Source of the DNA: Selaginella moellendorffii
Taxonomy: Eukaryota > Plantae > Lycopodiophyta
Reading direction: 5' to 3'
DNA: 64,000 nucleotides
Assembly: GCF_000143415.4 (NCBI RefSeq)
Contig: NW_003314271.1
Coordinates: 372,001-436,000 of the forward strand
Part shown: piece after piece, positions 1-64,000 of the stretch
How positions within the stretch are numbered: position 1 is the stretch's first letter
How the letters are laid out: the number at the start of each line of letters is the position of its first letter
Translations under genes and position numbers: made by a program
The notes under the pieces: generated by a model
Told to the model about the DNA's origin: nothing
Databases searched by the model: none
Seen by the model: only the letters and a program-made list of their open reading frames with translations

Positions 1-2133
1 TGCCTTGCCTTGCGATGATACATGAGCCAGCTGACAAACAACCTCGTTCGTCTTCTCAGCCTGCGCAAAACACCAAGCACGAGAGATAAGCGCTTGCTAA
101 TCTTTACAAAAGCGCTAGTGAAACGAAACAAAACAAAACAAATCTGGAGGAATCAAAACATACCCTGGGGAGCAACTCTCGTGTCGTCGATTCTAGTGGT
201 ACCATTGCATCGCCCAGTAAAGTCAATGCATTTTGAAGCGCTGGAATGTCAACCTGGTATAAAAGGTAGCACTTTTAAGAGCCAAGAAAGGAAAGCAGCT
301 CCTTTACCTTTGCTCCGCCAGTAACCGGAACTTTCAAGGTTGCAGCTTCCAAGGCTGCAATGAATCCAGACAGAGCAATCGCATGCTCGGGCTCTAGCTC
401 TTCCCATTCGTCCAAATGCTCACCCTGCAAAACAAGAGCTTCAGAAATATTTCAAGGCAAGAAGAAAAAGTGTGAAGCCTACATGAGCCGCAATCACCGC
501 ACGAACTTTCAAGTCCTGCTTTGCTTTTTGCAATCTGATGCGCTTCTCCGCTACCCGGCTTTGCAAATCAGAAATTTGCAACGAAGCGTTGTACAACATT
601 CGCTGCGAGCAGCCACAAGGAAAAGCGTTAGCAACAAAAGAAAATCAAAAGTTCGAAGGTTTTCTACTTGGTATGAAGCACACATACTTCTCCAGTGGCC
701 TTCTGAGCGCTCAACGTCGCCTGTGAACGAGCATTCACGTATCGCCACTGCAACCATCGATTGTGGAGAATCCGGAGACACAGTGCCTCGTCCTGTTGAC
801 TCATTGCCCTTCGACCAGTCGAGCTATCATTCCCGAAGTTGAGCATGCACGCCACACTACCCGGACGAACTCCTTGATAAAAACCAGCAGCGACACCACT
901 AGGCAGGGCTCTCGTTCTTGTCGGACTCGGCAAACCTCGCGAAGGAGATGAAACTTTGGAAGGAGACGAAGGTGGCGGCGATGGCTGTGGTGCTACTGTG
1001 GATGAAACAGCACGCACAGGAGAGTATACCCAAGACGGTGCCTGACTCGGCGCTGGAGTACTCGCAGTCGAAGATGGAGCTGAATTGCCGCCGCTGGCAT
1101 TCCCACTCTTGTTTGATCTTCGGTTGCTCGTCTTGGATCCCAGAAACTCTCCTTCGGGCATCGATGATCTCAGCTGGTTCACGTCCGAGAGCCTTCGAAT
1201 CCTACTCCCCAAGTCTTGCCAGAACCTCGCCGGCACCACAGTTCCTCTCGCGGCCTTGCTCGGCCTAGAGGAGCTCTTCTCGCTGTCGACAGAGCTCCTC
1301 TGAGAATCCAAAGAACTCTTGACGCTGTCGCCAGCGTCCGAGTCGCAGCTTGCCAGATCCGCGTCGTCCGGAACGCTTCTCACGCACCTTGTATCGATCT
1401 TAGTCTCGTCGCCCAGAGAAGAGGAATCCGCCGGCTTGGATGGTTTCTTCGTCGGCTCTAGGAGCTTCCCTGTGAGCTGATTGAAGCTCCGCGCTGGAAC
1501 GAGGTAGCGATTCCCTTTGGTCCCTATGCTCGACGCTCGACCCATGCTTAGATCCAAGCTCCGGCTGATGGATTTCCCATTCGCCGTCCCGCTCCATCTC
1601 TGCGATTCGAGCTTGCCGCCGCCCACATTCTCGATCGGCCTGGCATTCTCCGCTTGATCCGCGCCCTGGCGGCTCCTCTTCCTCTCCGGCGTTGCCACGC
1701 GGGGCCGATTTGCCGCGGGCTTGAGGGCGTGATCAATCTTCGCCTTGTCATCGCAGAGAATCGCGCCCTGGGAGCTCCCTGTGACGATATTCTGGCAGGA
1801 AGACCACACCTCCTTGGCAGCACCGCGCTTGTCATCGCCATTGCGCTTGCGCTCGGCCGAGATGGCGCGCTTGGGAGGAAGATCGAGAGGAGCTGGAGCG
1901 GCAGGAGCGTCGCCAAGGCGGCCGACATTTGGGGATGGAAATCTGCGAACCGTTGGAGGAGGAGGGGGAGGAGGAGGCGCTGCCGCCGCTACTCCTCCTC
2001 CCGATCCAGCGATCTTGTACCTGGATGAGACTTCCCTATTCCGCGGCTTTCTTGACACGCCCACATTGCTCTTCTCTGCGAGCGCCAAAGGATCTCTCTC
2101 ATTTTCCAGCTCCAGCGTGGCCGCAACCATCAT
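1..2133 (-). CDS. QWRF-motif / AUGMIN8-like microtubule-associated protein; multi-exon, 3' end runs off the window
   Basis: ORF 664..2166 has N-terminal 'REVSSRY', a Ser/Pro-rich body and 'LRILHNRWLQWRYVNAR' (QWRF motif). The likely ATG is at 2133. Further short exons lie between 1 and 600. Confidence 0.85.
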
Positions 2134-2707
2134 CGCTGTGCCATGCCCGCCCGGAAGAAGAACCACAAGAGGCAGAAAACCCTAGAGCTGCCGACCTAAA
2201 ACCCCTGCGATTCTTGCGACGAATTGGAGATCTGGAGCGCTGCGCGGATCCAGATCCATGTTCTTGGTCTGCAAGCGATGGCACGCCGCCGCCGCCCTAG
2301 AGCGATCCATCGCTGCTCCTCCCGCGTGCATGCTCCCTCCAAATCCACATTCATATGTGGTGCAGCCGTCCGATGGGTGCATCCGAGAGCGGCAGGGCCG
2401 CCACGTGGGAAGAGCCCAACGTTCAGCCGACGAATCAAGCGAGACCGTTGGATGGAGCCACGTTTAAACGGCATCACATTGGCCGTTGGATGCCCCCACA
2501 CTCTACGTGCTTTTGAAAAATAGAAGAGTATCTCAACTTCATGTGTGCACGACAGGGATATTTGAAATCTAAAGAATATTCTAACAAAGTCTTACAGAAA
2601 TTACATTTTTATAACTTGCTTTATTATAAAAACAAAAGGAGTGGGCTTTTAGTATTAACAACACTCACTTTAACATGGAAAAAAAAAGGATAAAAATAAA
2701 AATAAAA

Positions 2708-5700
2708 TTACAGTCGAGTAGAAGGCCTTCGCCTAGCGGTATCAGTCCTGGATTTCTTCCTGGGATGGTGAATCGTTCCATCGTTTCCTCCATCCCTGTG
2801 AGCTACTACTACTGGTGGCGATGGCGAGGACGACGATAGCATCACGCTGTAAACTTTGCGAGCTCGAGCCCAGCTAAGCGGCCCGCCATCGTCTACCATG
2901 CTCTTGATCCCTCCTTTACTGCTCGAATCTCTCCTGGCGCTGATAGTAGTGCTGCTGCTGCCTTGATCTACGCTCGCTTGACCCCTCTTTCGCTTGTTTG
3001 AAACTTTGATCCGCGGCTTTCTCCGGCTGTTCCTCTTCCTCTTGCAAATCACTAGATCAGCTGGGTGAGTAACTTGGTCCTGTCTATCTCTATCACCTGG
3101 CCTCGTCTTCTTTCTACTGCTGCTATCCTTGCCTCTACTAACGCTACCTGTTCCCTCGTCCTCTTTTTCCTGCTGTGGTGGTGGTGCTGCTGCTGGCGTT
3201 AATCTGCCGGCCTCTGCGAATACCTGTCGTTGCTTGCGAGATGATCTCGAGCCGCTCATGCGGATGCCGATGTTGATCTTTATGGAGTTGAAGTCCACGT
3301 CTGGAAACATCAAGCCCATCCTTTGGAAGAAGAGTGAATGCAGTCGTCGAGCATCTGCCTGCACCTGAGACGAGGAAAATGAGACGAGATTTACAAGTTT
3401 CTTCCTGAAAGATTACGAGAAACCAACCTCGGCGTTGTGTGTGTTGTAGCGGGAGGCGTTGTCCAGCATGAGCTGCACGTCACCCGCGAAATCCAGCACC
3501 GTAGCATAATCGAAGCGCTCCAGGTGCTCTTCGATCGTTTTTGCGTCAATCGGCTTGTCGATGACTTTGTAGTAGTCTGGAAGCTCGTGCCGCTTGGGAA
3601 GCTCCATTAACAAAGCGGATACCTGTCGCCCGTCCTTGTTCATTGCACCTTGCAGCTTGCTCAAGACAGCTTTGCACTGCAGACAAAAACACAAAGGCTC
3701 TTAGAAAAAATGCGAAGGAGAAAAGAAGTGAAAACGCACCTTCTTCTGGACGTTGTCCTGCATTCTTGCACCTCCTCTAACAGTCCGAGTTTCTTTCATC
3801 TCAGCGACGGCGACTTCTTCTGCCAGCTCTTGGAATCCATTGACTCTTACCTGCTTTGATGCTGCTTGCGAGCTCCAATTAGCAAAGCCAGTGTGAATGA
3901 ACGTTGCTGGCCTAGGCGTGATGCTCCATACATCAGGACGTTCATATTCGCTGTATCCCGGCCACGTTTGCAGAAAGCCAACAGGAAATACACCTTGAAC
4001 AGGTACATTTCCCGCTCCAACGCCAACCTTGCGCCGGTGACGGGCACTTCGCTTGCGTTTTCTTCGTGGCTCCACAATCTGGTCTTCGTCTGGATCCTTT
4101 TCGGAAGGACTATCTCCGGGAGAGTCACCCGAGGCCGCGATTTCACCTTCTTCCAAATCCTCGCCATCCTGAATAACGAGAAAACATTAGTTCATATGCA
4201 AAACATATGCAAAAATAAAGAACAAAATCTCTACTTACAAGATCTTGGTTAGATCTGCTTCCCAACGCCGCCAGCGATCCAAACTTTTTGGAGTCTACCA
4301 CTTGTAATTCAACTCGTGGTTCTGGGCTTCCTTCTCTTTCGTCAGACGATTCTGCCACAGCTTCTGCCTCGTCATCCATCTCATCAACATCATCCTGTTG
4401 CTGCCGCCCAGTATCGTCTTCCTCCTCATCAGAGCCGTCCCTTATTTCACCTTCTTCCTCATCTTCTCCGGATGAAGACTCTTCCTCTACAACAACTTCT
4501 TCGAGATCTTCGTCGTCCTCTATTTCTGTAGGCGGAACCTTCACCTCAAATGGAGGTCGACCTCGTCTTGCCGGCTTGAGTCCCTTGTGATCGTGTATCA
4601 CAGTGAAGTTCTTTCTTGACAACGCCTTCTTCGCCAGTATTCTATCTTCCTCTGCCTTCGTTCCTATAATACCTGACATACCTGAAAATCCCTTCACTAA
4701 TGCCTGCTTGGACGTAGCTTTGATAGCTGCATTCACCTCGTCCGAGCCAACGTGAAGCCACTCCGGGACCTCGTCGTATGCAACCATTTCACCAGGCCAG
4801 TCACATTCTTCGTCCATTTGATCGAAAAGCTCGACTTCTTCTTCACTCCTGGCAATCATCCTGTTCACTTCTTTCAACGTTGGAACATCGTGAACCGACT
4901 CCTGATATCTCTCCTCGTCATGCAAGAGCGCTTCCAACGTCATGCGACGCTCTTCGTGTGTAGTCCTCTGATCGAAACGGCCCGCATTGATCACTTCATC
5001 GGCCATATCTATCTTGTGCTGCTGAATATTATTCCGGACAAGGCTTTCTACGGACCCCATGTATCTATCCTTCCCCGCCATATCATCGTCAACGTCCAGG
5101 GAACCTCCATTTCGGAGCTCGTCCTCCATTTGATAGCTGGTGAACGACTCCACAACAGCTTCCATGTATATCACCTTCACCTCTGACTTCTGTCCAATAC
5201 GATGAGCTCGTGCTACAGCCTGCTCCTCGTTCTTTGGATTTGGATCAGGATCGTATATAACCACTGTATCTGCTGTCTGGAGATTCAAACCACGACCTGC
5301 TGCCCGGATGCTGAGCAAAAAGATGAAGCACTGGGAACCAGGCGCATTGAAGTCCACAATAGCAGTTTCTCGGGAGTCCAGAGGGGTTGTCCCATCAATT
5401 CGTCGATATATCAGACCACGCCACTGTAGGTAATCCTCCAGGATATCTAGCAACTTCGTCATTGTGCTGAAGAGTAAAACCCGGTGGCCCGACCTCTGTA
5501 GCTTGATCAATATCCTATCAAGTATCCAAAGTTTCCCACACATCCGAACCATGTTCTCGTTGAAGAGTCGACAGTGTGGAGGATAATTAAGATAAGGATG
5601 GTTGCACACTTTTCTCAGCTCCATGCACTTGTTCTGTAACGGAGCATAAGCCCTGGCCTGTCGCTTGCCATTGCCACTGGCCACCCTTTCTTCCTCATCG

Positions 5701-8700
5701 GCTGGATCCAGACGAATAGTACCAGTTGCCTTCACCCAGTCGTATATTGCTGCTTGAAAAGATGACATTTTACACTTCAAAACAACAGGGACCTGGAAAT
5801 GTGTTGATATGAAGTAAAAGAAAAGGAAAAGACATTTTAAAGACTTACCTTGGGCGGAAGAGACCCCTCGACATCTTCAACCCGCCGTCTAAGCATAAAG
5901 GGCTCAAGTATTTGATGCAGCCGGTGAATAACGATGACTTTCTTTTCCGTTTCAAGCCAATCATCCTCAAGTGTATTGGCATCTCTTTGGAATGGCTTTG
6001 AGAACCAGTCGTGAAAAGCTTTACTGTTGTCAAAGACTTCAGGAAGGAGTAGATTTAAAAGCGACCACAGCTCATGTAGATCGTTCTGACATACAACCAA
6101 AAAAATAACTTAAGTATTTAGATAGTATAAAAACCAATACTCTTACTTGCAGAGGGGTGCCGGTTAGAAGCAGCCGCCTTTGACAGCGAAAACGATCCAA
6201 GTCACGAGCAAGACGGGACTCTCGATCTTTCATACGCTGAGCCTCGTCTATAATAATATACTTCCAATCAACTTTTGCTAGTTTTGATCTGTCGCGCATT
6301 ATAAACTCGTACGTAGTAACTAGAACATTGAACTTCAATGCAGCAACTTCCTGTGCAGGGCAAATCTATCAGCCAAAAAAATTTTATGACTTAAGCAAAC
6401 GGCACCTGTGAGTAAATCCTAGAGCGGTCTTCTCTTACACCAACATAAAATATGGAGCTCACGGAAGGCAACCATCGGAGCAGCTCACTCTAAAACATGA
6501 AACCTTTTCAAGTTTGAAAACCAGCCACAAGAATGAGTACCTTCCAGTTCACTATGACTGCGTTGGGAACAATAATAAGATGTGGTCCGTAATTTCCTTT
6601 GAACTCCATCAAGTATGCAATGAGCGCCATAACCTGGACGAAAACATCTCAGACAAGCCCGGACCTCAAAATACAAAGCTAACCTGTACAGTCTTTCCCA
6701 ATCCCATTTCATCGGCAAGGATACCATTTAGTCTGTTATTGTACAAAGAAAGCATCCATTGAAGACCGACCTGCAAAAACGATCAGCGAAAGAGAAACTT
6801 ACATGGACCAGCACTCACCAGCTGATAGTCACGTAATATTCCCGCCCGAAGCATTGACGGCTGCCTCAATATTTGCTCGTTCACTGCATGAGCCAGAGTA
6901 TAGTACCTACAACAAGGACACAAGCATCAAGCATACAGACGAATGAAAAACCAAAAAGACTCAATCCTTACTTATTTACAGAATTGGATGTAGCACAGTT
7001 CCAGCTCCTCAATGCTACAGCTTCACTCGCTTGAGCGGCAGCACGTTCAACTTCCTCTTCGGAAAACCCCTGCACAAAATTACAAAATATGTTAAATACC
7101 AGCATTCCATGGTAGCTTTCGTGAACGTACTTGAGATCGCGCAGAAGCAGCAGCAGCTAATGCAGCTTCTTCTCTTTCCTGCTGAGTCTTGACAGACGAT
7201 ATCTTTCCTCCAAGCTTGTGAAGATAATCTTCTGTTTGAGACAAGAAAGATTCCAGGACCTCAAATCGCTGCTGAGCATCACCGGGAATTTCTTTCTGCT
7301 GCTTTATCAACATCGCCCTGTATGCATCGACGTCGTTGTTCTTTAAAGCTTCCATTCTCTTACTGCGATCTTCGTCTTTCCTTTTCGAGAACTCTCGTAG
7401 AAGTTTCTCGTGGAACTTTGCAATACCTCGGTTACGGTTGATACGAGAATCCCGAGCAGACCAATGTGCTTCAAGGAGCTTCTTCCGCCACTGAAATATG
7501 CCCTTGAGATACTTTTCCTTGCTTGTCTTTTGCAGCACCATAACTTGTCTTGAAATCTCCATCCTCTGACGCTCACATAGACGAACAAATTTCCGGTAAG
7601 CTCTATCACCCATGGCCATGATCTCCTGTTGCTGTTCCTCGATTTCATTTCTAACCTTCCCTTGCATCTTGAGAAGCACTAACTTCCTCTGCTCGATCCG
7701 TAGCTTCAGCTTGAGTTCAGAAGGTACGTTCAAGTTACCATCCGACAGTAGCATTTCAATGACTTTGAGCTTCTTAGCCTTCTTCTTGCCAATTATTCTT
7801 AACCCCTCCTGAAGTAGAAGCTCCCGGACGTCGTATTTCAGGGACGCTGGCGGTCCCCAAACATTCGGAGTAGGAAGCAAACTGGCCTCCGGTTTCTTAC
7901 CAAGAGGAGGGAAGTCGAATAAAGGACCACGGTAACGCTTGCTTGCCGGCGTTTTGCTAGGTAGCCGAGAAGTGTTTGATTGCTGAGTTGAAAGATCGAT
8001 CCCATTGTTTTCATTCGAATCCGCCTGCTTCTCGTCCTCGACCACAGACTTAGTTGGCACCACCTCTTGGACACTTTTGACAGCTTCACTCTGTGAGGAC
8101 GCTTGCTGCATTCCTGAGCCCTTCAAACTTTGTTCTAATTCTGAGCCACCATCTTGAGTTTTAACTGGAGATTCACGATGCGATTTTTCGTCAGCAGTTT
8201 CGTTCAAGACCTTCGGCTGGCTGGTTTCGGGTGGAGGCAACGCCAATGCCCCTTGTTTCTGTGGCGGGACTCCTAAAGGAGTCGGAGTTATAGCACGGAT
8301 CATGTCTGATGTGAAGGAACGATCGCCACGCTGAAGTTACAAAACAAAAAATTAAGTTTTGCGCGAGAAGGTAAGACAGATACGCGTACCTTTAAGCGAC
8401 GGAAAGCTAGGATTTGGGCGCGCAGTACCATCAACTGCTGGATAGTGAAGCCAACAGCCTTCACAGCCGGTTGAGCATGCTGAGAAGAAGAATCATTTGC
8501 AGGGGCTGGTGCTGGAGCTGGAGCTGGAGCTGGGGGTTGCTGCTGCAAATGCTGTGACGCGACCATGGAAACAGGGGTTTGGTTTTCCAGGAGAGCTCTG
8601 GGATTGAACTGGTGCTGTTGTCTCGGATGCATCGGAAATACCGGCGAAGAGCTGTTGTTCATGTCCGGTTTTGTCAGTCCATTTCCTAGAGTGGAGGACA

Positions 8701-9665
8701 GTTGTTGCTGCTGATGCTGCTGAGGAAATCCTCCACGAAGATTGGGGAGCAAGTCACTGGCATGCCCGAAACCAGCAACGTTGGAAGGTGGCGGCTGCGG
8801 CTCTTGTTGGTCCGAAGAAGCTGGAGAGATCATCTGCGACCCCAGTCTCAAATGCGGAGTCTCGCTGGCAAGCTTTTGTTGCTGCTGCTGCTGCTGCTGC
8901 TGCATGGCGAGCATGCGAGCTTGGAGCATCTCCGGCGACATGAACTGCTGAGGAGAATTGTTCCGGGGATTGGCATCTCCAGTCCTCGGCTGGACCGGCG
9001 AAGAGCCCACCAAGCTCTGTGGATTCTGTCCGAAAAGAAAAGCCATGGAGCTGGGAACTCGCTGTTGTTGGAGTCCTTGATTCTGGTTCCCAGGTGGAGA
9101 AGTTTGCTGTGGCTTGGCAGCGGCATCACTACGAGACATCTGCTGGTGCTGCTGGGATAGAGCACGATCCTGCGCAGCAGCCATGGCAGATTGGAGCTGC
9201 ATAAACTCCTGGAGCTTCATATTGTTTGATCCAGGCGCCGCCTTGCTTCCTTGCTGCTGGATAGCCCTCTGCGCGAGATGTAGCGCATGCTGGAGATAGA
9301 GATGGGATTGGAGCTGCCCATCCACGGCTGCCTGCTGGAAGAAAAAAAAACCACACCACATTGTAAATCACCGCTCTTCTGAAATCCTCTCTCCAAAGAA
9401 GCTTTCTCCTGCCAAAAAAGCTTGGAAATACCTGGCCCTGGTGCTGGAGGAGATGCGTCTGCGGCCACGCCGGGAGCGATCCAAATGGAAGACCCGCGCT
9501 GCCGGAGACGCTAGCAGCGGAGGAAACCGACGGATCGACCTCGGAATTCGGCGCTGCCGGAGAGGCGGAGCCGCGAGCCCGGAGCGACGCCGCTCCGCCA
9601 AGGACGCCATGGCCATGGCCGGGCGGAGGAGGAGCTGGAATCTGCTGCTGTGGCTTCTGCATCAT
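2708..9665 (-). CDS. BRM: BRAHMA-type SWI/SNF chromatin-remodelling ATPase (multi-exon)
   Basis: Gln-rich N-terminus, QLQ '[20 protein letters not shown]', HSA-like region, SNF2 '[20 protein letters not shown]' and 'LLLTGTPLQ', helicase C '[19 protein letters not shown]', bromodomain '[14 protein letters not shown]'. Confidence 0.95.
8876..8903 (-). repeat. (CAG)n polyglutamine tract in BRM
   Basis: tgctgctgc... run translating as [11 protein letters not shown] on the minus strand. Confidence 0.8.
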
Positions 9666-10301
9666 ACCCTAGCCAGCGGAAATATTTCCACCGATCCTCG
9701 CCTTCCTCGTGTTCCTCGGCCTCTTGCGCCTTGTTCTTCCCAGGATTTCGCTGTCTCCACGGCACGATCCGGGCGATTTGTTCGTTGGAGAAGAGACGCT
9801 GACTGCTCGGCTGCGGAATCTAGAAATCCAGCTCTCTAGCTCTAGCTGCCGCTGTAAGAAACTCTGCCCACTGCGCGATTCTTCCAAGAAAGAATGCGGC
9901 CTCGAAGAATTCGTGAGAAGAAATTCTTTGTTTTTTTCCCCTCTTTGCTGTGATCTGTCGTCCGGCACTGATCTAAACAACTAGACGCGTCACATTGCTG
10001 CTGCCACGGTGGGCTCCGCATCCGGCGATCCCGCTTTCTCCGCCATCGCTACTAACCCTAGCCATGCTTTGCTCGTCACTGTAAATGCCCGTCAATGTCT
10101 CGCGTCACAGATATTCCACGAATCTTTCTCGTTCTGTGTTGCCCTCGTTCCAACCAAGCGTACTGCCGCCGACCGAGCTCTTTCTTCTTTTTCCATTCTA
10201 TTCCTTCGGGCTCGGCTCCTATCACTTAAGAAGTTCGTTCCTTCTTTCTTTCTTCCCGGAGGAGAGATCTGTGATGACGTAGAACTTGGAAATTAAAACA
10301 C

Positions 10302-13300
10302 TCAAGCGATGGCTGTGAAGAAAAAGAGGAGCTTTGACTCACACACACTTACTTCGATTGCCTGTGCCTCTTTTTCTCTCATCCCAAAAACCTGTTTTAA
10401 GTGGATGAGCAGTGGCAAAACGAAGCGAAAGGAGGAGCCTTGACTCACACTTTGATGGCGGCTGTTGCCTCGTCTCCTTTTAGCAGCAAGTGGCACTCTT
10501 GTTGCGACTCGGGCTTTTCTGACGTCCGGATGAGCTCTTTCATCTGTTCCTGGGAGTTGAACACAAAGTGATTAGACTTCGACGAAGCTTACAGGACAAA
10601 GATCTTACTGTGACGCTCGGGATGCTGTAAATGCTGTGATGGACCATGGAAAGTCGCTACCTTTGTTGATCTAGCTCTTAACAGTAGCATGCCCATTCTT
10701 TAAGAACAGACGTTTCTTCACGCCATATCTTACTTTAGCATTCAAATCTGTAAGAAACAAGATGAATCACATTTCCATTAGAACTTTGATTTCTTACCAG
10801 TGATCCTTCTTCCTGCCAATCCAATCGTTCAGAGCTTGCTTTGAAACTTTCAGCCTTCCAAACGTCTCGGGCTTTCTCATTTCCATAAACTGGGGGTCAA
10901 AATCTAAAAAAGATAAAATATAATTAAAAAAAACATTTTATATTCTGCTTACCGACAAACTTTCCCAAGTTAAAAACAGGAAGACCAAGTTGATTCTCCA
11001 ACACTTGCGTCACCACATTCTCGAGAAGGCCTGTAGCATTTTTTGCTTCACTCCGCCTCGAAGGGCCAGTGACAATTATCAAGTCTTCTTCAACTGGCAC
11101 ATCTGTAGCGGGATGTTAAAATCCTGAAAGAAGAAAAGAAAGGAAAACAGCTGCGTATCTGACCGTAGTGCTGTTCTTTCAGAATTCTCAACACCACAAG
11201 AACAGCTGCTCGAGCTTCCCCCTTCAGTAAACAACAAGCAGTTCAGCGATTGAGAAGGGAAGGCTTCCCAGGAATTGTTTTACCTTTGACAGCCCCTGAA
11301 TATCGATTGTGAAGCAATCTCCAGGAACTCTTGTAACTGACACCTTACGCAATATCGATTCTCCATACTCTTTAAAAATTTGATCTCCCGGACCACCCTT
11401 AGACTTGTTTTTAATCATCTCCTCGGCCCAGTCCTCGATCAAAGCCTTAAGCACTCGTTCATTAGGGGCATATCTGGAATCCATAGACTGATTTAGCAGC
11501 AAAAGGATCGTTTAAACTATTTACCCATTTTTCCTCATTTCTTCGTAGATGGCTAGTATCCTTTGAATCTCACGCAGATCTCCATTCCTCCTGGCCCGTA
11601 GCAATGTATTGTATGTGACCTGCACACGGACAGCTAATAGTATTTCTTTATATGATCTATTTAAAAGACCTTACCGAATTTGGTGAGATACCATCGCGTT
11701 TCATAGTTTCGAAAAGGCTTAAAGCCATGGAAACGTCTTGAGAGTTCACGCAAGCCTTGGAGCCAGGAAAAACCAAACCTCATCAGTGAGTGACTAGCTA
11801 CGATGACAGAACACATGTAGGACGAAGCTTATTTTGGATTTGAAGCGGACCTTGATGATGGCTGTGTAGGCGACCACATCAGCTATAATGCCAGACTTTC
11901 CCATTCTTTGAAAAGCCTGCAAAAGTATGTCGACGTGAATACAAAATATGAGAATACAAAGCTTCTTTCTTATACCTGAACAGCCCCTTGTTTGTCACCA
12001 TTGCAGCCATACGAATTAATAAGGATGCACCAGCTTCGCTTATCCGGCCTGAGTCCAGAGCTCACCATCTCCTGCATAACAGCTTCGGCCTGTTTTGGAA
12101 GCTTATCACACGCCCTCATCATCGTGTTATAAGCCACTGAGTCGGGACGGACCCATTCGGAGAAGATCACACTTTCGTCTTGAACTTCAATTCCAGCTAG
12201 TATACGTCCAGAGGTCTTCCATTCTCTAAACAGCTTATGCGCCTTGTCAGACTGGCCGCCGTCGACGCAAGCGCTAAGAAGAAAGTTGTAGGTGAAGGCA
12301 TTTGGAGTACACCCAGCTTGAACCATATCTTGATATACTTGAAGCGTCTTCTCAACCAATGCCCCTTTCGAGCAAGCACCAACAAGTGAAGTCCAAGTGA
12401 CAACATTGGGAACAATACCGGTTGAGTCCATATCACGTTTCATTTGAAATACTCGATCAAGCATTTTGGCCTCACCAAATATCTGTATGAAAAGCTGTTA
12501 CTTACGAAAGACGTAGGGATAAATGACTACCTGGATTAATGTACCATAGCTTAGAACATTCAGCTTGATTTCTTTTGCTTTCAGTTCCTCATACAACCGC
12601 AAAGCAAGTACTGGGTTCTTAGACAGACGACAAGCCTTAAAGACGATGTTGTACGTTGTTACATCCGCTGCAATACCGGAACCCTGCCTCCAGATCAAAA
12701 CAGCGATGAAAAGAGATTCAGTGCCAATCTCTCTACCTGCATCTGTCTGTATAGCCTCAGAACGTGCTGGATGTTTCCTGCGTGAGCATTCATCATGCTG
12801 TTACATACGTATACGTTTAGAACTGTTCCAGCCTTTAACAATCCCTGGAAAAGATATCACAAGTTACTCGAACACTTCAAACTTTTAAATCTCACCTCGA
12901 AAATCGCTGTGGCTTTTTCAGTATCTCCACAACGCCCGCAAGCATCAATCAGTATGCAATACGAGTACATATCTGGAAGAACGCCGGTACTTTCCAGAGC
13001 TTGAAAGACCTGGAACACCGACTGAAGATCTCCCTGGTCTCGAAATTTTTGCATGATCATGTTGCATGAATGCAAGATGTCCGGAAGTAAACAAGCATAC
13101 CTTCAGTCACACAACAATAAACTACTTTTAGAACGACAGAAGAAGAGAGCTAACCTGAGAGCCAAGGCAGTGTTGTGCATTCTAGCACAGGCTTCCATGC
13201 AAAGGGTAGGCTTCACCAAGTTCTTTACGACGAATCCACATTCTTTGGAGAAAAACGAAGTAATGGTTAGAAAAAGCTGGAATGGAAGGAGGAGAACTTA

Positions 13301-13716
13301 CTCGCGAGCCTTTCCAAGCAACGAATGCATTCCTCTACTCTGTTCTCCTGGAGTAGCCGGCCACATTCATCGATAACTAGCTGCAATCCATACCTCCCAA
13401 GATAATCCGATGGAGAAGAAATCCCCATCTCACTCAATGCGCGGCAAAATTCAACCAGATAAGGAAGCCGGCGCTGCTCCAGCACTGACACGCATCCATC
13501 ACGCACGGCGTGGATCCCTACAACTTCCAAAAACGCCCTAGCATCTCCCACAGCGCCATGCTCCAAGCGCTCCTGGACCAATCCTATCATCTCGATCAGC
13601 CTGCCACGCCGAGCCAAGCGCTTGGCTTCCCCGACGTAGAAGAGATTGCTCGTCGCTGCTGGAGCCGACGCCGCTGGATTCGCCGCTCCCCCGAGCCAAG
13701 AATGCGGCAATGCCAT
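10302..13716 (-). CDS. P-class PPR protein with C-terminal SMR domain (resembles Arabidopsis At5g02830 family); 3' end uncertain
   Basis: PPR motifs such as 'GIVPNVVTWTSLVGAC', 'PDSVAYNTMMRAC' and 'PDMYSYCILIDACGRCGD'; 'PNERVLKALIEDWAE'; SMR start 'IDIQGLSK/EARAAVLVVLRILKE'. Many short introns. Confidence 0.8.
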
Positions 13717-13802
13717 AGAAATCTAGGGCTCGAGGGTTTAGGGTTTAAGGGTAAAGGCAATGTCCCAAAATCTAGGGTTCTAGCTCGTGAGAAAGGGGGA
13801 GA
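13717..13802. promoter_or_regulatory. 86-bp spacer between divergent ATGs carrying telo-box motifs
   Basis: 'gagggtttagggtttaaggg' and 'ctagggtt' (AAACCCTA-like on the minus strand) lie between the ATGs at 13716(-) and 13803(+). Confidence 0.6.
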
Positions 13803-15841
13803 ATGTCGCACATCCAGTGCCCATACTGCAGCGGCCTGGAGGGACGATGCACGCCATCGGGCAGCGGCCGCTTCATCACCGAGTGTAAGGCCTGCGCGCG
13901 CGTCGTCGATGAGCGGCGCGTCCAGATCCACGAGGTTTTCGTCGAGCGCGCCACGGACACGCCGCTGTGCATCGTCACGCCGGATTTCAGCGACAACGAG
14001 CGATTCCGGGTGCCGCCGCTGGACGATGATCCGTTCGAGAGCAGTGGATTCATCACGGCATTTAGCACTTGGTCGCTGGAAGCCACACCGCTCTTCACCA
14101 ACACGACTAGCACGGTGTGTGGCCATCTGGCCGAGCTGGAGAGAGTGATGGCCGAGTACTATCCGAATGGAGGGGCCAACCTCGCGGGAAGCTTGAATCT
14201 GGTGGACATGCTACGAGCGTACTTCCAGATCGTGGAGGTGTCGTCGGTGCTGGGACTGGAGAGGGATAGCTCCGAGCACGCCATCCAGCTCTTCCGGGAT
14301 TGCTCCACCGCGACTTTGCTACGCAATAGGAATATCGAGGCGCTCGCTACAGCCGCGCTGGTGCAAGCTAGTCGTGAGGCGCAAGAGCCAAGAACTTTGC
14401 AGGTTGGAAGAATTTTTATTTTTTTTCGTTTGATTGAATCTGAAAGTTTTTGAGCAGGAGATATCGGTGGCTGCCAACATACCTCAGAAAGAAATTGCTA
14501 GACACATGAAGCTCCTGTCTGATGCTCTTAAGCTAAGCCAGCCGATCAACAGTAATTCTATCTCGGTTCACATGCCCAGGTTTTGTAACTTGCTGCAGCT
14601 CAACAAGACGACTCAGGTAACTCATCGCTGTTGTTCTACTCCCTTGCACTGAGATGCGTAGATTATGCACAGGACCTGGCCTCCCATATAGGAGAAGTTG
14701 TGATAAGCAAAAGCTTTTGCACCAGGAGAAATCCTATAAGCATTTCAGCAGCAGCGATATACTTGGCTTGTCAGCTGGAAGACAAGCGTAAAACTCAGAC
14801 CGAGATTTGTAAAGCCACCGGGCTCACTGAAGTAAGTCTAGGATTTTCGAGCTTTCTCTCTGGAAGTTGCTTGACTTATTCTTTTATCGTCATATTTCAT
14901 TTGCACAGGTTACTCTACGCAAGGTTTACAAGGAACTGCTCGAGAACTTGGACGACCTGATGCCTAAAGACTACACTCCAGCCGTTCCTCCGGAGAAGGC
15001 TTTCCCAGTAACTACAGGGCTCCGGGTTTCCACTATCTCCAAGCCTTCAGTCGAAAGCCAGGGCTCTGGAGTGGGAATCGACTCGAGCTCAGGTGCTACA
15101 GTTTTGGCTGGTGGTGGATTCGCGAGCATGCAATCCTCCGGGGCATCGTTCCGGATGCCATCAACAGCCGCAGCAGCAGCAGCACAAATCCCTCCTCATC
15201 TCCGCTCGTTATCCGCGGCGTCCTCCTTGGCACCCGTGTACGCGAGGCCTCCAGGGAACGTCTTCATGATGCCTCCGACCATGTCGAGCTCGGTGACGCC
15301 TCTGGCCTTTCTCGGCGGCGAAGCAAGCAGGGAAGCAGAGAAACCAAAGACAGGCCTGCGAACTGATAAGTTCGATGTGGATCTCAACGCAGGGTACGTC
15401 TCTCCGTCTACAAGTCCCCGAGAAGCCGAGAATCCTCCTCAGTCCTCGTTTAGCTACGGCACGGCCGCAGCAACGCCGCCACCGTTTTCTGCAACGACGA
15501 CGACCAAGCCCGAGAGACGGCCATCTCTGCACGATCTTAACATGGTTCCAACCATGGACGACGATGAGATTGTGGAGCTGGATATGTTTGAGAGGAAGCC
15601 GCCGGGTCCAGACTTGAATGGCGCTCCTCAAGCTGCTGGAGATCACCACCAGGATTCGAGTGGTAAGTTGGGAGCCATGCCGTTTATGTGGGGAGGACCC
15701 CATGGTTTTCCGGCTGCGGCTCCAAAGAAGCAGGAAGCAGTGGCTGCAGCTCCATGGCTTTTCAACGCGCTAGAAAAATCCTCACAGGAAGTCAAGAGTG
15801 AGGAGAAGATTGCCAAGCGTGATGAGAAGCAAACCTTGTAA
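13803..15841 (+). CDS. PBRP1: Plant-specific TFIIB-related protein pBRP (4 exons)
   Basis: Zn ribbon 'CPYC...GRFITECKAC', 'DTPLCIVT', cyclin folds 'LRNRNIEALATAALVQA', 'TRRNPISISAAAIYLACQLEDKRKTQ', 'TLRKVYKELLEN'. Confidence 0.92.
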
Positions 15842-16932
15842 AAAAGCAAAAGTTACATCAACTAAGCTCAAGAACACTTGCAAATTCTTTGTCTAGTATT
15901 CAGAAATGGATATGCCATGAAAGTTGAATCTGCTATCCTGCTCAAGTTCTCACTTATGCTACTAACCTTATCTTGTTTGATATCCCTCAATCTGCTGCTA
16001 AGTGAGAACTGAGAACTACTGGCAAGCAATATGTGACAAGGTCAGAACTTTCGATTGTTGGGAGAAGCCAGGGCTTCTGACGATCAATGTGCAGAAGCTC
16101 AGCGAAAGCTCGTTTTATTTCTGTTGTATCACGATCTCCTTTGGTTCCTGGTAAGAGAAGAAGCTCTAAGTTTGCAAACATTGACGATGAAATGGAAGGA
16201 ATCGCAGTGATCCCTTGTTTAGGTCCTTAACAGCAAATGGTGGCACCATTTTTTATTTGTAACCGTTGATGAAGGAGTTCCCGAGGGCGAGCACGTTCCC
16301 GCCCAGAACGGGCGAGCCATGGCGAGCGCGTTCTGGAGGGAACGAGCGAGCCCGTGCCCGGGGAACGGCCTTAACGGGCTGTGGCGAGACCATTAACGGA
16401 CACGTGGAATAACGTTATTTGAGGATGAAAGGAATTGTAACTATCCATCGATTTGCTCCTCACACAAGGTGGCGTTCAAGCCAGTGATAGTGTTACTTCT
16501 AATGTAACTTTTTTTGTTTTCCATCAAGCTTCGAAGAAAACAAAAAAACTGTTTATCTGAATCAGCAAAGTTAAAATGCTACAAGCACTCAGTCTATGAT
16601 CTTCCTTCCTAGCTGATGCACTTACACCATCAATTGGTGTAGAAAGTTAGACAAAGGTCCGAATCCACCAGCAACCTCTGCTCAAAATTTATAATCTAGA
16701 TGAAGGGTCTATGGTCAAGTTTGCTATGGAGTCCCCAGAAAAGATTGTCTTTTTGCCTTGATGACGTTAAAGCTGCCTTCTCTGATGCAAATCTGCCACC
16801 GAAGTTCTATCACTCCCAATGGGGATCATCACTTAGTGTTAAGCCACCGGCTTCAAGTTTTGATCCAAGTACCTAGCCATGCCTGCAACAATTTGATCCA
16901 CATCCTGATGCATTCGCATTGAAAGCTGGAAC

Positions 16933-17487
16933 TCAGTGAGGCAGGAGGCTTCTCTTCCTCCTCCCCCACCTCCTCCTGATCACCGAGAGGACGTAGAGCA
17001 AGAAGAGGAAGAGCAGCGCAACCAGCAGCCCGGCAAGGATTGGAAGAAGCAGCGGGGTTGCCGCCACAGCCGTTGCTTGCAAGTTGAGATCATTGGAGGA
17101 AGCCAGCTGAAGATCCACATTGCTGCTGCTGCCGCCACCTTTGCCTTCCAACAAAAAGGTATCACTGCTGCTAATGCCTTCTCACTCGATGAAATCACTC
17201 GCACTGCCGCTACTGCTGCTCACCCCGACATCATACACTAAACTCTGAGAGCTTGATATTGAAGTCTCTTCAGCTTCTTGAAACGATTCAGTGTTTATCA
17301 TCTTGGCCTTCCCACCATCCTCGCCCAAACTTCGAGGGAACCACCGCCACATAAACGGTGGTGGCGATGCTGGTGGTTGTGAAGCGTTGCTGCTGGCCTC
17401 CTTAGCGTCACCAGTGCCGCCAGCCAGTAACTTCTGAGATGGAAATCCTGTGGTTGCATGGGACTTTAGCACCTGTTCAGTGTCCAT
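16933..17487 (-). pseudogene. Interrupted ORF for a Ser-rich single-pass membrane protein, unknown family
   Basis: ORFs 17182..17538 and 16933..17154 share one frame, separated by a TGA. They end in a hydrophobic helix plus basic tail 'LLPILAGLLVALLFLFLLYVLSVIRRRWGRRKR'. Confidence 0.35.
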
Positions 17488-17495
17488 CTCCAAGT

Positions 17496-19616
17496 TTATC
17501 TCAAGAGGGTGGTGGCTTCTTCTTGGATGAGCTTCCACGCAGCGTCTACGTGCTTGTCTTGCGTGAGTGGACCGCCGATGGCCATCCTCAGCGTGTAGAC
17601 GCCCGAGAGCACCTATTCATGCAAGTATAACTTTGAGAAGAGAGCTCGGATTCGCGATAGTTTTGCTGGCTTACCGTGTGAGTGATAAACATTCTTCCGC
17701 TGGAATTGACAGCCTCCAGAAGCGTCAAGTTTAGAGTGCGTCCGTTGTCCGGATCATCGCTTTCTGGCTTTAGCCTGAAGCAAATCAAGCCGAATGTGCG
17801 AGGAACTAGAAGCTGCAAAATGGTGCCAGCGTGTTTGAAGAATAGAACGTGTGCCTTACTTGGAAGCGTGGGTCTTCACGCACGAAGCCTTCGAAGCGCT
17901 TTGCAAGGCGGACATGGTTCCTTATGTAGCTCCGTAATCCAGAAGCGCCATTCATGCGCATGACAAACCACAGCTTCAACGACCTGTTTTACAATGTTTC
18001 CTAAGGATTTGATTTTAAAAGGCAAAAACGGAAGAATAGAACCTGAATCTTCTGCCGAGAGGTATCTGCCAGTCTTTGTAGTCGACAACTTGATTTAAAT
18101 CAGATGCCTGGAACAACAAAGAAAGGAAAAGCAAACTTAAACACGAAAGTGAGAAAGATATGCGCTACCTTGTTACGCAAGTACTCAGGTGTTGTAGAAA
18201 GAGCTGACACCAGATGGCTGGATTCCTATCGAGAAAAGCAAAAGGTATAAAAACTCTTGGAAAATAAATAAACACCACTTTACCTTCACCCAAAGAGCAG
18301 AACAATCGAAGTTTGTAAGCAGCCACTTATGTGCGTTCATGTTAAACGAATCTGCTTTCTCAACTCCATCCAGGTGATGCCGAAACTCTGGGCAGATGCA
18401 CGCAGAGCCAGCGTAGGCAGCGTCAACGTGGAACCACATTCCAAAATCCTGGTAACATTCTTGCAGATTTTTGAGATCGATAGAGATTGAAAAGAAAAGA
18501 GCTATACCTTTGCAATATCTCCTAAAGCAGACAATGGATCCACGGCCGAAGATGATGTAGTTCCCACCTAGGAAAGAACATAACAGGCGTAAGGAGGGAG
18601 ACAAGCTAGTTGCACGAACTCACAGTCCCGCAAAGGAAGAATGGCAAAAGTCCCTGCTTGACGCCATCCTCAAGTGCTTGTCTCATCGCAGCTGGTGATA
18701 CTGCATAGTTTGTTGAGCTATCAGTTGGAACAATCACTAGATTTTCAAGAGGAATCCCAGCAATCTGGACAACAAACACGAAGAGGTTATCACGGATTGA
18801 AAGGACTAGAAGCTTGAAATGGCGTACCGCACATCCTTTTTGCAGACAGGAATGAGTTTGATCTGACGTATACACCGCCAACTTTGAAAGAATCTCCGCT
18901 TCCGCCAAACCTTTTCTCTTGTTTTCTGAAATGGCTCGAGTTCGAGCAGCGAGTAGCACCACAGCAACTGCCTCACTAGCAGTCCCTTGAATCACTCCGC
19001 CGCCATTACCTGCATTGTAAAGTGTAAGATTGATGATCTTATAATCTAAAATTTCCACCATACCTCCAAATAGAAACTCGTCGGGAAGTTTCAACAGCTT
19101 TGCAAGCCAGTCAAGAACAATGGTCTCCAGCTCTGTCGCCGCCGGCGAAGTTATCCAGCTAAATCCAACAATGTTCAATCCAGCGCTTAACATTTCCCCC
19201 AAGAACCCTGCCGTGCTACTGTTGGACGGATAATATCCGAAAAAATTCGGACTTTGCCAGTGTGTGACTCCCGGAATTATCTTGCTCTGAATATCTGAAA
19301 GGAAGGAAGCTCGGCATTTTTATCGCGCGCTTGGAAACAGAACATACCGGCAAAAACGTCCTCCAGCGCTTCGGGATCTTCTGGCGCAGCCGGAGGCAAC
19401 AAAGTTTTCAAGTATCCAGGCTGCGCAATAAATCAAGTGTCAGGCAAAGTAGAAATTGGAGGAAGAAAAGAAGGAAAAACGTACAGAGACTTGACTGCGA
19501 ACGGGAAAGCTCTCGATATCACGGTAGTAATCTGCAATGAAGTCCACCATCTCGTGAGCATGCTTGCGAAATTCTTCCGCGTCTATTGGCTTGGGCCCAA
19601 TGTTCGCTTCCCCCAT
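17496..19616 (-). CDS. Group II PLP-dependent aromatic L-amino acid decarboxylase (canonical copy, AADC1)
   Basis: '[20 protein letters not shown]', 'SPAATELE', 'SDQTH', 'HVDAAYAG', PLP-Lys '[17 protein letters not shown]', catalytic-loop Tyr '[10 protein letters not shown]', '[14 protein letters not shown]'. Stop TAA at 17496-17498. Confidence 0.93.
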
Positions 19617-20984
19617 TTCTCGAGACACGAAGACGGCAAACTGTCACACAGGGTGAGAAGCAAAACGAGACCTGCGAATCCAAGCCGAAAAGAGACACAG
19701 CGAACAACAAGGCCCTAGAAAATCACGACAACGTTAAATCCAAACACACATTATCGATGAACAATCATACCTTTATCCTTACCTGAATGGAACGTTACAT
19801 TGGTTTCATTTAAAAGCTACCAGGTAAAGTTTGGTCTTGCCGACATTTCTTGCAGCTTCTTGTGATGGCTTGCTTCCAGCTGACACTGCAGTTTGCACGG
19901 CTAGGAATTTCAAACCTATTGCGGAAGAGAAAAGAAAAACTTACTCTGCATTCCTTGAGAAGAGGGGCTCGAGAGAGGACGACTTGAAGAAGCGAATTGA
20001 CTTGGCAAGGGACGGACGAATCCTCCAGCTCGATTGGAGCATCAGGCTGCAAGAGAAGATTAGCTACATCTTCTGGAGTTACCTCTTCGTCATCCTCGAG
20101 AACAGGTGCATCATACTCGGGAACACTTGATGCTGGGTCACTGCTGGATCGCGATCACTGCCTCGAGCTGCGAGGGCAGTGCTGGGAAATCCTCCGCTTT
20201 CTTGTCCGCTGTTGCTGCAGGAGTCTGCCCGCACGCCGCGAAACATGTCAAAGAAGAAGAAGAAATGACAGAAACAAGCGAGCTCTACACACCTCAAGGA
20301 GGAGGATCTTCAATCCCCTGCTTGCCTGTGTGCTTGCCTGTGCTGGAGCGCGTCGCAACCAGGAGAACGCCAATGCTAGAGCTTCCATCGCCGAGGCCAG
20401 GGTTACTATGTAAAGTATCGATTTAGAAGATCGTGAGAGATAAGGAATATTATCGTAAAGAGATTTGCTTGGATCTCAAGCAGCTCGCGAATCTGAGGAT
20501 CATCACCGTGTACAATAATCGCAACATAACGGATTTCCATCCCCAGCCACTTCAGAAATGTGAGAAAGAGAAAAATGGGCATTATCAAAGGTTTAAGTAG
20601 TCTTAAGCAAAGGAAGCGAAAACCACGCGATCAAAGTATCGAGAAGAACCTCAAAAAAGAAATCGCTGGATTACCACGAAGATGCATTCGCCATGCCTCG
20701 AATTTTTCCAAAAGTGCCCAAAACAGCGCAACTGATGGTTGTGGAAATACACCATCCTGAGACGACTTTTTAGCTTGACAATTTTCCACTTCCATTCTCT
20801 CTGGGATAGCAAAGGGGAAAAAACCAAAGAGCGATTTTCTCTCCTTCTCTTGTCTAGAACCAAGAAGCACAATACATTCTACCACTCTTCTCTTGCTCTT
20901 GGGCGATATCGATACCTTCAAAACACAGGAATCACGCAATCGCACTCCACTGAGCTGGTACTCCGCGTGACTTGCAGTAGAAGA

Positions 20985-21735
20985 TCAAGGTGGTCAATGA
21001 CATGGGCATGGCTGCAAACACAGCCTTGGCCCCATCAAGATGCCCTTCTTGGGCATTTTCTGCAACTATAGACGTTCATGCCACTACCTCCCTCTCAGGC
21101 ATTTTGACAAAGATCTATTTTGCCTCTCTGTTTGCGATGTTTCCATGGAGGATGATGTTCCAGAGGACCAGATTTTGATCAAAGCCATGATCAAGCATCA
21201 CCTTTGCCTCATCCAGATGCCCGTTTTGGGCATACGCTGCTACCACTGCCGAGAAGCTCACTAGATTCCCGGAATTCGATCGCGCACCGTATTTGCAAAG
21301 GTGACGAGCTCATTTTCCAAGTAGGCCTGAAGCATCACTGTGCACGACACGACGTTCTTCTCGCTCATCTCCTTGAACATTTTCCTCGCAGAGGCAAGAT
21401 CACCCAGTTGGGCATATCCCGTGATTATCGCCATTAAATTCCACGAAACTAGGCTCCTCTCCCGTGCTGCACAAATCCCGACGCCAAAATCGTCCAGGGC
21501 ACCACATTCCTGGCGCTCATCCGATCAAAGCACTCCTTGGAGCGCTCCACTTGGCCGTCGCGATGGAGCAAAGCATTCCAGGAACTGATCGATGGCCTTG
21601 CGATCCCCAGCGGCCATCCAGCCCATTGGGAAGAATCCTGTTGTGCCTGTTTCGCCCCTCCATGCCTGGATCGCTCTGGCGCGCCCGAATCCCCTCGAAT
21701 TCCCACGCTGGAGAAGGCAGTTGATTGCCGCCAGT
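20985..21735 (-). pseudogene. PLS-class PPR pseudogene fragment
   Basis: Broken motifs across frames, with stops and frameshifts: 'CFDRMSARNVVPWTILASGFVQHG', 'IITGYAQLGDLASARKMFKEMSEKNVVS', 'HLDGAKAVFAAMP'. Confidence 0.75.
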
Positions 21736-24700
21736 GAAGTGTGCTATTGAGAGCATATTTTAGGAATAATTTATCATCCTCGCGTGACCAAACTGGCATT
21801 TGAGAGATTGTAATCGATCGAATCGAATGGTTTTTTAATGCACGAAGCATGTCTGGCCATATCCCAATGGATTCGTTCATAGTAAAGCTGGATCTTTATT
21901 TATTTATAAATAGAGATTGTGGACAAGATGGGATATAACTGTTGATATGCTTGTCACCGGGCACAAACTTTGCATGATTGTGTACAGGGGTGATGTTCTT
22001 GTTGTCGATGCTTATACGGAAGTGGTCCCTTCTTGAAGCTAAAGCCAATATAGAAAATGTTAAGACCCACAGTAGATAGACGCGAAGCACCAGAAAATTA
22101 AAAACGCAAAAAAGAAAAGGTACTTAAACATTTCCAGTTTCCTCCAACGAAGAACTGTCAAGGAAAGAAGAACGCATCGAATCAGAACGAGCAAAATTGA
22201 AGAAGAAATCTACTAAAGTAAGATCCATGAGCCTAAATTTCATCCAAAAAGCATGAGATGGATGATGTCGATTTCCCCTGTTAAAGACACTCAAGACTAA
22301 CTAGAACAATGGAAAAGGTAAAGAGAGTTCTGTTATTGTATTTAAGGTTATAAGCTAACCTTTTTCTTCTTTTGAATGCTCTAATGCTTTGGCAGGATTG
22401 GAAGCTTGTGGGACAAACAATCCAAGTCGGTCAGGTTTGGGCTGCTCCTTCTTTGTCCTCTCACTTTAGCTGCTCTTGGGTTTGCCTGGCTTGTCAAAGT
22501 GCAATCTTTTTGCAGCAGGATTGCTCAACACAAAGAGATGTTATGCGTGGCCTCTCCAATGATTTCTCTCTGTGTTAGCTTCTCAGCCGTGACAGAAATG
22601 GCCTTTATCTTTCTCATACATATGCTTTTGTTTTCAAACATGTTTGGGAACAATTGCTATTATGCAACTGTTGGCAATGCAGGCCAAGATTCTTCAACCC
22701 AACCCACCCAAGAAGGTGGCAAACTCTTTCTTGTATCAAGAATCTATTCAAACTCATTGGAAACCTCTCTTAATACTTCTCTCACACTTGGGATAGCTGT
22801 GTTTTTATAGCTGGTCATGATTAACTAGATTCCACTATAAAGCAGGGCTAAGCTTGAAATTCTCTCTAGACACTTTGGAGCTTCTTCCATCACACTTAAA
22901 TATCTATTATCACTGGTAAAGTGATGCAATGGCTGACTTTGGTAAGCTGATTAACCACCACCACATTAATAGCATTGAAACTTGCAAGCTTGAGATAAAA
23001 TTTATTATGATTGATGTAAATTGAGTTTAAGCTATCCGAGTGGCTTAAAAACTTTGGGGATGTTAATATTTCCATTTTGATATATTGGTAAATACTAAAT
23101 TTCTTCACCTAGTGCTTTACCTCCTTCTACAGCCTTATAATAAAATTATTTTTTCACTTTAAATAGTATGTGTTTATTATACTAGTACCTTCAAACTACT
23201 TTATATTTTTAATAAAAAAATATTAACTTTTTAACTTCTCTGTAATCACATTAATTTTTAGTAAAAAATAGTTACAGAATTTTAAATTTTTGCAAAAAAG
23301 TAGTTAATTTTTATAAATAAAATTTTAATCAAATTTAATCACTTTTCTATACCACTAAAATATAAAATTACCAACTTGAATGACATTACATAAAAATCTC
23401 ATTATCTAAGTATTCTTTTTTTCAATTGATTAAGGTTTGTAGAATACGTGGGGTTAAATGTCCTTGAATTTAAACTATTAACCTTTTATGAAATAATGAT
23501 TTAGTACAAAATTAAGAAGTTTTAGAATTGGAATTGCTAGAAATGTCTCTTTAAGAAAATGAGTGTATTTCCTCCCACATGTACCTTAATGGAGTAATGA
23601 CAATAACATAAATTTATCAAAGTAGTTGAATAAGCCTAACAATGCTCTTAGGTATAGTTGTGCATATATAGTTTCAAACTATCAATGAATTCTTAACACA
23701 AGATTTAGTTATTAATAAATCTCAATAGCCCCAAAACACGTGCCAAACACTATACCAGTTTTAAGTCATACCTTTCAACTTGATAATTGCCCTTACTATT
23801 TGATGGATCACATCTTCAAGAGCTTTATAATGGTTTTCCTTTAATGATATCTTTATTTATAGCATGAATGTAAATAAGCATTTAGAAAATGTTTTCCAAC
23901 AGTTGGAAGAGTTCTTACTTATTGCTAAGTTTTCTAAAAGCACATTTATGTTACTGAAAGTTGAATATCAGAGGGTTTTGGACTTCAAAAAACTTACAAC
24001 CAAATCCAAAAGCCTTTAGACCAAAATTTCACCATGACATTTTCAATCCTTGGGGATGTGAAATTTATTTTTCACAATAAGCACATTTATGATATAGTCT
24101 CCATAAACTCTTGTTTATATAGAACCAAGCTTTTATAGCCAAGCAGTTGCATGGAAATGGTATGTACATACTCAAGGTCATGAAATCTCATTTTGGCATC
24201 CTAGAAGTGCTCCAGGTTTAAGGTTGAGGGATTTGTGGAGCATACCCTCAAAAGAGATGTGTGTGGAATCCATAGGATAGGCTGCTTGATGTGTATGAGA
24301 GGGAGTTCCTTGCAAAGTTGTTTTAGGAGGACTGAAGATTATATCAATTGATTTATATTGTGTTGGTTTTACCAATTGCTCTACTCATCCTCTTAAATAA
24401 CATTGCAAAGCAAAACACTTGTTCATGTGAATATTATTACTATAATTATTAGTAACACTAGTACTTGCCTAGAAGCTACACGGTTTGCAAAGGTAAATTT
24501 AATGCTATCACTGACTAATAATTCATCATTTTGCTATACTAATCATTGTGCTATATGATATTTAATATGCATTTGTTCTTCTTTTCTTGCTGGATAACAA
24601 AGGAAAAACTCTTGGTAAAATTTTTTTTTCTTCCACAAAAAGGAAGCATGATATCTATTCCCAATTGGAGCAAATTATCTCAAGCACCCAAGCAATGCTA

Positions 24701-25719
24701 TGTCATCAAACACATGCATTCTTTATTGTAGTGTCTAATATTAATTCTGAAATTAAAGGTTTTTTTGTTTGTAAAGCATAAGTGAAGCATTTGGCAAAGG
24801 GTAATATGGGTGGCAATATCACTTGACCATGCTGACCACACATAGCAATGCTCTCATTTTTAAAATGTGATGCATTAGAAAAAGATGATAAGAAAACAAT
24901 TTTAAATTTTGAAACTTATGAATCTTTGTACATAGTGTGCCTTGCTAGTGTGGTGTGTGAAGGTGGAGATGGTGTAGTGGATATTTCTTAATGTGTATAT
25001 AGTTCATTTTGATATGAAGTAATTTGAAGTGGCTCAAGTTGTTTATTAGAATTATTAGTATTTAAATTCTTATCAAAATGATTGGTATTTCTTATAGTTC
25101 TAAGAAGATGATGAAGGCGAGGCATAATTTGAAAATGTCAAGTACAAAGCTAGAAAACTATAGCTTATGCAAGTTCATGTTTGTAAACAAACTTGAATTT
25201 GTAAAAGAAATATGAAAGTTTAATATATGATGAAGGCTAAAGATATAAACAAACACAAACCTATTGCACACTTGGTTCTATGTGCTCATCTAAAGTTTTC
25301 CAACTACTTGCCAAAAAAGAAAAGGGTGTGCCATGAACTAAGAAGAAAAACTGACTTAATTGTGGGATTTAGGGTTATATGAAGCAAGAGCTCAAAAATT
25401 GTGATGTGCCAAGTACAAATTTGATTTGGCCCTTTTGGGCAATCAGGATTTCCACAGCATTGCAAGGCATTGAGGTTTCTCATTGCCTTAGCCACAGCAG
25501 AGTCAAATCAGTTGCCATAGCTCAAGAATCTCTAGTGCTGCCACAAAGTGATGGTAAGAAATCGCAAAATTGGTTCCTTTGTTCAGGAAATCACTTGAGA
25601 CCCTGGGCAAGGAGATGAACAAGTTGTATGAGCTCATAGCACACTGCAGATCCAAACTCATCCCACTTCCATGCTCGCCATTGGAACTGCCTGCAAAGCA
25701 CATAGTTCAAGGCAACTCT

Positions 25720-26105
25720 TGTCAGGAATCCCCCAATTCTTGCCACATTCCTGACTCTCACCGGATTCCTGACCTGCAGACCACATTCCTGATTCTCGAG
25801 ACACTTCCCTATTCCTGACTCTCGAGACACTTCCCTATTCCTGACTCTCAAGACACTTCCCGATTCCTGAGTCTCGAGCCACATTCCTGATATTGATGTG
25901 GCGCCTCCTCGACCTCAGCTATATTTAGGCCGTCCTCGATCCAAGAGTGGTGGAGCTTCATCAACCTATAGTATATATAGGTTAGCCTTGTTCCATTTCT
26001 CCACAATTTAAATCAACGCCAGTCTAAGGCCTTTTCTTTGTTTCCACTAGCTTTTCTCTTTGTCTTTAACATTTTCCAGTCTTGATCTTGTTGGGGGTCT
26101 TGACA
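25720..26105 (+). repeat. 5' LTR (386 bp) with internal tandem 'cacttccctattcctgactctcgaga' units and TATA box
   Basis: Direct repeat of 27722-28098. TATA-like 'tatagtatatatag' at about 25968. Confidence 0.92.
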
Positions 26106-26202
26106 GTTTGATTCAGATTGTGGTTTTTGCTTTTCTTTTAGCTCATTTTGATTATTTGATTGCCTTTGTCTTTTTCCCCCTTTCTTTTCTTTCTTCTTGC
26201 CA

Positions 26203-27170
26203 ATGGAGTCTCCAAGCCATCCTGATTTCTTTGCCGAAGTCCTTGCAAAAATCCAGTCTGAGAATACCGAGCTGAAGGCAACCCTTCTTCGCATGCAGCA
26301 AGAGCTTGCTTCACTTTCGGCTCAAGGATCCAATAAAGTTCCTGAACCGAAGGTGAGTTTCCCGGCAAAATTTTCAGGCAAGCGTTCGGAGCTTCGTGGA
26401 TTTTTGAACCAAATGGAGCTGATCTTTGCACTTCAACATCGGCGGTACCCCACTCCCAAGTCTCAAATCGGCTTGGGACATTGCTCGAGGGTGCAGCTTT
26501 GTCATGGTTTTCTCCTCTTCTGGAGAAGAGCATGAAAGGGGTCGTGGTTCCGGAGCTGATGGATCTTCAATTGTTCAAAGAGAAGCTCGAAGCATGTTTT
26601 GGCGAGACGGATCGGGTTCGGGCTGCTACCACAAAGATGAGACGTCTCTCTCAGGGGTCTCGTCCTGCCTCGATCTACGCTGCAGAGTTCCAACTCCTTG
26701 CCTTGGACACTCAGTGGGATGAGCGGGCCCTGATTGACCAATTTCGTTTCGGCCTCAACAACGGTGTCAAGGATTTGTTGCTCACCATGGAGGATCCCAA
26801 GGACCTGTCGGATGCCATCAACAAAGCTGTTCGATGTGACAATCGTCTCTTTGAACGTCGTCAGGAAAGTCGCCGTGCCGCTGTTTTTCCGTCCCAGACT
26901 CAGGAATCCCAGCTTGAGTCTTTGGGGCATAGTCCTGAACCTACTGCTCCGGTCCCGATGGATATTTCTGGTACTCCCCGACTCATTAGAGGGAAGTTGA
27001 GTCCTGCTGAGAAGCAACGTCGAATCTCTCATAATCTTTGCCTCTACTGTGCTGATCCTAATCACAAAGCAGCTGTGTGTCCCAAGAAGCCTCCCCGATT
27101 GCTCGAGTTCACTCTGCCTCAAAGTCCACCTCTGTTGCAGTCGGGAAACGACCCTGTCCAAACAGAGTAG
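26203..27170 (+). pseudogene. gag: Gag with one frameshift near 26475
   Basis: 'PEPKVSFPAKFSGKRSELRGFLNQ', 'LEGAALSWF', 'LSQGSRPASIYAAEF', 'FRFGLNNGVKD', 'PVPMDIS', 'CLYCADPNHKAAVCP'. Confidence 0.85.
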
Positions 27171-27811
27171 GAGCTGTCGGTTTGGACTCCCCGAATAAAA
27201 ATCACTTTTCTTCCTTATCAAGCTCCTCACCACCTTTCATCAAAGCCACCACCAATTCCCGCAACTTCCGCGTCCCATGTCTCCTTTCTTTCACCGGACA
27301 ATCAGGACTCAAGGCTTTGGCGCTACTGGACTCGGGTGCAACTTCCTGCTTCATGGACACGGACTTTGCTGCCCGACATCACGTTCCTCTTTCTCCTACG
27401 ATACGGGATTTGAGGGTTGAAGGCATCGGCGGGCATTTTGTGTCTCCATCTTCTGGACTTAGAGAAATGTTGCCCGTTCGAGTACACATCAGGTCCACCG
27501 TCACCGATATCGCCTTCAACATCATCAACAGCAAGTCCTCCTCTGTGGTGCTCGGTCTTCCTTGGTTCCAACTACATCAGCCTCAGATTTGTTGGAAGGA
27601 CTTACAACTCATCTCTCCCACATCACGACCTCCCACGGCTTCCCCTGCTATTCATCGAGTCCAAATCAGGAAAAGTTCCCTAAACTTAAATCAGGGTTCT
27701 GTTCCTGACTCTACGAAGTTTTCCCCCAATTCTTGCCACATTCCTGACTCTCACCGGATTCCTGACCTGCAGACCACATTCCTGATTCTCGAGACACTTC
27801 CCTATTCCTGA
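27143..27811 (+). CDS. Retroviral-type aspartic protease in the -1 frame; pol truncated and running into the 3' LTR
   Basis: 'ALLDSGATSCFMD' and 'VVLGLPWF'. Slippery G GGA AAC at 27143-27149. Confidence 0.8.
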   Translation, partial: GKRPCPNRVGAVGLDSPNKNHFSSLSSSSPPFIKATTNSRNFRVPCLLSFTGQSGLKALALLDSGATSCFMDTDFAARHHVPLSPTIRDLRVEGIGGHFVSPSSGLREMLPVRVHIRSTVTDIAFNIINSKSSSVVLGLPWFQLHQPQICWKDLQLISPTSRPPTASPAIHRVQIRKSSLNLNQGSVPDSTKFSPNSCHIPDSHRIPDLQTTFLILETLPYS

Positions 27812-28098
27812 CTCTCGAGACACTTCCCTATTCCTGACTCTCAAGACACTTCCCGATTCCTGAGTCTCGAGCCACATTCCTGATATTGATGTGGCGCCTC
27901 CTTGACCTCAGCTATATTTAGGCCGTCCTCGATCCAAGAGTGGTGGAGCTTCATCAACCTATAGTATATATAGGTTAGCCTTGTTCCATTTCTCCACAAT
28001 CTGAATCAACGCCAGTCTAAAGCCTTTTCTTTGTTTCCACTAGCTTTTCTCTTTGTCTTTAGCATTTTCCAGTCTTGATCTTGTTGGGGGTCTTGACA
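27722..28098 (+). repeat. 3' LTR lacking its first ~9 nt
   Basis: About 5 substitutions versus the 5' LTR by eye. No TGTCAGGAA start and no polypurine tract in front. Confidence 0.88.
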
Positions 28099-29146
28099 AC
28101 TCTTGCCGGGGAGGAGATCTCCCTCCCCAAGCTCTGAATATGGTTTATTATTTCTGACTTAGTATTGCTTAGCCATGTAGCAAGTACTGCATGACAATTT
28201 GCTACAAGAAGTTTGGCATGCCACACATGGATGACAGACAAAAAGGTATTTATTTAAAGCCAAGACATGGCTTGATTATATTAGTCTCCTAAATGAAAGT
28301 GCAAACCGTTTGTGATGGTAAGATTTAGAGAAAAAGTATGTTTGTAATTAAGATTATGACCAAAATCTTTAATCACAAAGAAACTTTAAAACAGTTTTAC
28401 AAACTTCTCTCTCGATTGAAGGGGAAAGTATAACTGCAACAGCCAAATCTATGTTAGAATCAATATATTGTAAGAGAGTCAAATTTGGGAATTATTCCTT
28501 TTAACTGCTTTCTTTTTGATGAAATCCTTGTAGCTGTTTTCTTTGGTATCTCCAATGTATGAACTGATAACTGATCTAATTAAAGACTAAAATTAATACC
28601 TTTACCAAGAGGTAACTATTGAACTAGAGAGGAATTGTGCCGAGCAATGCTGATCTCTCCATATGGGAAGAAGAGAAATGCTATATCTTGCTCTCAATCT
28701 CTAAAAATCTCTAAGAATCTCCCATATATCTCTGCCCTAGCCCCATGCTTTGCAGAGAAACTCACAAAGAGAAAGATGCCCAAACTGGGTAATTGTGGAG
28801 AAAGATAAATGCTCAAAGAAAAGTAGAAGGTAAAAAGTTTGAGGAATACTTTGGTAACTCAGAAGAGAAACAAGAAACAAATAAAGAAAGAGGAAAAAGT
28901 GAAAAATGCTAAAGAGAAGAAACTCAAAATCCCTCTCTTCACTGACACTCTGTGCTGTTTAAAACTTACATCTCCTTTTCCTTCTTAAACTACAAGAGCT
29001 CCTAGCGAAGAGCCACTGGATTCACTGGAACCCCGACTGCATGAGCAATTTGTAGCAGGAGTTCATTGGAGAAGTTACTGTCGAGATGACGTGTCCTCAC
29101 TCCATTCTTTGTTCGAGAATGTGAATTCCCAGCTTTCATTTCCTGT

Positions 29147-30715
29147 CTATGAATCAAACACTGCTCCAAATGCCACGATCTTCTCTGTCTTGCACACGTC
29201 GCGAACGGCCTCCGTGAACTTCGCGTTGGACACCACAAAGATGGCCTCTGCCCTAAACTCCTCGTAGCTCGCCAATGCGATCTCCGGCTTAGGCCGCCCC
29301 ATCTCCGCGGTGTCGTAGATCGTGTGGGAATGTTGGAACACGCGATCACAGATCTCGTCCCCGTAGATTCCCCGGTGCTTCTTGGCGATCCAGACGACGT
29401 GAATGGCGACGCGATCGCTGCCAATGTGTGGGAGGATTGGGGCAATTCCAGCCCCAGTGCCCACGCAGATCACTCTCTTGTAGGCATAGACAGAGTACAT
29501 AAACCCTAGCGGGCGGTGCCACCGGATGAAGGCCTTGATCGTCGTCTCTCCCGAGGAGGATTCTGTGGATGGAGGAGCTTCCAGATCCGGCGGTGCCGTG
29601 AAGAATTCGTCCACGACCTGCGCCCGGTTCTTGCTCACGGATCTATCCAAGCGAGTAAGGCAGCGCTGCGCAAGGTTTTGTGTCCAATCTCCCGCCACTC
29701 CCACAACCAGGCCGTAGGCGCGATTCTCTCGATCGCTGAAAGCCACCGAGAATGCGTGCCACTCTGTGAGATTGAAGGAGATCTTGGCGAAGGCGCCGGG
29801 GCGGGCCTTGCCGTGGAGGCGGACGATCAAAACATTTCCCTGCCTCCCAACGCGGACATGGACGCTCTGGCGCTCGATCAAGAACCACGAGTAGAACACG
29901 ACAAGGAGACAGGCTATGGCGATCGTAGCGCTGGCGATAGCAATTCCTGACAGATTCCAGCGGGAATGGAAGAATTTCCTGAGCAAGATCGCCGTGAGGA
30001 GGAGAAGGAGTGACCAGCCCAGGTATCTGTGGACTCTCTCGAAGAGATTGTGGTGCCGGACCCTAACGATCGGCATTGCCAGGATCATCATGATCGAGAG
30101 ACCGGCGACGAGCACGGCCAGCATTGCGACGTTCGCGGCGTCGATTCCATCGGCAATGCGGCCATGATCGCCGCGATTGGCGATGGGGAGGATCAAAGCG
30201 GTGGTCGTCCACACGAGGAGCATGATCGCGCAGCCCGTGTGGATGCCGCCATTGCAGTGGAGCATTCGATTGAAGAAGTATTTCTTCCATGGGATCCGGA
30301 CGACGATCTTGTAAAGCAGCAGCAGCACCGTGCCGTCGCGGATGGCCGCTACCGCCAGGAGATTCACAAGCGCCATGGCGGTGGCCAGCTCCGCGCGATT
30401 GACGCGAAGGTCGATCGAGAAGAGGGCCGCGACGATGGCAAGATTGACGGGGAATATCACGAGCCACCACACGTTGTAGAGAGTGAATCCAAATCCAAAC
30501 CTTCTTCCCCATCCAGCTCCCAGACGATTCTTCTCCACGATCACATTGAGCCGCTTCTCCATCCGGCGCGTCGTGGATTCCTCATGGAGTTCTTGGGCGG
30601 CAAACTCCATGATTCTCTCGATGGCAGTGGCAGAGCACTCCCCGATTCTCCCTCTCTCACTTCCTTCGGCTTCCACTTTTACATTTGTCATTGGAACTTT
30701 TCCTTGGACTCTCAT
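29147..30715 (-). CDS. Intronless multi-pass membrane protein with ferric-reductase-like TM region and FNR-like NAD(P)-binding C-terminus (microbial-type)
   Basis: 522-aa ORF with about 6 TM helices, 'GGIHTGC', 'RHHNLFERVHRYLGW', 'EWHAFS', 'AGDWT', 'VGTGAGIAP', 'GRP', 'EAIFVVSN', C-terminal 'FGAVFDS'. Confidence 0.75.
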   Translation of the reverse strand: MRVQGKVPMTNVKVEAEGSERGRIGECSATAIERIMEFAAQELHEESTTRRMEKRLNVIVEKNRLGAGWGRRFGFGFTLYNVWWLVIFPVNLAIVAALFSIDLRVNRAELATAMALVNLLAVAAIRDGTVLLLLYKIVVRIPWKKYFFNRMLHCNGGIHTGCAIMLLVWTTTALILPIANRGDHGRIADGIDAANVAMLAVLVAGLSIMMILAMPIVRVRHHNLFERVHRYLGWSLLLLLTAILLRKFFHSRWNLSGIAIASATIAIACLLVVFYSWFLIERQSVHVRVGRQGNVLIVRLHGKARPGAFAKISFNLTEWHAFSVAFSDRENRAYGLVVGVAGDWTQNLAQRCLTRLDRSVSKNRAQVVDEFFTAPPDLEAPPSTESSSGETTIKAFIRWHRPLGFMYSVYAYKRVICVGTGAGIAPILPHIGSDRVAIHVVWIAKKHRGIYGDEICDRVFQHSHTIYDTAEMGRPKPEIALASYEEFRAEAIFVVSNAKFTEAVRDVCKTEKIVAFGAVFDS

Positions 30716-31477
30716 TTTTTATATCTTTCCGAGACTTTAGATAAAGACACAGAAGAAGTTGGAATACAACACTCCCAAGAGTGGAATTGATCTTGAGATC
30801 ATGTCAAGACCTTGGGAGTGGAATTCAAGACGATGTCAGAAGCTTGTGGCTCGGGGGTAAGCTTCTACAAAACTCTTGCGTCTTCTTCGTTTAACGTGTT
30901 CGCTTACTAGCTACGAAGTCGGACGCTGGAACGCGTAGAAACGTCAGAGCAAGCTAAGGCTATAAGAGGTCCAAATGCCGTACGTTTCCATGAGTTTTTG
31001 GACTTTTTCTGATATTCTGAGCCTGTGCAGATGGTAGAGAGGGAGCTTGTTCAGCGACGCCTTCAGAACAGTGAAAGAGGTAATTGTGTATTTTGAAGTT
31101 CTCACTGTGCTTGCGCACCTATATGTTAACCAGGAAACTACTGGATCGAAGCACTGTAATCTATGGGTTTGCTTTTGCTGCTATGTCGCCTCATTCTATG
31201 ATAATGCTGCCTTGGATGCGCTCGTCATGCAGGTATTTCAGCACGCTACTTACCTCTTGCCATAGAAGCTCATAGCTAGTTGGAACATCTGTTGGATCAC
31301 GGAGACAAACAAGGCTTATGTAGATCCTCCATTTTCAAAAGTAAAACCTGGAGTTTTAAATTAAGATATCCAACAGCATTAGATATTGAAGAAGCACTTG
31401 CTCCTTGCTCCTTGCTCCTTCACACTTCAATCCTAGAAGCACTTGGTCCTTCAGTGTCCTCGACAGCACTTGGCCAT

Positions 31478-32956
31478 TCAGCTGACAACAGTGGCAGTGT
31501 CCTCTTCAGTGTCGGCGTCAACATCAGTGGCGGTGTCCTCTTCAGTGTCGGCATCAGCATCCACCCATACCCCACAAGCAGCCTTGATATTTCTCACTTC
31601 TCGCCAGAAAAACCGTGGGACTTGTGAGCTGGTAGGGACCTTAACATCAGAAAAGCCAACAATGGTCAGCTGCAATGGCTCATTGCTCTTGACCAGGAGT
31701 GAATTTGAGTCGAACCTACCGAGTAGCAGCCCCCTCTTATGGATCTTCTTCAGTATAGGGACTGCTGCTTTCGCGTAAACGTCAGCAGGATGCCCCCGTA
31801 CTAGCTTGTTTCCCTCGTAGCTAAGAACCAACACCGCAAACATCTTTCCACACATAAAGCCGTACTCCATGAGCTTGGGAATGCCACGACCTTGGAGAGT
31901 CTTGAGCTTCTTGTAAGCCCAGATTTCCTTAACAAAGGCATGGAGCTGATCCGAGAAACTTCTGTATCCCATATCTCTGATCTTGAGCACAACATTCTCC
32001 CCACTGGTACGAACTTGAGCATGGATGACATCGCAGCAAGCCTTTGACAGCTTTGTCCCAAAGACAAAGTCAGTCACCTTCCAGAATTTGATCTTCTTGT
32101 GAATCTCACCAGAGAAAAACTTCTTCCCTACTGTCAATGCCCGGAAGGAGTGAGAGTTTTCATCTCCGAAGCTGGAGGCCTCCTGTTGAACCATGCACAC
32201 AACAGCAGCCTTCATAGATGCCGAGTCCAGTATCCGATGCACAGTCTCGCCTTCAGTGATAATCTGCGGGCGCTGATGCCCAACCGAGAGCGCCATAAGA
32301 TACCAAAAGCAGCCTAGCTTTGCTTCCACTCGTTTGAGTGGACGTGAGATGGCCAGGTTCCCTGAACCATCGCTGAAACAGAACCAATACACGTCCCGCG
32401 TCGTGAAGAAGCCGTAGTTGAGCCGGGCAAGCGCTAGGAGCTCCCGCAGGCGGTTCAGCACAGCCCAAAAACAGCTTGTGGGAGACGATTGCAAGGCCCC
32501 GGCAATCTCCTTTGGTGTCAGCTCGGGCAGGAAAGAAGGATGCTCCACGAGACCGAGCAAGAGGCCGGTCTTGTGACCAGTCCGCTCAAAGAACACGTTT
32601 GGATGGCCAAGCGCGCTTGTAGCCGTGTCGCTTACGTTAAAACCCAAGGTTTGGATGCTCTCCATCACGTCTGCGGCCATGCTGCATGACTCAGGCTGCC
32701 TCTCTTCCCAGTAAAAGGCGCCAGTGTTTGGGAGGCGAGCCATAAAGCGCGCAACCTCGGCCTCAAAGCTGTCCCAAGAGGCCAGCGACCATGGGCCTCC
32801 ATCCCCACCAAAATCCTGGTTAATGGGGTCGTCACCTGAAAAGGGGACCGGCGCAGGGATGACCATCTTGGAGACCTCGGCCGCAGTCAGCGTATCATCG
32901 TAAGTGACTGCTGTTTCGGAATGCAACGAAAGAGCTGCTGACACTGCGGCATCCAT
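31478..32956 (-). CDS. Intronless Crinkler/fungal-type nuclease-like plus (pseudo)kinase protein
   Basis: 'YGFFTTRDVYWF', 'VVLK', 'EIWAYKKLKTLQGRGIPKLMEYG', 'LKKIHKRGLLLGR', 'IVGFS'. A 33-bp tandem repeat at the C-terminus gives DADTEEDTAT twice. Confidence 0.65.
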   Translation of the reverse strand: MDAAVSAALSLHSETAVTYDDTLTAAEVSKMVIPAPVPFSGDDPINQDFGGDGGPWSLASWDSFEAEVARFMARLPNTGAFYWEERQPESCSMAADVMESIQTLGFNVSDTATSALGHPNVFFERTGHKTGLLLGLVEHPSFLPELTPKEIAGALQSSPTSCFWAVLNRLRELLALARLNYGFFTTRDVYWFCFSDGSGNLAISRPLKRVEAKLGCFWYLMALSVGHQRPQIITEGETVHRILDSASMKAAVVCMVQQEASSFGDENSHSFRALTVGKKFFSGEIHKKIKFWKVTDFVFGTKLSKACCDVIHAQVRTSGENVVLKIRDMGYRSFSDQLHAFVKEIWAYKKLKTLQGRGIPKLMEYGFMCGKMFAVLVLSYEGNKLVRGHPADVYAKAAVPILKKIHKRGLLLGRFDSNSLLVKSNEPLQLTIVGFSDVKVPTSSQVPRFFWREVRNIKAACGVWVDADADTEEDTATDVDADTEEDTATVVS

Positions 32957-34100
32957 TGGTGACTGCCCTAGCAGTAGAGAACCCTAGCTGAAAGAGCTTT
33001 GCTGGCCGACGATGAATCAACAAAGTAAGTTTTGTATCTGCTTTTTTTTTGGTTTGGATATACTTAAATATGTTCAAATATTTTAGGATATTCTACCATC
33101 TAAGGATTGTCATTTATTTAGATTAATCTTGTATTTATAATTTATAAATATGTTTATAATTTATAAAATTTCTTGAACCTTTTCTAATATATTCTTTATT
33201 ATTCTATCATCTAATGGTTGATATGCAATAAGATTAATCTTGTGTTTATAAATTACAAACATGCTTGTAATTATAAACTTAGAGAATGTGTAGTCAATTT
33301 ACCTACTTGATGTTATTTGTTCTAGCTGATTGCATGAAAGGTTTTGCTAGGAATAGATTAGGGCTATTTGATCAATTGGATTAATAAGTAATAATAATAA
33401 TATTATTAAGCAAACCAAGTGTTGCTACTTTGACCATGTAGTAATTTATCTTCTGGAGTTGATGATACTTTGTCTATAGTTACAGAGCAAAGAAGATGGT
33501 TATTAGAAGTAAAATTTTCTAATATTTATTTCAGAAGTCTTCAAAATAATATTAGTATGTGCACAAATACTATTTGTAGTTGTAAATAATATTATACCTG
33601 CTTTATAAAGAGATTAGCAATTGCCCAGCAAATGCTGGGTGGTTGGCAAATTTGATGCCATTTGAAGAGGTTTTCTAAGCTTAGCTAAGTTTGCTGTTTG
33701 ATCAACTCCACAATTGAAAGACATTCTCATAACCAAATGTGTTATGAGCATTATATAAGCTAGATTAGATAACTGTTGAGTTGCATTGCTCCATTTTGAA
33801 CACAAAAAGCCCAAAGAATACTTCCAAGTCCATCTTTGGTGCAAGTGTTGGTACTTGCTCCTCAGCCTGCTAGAGAGGTTCCTGGGATGAGTGAGAAACC
33901 ATTATATTGCAATGAGAGCTGCACTCAAAAAGCAATAGGATGAAAACTGTACCTCTGCCATTAGCAACTAAATAGCACATGCCATAACCAAAATGGGACA
34001 GCACCCAAGGCACACTTGTCAATGCCAGCTTTGTTGTGGTGTGCATTTGAAACTCACAACTTCATGGTTGGATATAGAATTGTGCCATGTTTTTGTCAGT

Positions 34101-37100
34101 CTACTTAAGAATTTCAGCATAGACTGTATTCACAGTGTAAAAGTGTTGATCATGTGGTATAAGATTGCCTTGAAGGGGGGTTGCAAGCACTTGAACACGA
34201 AGTTGTTCAGGTGATCTACACCTTGACAGAGCAACATAAAGTTGACCATGTGTGAAAACAGGTTGGGGGAGGTAAATGCCAACACGGTCGAAAGTTTGGC
34301 CTTGGGCTTTAGAAATAGTTAAGCAATAACCCAGACGAACTGGGAATTGTCTTCGAGACATCTTGAAAGGGATTTCAACATCAGAAGGTGTAAGGGTAAT
34401 ACGTGGAATAAAAACTCGCGATCCCTTGAATTGTCCCGTGATAATTTCACAATCTAAAACGTTTTGAGATGCTTGCTTGAGAATGAGGCAAGTGCCATTG
34501 CATAAACCAATTTGTGGAGATATGTTCCTAAGAAGAATCAAAATCACATTTTGTTTTAGAATTAATTTGTGTGGTGGTAGTCCCGATGGGGTGATTGAAT
34601 TTAAGAATTCAATTGGGAACTCTTCCGGGTGATTTGAGTCAACTGTGTCAATGCTCAAATAAACATATGGATCACCTGGTAGTCTTTCAACAATGTCATT
34701 ATTTATTCTGAATGTGTCGTCATTGAGTGGGGTGAGAATAACCTTTGATGCAGCTGTATAAGTATTTGTAATATCATCGGTATTTGGGAAAACAAAGTTT
34801 ACAACAGATGTAGTGATAGATAATGCATGTGGTATTTTGATAATATCTGGTGGGAGACATGGCAACTGTAAACTACTATCACCGTTGCCAAGTTTGAGAA
34901 GCCATTCAGAAAAACAAAGATTACTTGAACGCATATTCTTTGTTAATGTTAGTGTTGTAAAGAGTGACCATAGTCTATTCATTTTAACTGAGCTTGAAAT
35001 AATAGAAGTTCTATGGCCATGGGGAACAACAGGAAGGGTTTGACGAAAGTCACCACTTGTAATCACTATAACGCCTCCAAATGGTTTAGAATTACATTTG
35101 AGATGTTTTAAACATTTATCAACCACAGAGAAAGCATGTGTATGAACCATACTAATTTCATCCCATATGAGAACATTTGCTTGTTTAATGGTTTTTCCAG
35201 CATCACTATTAATTGTTAAAGCAGAGACAGAAGTTTCATTTAAAGGAACAGGAAGTTTAAAAGTCATATGTGCCGTTTGACCATATTTTAGCAAAATGCT
35301 TGCAATCCCAGTCCATGCCATACTGATTACTTTTATTTTTTTTAATTGTAATGCTGTAATGATGGTATTAAGTAGAAAAGTTTTTCCAGTACCACCAGGT
35401 CCATCAATAAAGAAACATTGATGTTGGTTAGTATCAATGGCATTTATAATGAGTTCAAAAATATAACGTTGTTAATAACTGAATTGATTTATGTTTGCAT
35501 TTATTTGGTCTTGTGATGGGTCAGGGATCTTTGTATTAAGCATGTGTTTGATAATGGGAGTAAGAGTTGGGAGTGGTAAACCAAAATCACAATTAGATTT
35601 ATTGTGTAGTTGGAATTTTGAATTGATATCGACTAAAGCAATGTCAAAATAGTTTATGTCATTTCTAGCATAATCCTCAGACATATCAATTTTGAATTGA
35701 TCCCATAATAGATTTGGATCTTTTGGTGAACAATACAAACAAATAAAAACAAATAACAGTCTTAATTGGGATGGCATTTTAAAAGTAGAAGCTTCTTGCA
35801 TGCAGCGTTGCCATTCTGAATCATCTGCTAAAAGTCCCATTGCCATAGCTGCTTGTTTAAAAGAGGAGAAAGTAACACCTTCGACAGTACATATATCCTC
35901 AAATGATATAGCACCTTTTTTATAGAGTAATATAAGCCGTAAGTGGTATAACTCACTATTAGAAGGAGATATGGAATACATTCTTGGTATGAGTTTAGCT
36001 TTTCGCTGGCGTAATTGCCATCTATGAGAGGATTTGTTATATGTGTAATATAATGGAATTTGAGCATATGTATATTGCCTTGCATTAGTATCTTGCATGT
36101 TTAAATTGAACCATTGTGTAAGCATTGTTCCATTTTGAGTGGCTCTTTCTAGTGCTTCTTGTTCATGACCTGGTCTGAAATAAACGTTTTGAAAATTGGG
36201 TAAATGAACTGGAAGGCGTATAATAGTTAGTGATTTATCATGCATATGAAACTTAAATATACGCCACATGGCTTCAGGAGCAGAAATATATCGAGCATCG
36301 ACAAAACTTGAGATTTCGTCCCAATTTAAAGTCCCTCGTTCTTCAGATGCAGTTAGGAATTCTAATGTTGCACAGTCATAACCTTTGTATACATATTGAA
36401 ATAAATATTTAATACTTTTAATAGAAGCACAGATCTCTACATTGATGTGTGCTTGATATTTCTTACAAAGGTATTTATTATAAGGAACAACCCATCTGTT
36501 GTCAATAGTACAACCATTTTTTATGAAAGTGCACCCGTTATTGGGACGGTAGTAATCAGGATAACCATCAACACAATAAATGGTTTCAACATTAAATTCT
36601 TTTGGATAATTCTTAGAGCATTTGTTATTTTCCATGCAAGGGCTTCTAGGATTTAAATTACCACATGGACCATGTATCATATGATTTATAATTATGTTAT
36701 GCAATTCTGGTTCTAACAGTGGGTGTGGCAACTGTGCAGTGACAAATTCATCAACTGAGTCTCGATTTCTTATCTTATCTTCGCTTGATAACATTGCTAA
36801 GAAATGACAATGAGGCAAACCTCTTTTCTGGAATTCAATAACATAAACATATGCGATGCACTTCCCAAAAATTCCTTTGATACTTATGTCATGTAGGAAT
36901 TCTTTAAGCTTTAAGTTGAAAACTCTTGAAATAAGATCAGGTCGATCCTCAGGTGATTCATTCAACTGTAAGTTTTGCACAATTTCAGGCCACTTTGGGT
37001 TGCATGTAAATGTAATAAATAAGTCAGGTTTTCCAAAATGTGTGACAATAGCAATAGCATCTTGATAATGTTGTTGCATTGCTCGTGGGCTACCAGGAAA

Positions 37101-38483
37101 TGTAGAAGGCAAAATTACAATTTTTCCAGGTTCAGCATTATTAGTAGCAGCTCTGTTGCTAACATAGTCCATAAGACCTGTGTAGTAATCCACTTTTAAG
37201 TGTTTTTGATGAGTGCGAAAGAAATTAAGGTTGTTAGATTCAACCTTTACATAAGCATCAACTATAAATTGTTGAGTGAGTTTCCCAGCATGTAGCAATT
37301 GATCATAAAGGAAAGAGTTGCCAATGCTATCTCGTTGAGATAATCGATATGCATAGTACTGGAGTAGCGTTACATGCAACTCATTGTGATAGATTTTTTC
37401 ATGCCAACCTTTATCACCAAATGGTAAAAGTAAAGGATAAACCATAGGATCACAATTTTCATTACGAATAGAGATTTTTATTGGCTGTGAGTTATATGGA
37501 TGTATGCATATTTCTCTGTCAAGAGATGGCTCACCCTCATCAATAGCGAAAACAATAGCAACATCATTAGTCTGTGGTAAATTATAACGATGTAGATTAG
37601 TACTTTCACTTCTAACAATCATGTAAACACCACGTTTTGGGGTTCCATTGCAAATTGAGCGATGTTGTTCTTGTGATTCAAGATTATACATCATTTGAAA
37701 AGCTTGTGCATACGGGTTTATTATTCTTAGCAAGTTATCTAATTGTAATAATAAATTAGAATCACAATTTGTGTTGAATGGGTTTTGCTTTCTAATATTT
37801 GTAGCCTCAGAAGTGTCAAGCATGTAAAGTTGTCCATATGATGGTGGCACGTTAGCTGCAGGATATGCTGAAGCAATTTTGTGATAAATTTGACCATGTA
37901 TTCTAAAGCAATATGGGCCTTTACCACTTAAATTATCAATATTAGCACCCATTGATGCAAAAGCCAAAGCACTGTTGAAATTTCTTATGTTAATTTTAAA
38001 ATTAGAGTTTCTATTTTCATTAAAAAGCATACGCAATATAGTAGGTAAAGATGAAAGCTGGGGAAGGGAAACCTTTCCATTCTGGCAGCACATTGATCTT
38101 GACTCATTTTCAAAATGTAATGCACCACAAAAGACACATATAGATGACATATTTCCAATATTAAACAGTTGTATTGTATGGTCATTATAATTCTTTTGAT
38201 GTGCTAATTTATAGATAGTATAACTGTGATGATTACATGTATTTGTATTAGTTTCATTAGCATTTTCAAGGTTTATATTTGTATGACCTTCATTAGCATA
38301 TGCTATGTTTGTATTAGCATTGTCGAGATTTGAAGTAATTTTTGCATTAGCATGTTCAAGGTCTAGATTAGTTTCTTCATTACCATATGCAAGGTTGTTG
38401 TGAATATGATTATATGTGCTAGTGTCAATAGTTGGAGGCAAATGGTGACATATGCCTCTTAATACTTCGCGAAGCCGAGGCAT
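34101..38483 (-). mobile_element. Helitron RepHel transposase with a single in-frame stop (TAA 35472-35474); element ends not resolved
   Basis: HUH Rep motifs 'PDLFITFTCNPKWPEI', 'VIEFQKRGLPHCH', 'KYLFQYVYKG'. PIF1 helicase motifs 'DGPGGTGKT', 'IWDEISM', 'GDFRQTLPV', 'TISKAQGQT', 'HGQLYVALSR'. The two ORFs are in the same frame. Confidence 0.95.
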
Positions 38484-39100
38484 ATTTGCTAGGGATGATA
38501 AATGAGATGAAATAACCTATCTAGTGTCAAAGCACTTATCTTAACATTTTCAGAGATTCTAAGTAAAAGCCAGAACTCGCCTTCTTCTTACACTGGAAAA
38601 AAAAATTTAAAAAAATAAAAACGAAGACTATACAATGAGAGCACAATCTGTACACACCTTAATCTGTAAACAAAAGAGACTAATCTAGCAACCAATAAAA
38701 CCTAGACACAGGACTGGCACACCTTTTCCAGGGCGTGGTGAGCAACTGTGAGAGGTGGGTGGGGTTTGCAAGTTAGAGAACTCACCTTGGGCTTGTTCTC
38801 TCTCGCAAAAGGACAGCAACTGCAAACTCTCTGATGGTTCTGGCTGTGAAGGCTGGCTCTGGCTTCAGCTCTACCACTGGATAGCATCCACAAACCCAAA
38901 TGAAGACATTTCAAATTTTCACAGCACACAAAAATCCAGATTGTTGGGGTTGGGGGCCAAATTAGCGGCTGCTGGGCTGACTGTGAACACAGACCTTTGC
39001 AGGAAGAAGCACAATTGCTGCGATTGCCACTGATCCGGCAAGCAAGCGTTCCAGCAAGCAAGCGTTAGCTCAATTGCGGCAGGGCATCCAGGGCGAGCTA

Positions 39101-39830
39101 AGAAGAACGGGCACGGGGGCAGGACACCACTGGCACACGTGTCGCTGTGCCTTCTTCTCCCGCCCCACGCGGCTTGGCCGCCTCCCATTGGTCCCTGAAT
39201 TCCCTCGCTCTCGCCTTTCGAGCTTTGTCGCTAAAGATCCTCGCAATGGCCTCAGCAATCTCCTCCCGCTTCACAAACACGTCGGAGCTCCTCCCGTCCG
39301 AAACTTCCACCCCGATGCGGCACCTCTCCGCCATGATCTTGCGGTTGAGCCCCTCCTCGTATATCCGAGGCCAGCAGATGATCGGCACGCCGCTGGAGAC
39401 GCTCTCCAGGACCGAGTTCCATCCGCAGTGGCTCACGAATCCAGCCACTGCCCTGTGCGCCAGAACTTCTCTCTGCGGCGCCCATGAAACCACCAGGTCT
39501 CGTCCCTTGGTCCGCTCGACGAAGTTCTTGTAGAAGTCACTGTTCTTCACCAGGACTGTCGTGTCGCCCTCGTCCACGAACTGGGGCGGCCTGACTGTGA
39601 GCAAGAACGGCACCTTGCTCGCCTCCAAACCGAGCGCGAGCTCCTCGAATTCCTCCTGCGAAAGCTTCGCTATGCTGCTGCCGAATGCGACATAGAGGAC
39701 TGAGTCTGGCTCCTGGGTGTCGAGCCAGTCGAGGCATTCAGAAGAACGGGCACGGGGGCAGGACACCACTGGCACACGTGTCGCTGTGCCTTCTTCTCCC
39801 GCCCCATGCGGCTTGGCCGCCTCCCATTGG
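39101..39830. repeat. Pair of 91-bp direct repeats (39101-39191, 39740-39830) flanking the UGT fragment
   Basis: 'agaagaacgggcacgggggcaggacaccactgg...cctcccattgg' occurs twice with one substitution. Confidence 0.9.
39192..39739 (-). pseudogene. Family-1 UDP-glycosyltransferase C-terminal fragment
   Basis: 'ECLDWLDTQEPDSVLYVAFGS' and PSPG box 'WAPQREVLAHRAVAGFVSHCGWNSVLES...WPRIYEE'. The N-terminal acceptor domain is absent. Confidence 0.9.
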
Positions 39831-42800
39831 CCGGGAGCAAACATCAGAAAAATTTCTCGCGCAACCATGGCTACCGACCCTGGCCCGGGCCTGGGATCCA
39901 ACGGCCGGCGAGCCTCCCCACTATCGCTTTATATGTATAGATATATATATATATTAATTGAGTTTGTATAGAAGTTTATGCAGAATAGAAATGCAGACTA
40001 CAGTTGGGATATATATAAATTTCACAACTATGTAATGATCTGAAAGGAAAATACTAGACTTTTGCAAAGCACACTCAAGAACAACAAAATAACTCCAATG
40101 TTGTGTTTACCAATCTCTGGCAGCTCTCCAAGATTTACAATGTATAGTCTGGACTTTGGATGGGGGAAACCAGCCGCTGTTTGACACGCTACGAAGCTGT
40201 GGAACGGCTTCTACTTCTACGACCCGTCACCGAGAGGTGGGAAAGCCATTGAAGTCACGGTGTTCCTTCCTCCTGAAACAATGGCGAAGTTCAGTGAGAA
40301 AGTCAAAACGAATTAATCCTGTGTACCACCTTACGTGTTAATATCCAGAGTCTATCGTCTCGTCTGCTTGTGTGACATGACTTGACTCCAATCAATCCGT
40401 GCGTGCTGTTTAGAATATAATATCCCCGAGCCTCTAGGAGTCCCTGTGCTGCTTTGCTTGTCACTGCGAGTTCGGGCTTGGATCTTCGACGGGGTGAAGA
40501 TGAAAATGGACAACTTTTAAGTGAAAATCACCGAGGTACATCTTCTCTCGCCTGCAAATCCCACTGAGAGGTGTCAGCTCCCCTTCACAACATTCGCTCT
40601 AATGTAAAAGAGGGACTCCATGCCATTCCTTCAAAGAGTAGCGTTCTATGAATCCACTGGTAAAGACGCAGATCTCCAACAGGGATCATACCGAACGCTG
40701 CCGCAAATGGGAGGATTTCCTCACACCAGAATGGCCGCCATTCAAGAACACGTCTGGATGGAAGCTCGACGAAATATTTCGACTTCTTGGTGATTGGGAG
40801 CGGTGTTGCTGGCCTTCGGTATACGCAACGTTGCCAGGTTGCGTCCGGTGGGGCGTCTTCTCCGACCTCATGAGCTCGGCTTGGCACAGGGCCTGGTAAG
40901 CCAGCATCTCCTGCTTCGCCTAGGCCTCGTTGATCCTACCATTACTCTCGCCCCTGTTACTTACCACGCACAGGCTCTCACGGGAATGCCCACACAACCG
41001 TGTCCGACCAGAGTAGCCATGGAGCCCTAGGAGTGCATGGCATCTTGTCACCACGCCCTCTTCCCTTCCCGGCCACGCGTGCATCCCGCCCATTGGCCGC
41101 CACAACATTGAGCCGATATTCCCGCTAACCATGGCCACCGGTCCTGGCCCGAGCCTGGGCTGGCCTCCCCTTGCCGAGAACCATGGCTTCCGAGGCTGCC
41201 CCGGGCCTGGGATCGGACGGCTGCGGGGGTGTGGGTTCTTCGTTCTTATTATTATAGATATTACTCAAAGCCAAGAAAAAAAAGGAGAAAGCTTCCATGT
41301 TTGCTTTTCTTTCTTTTCCTATTTTGTTTCAGTTTTTTTTTTTTTTCCAGCTTGAGTTGCTGCAGGAGCTGGTGTGCGAGTGATCAAATGCCAGGTTCGC
41401 TCGATTTTAAAAACTCCACTCTTCTGTTTTGATGCTTATCTCCAACTCTTGTCTCGAGTGACAAAACAGATGTTCTTGAGAGGCACCACCACGCAGATCA
41501 TGAACGCTATCCAAAGCTTTACTTGTAGATAGTTTCATACCATTTGCTTGTCGATAGTTTCCAAGTTCCACGCAAAAGATCCAGGCAAGTTTTCATTTTT
41601 GTTCGTTTTGCTCTCTTTTTCTTCTTGAATGTTTTTTTCTTTTTTTAAACGTTTTTTCATCTTGAGTTGCTGCAGGAAGGAGCCCGTCTACGAGTGGCAT
41701 CAAATGCGAGGTTCGGAAAGCCTTCTTCAAACTCTTCACTCTTATCTGATGAAGCCGGTTGGACACATGCAAAGGAAGCATGGCTTGGACACCCCCAAAT
41801 CAAGCTATCGGTTTCAACTCCCTTTCCGGATGAGAGCATTTACTTGTTTTCCATGCGGCTGTACAACGGTATGCTCGAAAGCTGGTCGGGAATTCTGGGC
41901 AATGCCAACTTATTTTTGTTGGGCTTGTGTAAAGAGACCAGGAAAATTTGCGTATCGTATCTTATGAAGGACCAGCACTCTCCCGTCTGTAAACGTTGGA
42001 GATTTGGCAATCTTAGCTCACAAGTCAAAAGAAGTGAGGAAACGAAAATGCTAGACGTTATTTCGTGGACTTTCTGCCAAAAGAATCGACATCCAGGAAC
42101 AACACAGGCTCTAATATTTCTTAATTGTGTTTTCGCAACACAACACCAGTAGCAAAGTTTTAAGCTTGGAAGATGAACTGGCGCCTCAAAGACTTCAATA
42201 CGGACGCGTCGCCCGCCACCATTGCTCCGTCACAGTTCGACTGCTGTAAAAATTTTCTTTTTCAGCTGCAGTCACTGCAAAAGCCAACAATAATGCTGAT
42301 TGTCACAATGTCAAAAAGTTGCAGTGTACGTAATGAAGCGGATAGCAAGACTTCCCATATCTCGCATATCTCTTCCATATATTTCATATCTTTTCATATC
42401 TCGAATGTTGAAAGTCACCATCAGCAACTTTGGCCAGTGTGCAGGCTAGAAGCCGAAGACATCCCACATGCTATTCAGATGCCCACCCAGCCCACAGCTG
42501 GACTTCCACACACACAACACAGCCAGCTAAGGCCAGGCTATACAGGCTTTAGAGGAACGACTTCACTTATCTGCAAAAGCAATTGCATGGCACCGGTCCC
42601 ATGACTGCTGCCGTGATTATAAAAACATCTATCTATCTATCTCGCTTTGTGGTAGAAATTCCATTTCGAGCATTTTCGTTTTATCGTTCTTAAAGTTCAA
42701 AATGATCATTACGCTACGAAAGAACGGAACCTGAATGCGACGGAACAATAAATGAAGGGAAGTGGCGTCGGTCACTCTCCCTCCAAATCTTAGATTTGTT

Positions 42801-43109
42801 TTCCGGACGAGAGCTTTACTTCTTTTCCGTGCCGCTTGTACGAGCATGGTCGCGTCACTTCGAACTTGTTTTCGTTTGGCTTGTACAGGCGTGAGCGATC
42901 AATTCTTATATCTTATGGACAGGAAAGCTCTTCTTGTCTGAAATTGTTCAAGAATTGATTGAAGAATTGGTGATCCTAGCTCACAAGCGAGGAAACGGCT
43001 GTTATCTTGCAGAAATGAATCAAGACTCAAGAACACCACAGGTTCTAATATTTCTGAATTGTGTTTGCGCTCTTCTTTCACTCTTCCTCTCATAAAGTAT
43101 GGGATTGAC

Positions 43110-43260
43110 CAAAATACACGAATATTTTGAATATATTCAACGTAACCTTCAAATATTTTTTATCTGGAAAGAATACCTTGGCACTTGACGGAAACGAATA
43201 TTTTGAATATAACCTTCAAGAATACCTTGGCACGTGATGGAACAATAAACTAAGTCCAGA
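43110..43260 (+). promoter_or_regulatory. Internally repeated GGPPS-like promoter with G-box CACGTG (43231)
   Basis: Repeated 'gaatattttgaatat...ccttcaa...aataccttggcac' units. Copy 2 has two G-boxes (52557, 52634). Confidence 0.4.
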
Positions 43261-43314
43261 CTTGTGTTGGCACGAAAGGTCACAGCATCAAAGCTAAGCA
43301 GGAAAGTTTCAAGC

Positions 43315-44304
43315 ATGAACCAGCAGATCAATGGCCTCGTCCTCCCTCCGAGAATCCACTACCGCCGCGTCGCCGCCAGCGCCGCCCCCGGCACCACCAC
43401 CACCACCAAGTCCAGCAAGTTCGACTACGATCTCTATGTCAAGACCAAGCGCGAGGCCGTGTCCATCTCCCTCCACCGCGCTTTCCCCCCGCCGCTCAAG
43501 CAGCCCGAGACGCTCAAGATGCACGACGCAATGCGCTACGCGGTGGGCGGCGGGCGGCGGACGTGCCCCATCGCTTGCATCGCAGCGTGCGAGCTGGTGG
43601 GCGGCACCCAGGACGACGCCATGCCGGGAGCCTGCGCGCTTGAGATGATCAAGGCCAGCTTCTGCGTCCAGGACGATCTCCCGTCCATTGACGACTCGGA
43701 GCTCCGCCACGGCAAGCCCACCGTCCACCGCGCGTTTGGCATACCCACGGCGCTCTTCGCGGGAACCGCGCTGCTCGCGCTCGGCTTCGAGCACCTGGCG
43801 GCGCGCTACAGCGGCGATACGGCGGCGAGGATGGTGGCGGAGGTGGGCCGGGCTATCGGGTCAACGGGTCTGCTGGCCGGTCAAGCCGTGGACCTGGGCA
43901 TCGAGAACCCGGACCGCGGGGTAGAGCTGGAGACGCTCGAGTTCGTCCACCTCCACAAGACGTCGGCGCTGCTCGAGGCGTCGTTGGTGGCCGGGGCCAT
44001 TGCTGGTGGCGCGAGCGAGCAGGAGATTGAGGCGCTGAGAGCGTATGGACGGGTGACCGGGCTTCTCTACCAGATCGTGGATGATGTCGCGGACGCTACC
44101 AAGACAATGGAGGAGCTCGGGAAGATCCCGGGCCAGGACGCGATGGCGGGCAAGAGCACGTATTCCACCATCTTGGGAGTGGACAAGTCGAGGGAGATGG
44201 TTGGGCAGCTGTTGGTGGAGGCCAAGGAACGATTGGGTGTGTTCGAGGAGACCAAGGCACTGCCGCTGATCCACCTAGCCGATCACTTTGCTAATTGGGC
44301 TTGA
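43315..44304 (+). CDS. Intronless GGPP-synthase-like trans-prenyltransferase with atypical active site
   Basis: FARM 'DDLPSIDD', SARM 'YQIVDDVAD', 'GQAVDL', 'HLHKT', CxxxC 'CIAAC', 'GKSTY'. Short Ala/Thr/Ser-rich N-terminal extension. Confidence 0.9.
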   Translation: MNQQINGLVLPPRIHYRRVAASAAPGTTTTTKSSKFDYDLYVKTKREAVSISLHRAFPPPLKQPETLKMHDAMRYAVGGGRRTCPIACIAACELVGGTQDDAMPGACALEMIKASFCVQDDLPSIDDSELRHGKPTVHRAFGIPTALFAGTALLALGFEHLAARYSGDTAARMVAEVGRAIGSTGLLAGQAVDLGIENPDRGVELETLEFVHLHKTSALLEASLVAGAIAGGASEQEIEALRAYGRVTGLLYQIVDDVADATKTMEELGKIPGQDAMAGKSTYSTILGVDKSREMVGQLLVEAKERLGVFEETKALPLIHLADHFANWA

Positions 44305-44395
44305 GACTTTAGTTTGGTATAATGACTATTGTTGTTTCTTATTATTATTATTATTATGAGTTTAACACAACAATAATAGAATCAACTGGAAATAA

Positions 44396-46439
44396 TTATT
44401 TGAAGCTCAGAAGTTGTGTGGCTTTTTTCTGGATAGTCTCCCAAGCCTTAATAACATGCTTAACCTCAGTTAAAGTACCTCCAACGGCCATTCGCAACAA
44501 AAAATCCCCCGAGAGCACCTGTTTTTCAGGTGTTTGGGTCATTACATGGTGGCATGATGCATTTAGAAACTTACTGTATGTGTGATGAATGTTGTTTCGT
44601 TTGAATTCACTGCGTGAAGTAAATTTTCATTGAGAGCATTTACGGAACTGGCCTCAATTGCTTTGAGCCTGAAGCAAACAAGTCCAAATCTGCAAGGCAC
44701 TAAAACCTGCAATACAAACTTCTTTGCTATACTGAATTCAAATTTAAGAAGTTGAATTTCACGAACCTCGAAACGTTTGTCTTCAGTGACTTTTCTCTCG
44801 AAAAGCCTAGCTAGGCAAGTATGATGTATGATATAGTTTTTAAGTTTGGAGGAGCCATAAAGTCGCATGACAAGCCACAACTTCAGAGCTCTAGAAAGAA
44901 ACAGACCATGATATGTGCCAACAATTAAAACATAAACAAAGCAACAACCTGAATCTTTTTCCGAGTGATACTTGCCAGTCCTTGAAATCCACGACTTCCC
45001 CCGCCTCAGATGCCTGTACTAAATAAACAAAATGATAATTAATTAATTACTCCACACCTTGTTACGAAGATATTCTGACTGGACCGAAAGCGTTGAAGTC
45101 AAGGTCCTTGCATTCTTTAATATAACACAAGTAAGAAGTGGGAATAACTTAGCAACAATACCTTAACCCATAATACAGAGCAATCTAGATTTGTCAAGAG
45201 CCATTTGTGAGTTCCAACATTGAGTGAATCAGCCTTCTCGATGCCATCCAAGAAATGCCTATACTCGGGGCATATGCACGCACTGCCTCCGTATGCGGCA
45301 TCTACGTGAAACCACATTTCATATTCCTGGCAAATGGATCGATTATCAAAGCAAGCAACAAGCAAACAAAGTTGGAAATGCCAGATTACCTGAGCAATTT
45401 CACCAAGGTCTAGCAATGGATCTACAGCGGCGGAAGACGTGGTACCAAGCTGCAATAAGAGCGTTATGTAAGGATGCAGAAGACCCACGTATCACAGTAC
45501 CGTGGCACCCAGATACAGTGGTATGACATCGTCCCCGCCTTCCTCAATAGCTCCACGCAAGAGAGCAGGCGAGAGCGCGTAGTTTGTTTCCTTGGTTGTG
45601 GGCAGCACCACCAGCTTGATGCCCGCAATCTTACAGGCCTTGTGCAAGCACATGTGAGTCTGATCCGACGTGTACGCTCGGAGTCTGCGCACCACGTCTT
45701 CCTCTACAAGCCCATTTGGCGTGTGCTTCGAAATGGCTCGACTCCGGGCGGCACACAGTGTGACGAGCATTCCCTCGGTCGCTGAGCCTTGGATGACGCC
45801 CCCGCCTTTGCCTAGAGAGTAAAACAAGCAATACGTAAGGCGAGACGTGGCAGTGTGTGATAGACCTGATGATCCCGAGAGGAAGGAGTCTGGCAGCTCG
45901 AGAAGCTTTCCCAACCAGTTTACGACAATAATCTCCAGCTCCGTGGCCGCGGGTGAGGCGATCCAGCTGAAGTTGACGGTATTGAAGCCGGAGATGAGGA
46001 TCTCGGCTAGAATGCCGGCGGTGCTACTGTTTGCCGGATAGTAGCTGAAGAAGCTCGGGCTCTGCCAGTGCGTGAGGCCGGGAATGATGATGTTGCTCAC
46101 ATCTAAACAGCCACATTGCCAGATTTCATGAGAGATTCGATGATATAGACGGGAGTACCAACCAGCAAGAATGTCATCGAAGGACTCTGGATCTTGAGGT
46201 GCAAATGCGGGGATTAAATCATTCAAGTATCCTGGCTGCACACAGTAGTACAAGTGAGTAGTGACGAGGGAGGAGGAACAGGAGAGAAACGTGAAACATA
46301 CACTAACTTGGCTTCTGACCGGAAACTTCTCAATGTGGCGATAGTAGTCGGCCACAAAATCCACCATTCGGTGGGCATGCTCCCGAAACTCCTCAGAGTC
46401 CATCAACTTGAGGCCGGGTGGTGGTGCCGATTCGCCCAT
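44396..46439 (-). CDS. Divergent aromatic amino acid decarboxylase AADC2a (appears intact)
   Basis: '[20 protein letters not shown]', 'SPAATELE', 'HVDAAYGG', '[17 protein letters not shown]', 'VQSEYLRNK', '[14 protein letters not shown]'. Stop TAA at 44396-98. Confidence 0.92.
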
Positions 46440-46598
46440 CTCTGAGCTCTCGGGCTATGGCTCCTCAATCAATAATCTTCCTCCCACGTTTTCTATCTGG
46501 ATCGTATGTTTAGTAAGAGAGTTTCTTTAATCTTTGGCAAGTTTCTTTTACTACCTAGGTATATTTCTAAATTCTATCAAGTCTTGGTGAGAGTGGCA
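46440..46598. promoter_or_regulatory. 159-bp putative bidirectional promoter between AADC2 and methyltransferase A (copy at 55871-56029)
   Basis: Divergent ATGs at 46439(-) and 46599(+). Confidence 0.6.
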
Positions 46599-47807
46599 AT
46601 GGCTGTGGACAACCAGGAGCTTGAAGTGTTTTACGATGAAGGATGTGTGGTGTATGAAGCAGTGTGGGGTGAGCATATGCATTCGGGTTACTTCGATGCT
46701 GGCAACACTCGCGACTTTCGAGCGGCACAAATCCGAATGCTCGAGGAGCTCTTGGCCTGGGCAGGAGTACCGGGTAAGCATTTCAATCGCTCCGAGACAC
46801 ACCCTTTTACAATGTGTGCATCTAGACGACGAGCAAAGCCGGCCAAGGAACATTCTGGATGTGGGCTGTGGATTTGGAGGAACATCTCGGTATCTATCCA
46901 ATAAGTACTCCGCGAATGTCACAGGAATAGCATTGAGTAAGTACGAGATTGGCAGAGCTAGAGCCATTGCAAAGGCAGAGGGTGTTTGTGACAAGGTATT
47001 GCTCTACCATCGCACAAATCAAAAGCATCTTCTTGGTTCATTCAGGTGGCATTTCAAGTGGCAGATGCTTTGAGTCTGCCCTTCGAAGACAACCAGTATG
47101 ATCTGGTTTGGTGCATGGAGTGTGCCGATCATATTGCAGATAAACTCAAGGTAAAACACTCTCATAGAGTTTGAGCTTCATATGTTACTATTTCTTCGTC
47201 TGAGCAGCTAATGCAAGAGATGACGCGTGTGGCCAAGCCCGGAGGCTGGGTTGTGCTCACAGGATGGTGTCACCGAGAGTTTACCCATGGCGAAACTTCA
47301 CTCAAGAAGCATGAGCTGGTCATAGATTTAATCAAGACTGAAAACGTGAGTTAAATTATATTTTAATATATGTGATTTGTGTTTGCAGAAGATCCTGGAC
47401 AAAGTCCGTGCAGCATATCTTCTTCCACCTTGGTGCCAGACATCTGATTACAAAGTTATAGCAATCGACGCGGGTTTGCAAGTGTGTGCTGTAATCTCAA
47501 TATAATATTTAGAGTTTACTGTGATTAATGTTGCCAGGGGGTAAAAGTGGAAGACTGGACACGGCACATGCTTCCGTTTTGGGGTCTGCTCACTGCAGAG
47601 ATCTTTACCTTGAGAGGCGCATTCAAGATTTTGACATCAGGTAATACAAAACTTTCACAAGAGTCTTACCTCTCTAATGAGTAAACAGGATGGGCACATC
47701 TTCGTGCAAGTATATCCTTGGCATATCACTTCTCCTACATGGACAAAGGATTCAAGACTGGCGTTTTCAAGTATGCTGTGGTTATGGGAAAGAAAGATAA
47801 GAAGTAG
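46599..47807 (+). CDS. gamma-tocopherol-methyltransferase-like SAM methyltransferase, type A copy 1 (7 exons, no transit peptide)
   Basis: 'FYDEGCVVYEAVWGEHMHSGYF', 'ILDVGCGFGGTSRYL', 'FQVADALSLPFEDNQYDLVWCME', 'RVAKPGG..WCHR', 'LPPWC', 'EDWT..MLPFW'. Ends GKKDKK*. Confidence 0.9.
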
Positions 47808-47937
47808 TTCCAGTAGCAGGAGACTTGCCTCCTTTATTATCTGTTTTGATTCATAAAGGTCGAACAATTGACACAGCAAATCATCAATAATAATTCATTA
47901 TTTCTTACACTGGATCGCCAGCGTCTTTGTTCTTGCA

Positions 47938-48270
47938 ATGGCCAGCGAGATCGAAGAGATTTATGATGAGGGATGCGTGGTGTACGAGGCCGTGTGGGGC
48001 GAGCATATGCACTCGGGCTACTTTGAGGCGGGCAAGCCTGGGGACTTTCGAGTGGCACAAGTCCGAATGATCGAGGAGGTCCTCTCTTGGGCCGGAGTAC
48101 CAAGTAAGCTTCCCTCTCTATTCTATTACAATCTCCTAGATGATGAGCAAAGCCGGCCTCGAGACATACTGGACGTGGGCTGCGGTTTTGGGGGAACTTC
48201 TCGATATCTGTCCAAGAAGTACTCGGCAAATGTGAAAGGAATAGCACTGAGCGATTACGAGATCGCCAGC
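47938..48270 (+). pseudogene. Truncated type-C methyltransferase (exon 2 joined to 3' flank)
   Basis: Matches the 58387 gene up to 'gagatcgccag', then jumps to sequence resembling 59610 onward. Confidence 0.85.
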
Positions 48271-50064
48271 TCCATTGCTCCTGTTTTTCTTTCTATATAA
48301 AAATATCTTTGTGAAGTCCAAATTTATGAAGGTATGCAGACCTCATTGTGTTTACAATCCACTTGTGCATGGGGCATGGAGCATGGGATCAGTTAACCAA
48401 TTAGTTACTTAACGTTCATCGCCCACCTTCTCTCACTCTTGTGGTCTTATAAAATATATGACAATAATATTTGTAAGTATAGAATACCATATATTGAACA
48501 ATGCTACTCTATCGCATTATATACAATTGTTGAAATTCATTTCTAAATCTTTTAGTCGGTATCCCAAAACCGTGTAAACAATGAATGAATATACTGGGTC
48601 TTGCAGCTTCCAGCTGGAGCTGGGTTGGTATTCGTAATTTGTATGAAAGGGAATGGGGCACCATACCTAATCTGCATTCAGTGTATATTAGATTTTAACT
48701 TTGAAAATGGTGCTAGATATCTTTATTTTTATTGAAGAAAGTCTTATATTTATTTATTCATATTCAAGTTGGTTCATGAGATGCTCGTGGGACACAAGTG
48801 TATATTGTCAATTGTCATTGGGGAAGGAGGGACAGAGTGCCTGGAGGAGCAGGCCCTGTCGCCCCTGGCTCCCATGAGGTCCGGGAGGTTGTGTGCGTTG
48901 AAAACGAGCAGGGTGCTTGGCAGTCGTAGACGACGTGTCTTTACGTCTGCTTTGCATCTCGCGGGGTGACTGGTGTATGTCGTCGTCCGAGCTCGACGAG
49001 CAACAAGTGACAAGCAATCTCGGACTTTTACATAGTGAATACCATCTAACAAGGAGAAACAGCGGCAAAACTAGGGGCGATGGTAAGATACTTCATGTTT
49101 GACCGAAAGGATTAAAATACATTGGAAACAGACTTATGCAGCGTACAATATCTTTTGAGAATCTCAACCCCACTGACGAGAATCGAGCAATGGTGGCTGA
49201 AAGTACTTCACGTGCTCTTGGGCCTCTTCAAGCTGCTCCGGTTGACAAGAATGGTGGCCTTGTGTGTGTTCTACTGGAGCTCTACGCTTGAATTATCTAC
49301 ATGACTTTGTTTTCGGTGCCCGTCAAGCGTGTGCGAGAACGACTGACGCTGTGGAAGTTAGTGTTTCTGACTTAAAAACATTTTGCCAAAGATTTCTTGA
49401 CAGTGGAGCCCTTTGACAGATTGGTCACAAGCTTTATCAAATTACGATAGAGCCAACACAAATAAAAAAAGTTGTTGTCCAATCACATCCAGTAGTGCCT
49501 GCCATTCCCCATGCCTCCTGCTATGGTGGCTGTGACGGTGATGAACAGCAAACAATCCTCCTAGCCAGCGCAAGCTTGTGGTGTCTCGAGGTGCCCCGTG
49601 AAGCATGTGTGTGACCGATTAACACTCATTCACAAGGGCACGGCACCACAAGATTCAAAACAGCATTAGATAGAGAGAAAAAATTTGCTGGCCAGAGATG
49701 CAAAAGACTCATGAAAGTGGAAAACTTACTGGTGACAAGCTTGATCGACGTAAGATAGAGCCAACACAATTCCAATCGGGCAGGACGTGGAACGTGCGAT
49801 GGATTAGAGAGTGACCTCCTTGTGGTGTTGCGCCAACACAATCAAGACAATTCTCGTCCAGTGCCAATTCACATACCACACGCTTCCTGCGAGCTGTATT
49901 CTTGGTGGCTGTGATGTTGGTGAAGTGGTTACAATCCTCTTTACTAGTCCAAGCTTAAAGTTTGAAATAAAAATGCTGCATTTGTGACAAAAACAATTGT
50001 CATTACTAGCATCCATTAGAAAATATTGATTGTTGAAAATTAAGTTGGAATAAATAATTGTTGT

Positions 50065-50098
50065 GTCAGGATTCGAACCTGCGCAGGCAAGCCCACAT
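50065..50098 (-). other. tRNA-Ser-like 3' half fragment (variable arm plus T arm), not a full tRNA
   Basis: Minus strand reads 'atgtgggcttgcctgcgcaggttcgaatcctg', with B-box GTTCGAATCC and a Ser-type long variable arm. There is no D arm or anticodon. Confidence 0.55.
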
Positions 50099-50119
50099 CC
50101 CCACACTTCGGGTATTCCA

Positions 50120-51085
50120 CCACTTGGGTGGCACACTTGTTCAGAAGTTCAAGCTGGTGATACTTGAAGGGCTCCACTCTGTTGCCTATGAGATGCAAAT
50201 AGAGCTGTAAGTTATGCAGTGCCTGATTCTCAGGTTTGTGCTTCAGATAAGTCAAGCCTGTGTGGACAACTTCCAGCACCACCCCAACGTGAGATACGTA
50301 GCCCAGAGTGCTTCCCGGAAGCTTGGTAACCACATCCAAGGGATTAACCACGGTGAGGACTCGGAGGCTCTGCAACCTTTCTGCCGCCACCTTGAACGCA
50401 TGGTTGCCACCTTGACGACCACCTAGGGCAAGTGCGGTCACCGGGATCAGCTTACCATTGGGACATGTCGTAGGCACACAGGATTGCGAGCGAAGCTCCA
50501 AAACTATGCCCGGCCACAGTGATGCTCAATTTTTCATCAATGAGGCTCCTGAGCGTGGAAACTATCTGATCACGGGCACAGAGGTGTTTCCAAACTCCTC
50601 GCCTGGATAAGAACGAGTGTAAAGTGTGGATACATGGTCGGACACCAATACGGGCGACGAGCTTCCGGCCGCCACTGCTAGTTTCACTGTATTCAGCCGA
50701 GGGAGGGGCAAGAGCGAGTCGATCTCCGACCATTCCCGAGTGAGCTCCATGCCCCGAAACGCAGGGAGGATGTCTCTTCGTCCCAGCCTCAAGCTTTCTT
50801 CATCATGGCCAGGTAGCCAGACCTGGCCATATGATCTGTATCTTTGGTGCTGCCATAGATGTACTTGTGTATCGTGTAGCCGGTGTTGCCCATCTGGAGC
50901 TTGTGGAATAGCTGTGACTTGCCATGAATGCACAGGCCATACCAGCGAGATGCTTGACTTCGTTGAATCCATCCACCACGCATTAGATGTGCTGGCCGTA
51001 GCGGATCAGCTCCTGGCAGAGAGTTTCGTCCATGGGATTCCCAAGCATGCCTTTCCAGAATGTCTGGCTTTGGACTATCCATTTC
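50120..51085 (-). pseudogene. Class-3 lipase pseudogene, inverted paralogue of the 63226 gene
   Basis: 'QTFWKGMLGNPMDETLCQELIRYGQ', 'SITVAGHSFGASLA', 'VVNPLDVVTKLPG', 'HNLQLYLH'. Several frameshifts and deletions. Confidence 0.88.
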
Positions 51086-51377
51086 CCTGTTAGAGATGGT
51101 GCCGAGAAATGAAGAGACAAAGACTTCGAGTATGATAGTACTTTTAGGTTTGCCAAATTGCCATGTCCGTATTCGATCGAAAAGCTGAAGGTATGCCCAC
51201 TGTCAGTGCAGCGGGCGAGAAGCTTTAGTCCATGCTTCCTGCTGGACAAGCTTCTTTTGTTCGTACATCATGGCAGAAAAACTTTTGAAAACGTTTAAAG
51301 AACTTACAGAAATTCGGCAGGTCTAGGCTATTGGGAACAAAAAAGAATAAAGAATAAAAAAACTAAAAGAAAGATCG

Positions 51378-51596
51378 AGCTGCAAAGGCATCCAAGCATC
51401 CAGAGTGCGTTCATGACTTTTTGTCATGGGTCCTTGAGTTTGCATAGGGCAGAAGTTGGTGTGCCAAAGTTGCCATTGCTACTCTCCAACTTTGCATTTA
51501 GTCCTGCTTCGAGTTACAAGCACAGCCCCAGGATGCACGTTATCATCGACGCACCTCGAGGCATCCAGCTGGTTGTCCACAAACTCAGCGAATGAT
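51378..51596 (+). pseudogene. 3'-terminal remnant of the P450 gene, inverted
   Basis: Degenerate match to the last exon of 60833..62568, ending 'SPRMHVIIDAPRGIQLVVHKLSE*'. Confidence 0.88.
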
Positions 51597-52735
51597 AAAA
51601 CACTGCTGGAACGTTCTTGTTTACTCTCGAGAAAGACAATCAATGAGGGAACACATAAACGTACTGCTAGAAGTTAAATGAAGAAATTCGACCAAGCGTG
51701 CGTAAACTGCAGGAGTGACTACAGCTCTCTTAAGATGCTCACAAGGTGTAAATTAGCTATTTCCAGGTTACAGCTCAAAAGGTAGTTTCTCGTATTGACA
51801 TGGCTGCAAGTAATAATTTCTTGTCACACGAGCATCTCATGACCAGCTCTGTTCAAAAGGTTAAATGGTTCGCCAGGGGTAACTTCTGCAGAAAAATCAC
51901 AGTGACGTTTCTCCACAAATGCTTCTACAAATCGTTGTACTTAAATGTCATTTCGAACTTCTTGCCTTCCACCCCAGTGTCGTCATGAGTAGCCCTATCA
52001 CCTTTGTCGCGAGCCTGATACCAGCGTCAATGACTAACACCAACAAGTGACCCGTTTGTGTACCGATAAGCTGAATGTACCATAATCCATGAGATATCCA
52101 ACTATCCTTGAAGAGCTAAACAAATCATAATTAATTAAAACGACATAAAAACATGTTCAGGAAATGGTGGATCAAGGTACTCACATCTGAAGAAACTGTA
52201 TGCATCAGTTTCGAGTAAGCCATGGAGTGCACCCATTAACTATATTACATTTATATATTTACTGTGTATATTTATATATTTACAATATGAAGATGACCGA
52301 TCTGTTCTGTTTAGCTGCAAGAGGAAGAACAACCATGAAAACATACAAAGAAAAAGTTTTCGACTTACATGCCATAGGATTGGAGAGAGCAGCGGGGCGA
52401 TGGGAGCTGGACCAATTCTTGTAACCACAGGTTCTAATATTTCTCAATTGTGTTTGCGCTCTTCTTTCACTCTTAGTACGGGATTGATCAAAATACACGA
52501 ATATTTTGAATCTATTCAACGTAACCTTCAAATATTTTTTATCTGGCATACCTTGGCACGTGATGGAACAATAACTTGACCAAAATACATGAACATTTTG
52601 AATATAACCTTCAAATATTCAAGAATACCTTGGCACGTGATGGAACAATAAACTAAGTCCAGACTTGTCTTGTTTGTGCTGGCACGAAAGGTCAGTCACT
52701 ACTCAGCATCAAAGCTAAGCAGGAACGTTTCAAGC

Positions 52736-53694
52736 ATGAACCAGCAGGTCAATGGCGTCGTCCTCCCTCCGAGGATCCACTACCGCCGCGTTGCCGCTAG
52801 CGCCGCCCCCGGCACCACCACCACCACCAAGCCCAGCAAGTTTGACTACGATCTCTATGTCAAGACCAAGCGCGAGGCCGTGTCCATCTCCCTCCACTCG
52901 GTTTTCTCCCCGCCGCTCAAGCAGCCCGAGACGCTCAAGATGCACGAGGCAGTGCGCTACGCGGTGGGCGGCGGGCGGCGGACGTGCCCCATCGCTTGCA
53001 TCGAGGCGTGCGAGCTGGTGGGAGGCACCTAGGACGACGCCATGCCGGGAGCCTGCGCGCTTGAGATGATCAAGGCCAGCTTCTGCGTCCAGGACGATCT
53101 CCCGTCCATCGACGACTCGGAGCTCCGCCACGGCAAGCCCACCGTCCACCGCGCGTTTGGCATCCCCACGGCGCTCTTTGCGAGCACCGCGCTGCTCGCG
53201 CTCGGCTTCGAGCACCTGGCGGCGCGGGCGAGGATGGTGGCGGAGGTGAGCCGGGCTATCGGGTCAACGGGTCTGCTGGCCGGTCAAGAACCCGGACCGC
53301 GCGGTGGAGCTGGAGACGCTCGGCCTCGAGCAGCGCCGACGTCTTGTGGAGGTGGACGAACCGGGGCCATTGCTGGTGGCGCGAGCGAGCAGGAGATTGA
53401 GGCGCTGAGAGCGTATGGACGGGTGACCGGGCTTCTCTACCAGATCATGGATGATGTCACGGATGCTACCAAGACAATGGAGGAGCTCGGGAAGATCCCG
53501 GCCAGGACGCGATGGCGGGCTTAACGAGGATCCATTGGAGAGCAAGTCTAGCTCCAATAGCGTATATCAAAGCCATCTTGGGCGTGGACAAGTCGAGGGA
53601 GATGGTTGGGCAGCTCTTGGTGGAGGCCAAGGAACGATTGGGTGTGTTCGAGGAGACCAAGGCACTGCCTCTGATCCGCCGATCACTTTGCTAA
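52736..53694 (+). pseudogene. GGPPS-like pseudogene
   Basis: CAG>TAG at 53030-53032, plus internal deletions, frameshifts and a foreign insert near 53520. Confidence 0.92.
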
Positions 53695-53811
53695 TTAGGC
53701 TGTTTTTGGAGACTATATTACTATTGTTGTTGTTGTTGTCGTTATTATTATTATTATTATTATTATTAAGTTTAAGTTTAGCACAACAATAATAAAATCA
53801 ACTGGAAATAA

Positions 53812-55870
53812 TCATTTGGAGCTCAGAAGTAGTGTGGCTTTTTTCTGGATAGTTTCCCAAGCCTTAATAACATGCTTGGCCTCAGTTAAAGTACCTCCAA
53901 CGGCCATTCGCAACAAAAAATCTCCTGAGAGCACCTGTTTTTCAGGTGTTTAGATCATTACATGGTGGCATGATTCATTTAGAAACTTACTGTATGTGTA
54001 ATGAATGTTGTTTCATTTGAATTCACTGCGTGGAGTAAATTTTCATTGAGAGCATTTACAGAACTGGCCTCAATTGCTTTGAGTCTGAAGCAAACAAGTC
54101 CAAATCTGCAAGGCACTAAAACCTGCAATACAAACTATTTTGTTATACTGAATTCAAATTAAAGAAGTTGAATTTCACGAACCTCGAAACGTTTGTCTTC
54201 ACTGACTTTTCTCTCGAAAAGCCTAGCTAGGCAAGCATGGTGTATGATATAGTTTTTAAGTTTGGAGGAGCCATAAAGTCGCATGACAAGCCACAACTTC
54301 AGAGATCTAGAAAAATACAAACCAATTAGATATGTGCCAACAATTAAAACATAAACAAAGCAACAACCTGAATCTTTTGCCAAGTGATACTTGCCAGTCC
54401 TTGAAATCCACCACTTCCCCCGCCTCAGATGCCTGTACTAAATAAACAAAATTACAATTAACTAATATTTACTCCACACCTTGTTACGAAGATATTCTGA
54501 CTGGACCGAAAGCGTTGAAGTCAAGGTTCTTGCATTCTTTAATATAACACAATATACTTTAGTAAGAAGTTGGAATGACTTAGCAACAATACCTTAACCC
54601 ATAATACAGAGCAATCTAGATTTGTCAAGAGCCATTTGTGAGTTCCAACATTGAGTGAATCAGCCTTCTCGATGCCATCCAAGAAATGCCTATACTCGGG
54701 GCATATGCACGCACTGCCTCCGTATGCGGCATCTACGTGAAACCACATTCCATATTCCTGGCAAATGGATCAATTATCAAAGCAAGCAACAAGCAAACAA
54801 AGTTGGAAATGCCAGATTACCTGAGCAATTTCACCAAGGTCTAGCAATGGATCTACAGCGGCGGAAGACGTGGTACCAAGCTGCAATAAGAGCGTTATGT
54901 AAGGATGCAGAAGACCCACGTATCACAGTACCGTGGCACCCAGATACAGTGGTATGACATCGTCCCCGCCTTCCTCAATAGCTCCACGCAAGAGAGCAGG
55001 CGAGAGCGCGTAGTTTGTTTCCTTGGTTGTGGGCAGCACCACCAGCTTGATGCCCGCAATCTTACAGGCCTTGTGCAAGCACATGTGAGTCTGATCCGAC
55101 GTGTACGCTCGGAGTCTGCGCACCACGTCTTCCTCTACAAGCCCATTTGGCGTGTGCTTCGAAATGGCTCGACTCCGGGCGGCACACAGTGTGACGAGCA
55201 TTCCCTCGGTCGCTGAGCCTTGGATGACGCCCCCGCCTTCGCCTAGAGAGTAAAACAAGCAATACGTAAAGCGAGACTTGGCAGTGTGTGATAGACCTGA
55301 TGATCCCGAGAGGAAGGAGTCTGGCAGCTCGAGAAGCTTTCCCAGCCAGTTTACGACAATAATCTCCAGCTCCGTGGCCGCGGGTGAGGCGATCCAGCTG
55401 AAGTTGACGGTATTGAAGCCGGAGATGAGGATCTCGGCTAGAATGCCGGCGGTGCTACTGTTTGCCGGATAGTAGCTGAAGAAGCTCGGGCTCTGCCAGT
55501 GCGTGAGGCCGGGAATGATGATGTTGCTCACATCTAAACAGCCACATTGCCAGATTTCATGAGAGATTCGATGATATAGACGGGAGTACCAACCAGCAAG
55601 AATGTCATCGAAGGACTCTGGATCTTGAGGTGCAAATGCGGGGATTAAATCATTCAAGTATCCTGGCTGCACACAGTAGTACAAGTGAGTAGTGACGAGG
55701 GAGGAGGAACAGGAGAGAAACGTGAAACATACACTAACTTGGCTTCTGACCGGAAACTTCTCAATGTGGCGATAGTAGTCGGCCACAAAATCCACCATTC
55801 GGTGGGCATGCTCCCGAAACTCCTCAGAGTCCATCAACTTGAGGCCGGGTGGTGGTGCCGATTCGCCCAT
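53812..55870 (-). CDS. Divergent aromatic amino acid decarboxylase AADC2b (appears intact)
   Basis: Same exons and motifs as AADC2a. Stop TGA at 53812-14. Confidence 0.9.
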
Positions 55871-56029
55871 CTCTGAGCTCTCGGGCTATGGCTCCTCAAT
55901 CAATAATCTTCCTCCCACGTTTTCTATCTGGATCGTATGTTTAGTAAGAGAGTTTCTTTAATCTTTGGCAAGTTTCTTTTACTACCTAGGTATATTTCTA
56001 AATTCTATCAAGTCTTGGTGAGAGTGGCA

Positions 56030-57238
56030 ATGGCTGTGGACAACCAGGAGCTTGAAGTGTTTTACGATGAAGGATGTGTGGTGTATGAAGCAGTGTGGGG
56101 TGAGCATATGCATTCGGGTTACTTCGATGCTGGCAACACTCGCGACTTTCGAGCGGCACAAATCCGAATGCTCGAGGAGCTCTTGGCCTGGGCAGGAGTA
56201 CCGGGTAAGCATTTCAATCGCTCCGAGACACACCCTTTTACAATGTGTGCATCTAGACGACGAGCAAAGCCGGCCAAGGAACATTCTGGATGTGGGCTGT
56301 GGATTTGGAGGAACATCTCGGTATCTATCCAATAAGTACTCCGCGAATGTCACAGGAATAGCATTGAGTAAGTACGAGATTGGCAGAGCTAGAGCCATTG
56401 CAAAGGCAGAGGGTGTTTGTGACAAGGTATTGCTCTACCATCGCACAAATCAAAAGCATCTTCTTGGTTCATTCAGGTGGCATTTCAAGTGGCAGATGCT
56501 TTGAGTCTGCCCTTCGAAGACAACCAGTATGATCTGGTTTGGTGCATGGAGTGTGCCGATCATATTGCAGATAAACTCAAGGTAAAACACTCTCATAGAG
56601 TTTGAGCTTCATATGTTACTATTTCTTCGTCTGAGCAGCTAATGCAAGAGATGACGCGTGTGGCCAAGCCCGGAGGCTGGGTTGTGCTCACAGGATGGTG
56701 TCACCGAGAGTTTACCCATGGCGAAACTTCACTCAAGAAGCATGAGCTGGTCATAGATTTAATCAAGACTGAAAACGTGAGTTAAATTATATTTTAATAT
56801 ATGTGATTTGTGTTTGCAGAAGATCCTGGACAAAGTCCGTGCAGCATATCTTCTTCCACCTTGGTGCCAGACATCTGATTACAAAGTTATAGCAATCGAC
56901 GCGGGTTTGCAAGTGTGTGCTGTAATCTCAATATAATATTTAGAGTTTACTGTGATTAATGTTGCCAGGGGGTAAAAGTGGAAGACTGGACACGGCACAT
57001 GCTTCCGTTTTGGGGTCTGCTCACTGCAGAGATCTTTACCTTGAGAGGCGCATTCAAGATTTTGACATCAGGTAATACAAAACTTTCACAAGAGTCTTAC
57101 CTCTCTAATGAGTAAACAGGATGGGCACATCTTCGTGCAAGTATATCCTTGGCATATCACTTCTCCTACATGGACAAAGGATTCAAGACTGGCGTTTTCA
57201 AGTATGCTGTGGTTATGGGAAAGAAAGATAAGAAGTAG
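56030..57238 (+). CDS. gamma-TMT-like methyltransferase, type A copy 2
   Basis: No difference from 46599..47807 seen by eye. Confidence 0.88.
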
Positions 57239-57368
57239 TTCCAGTAGCAGGAGACTTGCCTCCTTTATTATCTGTTTTGATTCATAAAGGTCGAACAATT
57301 GACACAGCAAATCATCAATAATAATTCATTATTTCTTACACTGGATCGCCAGCGTCTTTGTTCTTGCA

Positions 57369-58173
57369 ATGGCCAGCGAGATCGAAGAGATTTATGATGA
57401 GGGATGCGTGGTGTACGAGGCCGTGTGGGGCGAGCATATGCACTCGGGCTACTTTGAGGCGGGCAAGCCTGGGGACTTTCGAGTGGCACAAGTCCGAATG
57501 ATCGAGGAGGTCCTCTCTTGGGCCGGAGTACCAAGTAAGCTTCCCTCTCTATTCTATTACAATCTCCTAGATGATGAGCAAAGCCGGCCTCGAGACATAC
57601 TGGACGTGGGCTGCGGTTTTGGGGGAACTTCTCGATATCTGTCCAAGAAGTACTCGGCAAATGTGAAAGGAATAGCACTGAGCGATTACGAGATCGCCAG
57701 CTCCATTGCTCCTGTTTTTCTTTCTATTTTAATATATGTGATTTGTGTTTGCAGAAGATCCTAGACAAAGTCCGTGCAGCATATCTTCTTCCACCTTGGT
57801 GCCAGACATCTGAATACAAAGTTGTAGCAATCGACTCGGGTTTGCAGGTGTGTGTTATAATTTCAATATATTATCTAGAATTTATTGTGATTAATGTTGC
57901 CAGGGGGTAAAAGTGGAAGACTGGACACAGCACATGCTTCCGTTTTGGGGTCTGCTCACTGCAGAAATCTTTACCTTGAGAGGCGCATTCAAGATTTTGA
58001 CATCAGGTAATACAAAACTTTTGCAAGAGTCTTACCTCTCTAATGAGTAAACAGGATGGGCACATCTTCGTGCAAGTATATCCTTGGCATATCACTTCTC
58101 CTACATGGACAAAGGATTCAAGACTGGCATTTTCAAGTATGCTGTGGTCATGGGAAAGAAAGGTAAGAATTAG
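57369..58173 (+). pseudogene. Chimeric methyltransferase: truncated type-C 5' part fused to a diverged type-A 3' half
   Basis: Junction near 57727. Exons 3-4 are missing and the last three exons are A-like, ending GKKGKN*. Confidence 0.8.
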
Positions 58174-58386
58174 TTCCAGTAGCAAGAGACTTGCCTCCTA
58201 ACTCCAAACTTATTCTCTGTTGTGATTCATAAAGGTCGATCACAGGTGACAATTGACAAAGCAATAATTTAATCATCAATAATAATTCATGATTTCTTAC
58301 ACTAGGAAGGAATTTTAGCGTGAGTCCTAGCCGCGGGGGAGGATCTTGCGGCAGTTCCCGTAAGCGCCAGTGTCTGTGTTCTTGCA

Positions 58387-59598
58387 ATGGCCAGCGAGAT
58401 TGAAGAGTTTTATGATGAGGGATGCGTGGTGTACGAGGCCGTGTGGGGCGAGCATATGCACTCGGGCTACTTTGAGGCGGGCAAGCCTGGGGACTTTCGA
58501 GTGGCACAAGTCCGAATGATCGAGGAGGTCCTCTCTTGGGCCGGAGTACCAAGTAAGCTTTTGATCATGGTATCCCTCTCTATTCTATTACAATCTCCTA
58601 GATGATGAGCAAAGCCGGCCTCGAGACATACTGGACGTGGGCTGCGGTTTTGGGGGAACTTCTCGATATCTGTCCAAGAAGTACTCGGCAAATGTGAAAG
58701 GAATAGCACTGAGCGATTACGAGATCGCCAGAGCCAAAGCCATCGCGAGGGCGGAAGGAGTTTCAGACAAGGTAGATTCCACTCCGTTGTTTGGGGCTGT
58801 TTCTAACACTTAACGAACAGGTGACGTTCCAAGTAGCAAATGCACTGAATCAACCGTTCGAAGACGGCCAGTTTGATCTCGTCTGGTGCATGGAATGCGC
58901 AGTGCACATTGAGGACAAACTCAAGGTAGAAGAATTCATAATCTTTTCATCTGGGTTTGTTTAAATCCCGCACGCGATTGCAGCTTGTGCAAGAGATGGC
59001 ACGCGTGACCAAGCCCGGAGGTCGGGTGGTGCTTGTGAGCTGGTGCCACAGAGAACTGAAGCCTGGAGAAACTTCACTCAAGAAGGATGAGCAAGTAAGC
59101 GAAGTTCCTAGATATTTCTTGATCCCTTAAAAAGATTGTCATAACATATGGCTTCAGGCGCTCTTGGATAAGATCTGTGCTGCTTACTTCTTTCCACCCT
59201 GGTGCGCCACTTCAGAGTACGAAACATTAGCATGCAATGCGGGTTTGCAAGTAAGACTTCGGGTTCTTCATCGACTCTATGGCTGATCTTATGTATTATC
59301 TGATCTGTAGGAAGTAAAGGTGGAAGATTGGACTCGACACATGCTTCCATTCTGGGGAATGCTCACGGGCCAGCTCTTTACATTGGGAGGTGCATTCAAG
59401 CTCCTGACATCAGGTAAGTAAAGATCTTGTTACGTGTCGCAGCTTTAGTTTCTCGTTTTTATTTCTTGCTTTCCAGGGTGGGCACATATGCGGACAAGTC
59501 TGTCATTGGCTTACCACTTCTTCTACATGGACAAAGGCTTCAAGAATGGCACCTTCAAGTATGCCGTGGTGGTGGGAAAGAAAGAGCTGTTATCATAA
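58387..59598 (+). CDS. gamma-TMT-like methyltransferase, type C (7 exons, intact, no transit peptide)
   Basis: 'MASEIEEFYDEGCVVYEAVWGEHMHSGYF', 'LDVGCGFGG', 'FQVANALNQPFEDGQFDLVWCME', 'RVTKPGGRVVLVSWCHR', 'LLDKICAAYFFPPWC'. Stop TAA at 59596-98. Confidence 0.9.
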
Positions 59599-60832
59599 GG
59601 GAGCATTGGATTCCCCATTGCTTCTGTTTTTCTCCAAATTTATGAAGGTATGCAATCCACTTGGAGCATGGAATCAGTTAACCAATTAGTTACTTTTCAC
59701 GTCCATCGCCCACCTTCTCCATCTCCCTGCGGAACCATATCATTCTTGAAGTATCTTACCATCCCCACCGGTGTCGTGTTAACCTTGTTCTTGTTAGATG
59801 GTAAAAAACTTACTACTATGTAAAACTTATATAAACATGAAGTTAACATTTGAAATAGTCCGAGATGGCTTGTCACCCGTTGCTCGTCAAGCTCGGACGA
59901 CGACGTACACCAGCGAGATGCAAAGCAGACGTAGAGACACGTCGCCAGCAGCCCCATGCTCGACTTCAACGCACACGACCTCCCGGACCTCATGGGAGCC
60001 TGGAGCGACAGGCCCTGCTCCTCCAGGCACTCTGTCCCTCCTTCCCCAATGACAACTGACGACACCACCCTCACTAAAGAACGACGTCTCTTATAATTCC
60101 TTTATTTTTTGTTTAAAAAAGCGTGTATAGCCCGCAAGAGCACATGCTCCTGCGGGCTAAAGAAGACTATATACGCATGATCTATCTATGTATTTATCTT
60201 GCGGCCCACGAGCATCTCATGAACCAACTCGAATATGAATAAATACATATACTTGACCAACTTCAATAAAAACCATTTTCAATGGCATCTGTCACTCAGG
60301 TATGATACCCCATTCCCTTTCATACACTATAATTACGAATACCCCCAGCTGGGAGCTGCAAGACTCAATATATTCATTCTTTCATATATTGTTTACATGG
60401 TTTTGAAGCAAGAGACCAAAAGATTTAGAAATGAATTTCAACAATGCATTGCTCAATATAGATTAAGTATAGTATTCTATAACTACAAATATCACCTGTA
60501 TTATTAAAGTCATATAAGAATAAAATCTTTTATAAGACCTGTTTGACCAAAAGGATTAAAATACATATAATATCTAACCCCATGAGATGCTCGTGGGACA
60601 AGAAATTAAAGACTACCTTAAAAAAGGTTTTGTGCTGTAACCTGGAAATAAGAGAGCTGTAGTCACTCCTGCAGTTTACGCACGCTCGGTAGAATTTCTT
60701 CACTTTGACATTCACAACACTGAGCAAATCAACCGCAAGGTATGGACAACTTCTAGCAATACGTTTATGTATTCCCTCATTGATTGTCTTTCTCGAGAGT
60801 AAACAAGCTGAGAACGTTCCAGCTGTGTTTTA

Positions 60833-62568
60833 CTATTCGCTGAGTTTGTGGACAACCAGTTGGATGCCTCGAGGTGCGTCGATGATAACGTGCATCCTGG
60901 GGCTGTGCCTGTAACTCGAAGCAGGACTAAATGCAAAGTTGGAGAGCAGCGTAGCAATGGCAACTTTGGCCTCTAACAACGCCAACGTCTGCCCTATGCA
61001 AACCCGAGGACCCATGACAAAAGGCATGTACGCACTCGGGTGCTTGGATGCCTTTGCAGCTCCTTGCGAAAAGCGCTCCGGGTTGAACTCATTTGCATCG
61101 GCTCCCCACAGCTCTGGGTCGTGGTGGAGCCAGAGAAGTGGAATGGTGACTTGCGTGCCCTCAGGAACTTTGATCCCTCCCAAAACCGTGTCTTTGGAGG
61201 CTACTCTCTGGACTTCAGAGATTGCTGGATAGAGCCTCAGTGTCTCGTAAAGAATCATCCCCACCTATAAGTTGAACTTTAAAGAGCATTCGAAAAGGCT
61301 GTGAGAAACCTACCAGCTTGAGCTTGTCAAGAGCGCCAACCTGGGAGTTCTCCTTGAAGTGTTCTTGGACCTCGGCTCGGGCTCGGTTTTGCCAGTCGGG
61401 GTTGAGGGCGAGCATAAAAAGAGTCCACCCGAGTAAGCTGCCGGTTGTTTCGTGCCCGGCAAGGAAGAACGTCTTGCATTCGTCCACCACCACCTTGTCA
61501 CTGAATCCTGCAGACTTGTCGCTCTCCTCCAGGATCAAACCAAGCAGATCATCTCCATAGTTGCCGGAGCTTCTTCTCCGTTCATGGATCAAGCTCATCA
61601 CGGTCCTGTCAATCTCTCTCTTCACCTTCCAAATCTTACGATTGAGAGGGCACGGATAGTAACTGGCATTATAGGATTGTGTGTCAGCAGACTTTCGATT
61701 GGTGGAAAATGCATACCTGAAGAGTGGAAGCCAAAAGTAGCTCTGGGCCTCGAGTGCTAAATCACCCAGCACTGTGAGCCCACGAAAGACTTGCTCACCT
61801 TTTTCATAGTTGGCACCAAAGGCAACGTGAGAAATGAGGTCTGCGGCGAGCTTCTTCAAGTCGTGCGCCACTTCTAGCTCGGCTTGTCCGTGAGGAACAC
61901 AAGTTTTCCATTTGGCGACCAGTTTCTCAGAACACGCTCGAATCCTTGCATACATTGCCTAGAAATGGAATCCGTGATCTCTATCTAGATTGCAGAGAAA
62001 ACAAGTCAAATCTATGCCTACCTTCAACTTGAGCGTATGAAATGCTGGAGAAAGCACATTTCTCCGCTGAGACCATTCCTGGCCGCCTTCCAGCCCGAGG
62101 ACTCCATGGCCTACAACGTCAATCACGACCTGAACTTGATCGCTCGACTTGGGGAAGTTTTCAAACTGCCTGGACAGGATCTCGCGAGCACAGTCGGGAT
62201 CGAAGAATGTGACATCGGGAACATCCAGGGACCTTGTCAAGTATGGCTTTCCTGCGGCACATTTTCTCTGTAGAGAGGGAAGTCTGTATAGAAAGCACGG
62301 CCTTACCATACTTGGACGACCACAAGACAACTTCGGGCGTGACATGAGCGACAATGTCGTGACAGGTTTCCATCACCTTGCCCTGGTTCTCAATCCTCAT
62401 CTGGTATTGCTGGCCACTGTTGCCAGCCAAGAACTTGGGCGGCGGTCCCTTGAGCCCCTGCTGCTTTAGTATCCCCTCTATTCTCCTCGAGCGCCTCCAT
62501 GGTCGCGCAAGCCTCCAGAGCAGCGCCGCGCAAATGCCCACCACACCAAGCACAAGCAACGCAGCCAT
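60833..62568 (-). CDS. Cytochrome P450, CYP72 clan (5 exons, appears intact)
   Basis: N-terminal anchor, 'QGLKGPPPKFLAGN', 'DECKTFFLAGHETT', 'ETLRLYP', 'HHDPELWGADANEFNPERF', heme motif 'FVMGPRVCIG'. The five-exon layout is typical of the CYP72 clan. Confidence 0.93.
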
Positions 62569-62572
62569 AGAG

Positions 62573-62595
62573 CTCTCTCTCTCTCTCTCTCTCTC
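62573..62595. repeat. (CT/GA)n microsatellite directly upstream of the P450 ATG
   Basis: ctctctctct... run. Confidence 0.85.
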
Positions 62596-63225
62596 CGTTT
62601 CGGCTTAATGCTAGGTTAGCAATGAATCTTGCTCTTAATCCAGCCCCGCATTTGATGCGAGTAGAGCTAAGTTCGCTTGGTTTCTCTCTCTTCTTGATCT
62701 TTCTTTTTTTCTTTTTTGTTCCCAGACAAGGAAGCAGGAGTGTAAGTTCTTTAACCCTTTTCAAAAATGATGTACGAAGAACAAAAGAAGCTTGTCCATG
62801 GACCAAAGTTTCTGGCCCGCTACGAGGACGAACTCGCTCGCGAGGGGTGCACACAAACCAAGAGACAGAGGGACGTGCCCACGAAGCCAACAAGAGGCTC
62901 GAAAAGGTGATCAGTTTCTTTCTAGCCATCTACGTGACCGGGGGTGTGTCCGAGCTCGGCCCTGAAGGTTCAATTCTAGTAGAAATATTTCGAAGGTCCG
63001 GCGTCTGAAGCATTCCCATCGGATGACTGTTGTCTCCCGCACCACAATGGCTCTTAAGCTGCGATCGAATGCCCGACCTTTTGCCACGACGCTCTTCTTT
63101 TCAAAGCATGGCAAACTCTGAAAAGCAACACGTCCTGAATTATTGTTTAATTTACATTAGGTACTCGAGCAAGAAAATTCAACCCTGCTTTAGATCGATA
63201 CCTAGATCTAGGTGGCTTGGATACA

Positions 63226-64000
63226 ATGGCCAATCGACTCGCATCATCTCTGGCAAGCAAATGGAAGCTAGTCCAAGGCCAGACATTCTGGAAAGGCATG
63301 CTTGGGAATCCCATGGACGAAACTCTCTGCCAGGAGCTGATCCGCTACGGCCAGCTAATCCAATGCGTGGTGGATGGATTCAACGAAGTCAAGGCATCTC
63401 GCTGGTATGGCCTGTGCATTCACGGCAAGTCACAGCTATTCCACAAGCTCCAGATGGGCAACACCGGCTACACGATCCACAAGTACATCTATGGCAGCAC
63501 CAGAGATCGCCCCCGTCTAATCACAGGTACTGGTACCACCAGGGAGCCCCACACTGGATGGTCTGGCTATCTTGCCATGTCGAACGACCAAGAAAGCTTG
63601 AGATTGGGACGAAGAGACATCCTCCTTGCGTTTCGGGGCATGGAGCTCACTCGGGAGTGGTCGGAGATCGACTCACTCTTGCCCCTTCCTCGGCTGTATC
63701 CAGCGAAACCGGCAGTGGCGGCCGGAAGCTCGTCGCCCGTGTTGGTGTCCGACCATGTAGCCTCACTCTACACTCACTGCTATCCAGGCGAGGAGTTTGG
63801 AAGCACTTGTGTCCGGGATCAGATTGTTTCCACGCTCAGGGGCCTCATCGACGCAAACAGGGACGAAGAGCTGAGCATCACGGTGGCCGGGCATAGCTTG
63901 GGAGGTGCGCTTGCAACCCTGTGTGCCTACGACATTGTCAACGAGAGTGTCAACGCAGCTCCCAATGGTAAGATGATCCCGGTGACCGCATTTGTCATTG
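63226..64000 (+). CDS. Class-3 lipase / phospholipase A1 (DAD1/PLA1-II-like), intronless so far, runs off the window
   Basis: Open frame from ATG 63226: 'WKLVQGQTFWKGMLGNPMD', 'ELIRYG', 'WSGYLAMS', 'RLGRRDILLAFRG', 'SITVAGHSLGGALATLCAYD'. Confidence 0.88.
   Translation, partial: MANRLASSLASKWKLVQGQTFWKGMLGNPMDETLCQELIRYGQLIQCVVDGFNEVKASRWYGLCIHGKSQLFHKLQMGNTGYTIHKYIYGSTRDRPRLITGTGTTREPHTGWSGYLAMSNDQESLRLGRRDILLAFRGMELTREWSEIDSLLPLPRLYPAKPAVAAGSSSPVLVSDHVASLYTHCYPGEEFGSTCVRDQIVSTLRGLIDANRDEELSITVAGHSLGGALATLCAYDIVNESVNAAPNGKMIPVTAFVI

Follow-up and report, generated by a model that had tools for sequence, protein, structure and literature searches.

A candidate seven-gene alkaloid cluster of Selaginella moellendorffii, duplicated head to tail with its losses then split between the two copies

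A candidate alkaloid cluster of Selaginella moellendorffii, seven genes by our headline count, is duplicated head to tail, with gene losses afterwards split between the two copies. The presence of two cluster copies in the window (the whole 64,000-nucleotide stretch of DNA analysed) is real and confirmed: unit I lies at 43035..52423 and measures 9.4 kb after its own deletions, and unit II (52424..64000) continues past the end of the window, with a predicted end near 65.7 kb calculated from the sizes of the deletions and of an insertion. Six families are paired between the units, namely a GGPPS-like gene, an AADC, the methyltransferases MT-A and MT-C, a P450 and a class-3 lipase; with five enzyme families within 12 kb, this is a candidate biosynthetic cluster. 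The explanation that we consider probable is that a whole unit of ~12 kb was duplicated head to tail, underwent complementary losses and was later altered by a recent round of repair copying. Judged from their reading frames, neither unit would be self-sufficient, and jointly they would hold one working copy per family, and two of AADC and MT-A. Gene identities were assigned from Pfam, PDB and protein matches, using exon-sized references, database protein identifiers and coordinate-based scripts.

Layout, extent and age of the duplicated unit

The left parts of the two units form a direct repeat (43035-48306 against 52424-57737) that is 94.2% identical over 5389 columns by self-blastn. The original prediction followed the direct repeat as far as 48306; a sensitive self-alignment carries the collinearity of unit I with unit II beyond this point. 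Unit I departs from collinearity through two local inversions and two deletions, one inside MT-C and one that removed the P450 in its 5' part. Past the MT-C breakpoint, it holds in direct orientation the 3' flank of MT-C (48377..48432, + strand, 91% identical to 59662-59719), then an inverted 0.75-kb block (48467..49102, - strand, a copy of the intergenic block 59740-60492), then a 27-bp direct link (49096-49122), located between the inverted blocks in the correct order, and finally, as one jointly inverted block, the lipase, the shared P450/lipase promoter (remnant at 51210..51374, - strand, matching 62821-62685) and the last exon of the P450. The six gene families and three noncoding blocks all have partners, in an order kept except for the two local inversions, and this block-by-block tracking bears out the prediction that the P450 and the lipase were part of the duplicated unit. 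The lengths agree as well: subtracting 0.93 kb (MT-C), 1.6 kb (P450), 0.3 kb (promoter) and 0.94 kb (recent insertion) from the ~13.3 kb predicted for unit II leaves ~9.5 kb, and unit I measures 9.4 kb. Within the window, 49122-49807 and 51841-52423 of unit I (1.3 kb together) are left unpaired, and their partners are predicted beyond 64000. By self-alignment, the Helitron at 34-38.5 kb has no sequence link to the duplication.

Divergence of the paired blocks (JC 0.05-0.15) overlaps that of the old part of the direct repeat (0.06; AADC dS 0.11). The noncoding blocks stand at JC 0.10-0.15, the 3' half of AADC at dS 0.109 and the GGPPS-like pair at dS 0.091, so that most values, JC or dS, fall at 0.05-0.15; the lipase pair has a dS of 0.23, about twice that of AADC or GGPPS. 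This higher value could mean that the lipase pair is older, or that the left part of the units was homogenised earlier, and earlier gene conversion may be blurring the ages of the blocks. An older origin of the inverted pieces, suggested by their 81% blast identity, was considered and rejected, as counting substitutions alone removed most of the difference. The lipase dS also bears on a reading that we regard as unlikely, in which only the 5.3-kb left part (GGPPS, AADC, MT-A and the MT-C stub) was duplicated and the remnants of the lipase and the P450 arose separately, for example from an older lipase paralogue already located upstream of a single cluster. The inversion of the remnants would fit with it too, as would the finding that, on the other haplotype's scaffold, the sole GGPPS and the A-type lipase have adjacent accessions (XP_002970321 and XP_002970322). 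Against this, the direct matches at 48377-48432 and 49096-49122 lead from the MT-C breakpoint into the inverted blocks in the expected order, the lipase remnant stands head to head with the promoter and P450 remnants as in unit II, and the unit-length arithmetic fits a copy of the whole unit.

Genes kept and lost in each unit

The GGPPS-like gene of unit I (G1, 43315..44304, + strand), recognised from its open reading frame and from profile and protein matches, is intact and intronless and encodes 329 aa with both Asp-rich motifs; its exact protein is present in the protein collection searched. Its counterpart in unit II (G2-psi, 52736..53708, + strand) is a pseudogene with seven frameshifting indels (-20, -13, -1, +35, +1, -5 and +4 nt), one in-frame indel (-18 nt) and two in-register stop codons. 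AADC is intact in both units, with 11 exons and 494 aa in each case (44396..46439, - strand, XP_024528822; 53812..55870, - strand, XP_024528821), and both products equal the RefSeq proteins. In the unconverted 3' half of AADC we counted six nonsynonymous against 14 synonymous differences (dS 0.11, dN/dS 0.12, binomial p = 8e-6), which is real evidence that purifying selection has maintained both copies. The dN/dS of G1 against G2-psi is 0.67, a value that fits one lineage under constraint and one free of it. The nearest AADC from outside Selaginella is 49% identical. The AADC proteins align over their full length with CrTDC (6eew) and PsTyDC (6eem), plant enzymes of known structure, with E-values from 1e-162 to 1e-176, and keep the Tyr of the catalytic loop. 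At one site they carry the Gly of CrTDC, where PsTyDC has Ser, and this Gly may be indole-preferring.

In unit I, AADC is head to head with MT-A, with 160 bp between them. MT-A is by profile match and splice structure a gamma-TMT/CMAS-like methyltransferase of seven exons and 300 aa (46599..47807, + strand), and its copy in unit II (56030..57238, + strand) encodes an identical 300-aa protein and was recently copied. The sole intact MT-C of the window (58387..59598, + strand) has seven exons, encodes 289 aa, and carries six canonical introns at the intron positions of MT-A. Both methyltransferases match CMAS-type and Methyltransf_25 profiles; as predicted enzymes, we compare them with the gamma-TMT-like N-methyltransferases of indole alkaloid pathways. 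Unit I keeps of MT-C only a stub (47938..48269, + strand) made of exon 1 and most of exon 2, which ends at the breakpoint GCCAG and is followed, by alignment, by a 107-bp filler (48270..48376) in place of exons 3-7 (58732-59661 in unit II).

The P450 of unit II (60833..62568, - strand) is CYP72-clan-like and apparently intact, with its signature motifs and an open path of ~500 codons obtained from a coordinate-only splice search, in which the last intron is doubtful and no exact model is claimed. The 1.6 kb holding its ATG and earlier exons is deleted in unit I, where the end of the last exon and the 3' flank are all that is left (51377..51841, + strand, matching 61062-60581 by self-alignment). 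The class-3, PLA1-like lipase of unit II (lipB, 63226..64000, + strand) is open to the end of the window; up to there it matches the N-terminal 258 aa of a protein annotated with 402 aa, the last 144 codons lying beyond. In unit I the lipase is a pseudogene of nearly full length (lipA-psi, 49807..51102, - strand), which by alignment to lipase proteins spans residues 6-356 of 402 and has no ATG, one CAA-to-TAA stop and at least six frame-breaking indels. This coverage, together with 15 of 24 diagnostic residues held in common with an intact 396-aa lipase, argues that lipA-psi was once a whole gene. The remnants of lipase and P450 lie in reverse orientation to the intact genes and are still head to head with the promoter remnant between them, as in unit II.

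Thus the remnants of MT-C, lipase and P450 were found where they had been predicted, the earlier picture being corrected in that those of the lipase and the P450 are inverted and that the MT-C stub occurs in both units. The predicted dead GGPPS of unit II and working one of unit I were borne out by the indels and stops of the one and the intact frame of the other, as was the survival of AADC and MT-A in both units; of the three genes thought intact in unit II, MT-C is so, the P450 apparently so, and the lipase is open as far as the window reaches. In this haplotype the loss is reciprocal as proposed, unit I being without a working MT-C, P450 or lipase and unit II without a working GGPPS. Genes that share a promoter mostly had the same fate, AADC and MT-A being kept in both units and the P450 and lipase lost jointly in unit I.

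In our preferred model, the ancestral order would have been GGPPS-like (+), AADC (-), MT-A (+), MT-C (+), P450 (-) and lipase (+), and neutral divergence since the duplication would amount to ~0.1 per site. The losses in this haplotype are themselves shown. Unit I lost MT-C through a 0.93-kb internal deletion; its P450/lipase pair was inverted, after which a 1.6-kb deletion took the P450 in its 5' part along with some of the promoter region, and its lipase lost the start codon and decayed. Unit II lost the GGPPS-like gene only, by frameshifts. Judged from their remnants, the P450 and MT-C of unit I may or may not once have been complete. In another reading, to which we give little credence, one complex replication-based rearrangement with serial template switching produced the direct copy and the inverted pieces in one go and left unit I with fragments of MT-C and P450 from the outset, so that these never decayed. 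The 107-bp filler, the closeness of the breakpoints (60492-60540 and 60566-60581), the single clean end point of the MT-C stub and a 3-bp microhomology at a later junction are consistent with such an event. It accounts poorly for a lipase copy that is nearly full length and of a type intact on the other scaffold, hence once a working gene, and for the MT-C 3' flank in direct order past the deletion, as a simple internal deletion leaves it.

The original prediction went further and read complementary retention as selection on the complete set; this is not shown, as any needed pathway would give the same pattern after duplication. It also proposed extra dosage of the entry steps, a claim that rests on two genes, AADC and MT-A. 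When intact and broken copies are set side by side by dN/dS, as it suggested, the AADC pair is constrained and the GGPPS-like pair much less so. The dosage claim has support from AADC alone and draws none from MT-A, whose copies are identical by copying.

Inferred recent copying from unit I to unit II

Over its last 3.1 kb, the direct repeat is near-identical between the units, in a mosaic pattern. Between the donor (45147..48296) and the recipient (54578-57727) there are 6 differences in 3150 bp, located in two small patches, with none over 2382 bp and four of the six within 105 bp; the neighbouring older stretch has 129 differences in 2195 aligned bp. A tract of near-identity within older divergence, with mosaic unconverted patches, is the pattern of interlocus gene conversion. 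From its structure, we infer that the copying was recent and went from unit I to unit II. Because the MT-A copies are identical through this recent copying, their identity is uninformative on selection.

The tract brought to unit II a second MT-C stub (57369-57700) together with 27 nt from the start of the filler of unit I (57369..57727, + strand). The two stubs have a common breakpoint and these 27 nt in common, after which unit II goes on in intron 4 of MT-A and the original 3' exons 5-7 of its own MT-A (57728..58170, + strand), which carry no lesions and have diverged by 4.8%. With unit I as template, repair of a break in MT-A intron 4 of unit II would have overwritten this unit's AADC in its 5' half and its MT-A in its 5' part and inserted 0.94 kb (the 3' end of the unit I MT-A, the MT-C stub and 27 nt specific to unit I), and the repaired end would have been rejoined at a 3-bp microhomology. 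This resembles interlocus conversion or templated break repair between tandem paralogues in its mosaic near-identity inside an older divergence of 6% and in a tract that begins in homologous sequence. Unlike in plain conversion, the tract ends without homology, carries 0.94 kb of extra donor sequence and, through the microhomology rejoining, creates a chimeric MT-C::MT-A reading frame. A RefSeq model of 156 aa corresponds to this chimera, the stub being joined to the leftover MT-A exons. In a word search whose length window lay below 289-300 aa, and so placed full-length methyltransferases outside its scope, a 160-aa stop-free stretch over MT-A exon 2 found one protein, this 156-aa model. The duplication has left three artefactual gene models in the public annotation of this region.

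It is very improbable that the second copy is an assembly artefact, that is, the other haplotype's allele misplaced in tandem: the assembly does hold two haplotypes (PMC3095285) and a 2.4-kb stretch is identical between the copies, but over the left 2.2 kb the copies show 6% divergence and 19 indels, many more changes than the 7-9 bp per cDNA by which allele pairs are reported to differ (PMC3095285), the mosaic pattern points to gene conversion, and the annotated proteins of a separate 2.76-Mb scaffold include a third version of AADC, a third of GGPPS and two additional lipases.

The other haplotype and the evolution of the cluster

One diploid plant carries three distinct AADC, three GGPPS and four lipases. 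The annotated proteins of this type on the other scaffold comprise one AADC, one GGPPS and the two lipases, both intact, from which the two-unit structure may be absent from the other haplotype. The lipase type that is dead here is, on protein evidence, the intact 396-aa protein of that scaffold, and the loss pattern is thus not fixed in the species. By accession order, the GGPPS of the other haplotype appears to lie between the two lipases, where the dead copy is found here. Only tentatively do we propose, as a joint suggestion, that the haplotypes resolved the duplication differently, that there is a segregating polymorphism in conversion flux and that the product may be selaginellic acid. 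This prenylated, N-methylated pyrrolidinoindoline may be a candidate product of the cluster, given the predicted functions of an indole-type AADC, two N-methyltransferases, a prenyl-diphosphate enzyme and a P450.

Plant metabolic clusters are known to undergo tandem duplication followed by differential gene loss, as in the Arabidopsis thalianol and marneral clusters. As there, a whole block of unrelated enzyme families was copied and the copies diverged in gene content by deletion, inversion and pseudogene formation; unlike there, the copies are adjacent, jointly serve apparently one pathway rather than two, and belong to a lycophyte, a group in which we know of no biosynthetic cluster that has been worked out. 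Random complementary loss after duplication is a well-known principle, and reciprocal gene loss (divergent resolution) has been described for whole-genome duplicates. Here too chance decides which redundant copy dies, and the surviving members differ between the two copies, on a scale of 10 kb in one locus rather than of genomes; as the two copies remain linked, no hybrid incompatibility is expected.

In conclusion, this case is one of tidy but ordinary cluster evolution, which gives at base-pair level the history of a compact plant gene cluster that was copied, pruned and re-homogenised. The identity of the MT-A copies cautions against reading such identity as constraint. For expression of the pathway, unit I would have to supply GGPPS, and unit II would have to supply MT-C, the P450 and the lipase.

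Gene content and extent of the duplicated cluster

The cluster contains a polyprenyl synthase nearest to plant plastidial GGPPS large subunits (43264-44304, +) and a PLP decarboxylase (AADC) nearest to plant TyDC/TDC (44396-46439, -), both by Pfam, PDB and protein matches, two CMAS-type/gamma-TMT-like methyltransferases with 70% DNA identity to each other (MT-A, 46599-47807, +; MT-C, 58387-59598, +), a P450 (60833-62568, -) and a class-3 lipase (from 63226 up to the window end, +). Two gene pairs are arranged head-to-head, AADC/MT-A with 160 bp between them and P450/lipase with 657 bp. S. moellendorffii genes are compact, and their introns measure 40-70 nt. Using self-blastn, 43035-48306 in the first copy of the cluster (unit I) was aligned with 52424-57737 in the second (unit II) at 94.2%, and a sensitive self-search with alignments demonstrated that unit I goes on tracking unit II past 48306. 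The MT-C stub of unit I ends at 48269 (equivalent to 58731), where 107 bp of filler replaces exons 3-7. Beyond it lie a direct match to the MT-C 3' flank (48377-48432 to 59662-59719), an inverted match (48467-49102 to 60492-59740) and a further direct match (49096-49122 to 60540-60566). Next comes a single inverted block in which the remains of the lipase (51102-49807) are accompanied by part of the promoter region (51210-51374, paired with 62821-62685) and by the final exon and 3' flank of the P450 (51377-51841, paired with 61062-60581); 1.6 kb (62685-61062), including the P450 start and earlier exons, is absent from it. The lipase remnant, spanning residues 6-356 of the 402-aa protein, has its start-codon region replaced or deleted; in addition, a CAA codon has become a TAA stop and numerous indels break the frame. 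JC distances between the units are 0.05 for the P450, 0.107 for the lipase and 0.10-0.15 for the noncoding block.

Since unit I still tracks unit II and the unit lengths, after allowing for known deletions and a recent insertion, agree with a whole-unit copy, our results support the original prediction of a whole-cluster duplication. The complementary gene loss proposed with it is also supported in this haplotype: unit I is without a working MT-C, P450 or lipase, and the GGPPS of unit II (G2-psi, 52736-53708) is broken. Duplication with complementary loss is an already known kind of phenomenon. The JGI model SELMODRAFT_409177 (343 aa, 'Phospholipase A1'; 49807-52223, -) is built on the lipase pseudogene; as it contains out-of-frame and antisense-looking exons, it is not a real protein.

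The GGPPS of unit I (G1) is an intact 329-aa ORF, with an identical protein in the protein collection. Aligned to it, G2-psi shows indels of -18, -20, -13, -1, +35, +1, -5 and +4 nt and two in-register stops. Between the two, dS is 0.091 and dN/dS 0.67, as expected had G2-psi died soon after duplication. RefSeq XP_024528824.1 (279 aa) splices 43315-44076 in the intact GGPPS to 53447-53521 in the dead one over a 9.4-kb 'intron'; the model reflects either transcription that reads through from one tandem unit into the next or an artefact of mapping. In the case of AADC, 11 exons of copy 2 (unit II) account exactly for its RefSeq protein, and the equivalent exons of copy 1 (unit I) give an open frame of 494 codons, equal to its own RefSeq protein; the copies differ by 8 residues and three small indels, all intronic. 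MT-A (300 aa) is exactly the same in both units, and its six introns correspond in position to the six of MT-C (289 aa), all of them canonical. It had also been proposed that selection maintains the complete set, with extra dosage of the entry steps. This reading is supported for AADC only, where codons 291-494 show purifying constraint (dS 0.109, dN 0.013, dN/dS 0.12; 6 nonsynonymous versus 14 synonymous changes, p = 8e-6).

Recent copying between the units

The global alignment of the units revealed two regimes of divergence: 129 substitutions and 19 indels in 43035-45300 (JC 0.061), and 9 substitutions without indels in 45301-48306. Between 45147 and 48296, unit I departs from its twin at six positions, namely 45319, 45341 and four within 45809-45914, and 45915-48296 is free of differences; AADC codons 1-290 have a dS of 0.005. 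This mosaic of near identity marks recent interlocus gene conversion or templated repair. Both MT-C stubs have a common breakpoint followed by an identical 27 nt, beyond which unit I runs into its filler and unit II into MT-A intron 4. Further downstream, unit II carries the end of a second MT-A (exons 5-7, lesion-free and 4.8% diverged) and then the intact MT-C.

The simplest reading of this stub and tract structure is that unit I was the donor. The old MT-A of unit II would have suffered a break that was repaired on the unit I template, with conversion running leftwards into AADC and rightward copying extending through the 3' end of MT-A, the stub and the 27 nt before rejoining at a TAT microhomology. 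Copying in the opposite direction, with unit II as donor, would require that the older duplication stopped at precisely this junction. The recent repair event also gave rise to the RefSeq 156-aa 'tocopherol O-methyltransferase' model (57369-58170, +), a chimera of MT-C exons 1-2 and the overwritten MT-A exons 6-7 that is without the middle of the methyltransferase fold.

The other haplotype

The published assembly contains two haplotypes, with allele pairs typically 7-9 bp apart per cDNA (PMC3095285); we compared them through annotated proteins. A 2,757,670-bp scaffold encodes one AADC (annotated as TYDC1-2), which has the derived residues E276 and A370 in common with AADC copy 1, and one GGPPS, 98% identical to G1, which agrees with G2-psi in the state of a 9-nt insertion and at three residues. 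The same scaffold encodes two intact lipases. One is 95.3% identical to the unit II lipase; the other (396 aa) agrees with the window's dead lipase at 15 of 24 diagnostic residues. This places the lipase duplication before the haplotype split and means that the death of the A-type copy is not fixed. Accession order suggests, as a lead, that the GGPPS there sits between the two lipases. On a third scaffold (1,705,930 bp), the 211-aa model SELMODRAFT_418400 (protein P0123) combines a fragment of an A-type lipase with unrelated sequence, and other parts of the genome may contain more pieces of this lipase family.

Surrounding sequence and the putative pathway

An apparently autonomous Helitron (34101-38483, -), with a 1003-aa ORF bearing a Helitron_like_N domain beside a 406-aa PIF1-helicase ORF, lies 4.5 kb upstream of unit I, where the sequence is AT-rich; the sensitive self-search found no sequence link between it and the duplication within the window. 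What looks like a small LTR element with an internal deletion occupies 25729-28098, where ORFs carrying retrotransposon gag and aspartyl-protease domains lie between two direct repeats of 377 bp that are 98.7% identical. Long ORFs (324-522 aa) at 29147-30715 (-), 31478-32956 (-), 7092-9361 (-) and 14867-15841 (+) had no Pfam match. An older AADC paralogue, the third AADC of the window, is found at 17502-19616 (-), its protein pieces 43-70% identical to the cluster AADC. A UDP-glycosyltransferase ORF at 39098-39901 (-) covers the C-terminal half of its domain and contains a direct repeat of 91 bp, the copies lying at 39101 and 39740; it may be a fragment or a tailoring gene of the cluster.

In exons 7-8 (44948-45114, -), the cluster AADC has kept the catalytic-loop Tyr, which would make it a decarboxylase rather than an aldehyde synthase. 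It also has Gly there where Catharanthus CrTDC has Gly and poppy PsTyDC has Ser. Gly at this position favours indole substrates and hints at one for the cluster enzyme. S. moellendorffii contains selaginellic acid, a pyrrolidinoindoline alkaloid (PMC5385659), and hordenine glycosides occur in Selaginella doederleinii (PMC3650682). A reasonable candidate for the product of the pathway would be an oxidised arylalkylamine bearing N-methyl and prenyl groups.

What the first reader, a model, noticed from the sequence alone, without database searches (positions are those of the whole stretch)
43315..64000. Candidate amine-alkaloid biosynthetic gene cluster: prenyltransferase-like + AADC + gamma-TMT-like methyltransferases + CYP72-clan P450 + lipase
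Seen: five unrelated enzyme families sit within 21 kb with no housekeeping gene between them, including two head-to-head pairs (AADC/MT and P450/lipase). Established: AADCs make tyramine, tryptamine or phenethylamine, and gamma-TMT-like enzymes were recruited as alkaloid N-methyltransferases in Apocynaceae. From memory, N-methyltyramine and hordenine derivatives are reported in Selaginella (verify). Inference: the route is amino acid to aryl-ethylamine to mono/di-N-methyl amine, then prenylation, oxidation and acyl transfer or hydrolysis. That would be an independently evolved alkaloid cluster in a seed-free plant. I cannot tell from the sequence whether it has been published.
Basis: partly seen in the sequence, partly recalled or inferred. 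Interest (0 to 1): 0.95.

Follow-up and report, generated by a model that had tools for sequence, protein, structure and literature searches.

The report
Spikemoss candidate indole-alkaloid gene cluster
In the spikemoss Selaginella moellendorffii, genes for an amino-acid decarboxylase, two methyltransferases, a remodelled prenyl-diphosphate enzyme and a P450 lie side by side on both chromosome copies and match, step for step, the chemistry of this plant's own prenylated, doubly N-methylated indole alkaloids; that link is untested, and I found no paper on it.

Summary
The window is S. moellendorffii scaffold GL377575.1. It carries a GGPPS-like polyprenyl synthase, an AADC, gamma-TMT-like methyltransferases, a non-A-type P450 and a PLA1-type class-3 lipase, with no other gene between them.

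The 21 kb is inflated by a haplotype-specific 9.4-kb tandem duplication full of pseudogenes and chimeras. The other haplotype (GL377579.1) has one clean 12-kb set. Just right of the window lie a coclaurine-NMT-family methyltransferase and a UGT, then housekeeping genes.

All intact genes are under purifying selection between haplotypes (dN/dS 0.12-0.25). The AADC, the MTs and the GGPPS-like gene are fast-evolved paralogues with no close relative in the public collections searched. The GGPPS-like enzyme keeps both Asp-rich motifs but has lost invariant residues, several of them IPP-binding by my recollection of FPPS structures.

The hordenine idea fits poorly: those compounds are reported from S. 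doederleinii. S. moellendorffii makes N8,N8-dimethyl, C3a-prenyl-derived pyrrolidinoindolines (selaginellic acid family). These need exactly decarboxylation, two N-methylations, indole C3 prenylation and prenyl oxidation.

The pathway assignment is inference (about 0.4). Sibling notes of this scan cover the same stretch only, not other DNA.

The parts
43315..44304 (+). GGPPS-like gene, copy 1. Intronless, 329 aa (P0126), intact. Both Asp-rich motifs are kept, the IPP-site residues are changed, and the N-terminus is short.
   Evidence: Pfam; PDB; alignment; NCBIfam; dN/dS 0.16 against haplotype 2; tree.
44396..46439 (-). AADC copy 1. 11 exons, 494 aa, equal to XP_024528822.1 / P0122 (community name TYDC1-1). 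Intact.
   Evidence: Exact exon chain covers 494/494 residues; names; dN/dS 0.12-0.16.
46599..47807 (+). gamma-TMT-like methyltransferase MT1, copy 1. 7 exons, 292 aa, no transit peptide. Intact.
   Evidence: Homology-guided model; dN/dS 0.19; tree.
47938..48290 (+). MT2 fragment: exons 1-2 only, truncated at the duplication breakpoint.
   Evidence: tblastn; repeats.
48300..52420 (.). Scrambled spacer between the two units. It holds an inverted lipase pseudogene (50130-51105, frameshifts and stops), a P450 3' fragment (51326-51732), and pieces of the region that lies upstream of the cluster in haplotype 2.
   Evidence: blastn; tblastn.
52736..53694 (+). GGPPS-like copy 2, a pseudogene. Indels relative to copy 1: -18, -20, -13, -1, +35, +1, -5 nt.
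53812..55870 (-). AADC copy 2. 494 aa, equal to XP_024528821.1 / P0002 (TYDC2-1). Intact; differs from copy 1 by 8 residues.
56030..57238 (+). MT1 copy 2; protein identical to copy 1.
57369..58173 (+). Chimeric MT remnant: MT2 exons 1-2 fused to MT1-like 3' exons. RefSeq models it as a 156-aa protein, XP_024529091.1.
58387..59598 (+). gamma-TMT-like methyltransferase MT2. 7 exons, 289 aa, intact. 76% identical to MT1.
   Evidence: dN/dS 0.12.
60833..62568 (-). Cytochrome P450, 504 aa, 5 exons. Introns at 62306-62252, 62021-61959, 61716-61663 and 61313-61265. N-terminal membrane anchor present. Intact.
   Evidence: Pfam; model; PDB; dN/dS 0.25.
63226..64000 (+). Class-3 lipase A, PLA1-II type. 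Intronless, 402 aa, runs to position 64434 beyond the window. GHSLG serine motif. Intact.
   Evidence: dN/dS 0.25.

Best explanation
A real, lineage-specific biosynthetic gene cluster of S. moellendorffii. Its core most likely makes the plant's tryptamine-derived pyrrolidinoindoline alkaloids (selaginellic acid, N8,N8-dimethylpseudophrynaminol and relatives).

Shown here:
- Six intact genes lie in 12 kb on both haplotypes.
- All are under purifying selection.
- Three are strongly diverged paralogues of primary-metabolism enzymes.

Inferred route:
1. The cytosolic AADC decarboxylates tryptophan to tryptamine.
2. MT1 and MT2 derive from gamma-tocopherol methyltransferase and have lost the plastid transit peptide. 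They add two N-methyl groups to give N,N-dimethyltryptamine.
3. The GGPPS-derived enzyme keeps the Mg2+/allylic-diphosphate machinery (both DDxxD motifs) but has lost the IPP site. It ionises DMAPP, and indole C3 acts as the nucleophile in place of the IPP double bond. The tertiary amine then closes on C2 and gives the quaternary N8,N8-dimethyl-3a-prenyl pyrrolidinoindoline.
4. The P450 oxidises the terminal methyl of the prenyl group to the alcohol and on to the acid.

The lipase, the nearby CNMT-like methyltransferase and the UGT have no assigned role. The 5-hydroxylase and the phenylalanine-conjugating enzyme are not in the cluster. The window's haplotype carries a partly decayed tandem duplicate of the left half.

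My confidence is about 0.85 that this is a genuine, functional cluster of specialised-metabolism genes. It is about 0.4 that its product is the pyrrolidinoindoline family made by this route.
For: Gene content and order are the same on both haplotypes, with 99/142/178/2144/870-bp spacers and no other gene between.

Allelic dN/dS: GGPPS-like 0.16, AADC 0.12-0.16, MT1 0.19, MT2 0.12, P450 0.25, lipase 0.25.

GGPPS-like enzyme:
- 20 of the 87 columns that are at least 95% conserved in 118 homologues are changed. They include K81R, H113K, R132H and R328W (consensus residue in 100% of homologues) and K274Q (99%). Both DDxxD motifs are kept, and there is a Phe at -4 of the first motif.
- It falls below NCBIfam cut-offs (271/460 and 227/275 bits). 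Canonical plant GGPPS score 438-457 and 348-358 bits.
- Its stem branch is 1.96 substitutions per site.
- The N-terminus is short.

MTs: a separate clade on a stem branch of 4.1, 49-52% identical to the plant's own VTE4 (P0466, located elsewhere), and starting at the conserved core.

AADC: the catalytic-loop Tyr, the PLP Lys and a Gly at the indole/phenol selectivity position are present. It is at most 49% identical to any non-self protein.

Chemistry: S. moellendorffii is reported to contain selaginellic acid, 5-hydroxy-N8,N8-dimethylpseudophrynaminol and Phe conjugates (PMC8156211; PMC5385659). Pseudophrynamines are prenyl pyrrolo[2,3-b]indoles (reference title in PMC13107220).

Precedents: ComQ, an FPP/GGPP-synthase homologue, prenylates Trp at C3 to form the same tricyclic core (PMC5331326). 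A fungal cluster combines TDC, NMTs, a prenyltransferase and P450s for related alkaloids (PMC13107220).
Against:
- The AADC's Gly is also the common state in basal-clade plant AADCs that use Phe or Tyr, so tryptophan use is not predicted by sequence.
- ComQ works with a degenerate second Asp motif, and DDxxD is said to be unsuitable there. This enzyme keeps DDVAD.
- Its 80% paralogue sits between two cis-prenyltransferase genes, not next to amine genes. The subfamily may therefore serve isoprenoid chemistry.
- The P450's clan was not tested against named plant P450s.
- Genes for 5-hydroxylation and Phe conjugation are missing. The lipase, the CNMT-like MT and the UGT are unexplained.
- No orthologous cluster could be looked for in other Selaginella genomes.
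Confidence: 0.4

Rival explanations
1. An amine-methylation module with bystanders. AADC plus MT1/MT2 (perhaps with the CNMT-like MT) form a small functional unit that makes N-methylated arylethylamines of unknown identity. The GGPPS-like gene, the P450 and the lipase are neighbours with unrelated jobs.
For: The tightest linkage is AADC/MT1/MT2: 142-178 bp spacers and a shared 159-bp divergent promoter region. The P450 lies 2.1 kb further on. The lipase has several local copies and looks like an ordinary PLA1. The GGPPS-like paralogue lies in a different, isoprenoid-type neighbourhood.
Against: The GGPPS-like gene is only 99 bp from the AADC, tail to tail, on both haplotypes. It was co-duplicated with the AADC and MT1. 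It has lost the residues needed for its ancestral reaction yet stays under purifying selection. The species' known alkaloids need exactly such a prenyl transfer.
Confidence: 0.3
2. Tyrosine is decarboxylated to tyramine, N-methylated to N-methyltyramine and hordenine, and then decorated, for example glycosylated by the UGT found 4 kb right of the lipase.
For: Hordenine and N-methyltyramine glycosides occur in the genus (S. doederleinii; PMC3650682). Databases name the AADC 'tyrosine decarboxylase 1'. An intact UGT lies nearby on both haplotypes.
Against: Those compounds are not among the alkaloids reported for S. moellendorffii in the papers read. No prenylated hordenine derivative turned up in those papers, so the GGPPS-like enzyme and the P450 would be left without a role. 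The database name is automatic and not evidence of substrate.
Confidence: 0.15
3. A decaying or artefactual locus. The region is a rearrangement hotspot, its apparent cluster is a by-product of segmental duplication or mis-assembly, and the genes are no longer used together.
For: The window's haplotype holds at least five pseudogene or chimeric pieces and an inverted scrambled spacer. A 3.1-kb stretch is 99-100% identical between the two units, which could be assembly collapse. The CNMT-like MT is frameshifted on this haplotype.
Against: The second haplotype has a clean single-copy set. Every core gene has at least one intact copy with dN/dS 0.12-0.25. The two AADC copies differ at 23 coding sites, and the left part of the duplicate is only 94-96% identical, so the duplication is not a simple assembly echo.
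Confidence: 0.1

Closest known systems
Fungal subrubine (sub) gene cluster of Aspergillus terreus / Penicillium (PMC13107220)
   Same: It combines a tryptophan decarboxylase, N-methyltransferases, an indole prenyltransferase and P450s in one cluster for tryptamine-derived, prenylated polycyclic indole alkaloids. The paper also discusses pyrrolidinoindoline formation.
   Different: It is fungal. Its prenyltransferase is a DMATS (ABBA fold), and its methyltransferases and other enzymes are unrelated families. It also has NRPS and ene-reductase steps. Any likeness to the plant locus is convergent logic, not homology.
ComQ, the ComX tryptophan prenyltransferase of Bacillus (PMC5331326)
   Same: A homologue of FPP/GGPP synthases that does not elongate with IPP. 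Instead it transfers a prenyl group to indole C3 and creates the tricyclic pyrroloindoline core. It needs the first Asp-rich motif.
   Different: ComQ acts on a peptide, uses GPP or FPP, and has a degenerate second motif (NDxxx/GDxxx). The spikemoss protein is a close offshoot of plastid-type plant GGPPS with DDVAD intact. It is not a ComQ family member, and the activity is only proposed.
Plant GGPPS and the heteromeric GPPS/GGPPS subunits (e.g. PDB 5e8l, 3kra)
   Same: Best sequence matches (E about 1e-85 to Arabidopsis GGPPS11). Same fold family, both DDxxD motifs and the CxxxC motif.
   Different: Invariant K, H, R, K and C-terminal R are replaced. It scores below NCBIfam cut-offs that canonical plant enzymes pass or nearly reach. 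It has no long transit peptide, sits on a long branch, and lies in an amine-enzyme cluster.
gamma-Tocopherol-methyltransferase-like alkaloid N-methyltransferases of Apocynaceae
   Same: Recruitment of the VTE4 family away from tocopherol into alkaloid metabolism is an established precedent. Here too there are extra, diverged VTE4-family copies beside a canonical VTE4.
   Different: Independent origin in a lycophyte: a separate clade with placement unresolved among land-plant VTE4s. N-methylation is not shown for these proteins.
CYP735A cytokinin trans-hydroxylase and other CYP72-clan methyl oxidases (from my own knowledge)
   Same: They hydroxylate the terminal methyl of a prenyl side chain. 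That is the reaction needed to go from a 3a-prenyl group to the pseudophrynaminol alcohol and the selaginellic acid.
   Different: Clan membership of the spikemoss P450 was not tested against named plant P450s. Only 'non-A type, nearest solved CYP3A/BM3' was shown.
Biosynthetic gene clusters of non-seed plants (e.g. the momilactone cluster of the moss Calohypnum plumiforme; from my own knowledge)
   Same: Co-located, non-homologous specialised-metabolism genes outside the seed plants.
   Different: Those are terpenoid clusters. I know of no alkaloid cluster described for a lycophyte, and I found none in the library.

Membership tests
Plant biosynthetic gene cluster (operational definition) | Three or more non-homologous enzyme families adjacent, without unrelated genes between | tested here: met
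   Polyprenyl synthase, PLP decarboxylase, SAM-MT, P450 and lipase are contiguous on both haplotypes.
Plant biosynthetic gene cluster (operational definition) | Genes intact and maintained | tested here: met
   At least one intact copy of each gene. dN/dS between haplotypes is 0.12-0.25.
Plant biosynthetic gene cluster (operational definition) | Co-expression of the members | not testable with these tools
The expression-atlas supplement held no matching ids.
Plant biosynthetic gene cluster (operational definition) | Members act in one pathway | not testable with these tools
   This needs enzyme assays or reconstitution. Only a fit to the species' known alkaloids is shown.
Geranylgeranyl diphosphate synthase (short-chain trans-IPPS) | Polyprenyl_synt domain with both Asp-rich motifs | tested here: met
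   PF00348 at 142.8 bits. DDLPSID and DDVAD are present.
Geranylgeranyl diphosphate synthase (short-chain trans-IPPS) | Invariant basic residues of the IPP/diphosphate site conserved | tested here: not met
   K81R, H113K, R132H and R328W at positions with a 100% consensus in 118 homologues; K274Q at a 99% position. The assignment of these residues to the IPP site rests on my knowledge of FPPS/GGPPS structures.
Geranylgeranyl diphosphate synthase (short-chain trans-IPPS) | Reaches curated NCBIfam cut-offs | tested here: not met
   CrtE model: 271 bits against a cut-off of 460. FPPsyn model: 227 against 275. Four canonical plant GGPPS score 438-457 and 348-358 bits.
ComQ-type tryptophan prenyltransferase | First Asp-rich motif kept, second degenerate (NDxxx/GDxxx) | tested here: not met
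   The second motif is an intact DDVAD. The ComQ requirement is described in PMC5331326. This is an analogy of mechanism only.
Plant aromatic amino acid decarboxylase | Pyridoxal_deC domain, PLP lysine, catalytic-loop Tyr (true decarboxylase, not aldehyde synthase) | tested here: met
   Pfam. E 1e-176 to 1e-161 against solved plant AADCs. SEYLRNK aligns with CrtDC NPEYLKNK, where AtPAAS has Phe. HKW is present. The Tyr/Phe rule is from my knowledge of the 6eew/6eei work.
Plant aromatic amino acid decarboxylase | Indole-type selectivity residue (Gly, as in tryptophan decarboxylases) | tested here: inconclusive
   Gly is present (VSLGKRF). The same Gly occurs in most basal-clade AADCs, including a Phe-using enzyme.
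gamma-Tocopherol methyltransferase (VTE4) | Orthology to VTE4 and a plastid transit peptide | tested here: not met
   The canonical VTE4 is P0466 on another scaffold. The cluster MTs are 49-52% identical to it, sit on a 4.1-substitution stem, and begin at the conserved core, about 55 residues shorter.
CYP72 clan P450 | Groups with named CYP72-clan members | tested here: inconclusive
   It is a P450. Its nearest solved structures are CYP3A and P450 BM3 rather than plant A-type P450s. The Atlas search gave no family. No named plant P450s could be compared because of the query length limit.
Class-3 lipase, PLA1-II (DAD1-like) type | Lipase_3 domain, GxSxG serine motif, similarity to plant PLA1 | tested here: met
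   PF01764. E 6e-55 to PLA1 7x0d and 5e-45 to Arabidopsis PLA1-IIgamma. GHSLG is present.

The most novel reading that the evidence does not exclude
A soluble, cytosolic enzyme descended from plastid GGPPS has become an indole C3 prenyltransferase. It turns N,N-dimethyltryptamine and DMAPP into a quaternary pyrrolidinoindoline. It works inside the first alkaloid gene cluster known from a lycophyte, together with independently recruited tocopherol-type N-methyltransferases. That would be a new class of plant aromatic prenyltransferase, convergent with bacterial ComQ, and it would give the genetic basis of the selaginellic acid alkaloids.
Probability: 0.3. Interest if true: 0.9.

Novelty: new variant of a known kind. 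Interest (0 to 1): 0.72.

Why it matters
Plant biosynthetic gene clusters are known mostly from seed plants and mostly for terpenoids. To my knowledge, none has been described for an alkaloid in a lycophyte.

If the proposal holds, this locus would name the genes for the pyrrolidinoindolines of S. moellendorffii, one of which has reported antiplatelet activity. It would show a second, independent recruitment of tocopherol methyltransferases into amine methylation. It would also reveal a prenyl-diphosphate synthase turned into an indole prenyltransferase, a kind of enzyme not known in plants, whose known aromatic prenyltransferases are mainly membrane-bound UbiA-type proteins.

The proposal can be tested directly with four or five small genes, all of which have intact copies.

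Tried and rejected
- **RNA evidence.** The expression-atlas preprint's supplements held none of the gene ids.
- **Exact-protein look-ups.** The look-up of XP_024528821 found no record. No Logan transcript contigs were on record for any cluster protein.
- **P450 family.** The Atlas search returned only generic P450 clusters. The length filter of the search for homologous proteins ruled out using exon pieces.
- **gamma-TMT structures.** No solved gamma-TMT relative exists.
- **Intron models.** A brute-force intron enumeration timed out and was replaced by memoised and homology-guided models. A 3-intron, 522-aa P450 model was rejected because the extra 54 nt carry a stop codon in haplotype 2 and have GT..AG ends.
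- **Arguments dropped.** The Gly at the AADC selectivity site is not used as evidence for tryptophan, because basal-clade AADCs share it. The UGT fragment at 39 kb is not a copy of the intact UGT on the right (39% identity).
- **Earlier notes of this scan.** The searches returned nothing on other DNA.
- **Literature.** Searches for the gene ids, for a Selaginella alkaloid cluster and for pseudophrynaminol/selaginellic acid biosynthesis found no prior description. The library lacks most subscription journals, so this is not proof of absence.

Full report
**Where this is**

The AADC exon ORF finds S. moellendorffii proteins as its only close hits. Exact look-ups place the genes on assembly GCA_000143415.2, scaffold GL377575.1. 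From the locus offsets, the window is about positions 372,001-436,000 of that scaffold. A second scaffold, GL377579.1, carries the allelic copy of the same region. The published assembly holds both haplotypes.

**What is in the finding's coordinates**

- Pfam confirms a polyprenyl synthase (43264-44304, +), a group-II PLP decarboxylase on the minus strand (44.4-46.4 kb), SAM methyltransferases (46.6-48.3 kb) and a P450 (60.8-62.6 kb, -). It also confirms a class-3 lipase starting at 63226 and running off the window.
- Self-comparison shows that 43035-48306 is repeated at 52424-57737. Identity is 94-96% on the left and 99-100% from about 45130 onward.
- Between the two units lies a scrambled spacer. 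It holds an inverted lipase pseudogene with frameshifts and stops (50130-51105), a P450 3' fragment (51326-51732) and pieces that lie upstream of the cluster on the other haplotype.
- The second GGPPS-like copy is a pseudogene with seven indels, five of them frame-breaking.
- Methyltransferase pieces at 47938-48290 and 57369-58173 are a truncated and a chimeric gene. RefSeq models the chimeric one as a 156-aa protein.

Intact genes in the window:

| Gene | Coordinates and strand | Product |
|---|---|---|
| GGPPS-like copy 1 | 43315-44304 (+) | 329 aa |
| AADC copy 1 | 44396-46439 (-) | 494 aa, 11 exons |
| AADC copy 2 | 53812-55870 (-) | 494 aa, 11 exons |
| MT1, two identical copies | 46599-47807 and 56030-57238 (+) | 292 aa |
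| MT2 | 58387-59598 (+) | 289 aa |
| P450 | 60833-62568 (-) | 504 aa, four short introns |
| Lipase A | 63226 onward (+) | 402 aa, cut by the window end |

**The other haplotype gives the basic unit**

On GL377579.1 the order is GGPPS-like, AADC, MT1, MT2, P450, lipase. The set spans 11.9 kb, with spacers of 99, 142, 178, 2144 and 870 bp and no other gene call between them. Copy 1 of the window is its allelic partner (95.6% identity over 5.2 kb). The tandem duplicate is specific to the window's haplotype. It is not a plain assembly echo: the two AADC copies differ at 23 coding sites (dS 0.045). The 3.1-kb identical stretch needs either gene conversion or assembly collapse to explain it.

After lipase A come a lipase fragment and then a methyltransferase of the coclaurine-NMT family. 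That gene is 347 aa on haplotype 2. Its nearest solved relatives are coclaurine, tetrahydroprotoberberine and pavine N-methyltransferases. On the window's haplotype a 1-nt deletion changes its last 14 or so residues. Next is an intact UGT (457 aa, both haplotypes), followed by BTB and RNase II genes, which I take as the right border.

**Are the genes in use?**

The indirect evidence is selection. Allelic comparisons give:

| Gene | dN/dS |
|---|---|
| GGPPS-like | 0.16 |
| AADC | 0.12-0.16 |
| MT1 | 0.19 |
| MT2 | 0.12 |
| P450 | 0.25 |
| Lipase | 0.25 |

dS values are 0.04-0.14, and introns are no better conserved than synonymous sites.

**The three diverged enzymes**

1. GGPPS-like enzyme.
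   - Its best solved relatives are plastid GGPPS and GPPS large subunits (E about 1e-85).
   - Outside S. moellendorffii, its best hit in the 5.8-billion-protein collection is only 52% identical.
   - Against 118 homologues, 20 of the 87 columns that are at least 95% conserved are changed. Among them are K81R, H113K, R132H and R328W (100% consensus) and K274Q (99%). A Phe appears at -4 of the first Asp motif. Both DDxxD motifs stay.
   - From my knowledge of FPPS/GGPPS structures, several of these basic residues hold the IPP diphosphate and the closing C-terminal tail.
   - It misses NCBIfam cut-offs that canonical plant GGPPS reach or nearly reach.
   - It sits on a stem of about 2 substitutions per site.
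   - It has only about 33 residues before the conserved core, against 60-100 in the plastid enzymes.
   - An 80% paralogue with the same changes lies on GL377684.1 between two cis-prenyltransferase genes.
2. MT1 and MT2.
   - They are 76% identical to each other and 49-52% identical to the plant's canonical VTE4, which lies on another scaffold.
   - They form a fully supported clade on a stem of 4.1 substitutions per site. Their placement among land-plant VTE4s is unresolved. Monophyly with the Selaginella VTE4 is not rejected (p-AU 0.18).
   - They begin directly at the conserved core and so lack a transit peptide.
   - A scan of 1.84 billion cluster representatives found only one protein below E 1e-30, and that is the locus's own chimeric model.
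3. AADC.
   - It is 45-49% identical to any other AADC.
   - It keeps the PLP lysine and the catalytic-loop Tyr that, to my knowledge, marks true decarboxylases. It has Gly at the position that separates indole-using from phenol-using enzymes.
   - That Gly is also usual in basal-clade AADCs, so it permits tryptophan but does not predict it.

**The other two genes**

- The P450 has a membrane anchor and a complete heme loop. Its nearest solved relatives are CYP3A and P450 BM3, not plant A-type P450s. This is compatible with the CYP72 clan but does not prove it.
- The lipase is closest to plant phospholipase A1 (7x0d, 2yij). It has at least three local copies or relics.

**Which product?**

A review confirms them, but for S. 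doederleinii. It lists only hydroxycinnamoyl polyamines for S. moellendorffii (PMC3650682).
- Other papers report a distinct alkaloid family from S. moellendorffii (Wang et al. 2009, cited in PMC8156211 and PMC5385659). [quoted passage not shown]
- Pseudophrynamines are prenyl pyrrolo[2,3-b]indoles (reference title in PMC13107220).
- Such molecules need four steps: tryptophan decarboxylation, two N-methylations, prenyl transfer to indole C3 with ring closure, and oxidation of a prenyl methyl to the alcohol and the acid.
- The core genes offer one candidate for each step, and two MTs for the two methyl groups.
- If N,N-dimethyltryptamine is the prenyl acceptor, ring closure by the tertiary amine would directly give the unusual quaternary N8,N8-dimethyl centre. 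This is my inference.
- There is a precedent for a GGPP/FPP-synthase homologue prenylating indole C3 and forming this tricyclic core: ComQ of Bacillus (PMC5331326). ComQ, however, has a degenerate second Asp motif, which this enzyme does not.
- A fungal cluster with the same logic but unrelated enzymes was published in 2026 (PMC13107220).

**Prior publication**

Searches for the gene ids, for a Selaginella alkaloid cluster and for the biosynthesis of these alkaloids found nothing. The limits of the library apply.

**Verdict**

The interpretation as an amine-alkaloid cluster is plausible and now has a concrete, testable target. It still rests on position, sequence divergence, selection and chemical fit. 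No expression or enzyme data support it yet.

Noticed in passing
L005 13157-14603 (haplotype 2); L004 about 13338-14853 (window haplotype, about 2.4-4.1 kb beyond the window end): A coclaurine-NMT-family methyltransferase lies right of lipase A. It is intact (347 aa) on haplotype 2. On the window's haplotype it carries 1-nt deletions, one of which rewrites the last 14 or so residues.
   Followed up: partly
L004 15127-16500; L005 15020-16393: An intact 457-aa UGT lies on both haplotypes, followed by BTB and RNase II genes. These housekeeping genes probably mark the right border of the cluster.
   Followed up: partly
window 17502-19616 (-): A third AADC gene of canonical type (exons read ...TTPEYLRNK and ...IPLGRRFR) lies 25 kb left of the cluster. 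PPR genes, transposons and other genes separate it from the cluster.
   Followed up: partly
L003 8092-11829 (GL377684.1): The 80%-identical paralogue of the GGPPS-like gene, which has the same lost residues, sits between two cis-prenyltransferase (PF01255) genes. This could be a second small isoprenoid cluster.
   Followed up: no
window 57369-58173, and 43315 to about 53524: Two RefSeq models are built across rearrangements. XP_024529091.1 (156 aa) comes from an MT2/MT1 chimera. XP_024528824.1 (279 aa) joins GGPPS-like copy 1 to the pseudogene copy 9 kb away.
   Followed up: partly
window 45130-48274 vs 54561-57705: This 3.1-kb stretch is 99-100% identical between the two tandem units, while the adjoining 1.8 kb is only 94-96% identical. 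The cause is either gene conversion or assembly collapse.
   Followed up: no
window 34101-38483 (-) and 39098-39901 (-): Two large Helitron-type ORFs (1003 and 406 aa) lie here. Beside them is a UGT C-terminal fragment whose two ends repeat the same 30-residue peptide. The fragment is only 39% identical to the intact UGT on the right.
   Followed up: partly
window 26138-27811: Retrotransposon gag/protease-like ORFs. A sibling note of this scan mentions a self-priming primer-binding site here.
   Followed up: no

What the first reader, a model, noticed from the sequence alone, without database searches (positions are those of the whole stretch)
43315..44304. GGPPS-like enzyme keeps both Asp-rich motifs but has lost the IPP-binding residues
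Seen, against the plant GGPPS consensus: GGKRVRP becomes GGRRTCP, EMIHTMSLIHDD becomes EMIKASFCVQDD, LRRGKPTNH becomes LRHGKPTVH, and AGDALL becomes AGTALL. FARM, SARM, GQ and KT remain. Established: these basic and His residues bind IPP diphosphate, a bulky residue four positions before FARM (Phe here) shortens the chain pocket, and IDS-derived terpene synthases in insects and fungi show eroded IPP sites. Inference: the enzyme ionises a short allylic diphosphate but does not elongate it. It may act as a terpene synthase or as an N/O/C-prenyltransferase for the amine made by the adjacent AADC, whose stop codon is only 91 bp away.
Basis: partly seen in the sequence, partly recalled or inferred. 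Interest (0 to 1): 0.88.

Follow-up and report, generated by a model that had tools for sequence, protein, structure and literature searches.

The report
Spikemoss GGPPS-like enzyme that cannot elongate
A spikemoss (Selaginella moellendorffii) gene copied from the enzyme that builds C20 isoprenoid chains keeps its prenyl-donor and metal site but has lost the pocket for the chain-extending unit, and it sits among tryptamine-pathway genes, so it probably attaches a prenyl group to an indole alkaloid, a job no plant enzyme of this fold is known to do.

Summary
The gene at window 43315-44304 (+) is intronless, transcribed, 329 aa, and derived from GGPPS. The window is Selaginella moellendorffii.

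Both Asp-rich motifs and every allylic/Mg-site residue are intact (0 of 11 changed). Six of nine IPP-site residues are replaced: K81R, R84C, H113K, R132H, F252Y and the C-terminal R328W. These positions are invariant or nearly so in 118 plant and cyanobacterial GGPPS.

An 80%-identical paralog (SELMODRAFT_133501) shares the pattern and extends it. dN/dS between the two is 0.39, and about 0.2 in the catalytic core. The pair sits on a stem about ten times longer than typical tip branches. Nothing else above 50% identity exists among 1.84 billion representative proteins.

On the other haplotype the gene lies in a 10-kb block: GGPPS-like, AADC, two distinct methyltransferases, P450. The AADC has the Ala103/Gly370 pocket residues of tryptophan decarboxylase. 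This species makes C3a-prenylated, N,N-dimethylated pyrrolidinoindolines (selaginellic acid). Bacterial IDS-fold indole prenyltransferases (XiaM/Ord1) carry the same Tyr-Gln dyad.

Best reading (about 0.45): an indole C3 prenyltransferase. Rivals: an IDS-type terpene synthase, a regulatory subunit, or residual elongation. No biochemical test has been done. First-stage notes of this scan had already flagged the paralog and the other-haplotype allele on other DNA pieces.

The parts
43315..44304 (+). GGPPS-like gene A (329 aa, intronless): FARM and SARM kept, IPP-site residues replaced
   Evidence: ORF; PF00348; alignments; an RNA contig covers 43256-44396 without a gap or mismatch; AF2 model pLDDT 90, TM 0.92 (by target length) to mint GPPS large subunit 3krf_D
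43315..43413 (+). N-terminal presequence of about 33 residues: basic, Ser/Thr/Ala-rich, no acidic residues. A possible short transit peptide.
   Evidence: pLDDT below 50 for residues 1-31; canonical homologs carry 50-100 extra N-terminal residues; dN/dS above 1 for codons 1-60 against the paralog
43237..43248 (+). Upstream ATG followed by a stop after three codons in this haplotype. On the other haplotype the same ATG is in frame and gives the 355-aa RefSeq model.
44396..46439 (-). AADC-b: spliced aromatic amino acid decarboxylase (about 494 aa), convergent with the GGPPS-like gene. It has the PLP lysine, the catalytic-loop Tyr, and the Ala103/Gly370-type pocket.
   Evidence: PF00282; introns read from RNA contigs; CDS assembly; Gly aligned to PsTyDC Ser372; residue roles; motif scan
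46602..47872 (+). MT1: spliced SAM-dependent methyltransferase (CMAS/Methyltransf_25 type, gamma-TMT-like)
   Evidence: 927-nt RNA contig with six GT..AG introns; Pfam families on the other-haplotype gene call
47916..48269 (+). First-exon fragment of the second methyltransferase (MT2), truncated in this unit
   Evidence: Only 367 bp of the other-haplotype MT2 match here; weak Pfam CMAS/Methyltransf_25 hit
52736..53735 (+). Pseudogene copy of the GGPPS-like gene: in-frame stop, two deletions and a frameshift. It carries the same GGRRTCP / EMIKASFCVQDD / LRHGKPTVH motifs.
   Evidence: tblastn; blastn; divergence profile
53815..55870 (-). AADC-c: tandem duplicate of AADC-b with the same pocket residues
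56033..57342 (+). MT1': duplicate of MT1, about 0% diverged
58365..59614 (+). MT2: the intact copy of the second, distinct methyltransferase (about 77% nucleotide identity to MT1)
   Evidence: A contiguous 93.5% match to the other-haplotype MT2 gene; MT1/MT2 identity
60650..62845 (-). Cytochrome P450 gene at the end of the block
   Evidence: PF00067 on ORFs 60833-61264 and 61215-61955; 504-aa P450 gene call on the other haplotype; match

Best explanation
The gene encodes a neofunctionalised descendant of plastid-type (type II) GGPP synthase.

Shown:
- It is an intact, transcribed, selectively maintained alpha-helical IDS-fold protein.
- It keeps every residue that binds the allylic diphosphate and its Mg ions: FARM, SARM, R131, Q190, D193, K215 and K270.
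- It has replaced the basic and His residues and the C-terminal Arg that clamp the diphosphate of IPP.

Inferred mechanism:
- It still binds and ionises a prenyl diphosphate, most simply DMAPP.
- It cannot bind IPP or any second diphosphate substrate. The carbocation is therefore captured by a substrate without a diphosphate, sitting in the remodelled and less basic, more aromatic pocket (Cys84, Lys113, Gln119, His132, Tyr252, Gln274, Trp328).

Inferred substrate:
- N,N-dimethyltryptamine, made by the neighbouring AADC and the two neighbouring methyltransferases.
- Prenylation at indole C3, followed by attack of the tertiary amine on C2, would give the quaternary C3a-prenyl pyrrolidinoindoline skeleton.
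- The neighbouring P450 could then oxidise the prenyl methyl to the alcohol (dimethylpseudophrynaminol series) and the acid (selaginellic acid).

This would be a plant counterpart, of independent origin, of the bacterial all-alpha-helical indole prenyltransferases XiaM and Ord1.
For: - Fold and family.
- Site-specific erosion: 6/9 IPP-site against 0/11 allylic-site positions changed, p = 0.002.
- The same derived states are in the paralog and in both haplotypes.
- dN/dS is 0.39 overall and about 0.2 over codons 140-324.
- The stem branch is 1.3-1.4 substitutions per site; median tip length is 0.13 in the same 121-row tree (stem 1.37), and the stem is 1.28 in the 47-row tree.
- Uninterrupted mRNA contigs came from four studies, in runs whose neighbouring genes are spliced.
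- Literature on the lost residues: CrtE Lys53/Arg54/Arg56 bind IPP and K53A is inactive (PMC7261888). In a fungal GGDPS the equivalent Arg-to-Pro change abolishes coupling and gives terpene synthase activity (PMC7484799). In insects, erosion of IPP-binding motifs marks non-elongating IDS descendants (PMC10962984).
- Ord1/XiaM are IDS-fold indole prenyltransferases that do not condense IPP. Their key acceptor residues are Tyr215-Gln216 just before the second Asp motif (PMC12510300). The Selaginella protein has Tyr252-Gln253 where 115/118 homologs have Phe-Gln.
- Context: GGPPS-like | AADC | MT | MT | P450 within 10 kb on the other haplotype, and the same genes in the window.
- AADC-b and AADC-c have Ala at CrTDC-103 and Gly at CrTDC-370 (residue roles in bioRxiv 10.1101/404970).
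- S. moellendorffii contains selaginellic acid, 5-hydroxy-N8,N8-dimethylpseudophrynaminol and relatives (PMC8156211 and PMC5385659 citing Wang et al. 2009).
- Pseudophrynaminol is a product of dearomative C3 prenylation of a tryptamine (PMC8006174).
Against: - No enzyme assay exists; every functional step is inference.
- The paralog with the same active-site signature is not next to AADC or methyltransferase genes. It sits between two cis-prenyltransferase genes and beside a P450 fragment. The ancestral job of the pair may therefore be terpenoid rather than alkaloid.
- Gly at the AADC-370 position is also the state of basal-clade AADCs such as AtPAAS, so it is compatible with tryptophan but not diagnostic.
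- The second Asp motif is a full DDxxD, unlike the pseudo-SARM (DDxxA) of Ord1.
- Tyr at position 252 also occurs in a few ordinary homologs.
- The short basic presequence may send the protein to plastids, whereas AADCs are usually cytosolic.
- The GGPPS-like gene and the AADC are convergent and do not share a promoter.
- RNA contigs show presence only, not co-regulation.
- The exact structure of selaginellic acid (3-carboxybut-2-enyl at C-3a, two N-methyls) is recalled from the 2009 paper, which could not be opened here.
Confidence: 0.45

Rival explanations
1. IDS-type terpene synthase. The enzyme ionises GPP, FPP or GGPP, or a cis-prenyl diphosphate from a neighbouring cis-prenyltransferase. 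It then quenches the cation by cyclisation, elimination or water capture without any second substrate, as in insect and rust-fungus IDS-derived terpene synthases.
For: - The same kind of IPP-site erosion marks those enzymes.
- The Arg equivalent to R84 is the key switch in the fungal case.
- The paralog lies in a block cis-prenyltransferase | GGPPS-like | cis-prenyltransferase | P450.
- A full SARM is retained in at least one fungal IDS-like terpene synthase.
Against: - The window copy is embedded among amine-pathway genes, not terpenoid genes.
- From recollection, S. moellendorffii already has a large set of canonical and microbial-type terpene synthases.
- The replacements are not simply hydrophobic infill. 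They include Lys113, His132 (Asp in the paralog), Gln119, Gln274 and Tyr252, which look like a polar or aromatic binding site for a second ligand.
Confidence: 0.2
2. It is a prenyltransferase or other non-elongating enzyme, but for an acceptor unrelated to the neighbouring genes. The clustering is coincidental, or the acceptor is tyramine- or phenylethylamine-derived (O- or N-prenylation).
For: - Adjacency is not conserved in the paralog.
- Selaginella species also make hordenine-type tyramine alkaloids.
- AADC-a at 17.5-19.6 kb has Ser at the 103 position, the state linked to hydroxylated substrates.
Against: - The five-gene block is compact and present on both haplotypes.
- The adjacent AADC-b and AADC-c have Ala103, which disfavours tyrosine.
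- The literature read here reported no prenylated tyramine alkaloid from this species.
Confidence: 0.15
3. Non-catalytic partner. Like GPPS/GGPPS small subunits (SSU-I, SSU-II/GRP), it dimerises with a true GGPPS and changes its product or location.
For: - It retains the CxxxC motif (CIAAC, residues 88-92) that large and small subunits use to interact (recalled role).
- IPP-site erosion also occurs in other plant GGPPS paralogs of unknown role, such as P0152 and P0147.
Against: - All metal and allylic-site residues are invariant (0/11 changed), and the catalytic core has dN/dS of about 0.2. That would be unnecessary for a scaffold.
- By recollection, SSU-I lacks both Asp motifs.
- The protein is far closer to large subunits (E 1e-80 to 1e-85) than to the rice SSU-II/GRP chain 5xn6_C (E 1e-40).
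- It has one CxxxC motif, not two.
Confidence: 0.1
4. It is still a chain-elongating synthase (GPP, FPP or GGPP). K81R and H113K are conservative, and other residues compensate.
For: Positive charge is kept at positions 81, 82 and 113 in copy A. The RefSeq annotation calls it a GGPP synthase.
Against: - R84C, R132H (Asp in the paralog), R82L in the paralog, R328W and K274Q remove most of the diphosphate clamp.
- Single changes at equivalent positions abolish activity in CrtE and in a fungal GGDPS.
- All of 118 homologs keep K81, H113 and R132.
Confidence: 0.07

Closest known systems
Plant and cyanobacterial type II GGPP synthase / GPPS large subunit (AtGGPPS11 5e8l, mint LSU 3kra/3krf, rice GGPPS1 5xn5)
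   Same: 44-48% identity. Same fold (TM 0.87-0.92 by target length). FARM with the two-residue insertion (DDxxxxD), SARM, GQ, KT, GK and one CxxxC motif. Intronless gene.
   Different: The IPP-diphosphate clamp is rewritten (K81R, R84C, H113K, H119Q, R132H, F252Y, K274Q, R328W). The N-terminal presequence is much shorter. The stem branch is very long.
Bacterial all-alpha-helical indole prenyltransferases XiaM / Ord1 (Streptomyces; PMC12510300)
   Same: IDS-superfamily fold, an intact first Asp motif, and a Tyr-Gln dyad immediately before the second Asp motif. Ord1 shows no IPP condensation and has an indole acceptor.
   Different: Independent origin; Ord1 is only about 31% identical to Sinapis GGPPS. 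Ord1 has a pseudo-SARM (DDxxA) with no metal there, whereas the Selaginella protein keeps DDxxD. Ord1 uses FPP and free indole. The activity of the Selaginella protein is untested.
IDS-derived terpene synthases of insects (Phyllotreta, Murgantia, Lutzomyia) and rust fungi (Melampsora ILTPS)
   Same: Recent duplicates of FPPS or GGPPS that lose IPP-binding residues, including the Arg of the GGKRxR motif, while keeping the first Asp motif and usually the second.
   Different: They come from other kingdoms and other IDS subfamilies (FPPS; type III GGDPS). None was found described for plants in the literature searched. Their products are terpenes, not prenylated amines.
GPPS/GGPPS small subunits (SSU-I, SSU-II/GRP)
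   Same: GGPPS-derived proteins that have lost the ability to elongate. They carry a CxxxC motif.
   Different: By recollection, small subunits lose catalytic Asp motifs and have two CxxxC motifs. This protein keeps the whole allylic/metal site and is much closer to large subunits.

Membership tests
trans-isoprenyl diphosphate synthase superfamily (Pfam PF00348) | Significant match to the family profile and an all-alpha IDS fold | tested here: met
   PF00348 at E 1.2e-41, 143 bits against a cut-off of 27. AF2 pLDDT 90. Foldseek TM 0.92 (by target length) to 3krf_D.
trans-isoprenyl diphosphate synthase superfamily (Pfam PF00348) | Two Asp-rich motifs (FARM DDx2-4D, SARM DDxxD) plus the allylic-diphosphate ligands (Arg after FARM, KT Lys, GK Lys) | tested here: met
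   D120, D121, D126, R131, Q190, D193, K215, D256, D257, D260 and K270 are all conserved: 0/11 changed.
Functional GGPP synthase (chain-elongating, EC 2.5.1.29) | The IPP-diphosphate clamp: Lys and two Arg of GGKRxRP, His of EMIH, the second Arg of RRG, Phe of FQ, and the C-terminal Arg | tested here: not met
   K81R, R84C, H113K, R132H, F252Y and R328W. Each canonical residue is present in 110-118 of 118 homologs. Residue roles.
Functional GGPP synthase (chain-elongating, EC 2.5.1.29) | Condensation of IPP with DMAPP, GPP or FPP to give GGPP; crtE complementation | not testable with these tools
   Needs an enzyme assay.
GPPS/GGPPS small subunit (SSU-I / SSU-II) | Loss of catalytic Asp-rich motifs, two CxxxC motifs, and closest similarity to known small subunits | tested here: not met
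   Both Asp motifs are intact. There is one CxxxC motif (CIAAC, 88-92). E is 1e-40 to rice GRP 5xn6_C and 7.5e-21 to mint SSU 3kra_B, against about 1e-80 to large subunits.
IDS-derived terpene synthase (insect / fungal type) | [quoted passage not shown] | tested here: met
   Criterion from PMC10962984 and PMC7484799.
IDS-derived terpene synthase (insect / fungal type) | Conversion of a prenyl diphosphate into a terpene without a co-substrate | not testable with these tools
   Needs an enzyme assay.
All-alpha-helical aromatic prenyltransferase (XiaM / Ord1 type) | An intact FARM and a Tyr-Gln dyad before the second motif | tested here: met
   FARM is intact. Y252-Q253 is present, where F is the residue in 115/118 homologs. 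Ord1 Y215/Q216 roles.
All-alpha-helical aromatic prenyltransferase (XiaM / Ord1 type) | A pseudo-SARM (DDxxA) without a bound metal | tested here: not met
   The motif is DDVAD, with the third Asp present.
All-alpha-helical aromatic prenyltransferase (XiaM / Ord1 type) | Transfer of a prenyl group to indole, with no IPP condensation | not testable with these tools
   Needs an enzyme assay.
Plant biosynthetic gene cluster | At least three non-homologous enzyme classes of one plausible pathway lying side by side | tested here: met
   IDS-like, PLP decarboxylase, two methyltransferases and a P450 lie within 10 kb on the other haplotype. The same genes are in the window.
Plant biosynthetic gene cluster | Co-expression of the genes, and a product shown to depend on them | tested here: inconclusive
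   All genes are present in RNA contigs of four studies, but contigs give no expression levels. The candidate product is known from the species only through the literature.

The most novel reading that the evidence does not exclude
This would be the first plant soluble aromatic prenyltransferase built on the trans-IDS (GGPPS) fold. It would dimethylallylate N,N-dimethyltryptamine at indole C3 to form the quaternary pyrrolidinoindoline core of selaginellic acid. It would also anchor a five-gene lycophyte alkaloid cluster (AADC, two N-methyltransferases, prenyltransferase, P450). That would be an origin of indole prenylation independent of the fungal/bacterial ABBA enzymes, the plant UbiA enzymes, and the bacterial XiaM/Ord1 enzymes.
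Probability: 0.4. Interest if true: 0.9.

Novelty: new variant of a known kind. Interest (0 to 1): 0.8.

Why it matters
- All plant aromatic prenyltransferases I know of are membrane-bound UbiA-type enzymes (recollection, not searched here). They are hard to express and engineer. A soluble GGPPS-derived enzyme that prenylates an indole amine would be a new enzyme class for plants and a convenient biocatalyst for pyrroloindolines.
- It would show in plants the IDS-to-non-elongating switch so far documented in insects, rust fungi and Streptomyces, through the same residues. That gives a sequence rule for finding more such enzymes.
- It makes the unknown biosynthesis of the antiplatelet alkaloid selaginellic acid directly testable with five named genes.
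- It would be an early example of a specialised-metabolite gene cluster in a lycophyte.

Tried and rejected
- I first took SELMODRAFT_133501 for an ortholog in another species. The cluster look-up showed that the window is S. moellendorffii itself and that this protein is a paralog.
- Synteny between the two paralog loci: none beyond the gene itself. No cis-prenyltransferase lies in the window.
- Hordenine-glycoside cluster idea (AADC + NMT + UGT): weakened. AADC-b and AADC-c have Ala103/Gly370 rather than the Ser/Ser of tyrosine decarboxylase. The UGT at 39.1-39.9 kb is only a fragment and is absent from the compact block on the other haplotype.
- P0142 shares Cys84, Tyr252 and Trp328 and looked like a distant member of the clade. 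The tree places it inside grass GGPPS, so it is a convergent case.
- The exact position of the Selaginella clade among land-plant GGPPS could not be resolved because of long-branch effects.
- Searches for further relatives found nothing above 50% identity outside the cluster.
- A literature search for the locus tag and for a published pathway found nothing. The Psm2 paper (PMC5022097) was not held.
- The Foldseek search returned only ordinary IDS structures in the 50 matches listed. Model coordinates are not exposed, so pocket volume and distances could not be measured.
- RefSeq isoforms X2 and the 279-aa form are chimeras that end in pseudogene-copy sequence. I did not use them.
Full report
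**What is there**

Window 43315-44304 (+) is an uninterrupted ORF of 329 codons.
- It matches Pfam polyprenyl_synt at E 1.2e-41.
- Among solved structures it is closest to plant GGPPS and GPPS large subunits: AtGGPPS11 5e8l at E 3e-85, 44-48% identity.
- An AlphaFold2 model built on 108 homologs is confident (mean pLDDT 90, pTM 0.87). It superposes on the mint GPPS large subunit with TM 0.92 by target length.
- Only residues 1-31 are disordered.

**Whose genome**

- The exact protein belongs to a 90% cluster that holds RefSeq XP_024528823/4 of Selaginella, on the same 3.09-Mb scaffold.
- The same cluster holds an allele (XP_002970322.2, SELMODRAFT_231604) on a 2.76-Mb scaffold of assembly GCA_000143415.2.
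- That other scaffold matches the window at about 95.6% over 5 kb, so it is the second haplotype of S. moellendorffii.
- The best non-allelic relative is SELMODRAFT_133501 (80% identity). It is therefore a paralog, copy B, on scaffold GL377684.

I aligned the protein with 118 plant and cyanobacterial homologs.

| Position | Canonical residue (count in homologs) | Copy A | Copy B |
|---|---|---|---|
| 81 | K (118/118) | R | R |
| 84 | R (110/118) | C | C |
| 113 | H (118/118) | K | K |
| 119 | H (115/118) | Q | Q |
| 132 | R (118/118) | H | D |
| 137 | N (105/118) | V | V |
| 151 | D (106/118) | T | T |

The canonical residue at each of these is present in 115 to 118 homologs.

The allylic and metal ligands behave in the opposite way. 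D120, D121, D126, R131, Q190, D193, K215, D256, D257, D260 and K270 are all unchanged.

I fixed the residue sets in advance from the literature and from established FPPS/GGPPS structural knowledge.
- IPP-site positions changed: 6 of 9 in copy A, 7 of 9 in copy B.
- Allylic-site positions changed: 0 of 11.
- Other conserved columns changed: 18 of 80 in copy A, 20 of 80 in copy B.
- Fisher p for copy A: 0.002 against the allylic set and 0.010 against the rest.

No other top homolog departs at more than 7 of 14 signature positions.

**What the lost residues do**

- In cyanobacterial CrtE, Lys53, Arg54 and Arg56 of GGKRLRP line the IPP site, and K53A is dead (PMC7261888).
- In a rust-fungus GGDPS, changing the Arg equivalent to R84 to Pro abolishes coupling and gives terpene synthase activity. 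The same motif swap inactivates a stink-bug FPPS (PMC7484799).
- From recollection of human FPPS structures, the second Arg of RRG and the C-terminal basic residue also clamp the IPP diphosphate.
- All the lost residues bind a diphosphate. The loss therefore argues against any diphosphate-bearing second substrate, including a second DMAPP as in irregular coupling.

**It is a living gene**

- Contigs from four independent studies cover the gene. One 1141-nt contig spans 43256-44396 with no mismatch and no intron.
- In the same runs the neighbouring AADC and methyltransferase show clean GT-AG splicing, so these runs are RNA.
- Copy A against copy B gives dS 0.25, dN 0.098 and dN/dS 0.39.
- dN/dS is about 0.2 over codons 140-324 and above 1 over the first 60 codons, the presequence.
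- In maximum-likelihood trees the A/B pair sits inside land-plant GGPPS. The stem is 1.37 substitutions per site in the 121-row tree, whose median tip length is 0.13, and 1.28 in the 47-row tree.
- This pattern is a burst of change before the A/B duplication, followed by constraint.
- Among 1.84 billion representative proteins the score falls from 575 bits (copy B) to 295 bits (an ordinary GGPPS). As sampled, the lineage is confined to this species or genus.

**Neighbourhood**

- The AADC is convergent. Its stop codon is at 44396-44398, 91 bp from the GGPPS-like stop, and the 3' ends of the two transcripts abut or overlap.
- On the other haplotype the gene calls read: Lipase_3, kinase, GGPPS-like, AADC(-), methyltransferase, methyltransferase, P450(-), Lipase_3. 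The five core genes lie within 10 kb.
- In the window haplotype the unit is rearranged and partly duplicated 9.4 kb downstream:
  - a second GGPPS-like copy at 52736-53735 is a pseudogene (stop, deletions, frameshift);
  - AADC-c and MT1' are intact duplicates;
  - the intact MT2 is at about 58.4-59.6 kb;
  - the P450 is at about 60.65-62.85 kb.
- Copy B has a different setting: cis-prenyltransferase, GGPPS-like B, cis-prenyltransferase, P450 fragment. It shares no synteny with the window.

**What the neighbours suggest**

I assembled the AADC coding sequence from the RNA-supported introns.
- It has the PLP lysine (THKWLL) and the catalytic-loop Tyr (SEYLRNK), which marks a decarboxylase rather than an aldehyde synthase.
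- It has Ala after the conserved Pro (YYPANSS) and Gly in [10 protein letters not shown].
- The Gly aligns with Ser372 of opium-poppy tyrosine decarboxylase.
- In the plant AADC structural study, position 370 (Gly versus Ser) gates indolic versus phenolic substrates. Position 103 (Ala versus Ser) gates unhydroxylated versus hydroxylated substrates (bioRxiv 10.1101/404970).
- The pair Ala plus Gly is that of Catharanthus tryptophan decarboxylase. Gly is also the basal-clade state, so this is compatible with tryptophan but not proof.

[quoted passage not shown] These are pyrrolidinoindoline alkaloids (Wang et al. 2009, cited in PMC8156211, PMC5385659 and PMC7823444). Pseudophrynaminol is reached synthetically by dearomative C3 prenylation of a tryptamine and carries a primary alcohol on the prenyl group (PMC8006174). 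From recollection of the 2009 paper, the Selaginella compounds carry a 3-carboxybut-2-enyl group at C-3a and two N-methyl groups.

Such molecules need exactly the following steps:
- a tryptophan decarboxylase;
- two N-methylations;
- an indole C3 prenyl transfer, which triggers ring closure;
- P450 oxidation of the prenyl methyl.

The block encodes a candidate for each step. The GGPPS-like protein is the only candidate for the prenyl transfer.

**Precedent for the chemistry on this fold**

- Streptomyces XiaM and Ord1 belong to the all-alpha-helical prenyl synthase superfamily.
- Ord1 prenylates indole, does not condense IPP and does not cyclise FPP.
- Ord1 depends on Tyr215 and Gln216 just before its second Asp motif. 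XiaM shares these residues (PMC12510300).
- The Selaginella protein has Tyr252-Gln253 at the same place, where 115 of 118 relatives have Phe-Gln.
- The resemblance is partial. Ord1 has a pseudo-SARM and the Selaginella protein has a full one. A few ordinary homologs also have Tyr at this position.

**Weighing the readings**

| Reading | Confidence | Comment |
|---|---|---|
| Non-elongating but catalytic enzyme (general claim) | about 0.8 | Well supported |
| Indole C3 prenyltransferase of the selaginellic-acid pathway | 0.45 | Best fit to the context |
| IDS-type terpene synthase | 0.2 | Favoured by copy B's cis-prenyltransferase neighbours |
| Prenyl transfer to another acceptor | 0.15 | |
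| Regulatory subunit | 0.1 | Disfavoured by the perfectly kept, constrained catalytic site |
| Residual elongation | 0.07 | |

From recalled avian FPPS mutagenesis, a Phe at -4 with a small residue at -5 still allows C20. The donor length is therefore not fixed by this residue.

**Comparison and novelty**

- The protein is a member of the trans-IDS superfamily by fold, profile and metal site.
- It fails the defining IPP-site test for a functional GGPPS.
- It does not fit the small-subunit families.
- It resembles two known kinds of IDS descendants, the insect and fungal terpene synthases and the bacterial XiaM/Ord1 prenyltransferases. It arose independently, inside plant type II GGPPS.
- I found no plant example in the literature searched.
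- I class it as a new variant of a known kind, with function unproven.

**Earlier notes of this scan**

First-stage notes, all unchecked, had already flagged related items on other DNA pieces: the paralog locus, an allele described as a possible indole prenyltransferase, and the window's cluster. I reached the pathway idea before reading them. I verified the paralog locus and the cluster content myself.

**Limits**

- No activity, localisation or expression levels were measured.

Noticed in passing
window 52736-53735 (+): A tandem pseudogene copy of the GGPPS-like gene. It has an in-frame stop (Q to stop near 53030), a 6-codon and an 11-codon deletion, and a frameshift near 53500. It still carries the derived IPP-site motifs, so the erosion predates the duplication.
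   Followed up: yes
window 45150-48150 versus 54580-57580: The two tandem units are about 5% diverged over the GGPPS-like gene and the 3' half of the AADC. They are 0-1% diverged over the AADC 5' half and MT1. This suggests recent gene conversion or an assembly collapse.
   Followed up: partly
window 47916-48269, 57347-57700, 57722-58307: Fragments of MT2 exon 1 and of the MT1 3' part show that the duplication breakpoints lie inside the methyltransferase genes. The other haplotype (L005) has a clean single unit, GGPPS-like | AADC | MT | MT | P450.
   Followed up: partly
L001:8092-13970 (S. moellendorffii GL377684): Paralog B (SELMODRAFT_133501) is flanked on both sides by cis-prenyltransferase genes (PF01255; DGNVRW instead of DGNRRW) and then by a P450 fragment. 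This may be a separate terpenoid mini-cluster.
   Followed up: partly
L002:6186-7103 (JGI metagenome contig; protein P0142): A GGPPS paralog that groups with grass GGPPS (60% identity to P0140) has independently acquired Cys at R84, Tyr at F252, Trp at the C-terminal Arg, Glu at K274 and NDxxD in place of SARM. This may be a convergent loss of elongation in a monocot.
   Followed up: partly
proteins P0152, P0147, P0201, P0235 (representative library): Other plant-type GGPPS relatives keep both Asp motifs but have eroded IPP-site residues. Three of them also lack the ELGK..GKD segment. Their origin and role are unknown.
   Followed up: no
window 17502-19616 (-): A third, more divergent AADC (AADC-a, about 45-65% identity to AADC-b). 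It has Ser at the CrTDC-103 position and the basal-type PLG motif, so it may be a tyrosine- or phenylalanine-type decarboxylase.
   Followed up: partly
window 34101-38483 (-): Helitron-like element: a 1003-aa Helitron-type ORF followed by a PIF1-like helicase ORF. It lies in AT-rich sequence (GC 0.34-0.36), upstream of the GGPPS-like gene and absent from the stretch of the other haplotype that was fetched.
   Followed up: no
window 39098-39901 (-): A UDP-glycosyltransferase fragment (C-terminal half only) with an internal duplicated segment. It is probably a pseudogene carried with the transposon-rich insert.
   Followed up: no
window 43237-43248 and RefSeq models: The upstream ATG used by the 355-aa model of the other haplotype is closed by a stop after three codons here. 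RefSeq isoforms XP_024528823.1 and XP_024528824.1 end in sequence of the pseudogene copy, so they are chimeric models spanning the 9.4-kb repeat.
   Followed up: yes
window 50131-51105 (-) and 63030-64000 (+): Lipase_3-like sequences flank the block, as on the other haplotype. The copy at 50.1-51.1 kb is a fragment between the two tandem units.
   Followed up: no

What the first reader, a model, noticed from the sequence alone, without database searches (positions are those of the whole stretch)
46599..59598. Two distinct gamma-TMT-like methyltransferases without plastid transit peptides
Seen: both types start 6-10 residues before the conserved FY(D/N)E motif, so there is no transit peptide. 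Conserved VTE4 positions differ (HMHHG to HMHSG, SMESGEH to CMECADH/CMECAVH). Types A and C also differ from each other in substrate-side regions. Established: true VTE4 is plastidial. Inference: these are cytosolic, neofunctionalised N-methyltransferases, possibly dividing the first and second methylation, convergent with Apocynaceae TLMTs.
Basis: partly seen in the sequence, partly recalled or inferred. Interest (0 to 1): 0.78.

Follow-up and report, generated by a model that had tools for sequence, protein, structure and literature searches.

The report
Spikemoss tocopherol-methyltransferase offshoots beside amine-making genes
In the spikemoss Selaginella moellendorffii, two old, expressed and heavily altered copies of the vitamin-E methyltransferase gene have lost their chloroplast address tag and sit head-to-head with an amino-acid decarboxylase gene, so they most likely methylate alkaloid amines rather than make vitamin E.

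Summary
The window is Selaginella moellendorffii scaffold GL377575.1. It carries two intact kinds of gamma-tocopherol-methyltransferase (gamma-TMT) homologue:
- Type A, 291 aa, present twice with identical exons.
- Type C, 289 aa.
- Two broken "B" fragments.

Both types start 7-10 residues before the FYDE motif. RefSeq's 31-aa N-terminal extension of A is spurious. The other haplotype has ACG instead of ATG plus a 17-nt deletion there, and the stretch looks non-coding. RNA contigs from four studies confirm every intron and show no upstream exon.

HMHSG and CMECA(D/V)H occur only in these proteins among about 280 family members sampled. A and C are 76% identical, with dS about 1.1-1.4 and dN/dS 0.10-0.19. 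They lie inside the land-plant gamma-TMT clade on a very long branch. Their origin is independent of the monocot N-methyltransferase offshoots, yet they changed at many of the same invariant sites (P = 1e-4).

Type A's start codon is 159 bp from that of a divergently transcribed aromatic amino-acid decarboxylase.

N-methylation of decarboxylase-derived amines is the best reading. The likely products are this species' N,N-dimethyl pyrrolidinoindoline alkaloids. This is inferred, not shown. RefSeq calls these proteins "chloroplastic tocopherol O-methyltransferase". A 2025 plantiSMASH preprint and another first-reader note of this scan had already flagged the cluster.

The parts
46599..47807 (+). 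Type A gamma-TMT-like methyltransferase, copy 1 (291 aa). Exons: 46599-46773, 46826-46995, 47046-47150, 47208-47318, 47389-47481, 47538-47640, 47689-47807.
   Evidence: Model. It equals P0396 / EFJ30342.1 exactly. The introns are confirmed on the identical copy 2 by RNA contigs.
56030..57238 (+). Type A methyltransferase, copy 2. Its exons are 100% identical to copy 1, offset by +9431.
   Evidence: RNA joints at 56203/56256, 56424/56475, 56579/56637, 56748/56819, 56912/56969 and 57068/57117.
58387..59598 (+). Type C gamma-TMT-like methyltransferase (289 aa). Exons: 58387-58552, 58602-58771, 58821-58925, 58984-59094, 59158-59250, 59311-59413, 59477-59598.
   Evidence: Model. It equals P0395 / XP_024528826.1. 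All six introns are seen as GT..AG joints in RNA contigs.
47938..48269 (+). Type B fragment 1. It holds a C-like exon 1 and part of exon 2, then runs into sequence resembling the 3' flank of C. It is a pseudogene.
57369..58173 (+). Type B fragment 2. It is a chimera: a C-like exon 1 and part of exon 2, joined to A-like exons 5-7, with exons 3-4 missing. It is annotated as a 156-aa protein.
   Evidence: (P0001). No RNA contig at 98% identity or more covers 57416-57943 in three of the four runs.
46440..46598 (.). 159-bp start-to-start spacer between the divergent AADC and type A genes (a shared bidirectional promoter and 5' UTR region). The second copy is at 55871-56029.
   Evidence: RNA contigs run uninterrupted from AADC exon 1 across the spacer into A exon 1 in three runs.
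46506..46598 (+). In-frame upstream ATG and the 31 codons that RefSeq uses for its 322-aa model. Judged to be non-coding.
   Evidence: The other haplotype has ACG plus a 17-nt deletion here. Run X8 reads 55938 T>C. GC is 32% and the start context is poor.
44396..46439 (-). Aromatic L-amino-acid decarboxylase AADC2a. It has the catalytic-loop Tyr (SEYLRNK), Leu-Gly at the CrTDC 369/370 positions ([11 protein letters not shown]) and Ala at the 103 position (YYPA). It has no N-terminal extension.
   Evidence: (PF00282). The residue rule comes from bioRxiv 10.1101/404970.
53812..55870 (-). AADC2b, the duplicate of AADC2a, annotated as a 517-aa protein.
43264..44304 (+). Intronless polyprenyl-diphosphate-synthase-like gene (GGPPS-like, 346 aa). 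It has both Asp-rich motifs and a Ser/Thr/Arg-rich N-terminus. A decayed duplicate lies at about 52670-53700.
   Evidence: PF00348, E = 1.4e-41.
60833..62568 (-). Cytochrome P450 (504 aa), convergent with type C.
   Evidence: (PF00067).
49804..52223 (-). Class-3 lipase gene lying between the two repeat units. A second lipase gene starts at 63226 and runs off the window.
   Evidence: PF01764.
17500..19900 (-). A second, more divergent decarboxylase, AADC1. It has [18 protein letters not shown] and YYPS (Ser at the 103 position).
39098..39901 (-). UDP-glycosyltransferase ORF.
   Evidence: PF00201.

Best explanation
Types A and C are lineage-specific, neofunctionalised descendants of the land-plant gamma-tocopherol methyltransferase. 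They have lost the plastid transit peptide.

They keep the SAM-binding motif and the family-invariant Glu and His of the S-M-E-S-G-E-H motif, so they are probably active enzymes. They have replaced about 30% of the otherwise invariant family residues.

They belong to a small biosynthetic gene cluster. Its first committed enzyme is an aromatic amino-acid decarboxylase transcribed divergently from type A.

The most likely job of A and C is SAM-dependent N-methylation of the amine made by that decarboxylase. Tryptamine-type amines are favoured. The product would be the N,N-dimethyl group of the pyrrolidinoindoline alkaloids known from this species (selaginellic acids, 5-hydroxy-N8,N8-dimethylpseudophrynaminol).

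Status of each step:
- Shown: gene structures, expression and splicing, absence of an N-terminal extension, sequence divergence, purifying selection, phylogenetic position, and linkage to the decarboxylase.
- Inferred: non-plastid location, N as the acceptor atom, the substrate, and any division of labour between A and C.
For: - No transit peptide. In-frame stops lie 15-22 codons upstream in all copies except the window's A. The A extension is not conserved (X8). No RNA joint enters exon 1 in any of four runs.
- Family membership. Identity to moss, gymnosperm and angiosperm VTE4 is 42-47%. The proteins sit inside the embryophyte clade with 98/98 support.
- Departure from VTE4. The stem branch is 3.47. 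24-29 of 82-83 near-invariant columns are changed. HMHSG and CMECA(D/V)H are unique among the sampled members.
- Constraint. dN/dS is 0.10-0.19, and dS between A and C is about 1.1-1.4.
- Catalytic residues. E140, H144 and the GxGxG motif are invariant across 41 aligned relatives, outgroups included.
- Fold. The model is a complete class I methyltransferase (pLDDT 90.4) that begins directly with the first helix.
- Linkage. The AADC and type A start codons are 159 bp apart in both repeat units. In the second haplotype the annotated gap is 142 nt.
- Decarboxylase type. It keeps the catalytic-loop Tyr, has Gly at the indole-permissive position 370 and Ala at position 103, as in CrTDC.
- Precedent. 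TMT homologues act as alkaloid N-methyltransferases in Apocynaceae, Amaryllidaceae and Colchicaceae (PMC13310175; PMC10761944).
- Parallel change. 16 of the 24 Selaginella-changed invariant sites are also changed in GsNMT or the Dioscorea paralogues (P = 1e-4).
- Chemistry. This species holds N,N-dimethylated, prenyl-derived tryptamine alkaloids (PMC8156211; PMC5385659).
- Cluster content. A prenyl-diphosphate-synthase-like gene, a P450 and a UGT fit such products. plantiSMASH 2.0 independently guessed a 'prenylated indole alkaloid' for what is very probably this cluster.
Against: - No enzymatic, localisation or metabolite-gene data exist.
- The fold subfamily contains O-, N- and C-methyltransferases (RebM/AtmM, MitM, SDMT, PMT, TleD, GPP-MT). 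Homology therefore does not fix the acceptor atom.
- A CNMT-like (PF02353) methyltransferase gene lies about 2.5 kb beyond the window end in both haplotypes and could be the amine N-methyltransferase instead.
- The Gly370 rule was established for angiosperm TDC and TyDC clades and may not transfer to a lycophyte enzyme that keeps Leu369.
- A nearly identical type C gene also stands alone among PPR genes, away from any decarboxylase.
- No canonical VTE4 of this species was found here, so A and C could in principle be its only gamma-TMT homologues.
- The overlap of changed sites may reflect only the shared loss of tocopherol binding.
Confidence: 0.6

Rival explanations
1. A and C are methyltransferases of the same cluster pathway, but they act on oxygen or carbon. 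Examples would be a 5-hydroxyl, a carboxyl or an indole or prenyl carbon. N-methylation would then be done by the neighbouring CNMT-like enzyme.
For: The closest solved folds include O-methyltransferases (AtmM, RebM) and C-methyltransferases (TleD, GPP-MT). The ancestral gamma-TMT is itself a C-methyltransferase. A CNMT-family gene flanks the cluster in both haplotypes. plantiSMASH labelled the cluster's methyltransferases 'O-methyl transferases'.
Against: Every characterised plant offshoot of gamma-TMT in the papers read here is an N-methyltransferase. Parallel substitutions are shared with those N-methyltransferases. The alkaloids named in the papers read carry two N-methyls; I did not check the original structure paper for O- or C-methyl groups. 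Type A is the gene that shares the promoter with the decarboxylase.
Confidence: 0.17
2. A and C are N-methyltransferases, but for phenolic amines. They would convert tyramine to N-methyltyramine and hordenine, which the nearby UGT would then glycosylate, as in the hordenine glycosides of other Selaginella species.
For: Hordenine and N-methyltyramine glycosides are known from S. doederleinii, and hordenine is reported from S. repanda (PMC3650682; PMC8156211). A UGT lies in the window. Two methylation steps would fit two enzyme types. The Gly370 rule may not hold for lycophyte decarboxylases that keep Leu369.
Against: Both decarboxylases have Gly, not Ser, at the position that favours phenolic substrates in PsTyDC. 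In the papers read, hordenine-type alkaloids are listed for S. doederleinii and S. repanda and not for S. moellendorffii, whose listed alkaloids are indole-derived. The prenyl-diphosphate-synthase-like gene and the P450 have no role in hordenine formation.
Confidence: 0.13
3. A and C are still the plant's tocopherol (or another prenylquinol) C-methyltransferases, as the RefSeq name says. They would be imported without a classical transit peptide or act outside the plastid. Their position next to the decarboxylase would then be coincidental.
For: RefSeq names them 'probable tocopherol O-methyltransferase, chloroplastic'. They branch where a lycophyte VTE4 would be expected. No other S. moellendorffii gamma-TMT homologue was found here. 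The catalytic Glu and His and the SAM motifs are intact.
Against: About 30% of the residues that are invariant from cyanobacteria to angiosperms are replaced, including both signature motifs. The stem branch is four to fifteen times longer than neighbouring branches. There is no transit peptide. Two old types are maintained side by side, plus extra copies. The head-to-head arrangement with the decarboxylase is conserved in both haplotypes.
Confidence: 0.07
4. The genes are decaying or functionless duplicates. The differences from VTE4 would then reflect relaxed constraint rather than a new function.
For: The branch is very long. Two clearly broken B copies lie in the same array. The prenyl-synthase-like duplicate is decayed.
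Against: dN/dS is 0.10-0.19 within and between the types, over a dS of up to 1.4. The reading frames are intact in at least six copies across four scaffolds. Correctly spliced RNA is present in four studies. The catalytic core is invariant. The fold is confidently predicted.
Confidence: 0.03

Closest known systems
Gamma-tocopherol methyltransferase (VTE4, EC 2.1.1.95) of plants and cyanobacteria
   Same: Same protein family and fold. Identity to land-plant VTE4 is 42-47%. Exon 1 ends at the same point as in P0003, an unidentified gamma-TMT-like fragment. The SAM motif and the invariant Glu and His are kept. The proteins nest in the embryophyte clade.
   Different: No transit peptide. 24-29 of about 82 invariant residues are replaced, including HMHHG to HMHSG and SMESGEH to CMECA(D/V)H. 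The branch is very long. The genes are multi-copy and clustered with a decarboxylase.
Angiosperm gamma-tocopherol-like N-methyltransferases: Catharanthus Cr2270 and other Apocynaceae TLMTs, Leucojum LaTMT2, Narcissus TMT, Gloriosa GsNMT
   Same: All are offshoots of gamma-TMT recruited into specialised metabolism and associated with alkaloid pathways. LaTMT2 also has no predicted plastid transit peptide. Substitutions fall at many of the same invariant sites, for example the fourth residue of HMHHG and the Ser-Gly of ESGEH.
   Different: The origin is independent. GsNMT and the Dioscorea paralogues arise inside monocot VTE4, whereas the Selaginella clade lies outside seed plants (98/94). The function is untested. 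GsNMT keeps a 36-aa N-terminal extension. The Selaginella genes sit in a physical gene cluster with a shared promoter.
RebM/AtmM, MitM, sarcosine-dimethylglycine N-methyltransferase and phosphoethanolamine N-methyltransferase structural subfamily of class I methyltransferases
   Same: These are the best sequence and fold matches among solved structures. 3BUS gives E = 2.7e-28. 6UV6 and 2O57 give TM 0.81-0.90. The N-terminal helix plus WG-x-H-x-H-x-G motif and the E...H motif are shared.
   Different: Identity is only 19-25%. The acceptors are unrelated (sugars, aziridine, glycine derivatives, phosphobases), so these structures tell nothing about the substrate here.
plantiSMASH 2.0 'BGC30' of Selaginella moellendorffii (bioRxiv 10.1101/2025.10.28.683968)
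   Same: [quoted passage not shown] The authors guessed a prenylated indole alkaloid product.
   Different: That paper gives one sentence, calls the methyltransferases O-methyltransferases, and does not note their gamma-TMT origin, the missing transit peptide, the two types, or the link to selaginellic acids. The identity of BGC30 with this locus is inferred from content, not from coordinates.

Membership tests
Gamma-tocopherol methyltransferase (VTE4) | Sequence homology to, and phylogenetic placement within, the gamma-TMT family | tested here: met
   Identity to plant VTE4 is 42-47%. The proteins lie inside the embryophyte gamma-TMT clade with 98/98 support.
Gamma-tocopherol methyltransferase (VTE4) | N-terminal plastid transit peptide (in eukaryotic members the FYD motif lies about 45-130 residues from the start) | tested here: not met
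   FYDE starts at residue 11 in A and residue 8 in C. Upstream stops are present, the extension is not conserved, and RNA shows no upstream exon.
Gamma-tocopherol methyltransferase (VTE4) | Conservation of the family-invariant residues (HMHHG, S(M/L)ESGEH and others) | tested here: not met
   24 of 82 near-invariant columns are changed in all three Selaginella proteins. Both motifs are altered uniquely.
Gamma-tocopherol methyltransferase (VTE4) | Methylation of gamma- or delta-tocopherol at C-5 | not testable with these tools
   This needs an enzyme assay or vte4 complementation.
Gamma-tocopherol-like N-methyltransferases (angiosperm TLMT / NMT-type TMT homologues) | Descent from gamma-TMT with loss of tocopherol-type conservation | tested here: met
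Gamma-tocopherol-like N-methyltransferases (angiosperm TLMT / NMT-type TMT homologues) | Membership of the same clade as the characterised angiosperm enzymes | tested here: not met
   GsNMT and the Dioscorea paralogues nest in monocot VTE4, inside the seed-plant clade (98/94) that excludes the Selaginella proteins.
Gamma-tocopherol-like N-methyltransferases (angiosperm TLMT / NMT-type TMT homologues) | N-methylation of an alkaloid amine | not testable with these tools
   Only circumstantial evidence exists: the divergent promoter shared with the decarboxylase and the N,N-dimethyl alkaloids of the species.
Class I SAM-dependent methyltransferase | Rossmann-like fold with the GxGxG SAM motif and intact catalytic core | tested here: met
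   Pfam Methyltransf_25/11 and CMAS match exon 2. D70, G72, C73, G74, G76, G77, E140 and H144 are conserved. The AlphaFold model has pLDDT 90.4 and TM 0.8-0.9 to AtmM and SDMT.
Plant biosynthetic gene cluster | Three or more non-homologous biosynthetic enzyme classes adjacent and co-expressed | tested here: inconclusive
   Adjacency is shown for the decarboxylase, methyltransferase, prenyl-diphosphate-synthase-like gene, P450, lipase and UGT, in two haplotypes. The decarboxylase, A and C are all present as RNA in the same four runs. However, contigs give no expression levels, so co-regulation is not shown.

The most novel reading that the evidence does not exclude
This locus is the biosynthetic gene cluster for the selaginellic-acid / N8,N8-dimethylpseudophrynaminol family of prenylated pyrrolidinoindoline alkaloids.

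In this reading the decarboxylase makes tryptamine (or 5-hydroxytryptamine through AADC1). Types A and C carry out two distinct N-methylations, one of them possibly the quaternising step. The P450 oxidises the prenyl side chain.

This would be an independent, lycophyte-specific recruitment of the vitamin-E methyltransferase into alkaloid N-methylation. It would also be one of the few alkaloid gene clusters known outside seed plants.
Probability: 0.3. Interest if true: 0.8.

Novelty: new variant of a known kind. Interest (0 to 1): 0.62.

Why it matters
**Parallel recruitment.** If confirmed, the same primary-metabolism enzyme (VTE4) would have been recruited for alkaloid N-methylation in a lycophyte, independently of the angiosperm cases. 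The changes fall at many of the same invariant residues. That gives a natural experiment on which residues switch a tocopherol C-methyltransferase into an amine N-methyltransferase.

**Orphan alkaloids.** It would supply candidate genes for the N,N-dimethyl pyrrolidinoindoline alkaloids of S. moellendorffii, whose biosynthesis is unknown. It would also add a compact cluster, built around a bidirectional promoter, from a non-seed plant.

**Annotation.** Public records name these proteins 'probable tocopherol O-methyltransferase, chloroplastic', and RefSeq gives type A a spurious 31-aa N-terminus. Both should be corrected.

**Testability.** The test is simple. Two short cDNAs, one decarboxylase, SAM and a handful of amines are enough.

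Tried and rejected
**Search routes that failed or gave little**
- Exon-1-only search of the 1.84-billion representative library. It found only the chimeric B model (P0001) above 55% identity. It was useful for sampling the family but gave no close relatives.
- First exon-piece alignment, A1. MAFFT scrambled the pieces. I replaced it with A2, which has three full-length backbones. A2 retrieved the annotated C protein and the type A protein of the second haplotype.
- Search with the Dioscorea TP-less paralogue, to reach named Apocynaceae TLMTs. It returned mainly VTE4, plus Gloriosa GsNMT. No Apocynaceae TLMT was obtained.
- Naming of short TP-less representatives. No Apocynaceae sequences appeared.
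- NCBIfam scan and ESM Atlas look-up. Neither was informative: no curated cut-off was reached, and the nearest Atlas clusters are cyanobacterial tocopherol methyltransferases.
- Scan findings by place and by words. The only relevant item was another first-reader note on the same stretch.

**Readings considered and rejected**
- P0003 as a possible Selaginella VTE4. It has a long intron and comes from an unidentified Logan run, so I dropped it.
- Tree rooted with distant methyltransferases. It placed the Selaginella clade outside all gamma-TMTs. I judged this long-branch attraction: identity is highest to land-plant VTE4, and without the far outgroup the clade sits inside embryophytes at 98/98.
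- My first model of type A, which used the strong GTGAGT donor (300 aa). RNA joints in all four runs reject it in favour of the upstream donor.
- An equivalence between the FYDE Tyr, or the Trp-to-Tyr change, and PfPMT Tyr19. The register of the local alignment is off by one and I could not check coordinates, so I dropped the idea.

**Limits of the RNA data**
- The contigs are unstranded and merge the decarboxylase and type A transcripts. They cannot place the transcription start of A.

- Read laying was given 3951 letters.

Full report
**Identity of the DNA**

The best hit of an exon-1 search was a 156-aa protein (P0001). Its only encoding contig is GenBank GL377575.1 of assembly GCA_000143415.2, which is Selaginella moellendorffii. 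Introns of 43-70 nt fit that species.

The window holds a segmental duplication. Positions 43035-48306 repeat at 52424-57737, with 86% identity over the first 1.1 kb and 97.6% over the remaining 4.1 kb.

**What is at 46599-59598**

By hand, and then by RNA evidence, I obtained the following gene models.
- Two copies of a type A gene, at 46599-47807 and 56030-57238. Their exons are 100% identical.
- One type C gene, at 58387-59598.
- Two fragments of a third, C-like gene (B). The first, at 47938-48269, keeps only exon 1 and part of exon 2. The second, at 57369-58173, joins these to A-like exons 5-7 and lacks exons 3-4.

The spliced A and C proteins are letter-for-letter the deposited EFJ30342.1 (P0396, 291 aa) and XP_024528826.1 (P0395, 289 aa).

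Logan contigs of four runs from four studies were laid at 98% identity or more.
- They show all six introns of A and all six of C as GT..AG joints.
- They show that A uses the GTCATA donor after codon Leu186, not the stronger GTGAGT 27 nt further on.
- In three of the four runs, no contig covers most of B2's gene body (57416-57943).

Both intact types are therefore transcribed and correctly spliced.

**The transit-peptide question**

Type A has 10 residues and type C has 7 residues before FYDE. Sampled eukaryotic family members that carry an N-terminal leader place FYD some 43 to 132 residues from the start. Cyanobacterial members place it 10-30 residues from the start.

C, both B fragments, the A and C copies of the second haplotype, and two solo C-type loci all have an in-frame stop 15-22 codons upstream, with no ATG in between.

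The window's A copies are the exception. An in-frame ATG lies 31 codons upstream (46506 / 55937), and RefSeq uses it for a 322-aa model (P0397). I judge this extension spurious for four reasons.
1. In the other haplotype (L004, GL377579.1) the ATG is ACG, and a 17-nt deletion breaks the frame between it and the conserved start.
2. RNA run X8 carries the same T>C change at 55938.
3. The 93 nt are 32% GC, against 54% for exon 1.
4. Its start context is poor, whereas all A, B and C copies share (g/a)caATGGc at the conserved start.

No RNA joint enters exon 1 of A or C in any run. Contigs run continuously upstream of both start codons.

One limit remains. The contigs are unstranded and merge the decarboxylase and type A transcripts, so the exact transcription start of A is not known.

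The AlphaFold model of A (pLDDT 90.4, pTM 0.89) begins directly with the first helix of the methyltransferase domain.

**Divergence from VTE4**

A and C are 42-47% identical to moss, gymnosperm and angiosperm VTE4, and 38-39% identical to cyanobacterial enzymes.

Motifs among the sampled family sequences:
- 264 have HMHHG and 142 have S(M/L)ESGEH.
- HMHSG and CMECADH / CMECAVH occur only in the Selaginella proteins.

Near-invariant columns, defined on 24 canonical enzymes from cyanobacteria to angiosperms (83 columns; 82 once the start Met is set aside):
- 29 of the 83 are changed in A or C.
- 24 of the 82 are changed in A, in the second-haplotype A and in C alike.

The family-invariant residues of the catalytic core stay unchanged across 41 aligned relatives, including distant outgroups. 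These are D70, G72, C73, G74, G76 and G77 of the SAM motif, together with H28, E140 and H144. The proteins therefore look like active enzymes with a remodelled acceptor site, not decaying copies.

Selection analysis agrees.
- dN/dS is 0.19 for A against its second-haplotype copy.
- dN/dS is 0.12 for C against its second-haplotype copy.
- dN/dS is 0.10-0.13 between A and C.
- dS between A and C is about 1.1-1.4. The two types are old and both are maintained.

A and C are 76% identical. They differ at 53 positions that are fixed within each type. One of these is the residue just before the invariant His (Asp in A, Val in C, Glu in VTE4).

**Phylogeny**

With very distant methyltransferases as outgroup, the Selaginella clade fell outside all gamma-TMTs. 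I attribute that to long-branch attraction.

Without the far outgroup and rooted on cyanobacteria:
- The Selaginella clade lies inside the land-plant clade (98/98), unresolved against moss VTE4.
- It lies outside the seed-plant clade (98/94).
- It sits on a stem of 3.47 substitutions per site, against 0.2-0.8 for neighbouring branches.

The characterised colchicine-pathway N-methyltransferase GsNMT is identified by accession QLI49051.1 (PMC10761944). GsNMT and two TP-less Dioscorea paralogues nest inside monocot VTE4. The Selaginella clade is therefore an independent offshoot.

Of the 24 invariant columns changed in Selaginella, 16 are also changed in GsNMT or the Dioscorea paralogue. About 8 would be expected by chance (hypergeometric P = 1e-4). 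The shared sites include the fourth residue of HMHHG and the Ser-Gly of ESGEH. This is parallel evolution at the same sites. It could reflect a common new chemistry or merely the common loss of tocopherol binding.

A word-indexed search of 5.8 billion proteins with the type A protein of the second haplotype found nothing above 38% identity except the S. moellendorffii proteins themselves. The exon-1 search of 1.84 billion representatives gave only one hit at E = 1e-10 or better, the window's own B model. Within the limits of those tools, the A/C clade is restricted to this species or its close kin.

**Genomic context**

The start codon of type A is 159 bp from the start codon of an aromatic L-amino-acid decarboxylase on the opposite strand (46439 versus 46599, and again 55870 versus 56030). 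RNA contigs cover the whole spacer.

The second haplotype has the simpler, probably ancestral order:
1. prenyl-diphosphate-synthase-like gene
2. decarboxylase (minus strand)
3. type A
4. type C
5. P450 (minus strand)
6. lipase
7. a CNMT-like methyltransferase

The window's haplotype has duplicated the first four and broken one copy. The window also holds a second decarboxylase (about 17.5-19.9 kb) and a UGT (39.1-39.9 kb).

The decarboxylase next to A has these features:
- the catalytic-loop Tyr that marks true decarboxylases (SEYLRNK);
- Gly at the position that admits indoles in Catharanthus TDC ([11 protein letters not shown]);
- Ala at position 103 (YYPA), again as in CrTDC.

The distal decarboxylase has Ser at position 103. 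The residue rule comes from bioRxiv 10.1101/404970. It was derived on angiosperm clades, so it is a pointer and not proof.

**Chemistry of the species**

[quoted passage not shown] Nat. Prod. 72:1151; PMC5385659). By my own chemical knowledge, not a tool result, these are tryptamine-derived, C-3a-prenylated and N,N-dimethylated.

Other Selaginella species hold hordenine glycosides (PMC3650682).

A pathway of decarboxylase, two N-methylations, prenylation and P450 oxidation matches the cluster's content.

[quoted passage not shown] It guesses a prenylated indole alkaloid glycoside. This is very probably the same locus. It was noted in one sentence, with the methyltransferases called O-methyltransferases.

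Neither paper in the library that mentions selaginellic acid links it to genes.

**Comparison with known systems**

Recruitment of gamma-TMT homologues as alkaloid N-methyltransferases is established for three groups (PMC13310175; PMC10761944):
- Apocynaceae (Cr2270 and others);
- Amaryllidaceae (LaTMT2, which is Golgi-localised and has no predicted transit peptide);
- Colchicaceae (GsNMT).

The Selaginella proteins resemble these in origin, in the missing plastid signal, in pathway association and in the sites changed. They are not members of that clade, and their activity is untested.

Solved structures closest in sequence and fold are RebM/AtmM, MitM, a sarcosine-dimethylglycine N-methyltransferase, TleD, GPP C-methyltransferases and phosphoethanolamine N-methyltransferases. 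This subfamily methylates O, N or C, so the fold does not settle the acceptor atom.

**Weak points**

1. Nothing here measures activity or localisation.
2. A CNMT-like gene sits just beyond the window end (L001 about 19000-19830; L004 20507 onward). It could be the amine N-methyltransferase, which would leave another role for A and C.
3. A type C gene 97% identical to the cluster copy stands alone among PPR genes on two further scaffolds.
5. Indole versus phenol substrate rests on a residue rule from angiosperms.

**Verdict**

| Reading | My estimate |
|---|---|
| Loss of the transit peptide and neofunctionalisation | well supported, about 0.85 |
| N-methylation of decarboxylase-derived amines | best explanation, about 0.6 |
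| Split of two methylation steps between A and C | attractive but untested, about 0.3 |

This is a new, independent variant of a known kind of enzyme recruitment, in a cluster already flagged by genome mining.

Noticed in passing
L004:20507-21209 and L001:~19000-19830 (about 2.5-3.2 kb beyond the window's end): A coclaurine-N-methyltransferase-like gene (PF02353 / CMAS family, 347 aa) flanks the cluster in both haplotypes. It is a second candidate amine N-methyltransferase for the same pathway.
   Followed up: partly
L005:10001-11208 (GL377660.1) and L006:10001-11208 (GL377571.1): A solo type C gene (287 aa, 97% identical to the cluster copy) stands among PPR genes, away from any decarboxylase, on two further scaffolds that look like an allelic pair.
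   Followed up: partly
window 43264-44304; decayed copy about 52670-53700: An intronless GGPPS-like prenyl-diphosphate synthase with both Asp-rich motifs, a CxxxC motif and a transit-peptide-like N-terminus sits at the head of each repeat unit. The second copy is frameshifted. If the cluster makes C-3a-prenylated indoles, the prenylating enzyme is not obvious. This gene is the only prenyl-related one present.
   Followed up: no
window 17500-19900 (minus strand): A second aromatic amino-acid decarboxylase has Ser at the CrTDC-103 position and Gly at position 370. Reference 10.1101/404970 suggests this combination may fit 5-hydroxytryptophan. The species makes both 5-hydroxy and non-hydroxy selaginellic acids.
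   Followed up: partly
window 46506-46598 and 55937-56029: The RefSeq model XP_002968088.2 (322 aa) starts at a non-conserved upstream ATG. The older GenBank model EFJ30342.1 (291 aa) agrees with the RNA and with the other haplotype.
   Followed up: yes
window 34101-38483 (minus strand): Two long intact ORFs (1003 aa and 406 aa, the second Pif1-helicase-like) lie in a 33-36% GC island. This looks like a Helitron-type transposon inserted between the UGT and the rest of the window.
   Followed up: no
window 25729-28098: Direct repeats of 377 bp (98.7% identical) at 25729-26105 and 27722-28098 flank gag/protease-like ORFs. This looks like a small LTR retroelement.
   Followed up: no
window 29147-30715 and 31478-32956 (minus strand): Two long intronless ORFs (522 aa with only a weak FAD_binding_8 match; 492 aa with no Pfam match) lie upstream of the cluster. 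Their function is unknown.
   Followed up: no
window 57342/58348 and 58164/58304 (RNA contigs): RNA contigs join the 3' UTR of A, or the end of B2, to the 5' region of a C-type gene, with 26 or 7 different letters in between. They fit the other haplotype's A-then-C arrangement, or read-through across the roughly 130-180 nt gaps between the tandem genes.
   Followed up: partly
run X8: One run, filed under a different organism label from the other listed holders, holds the decarboxylase, A and C at 98% identity or more. It carries haplotype-2-like changes in the promoter spacer. The label is coded, so I could not tell whether it is another Selaginella.
   Followed up: no
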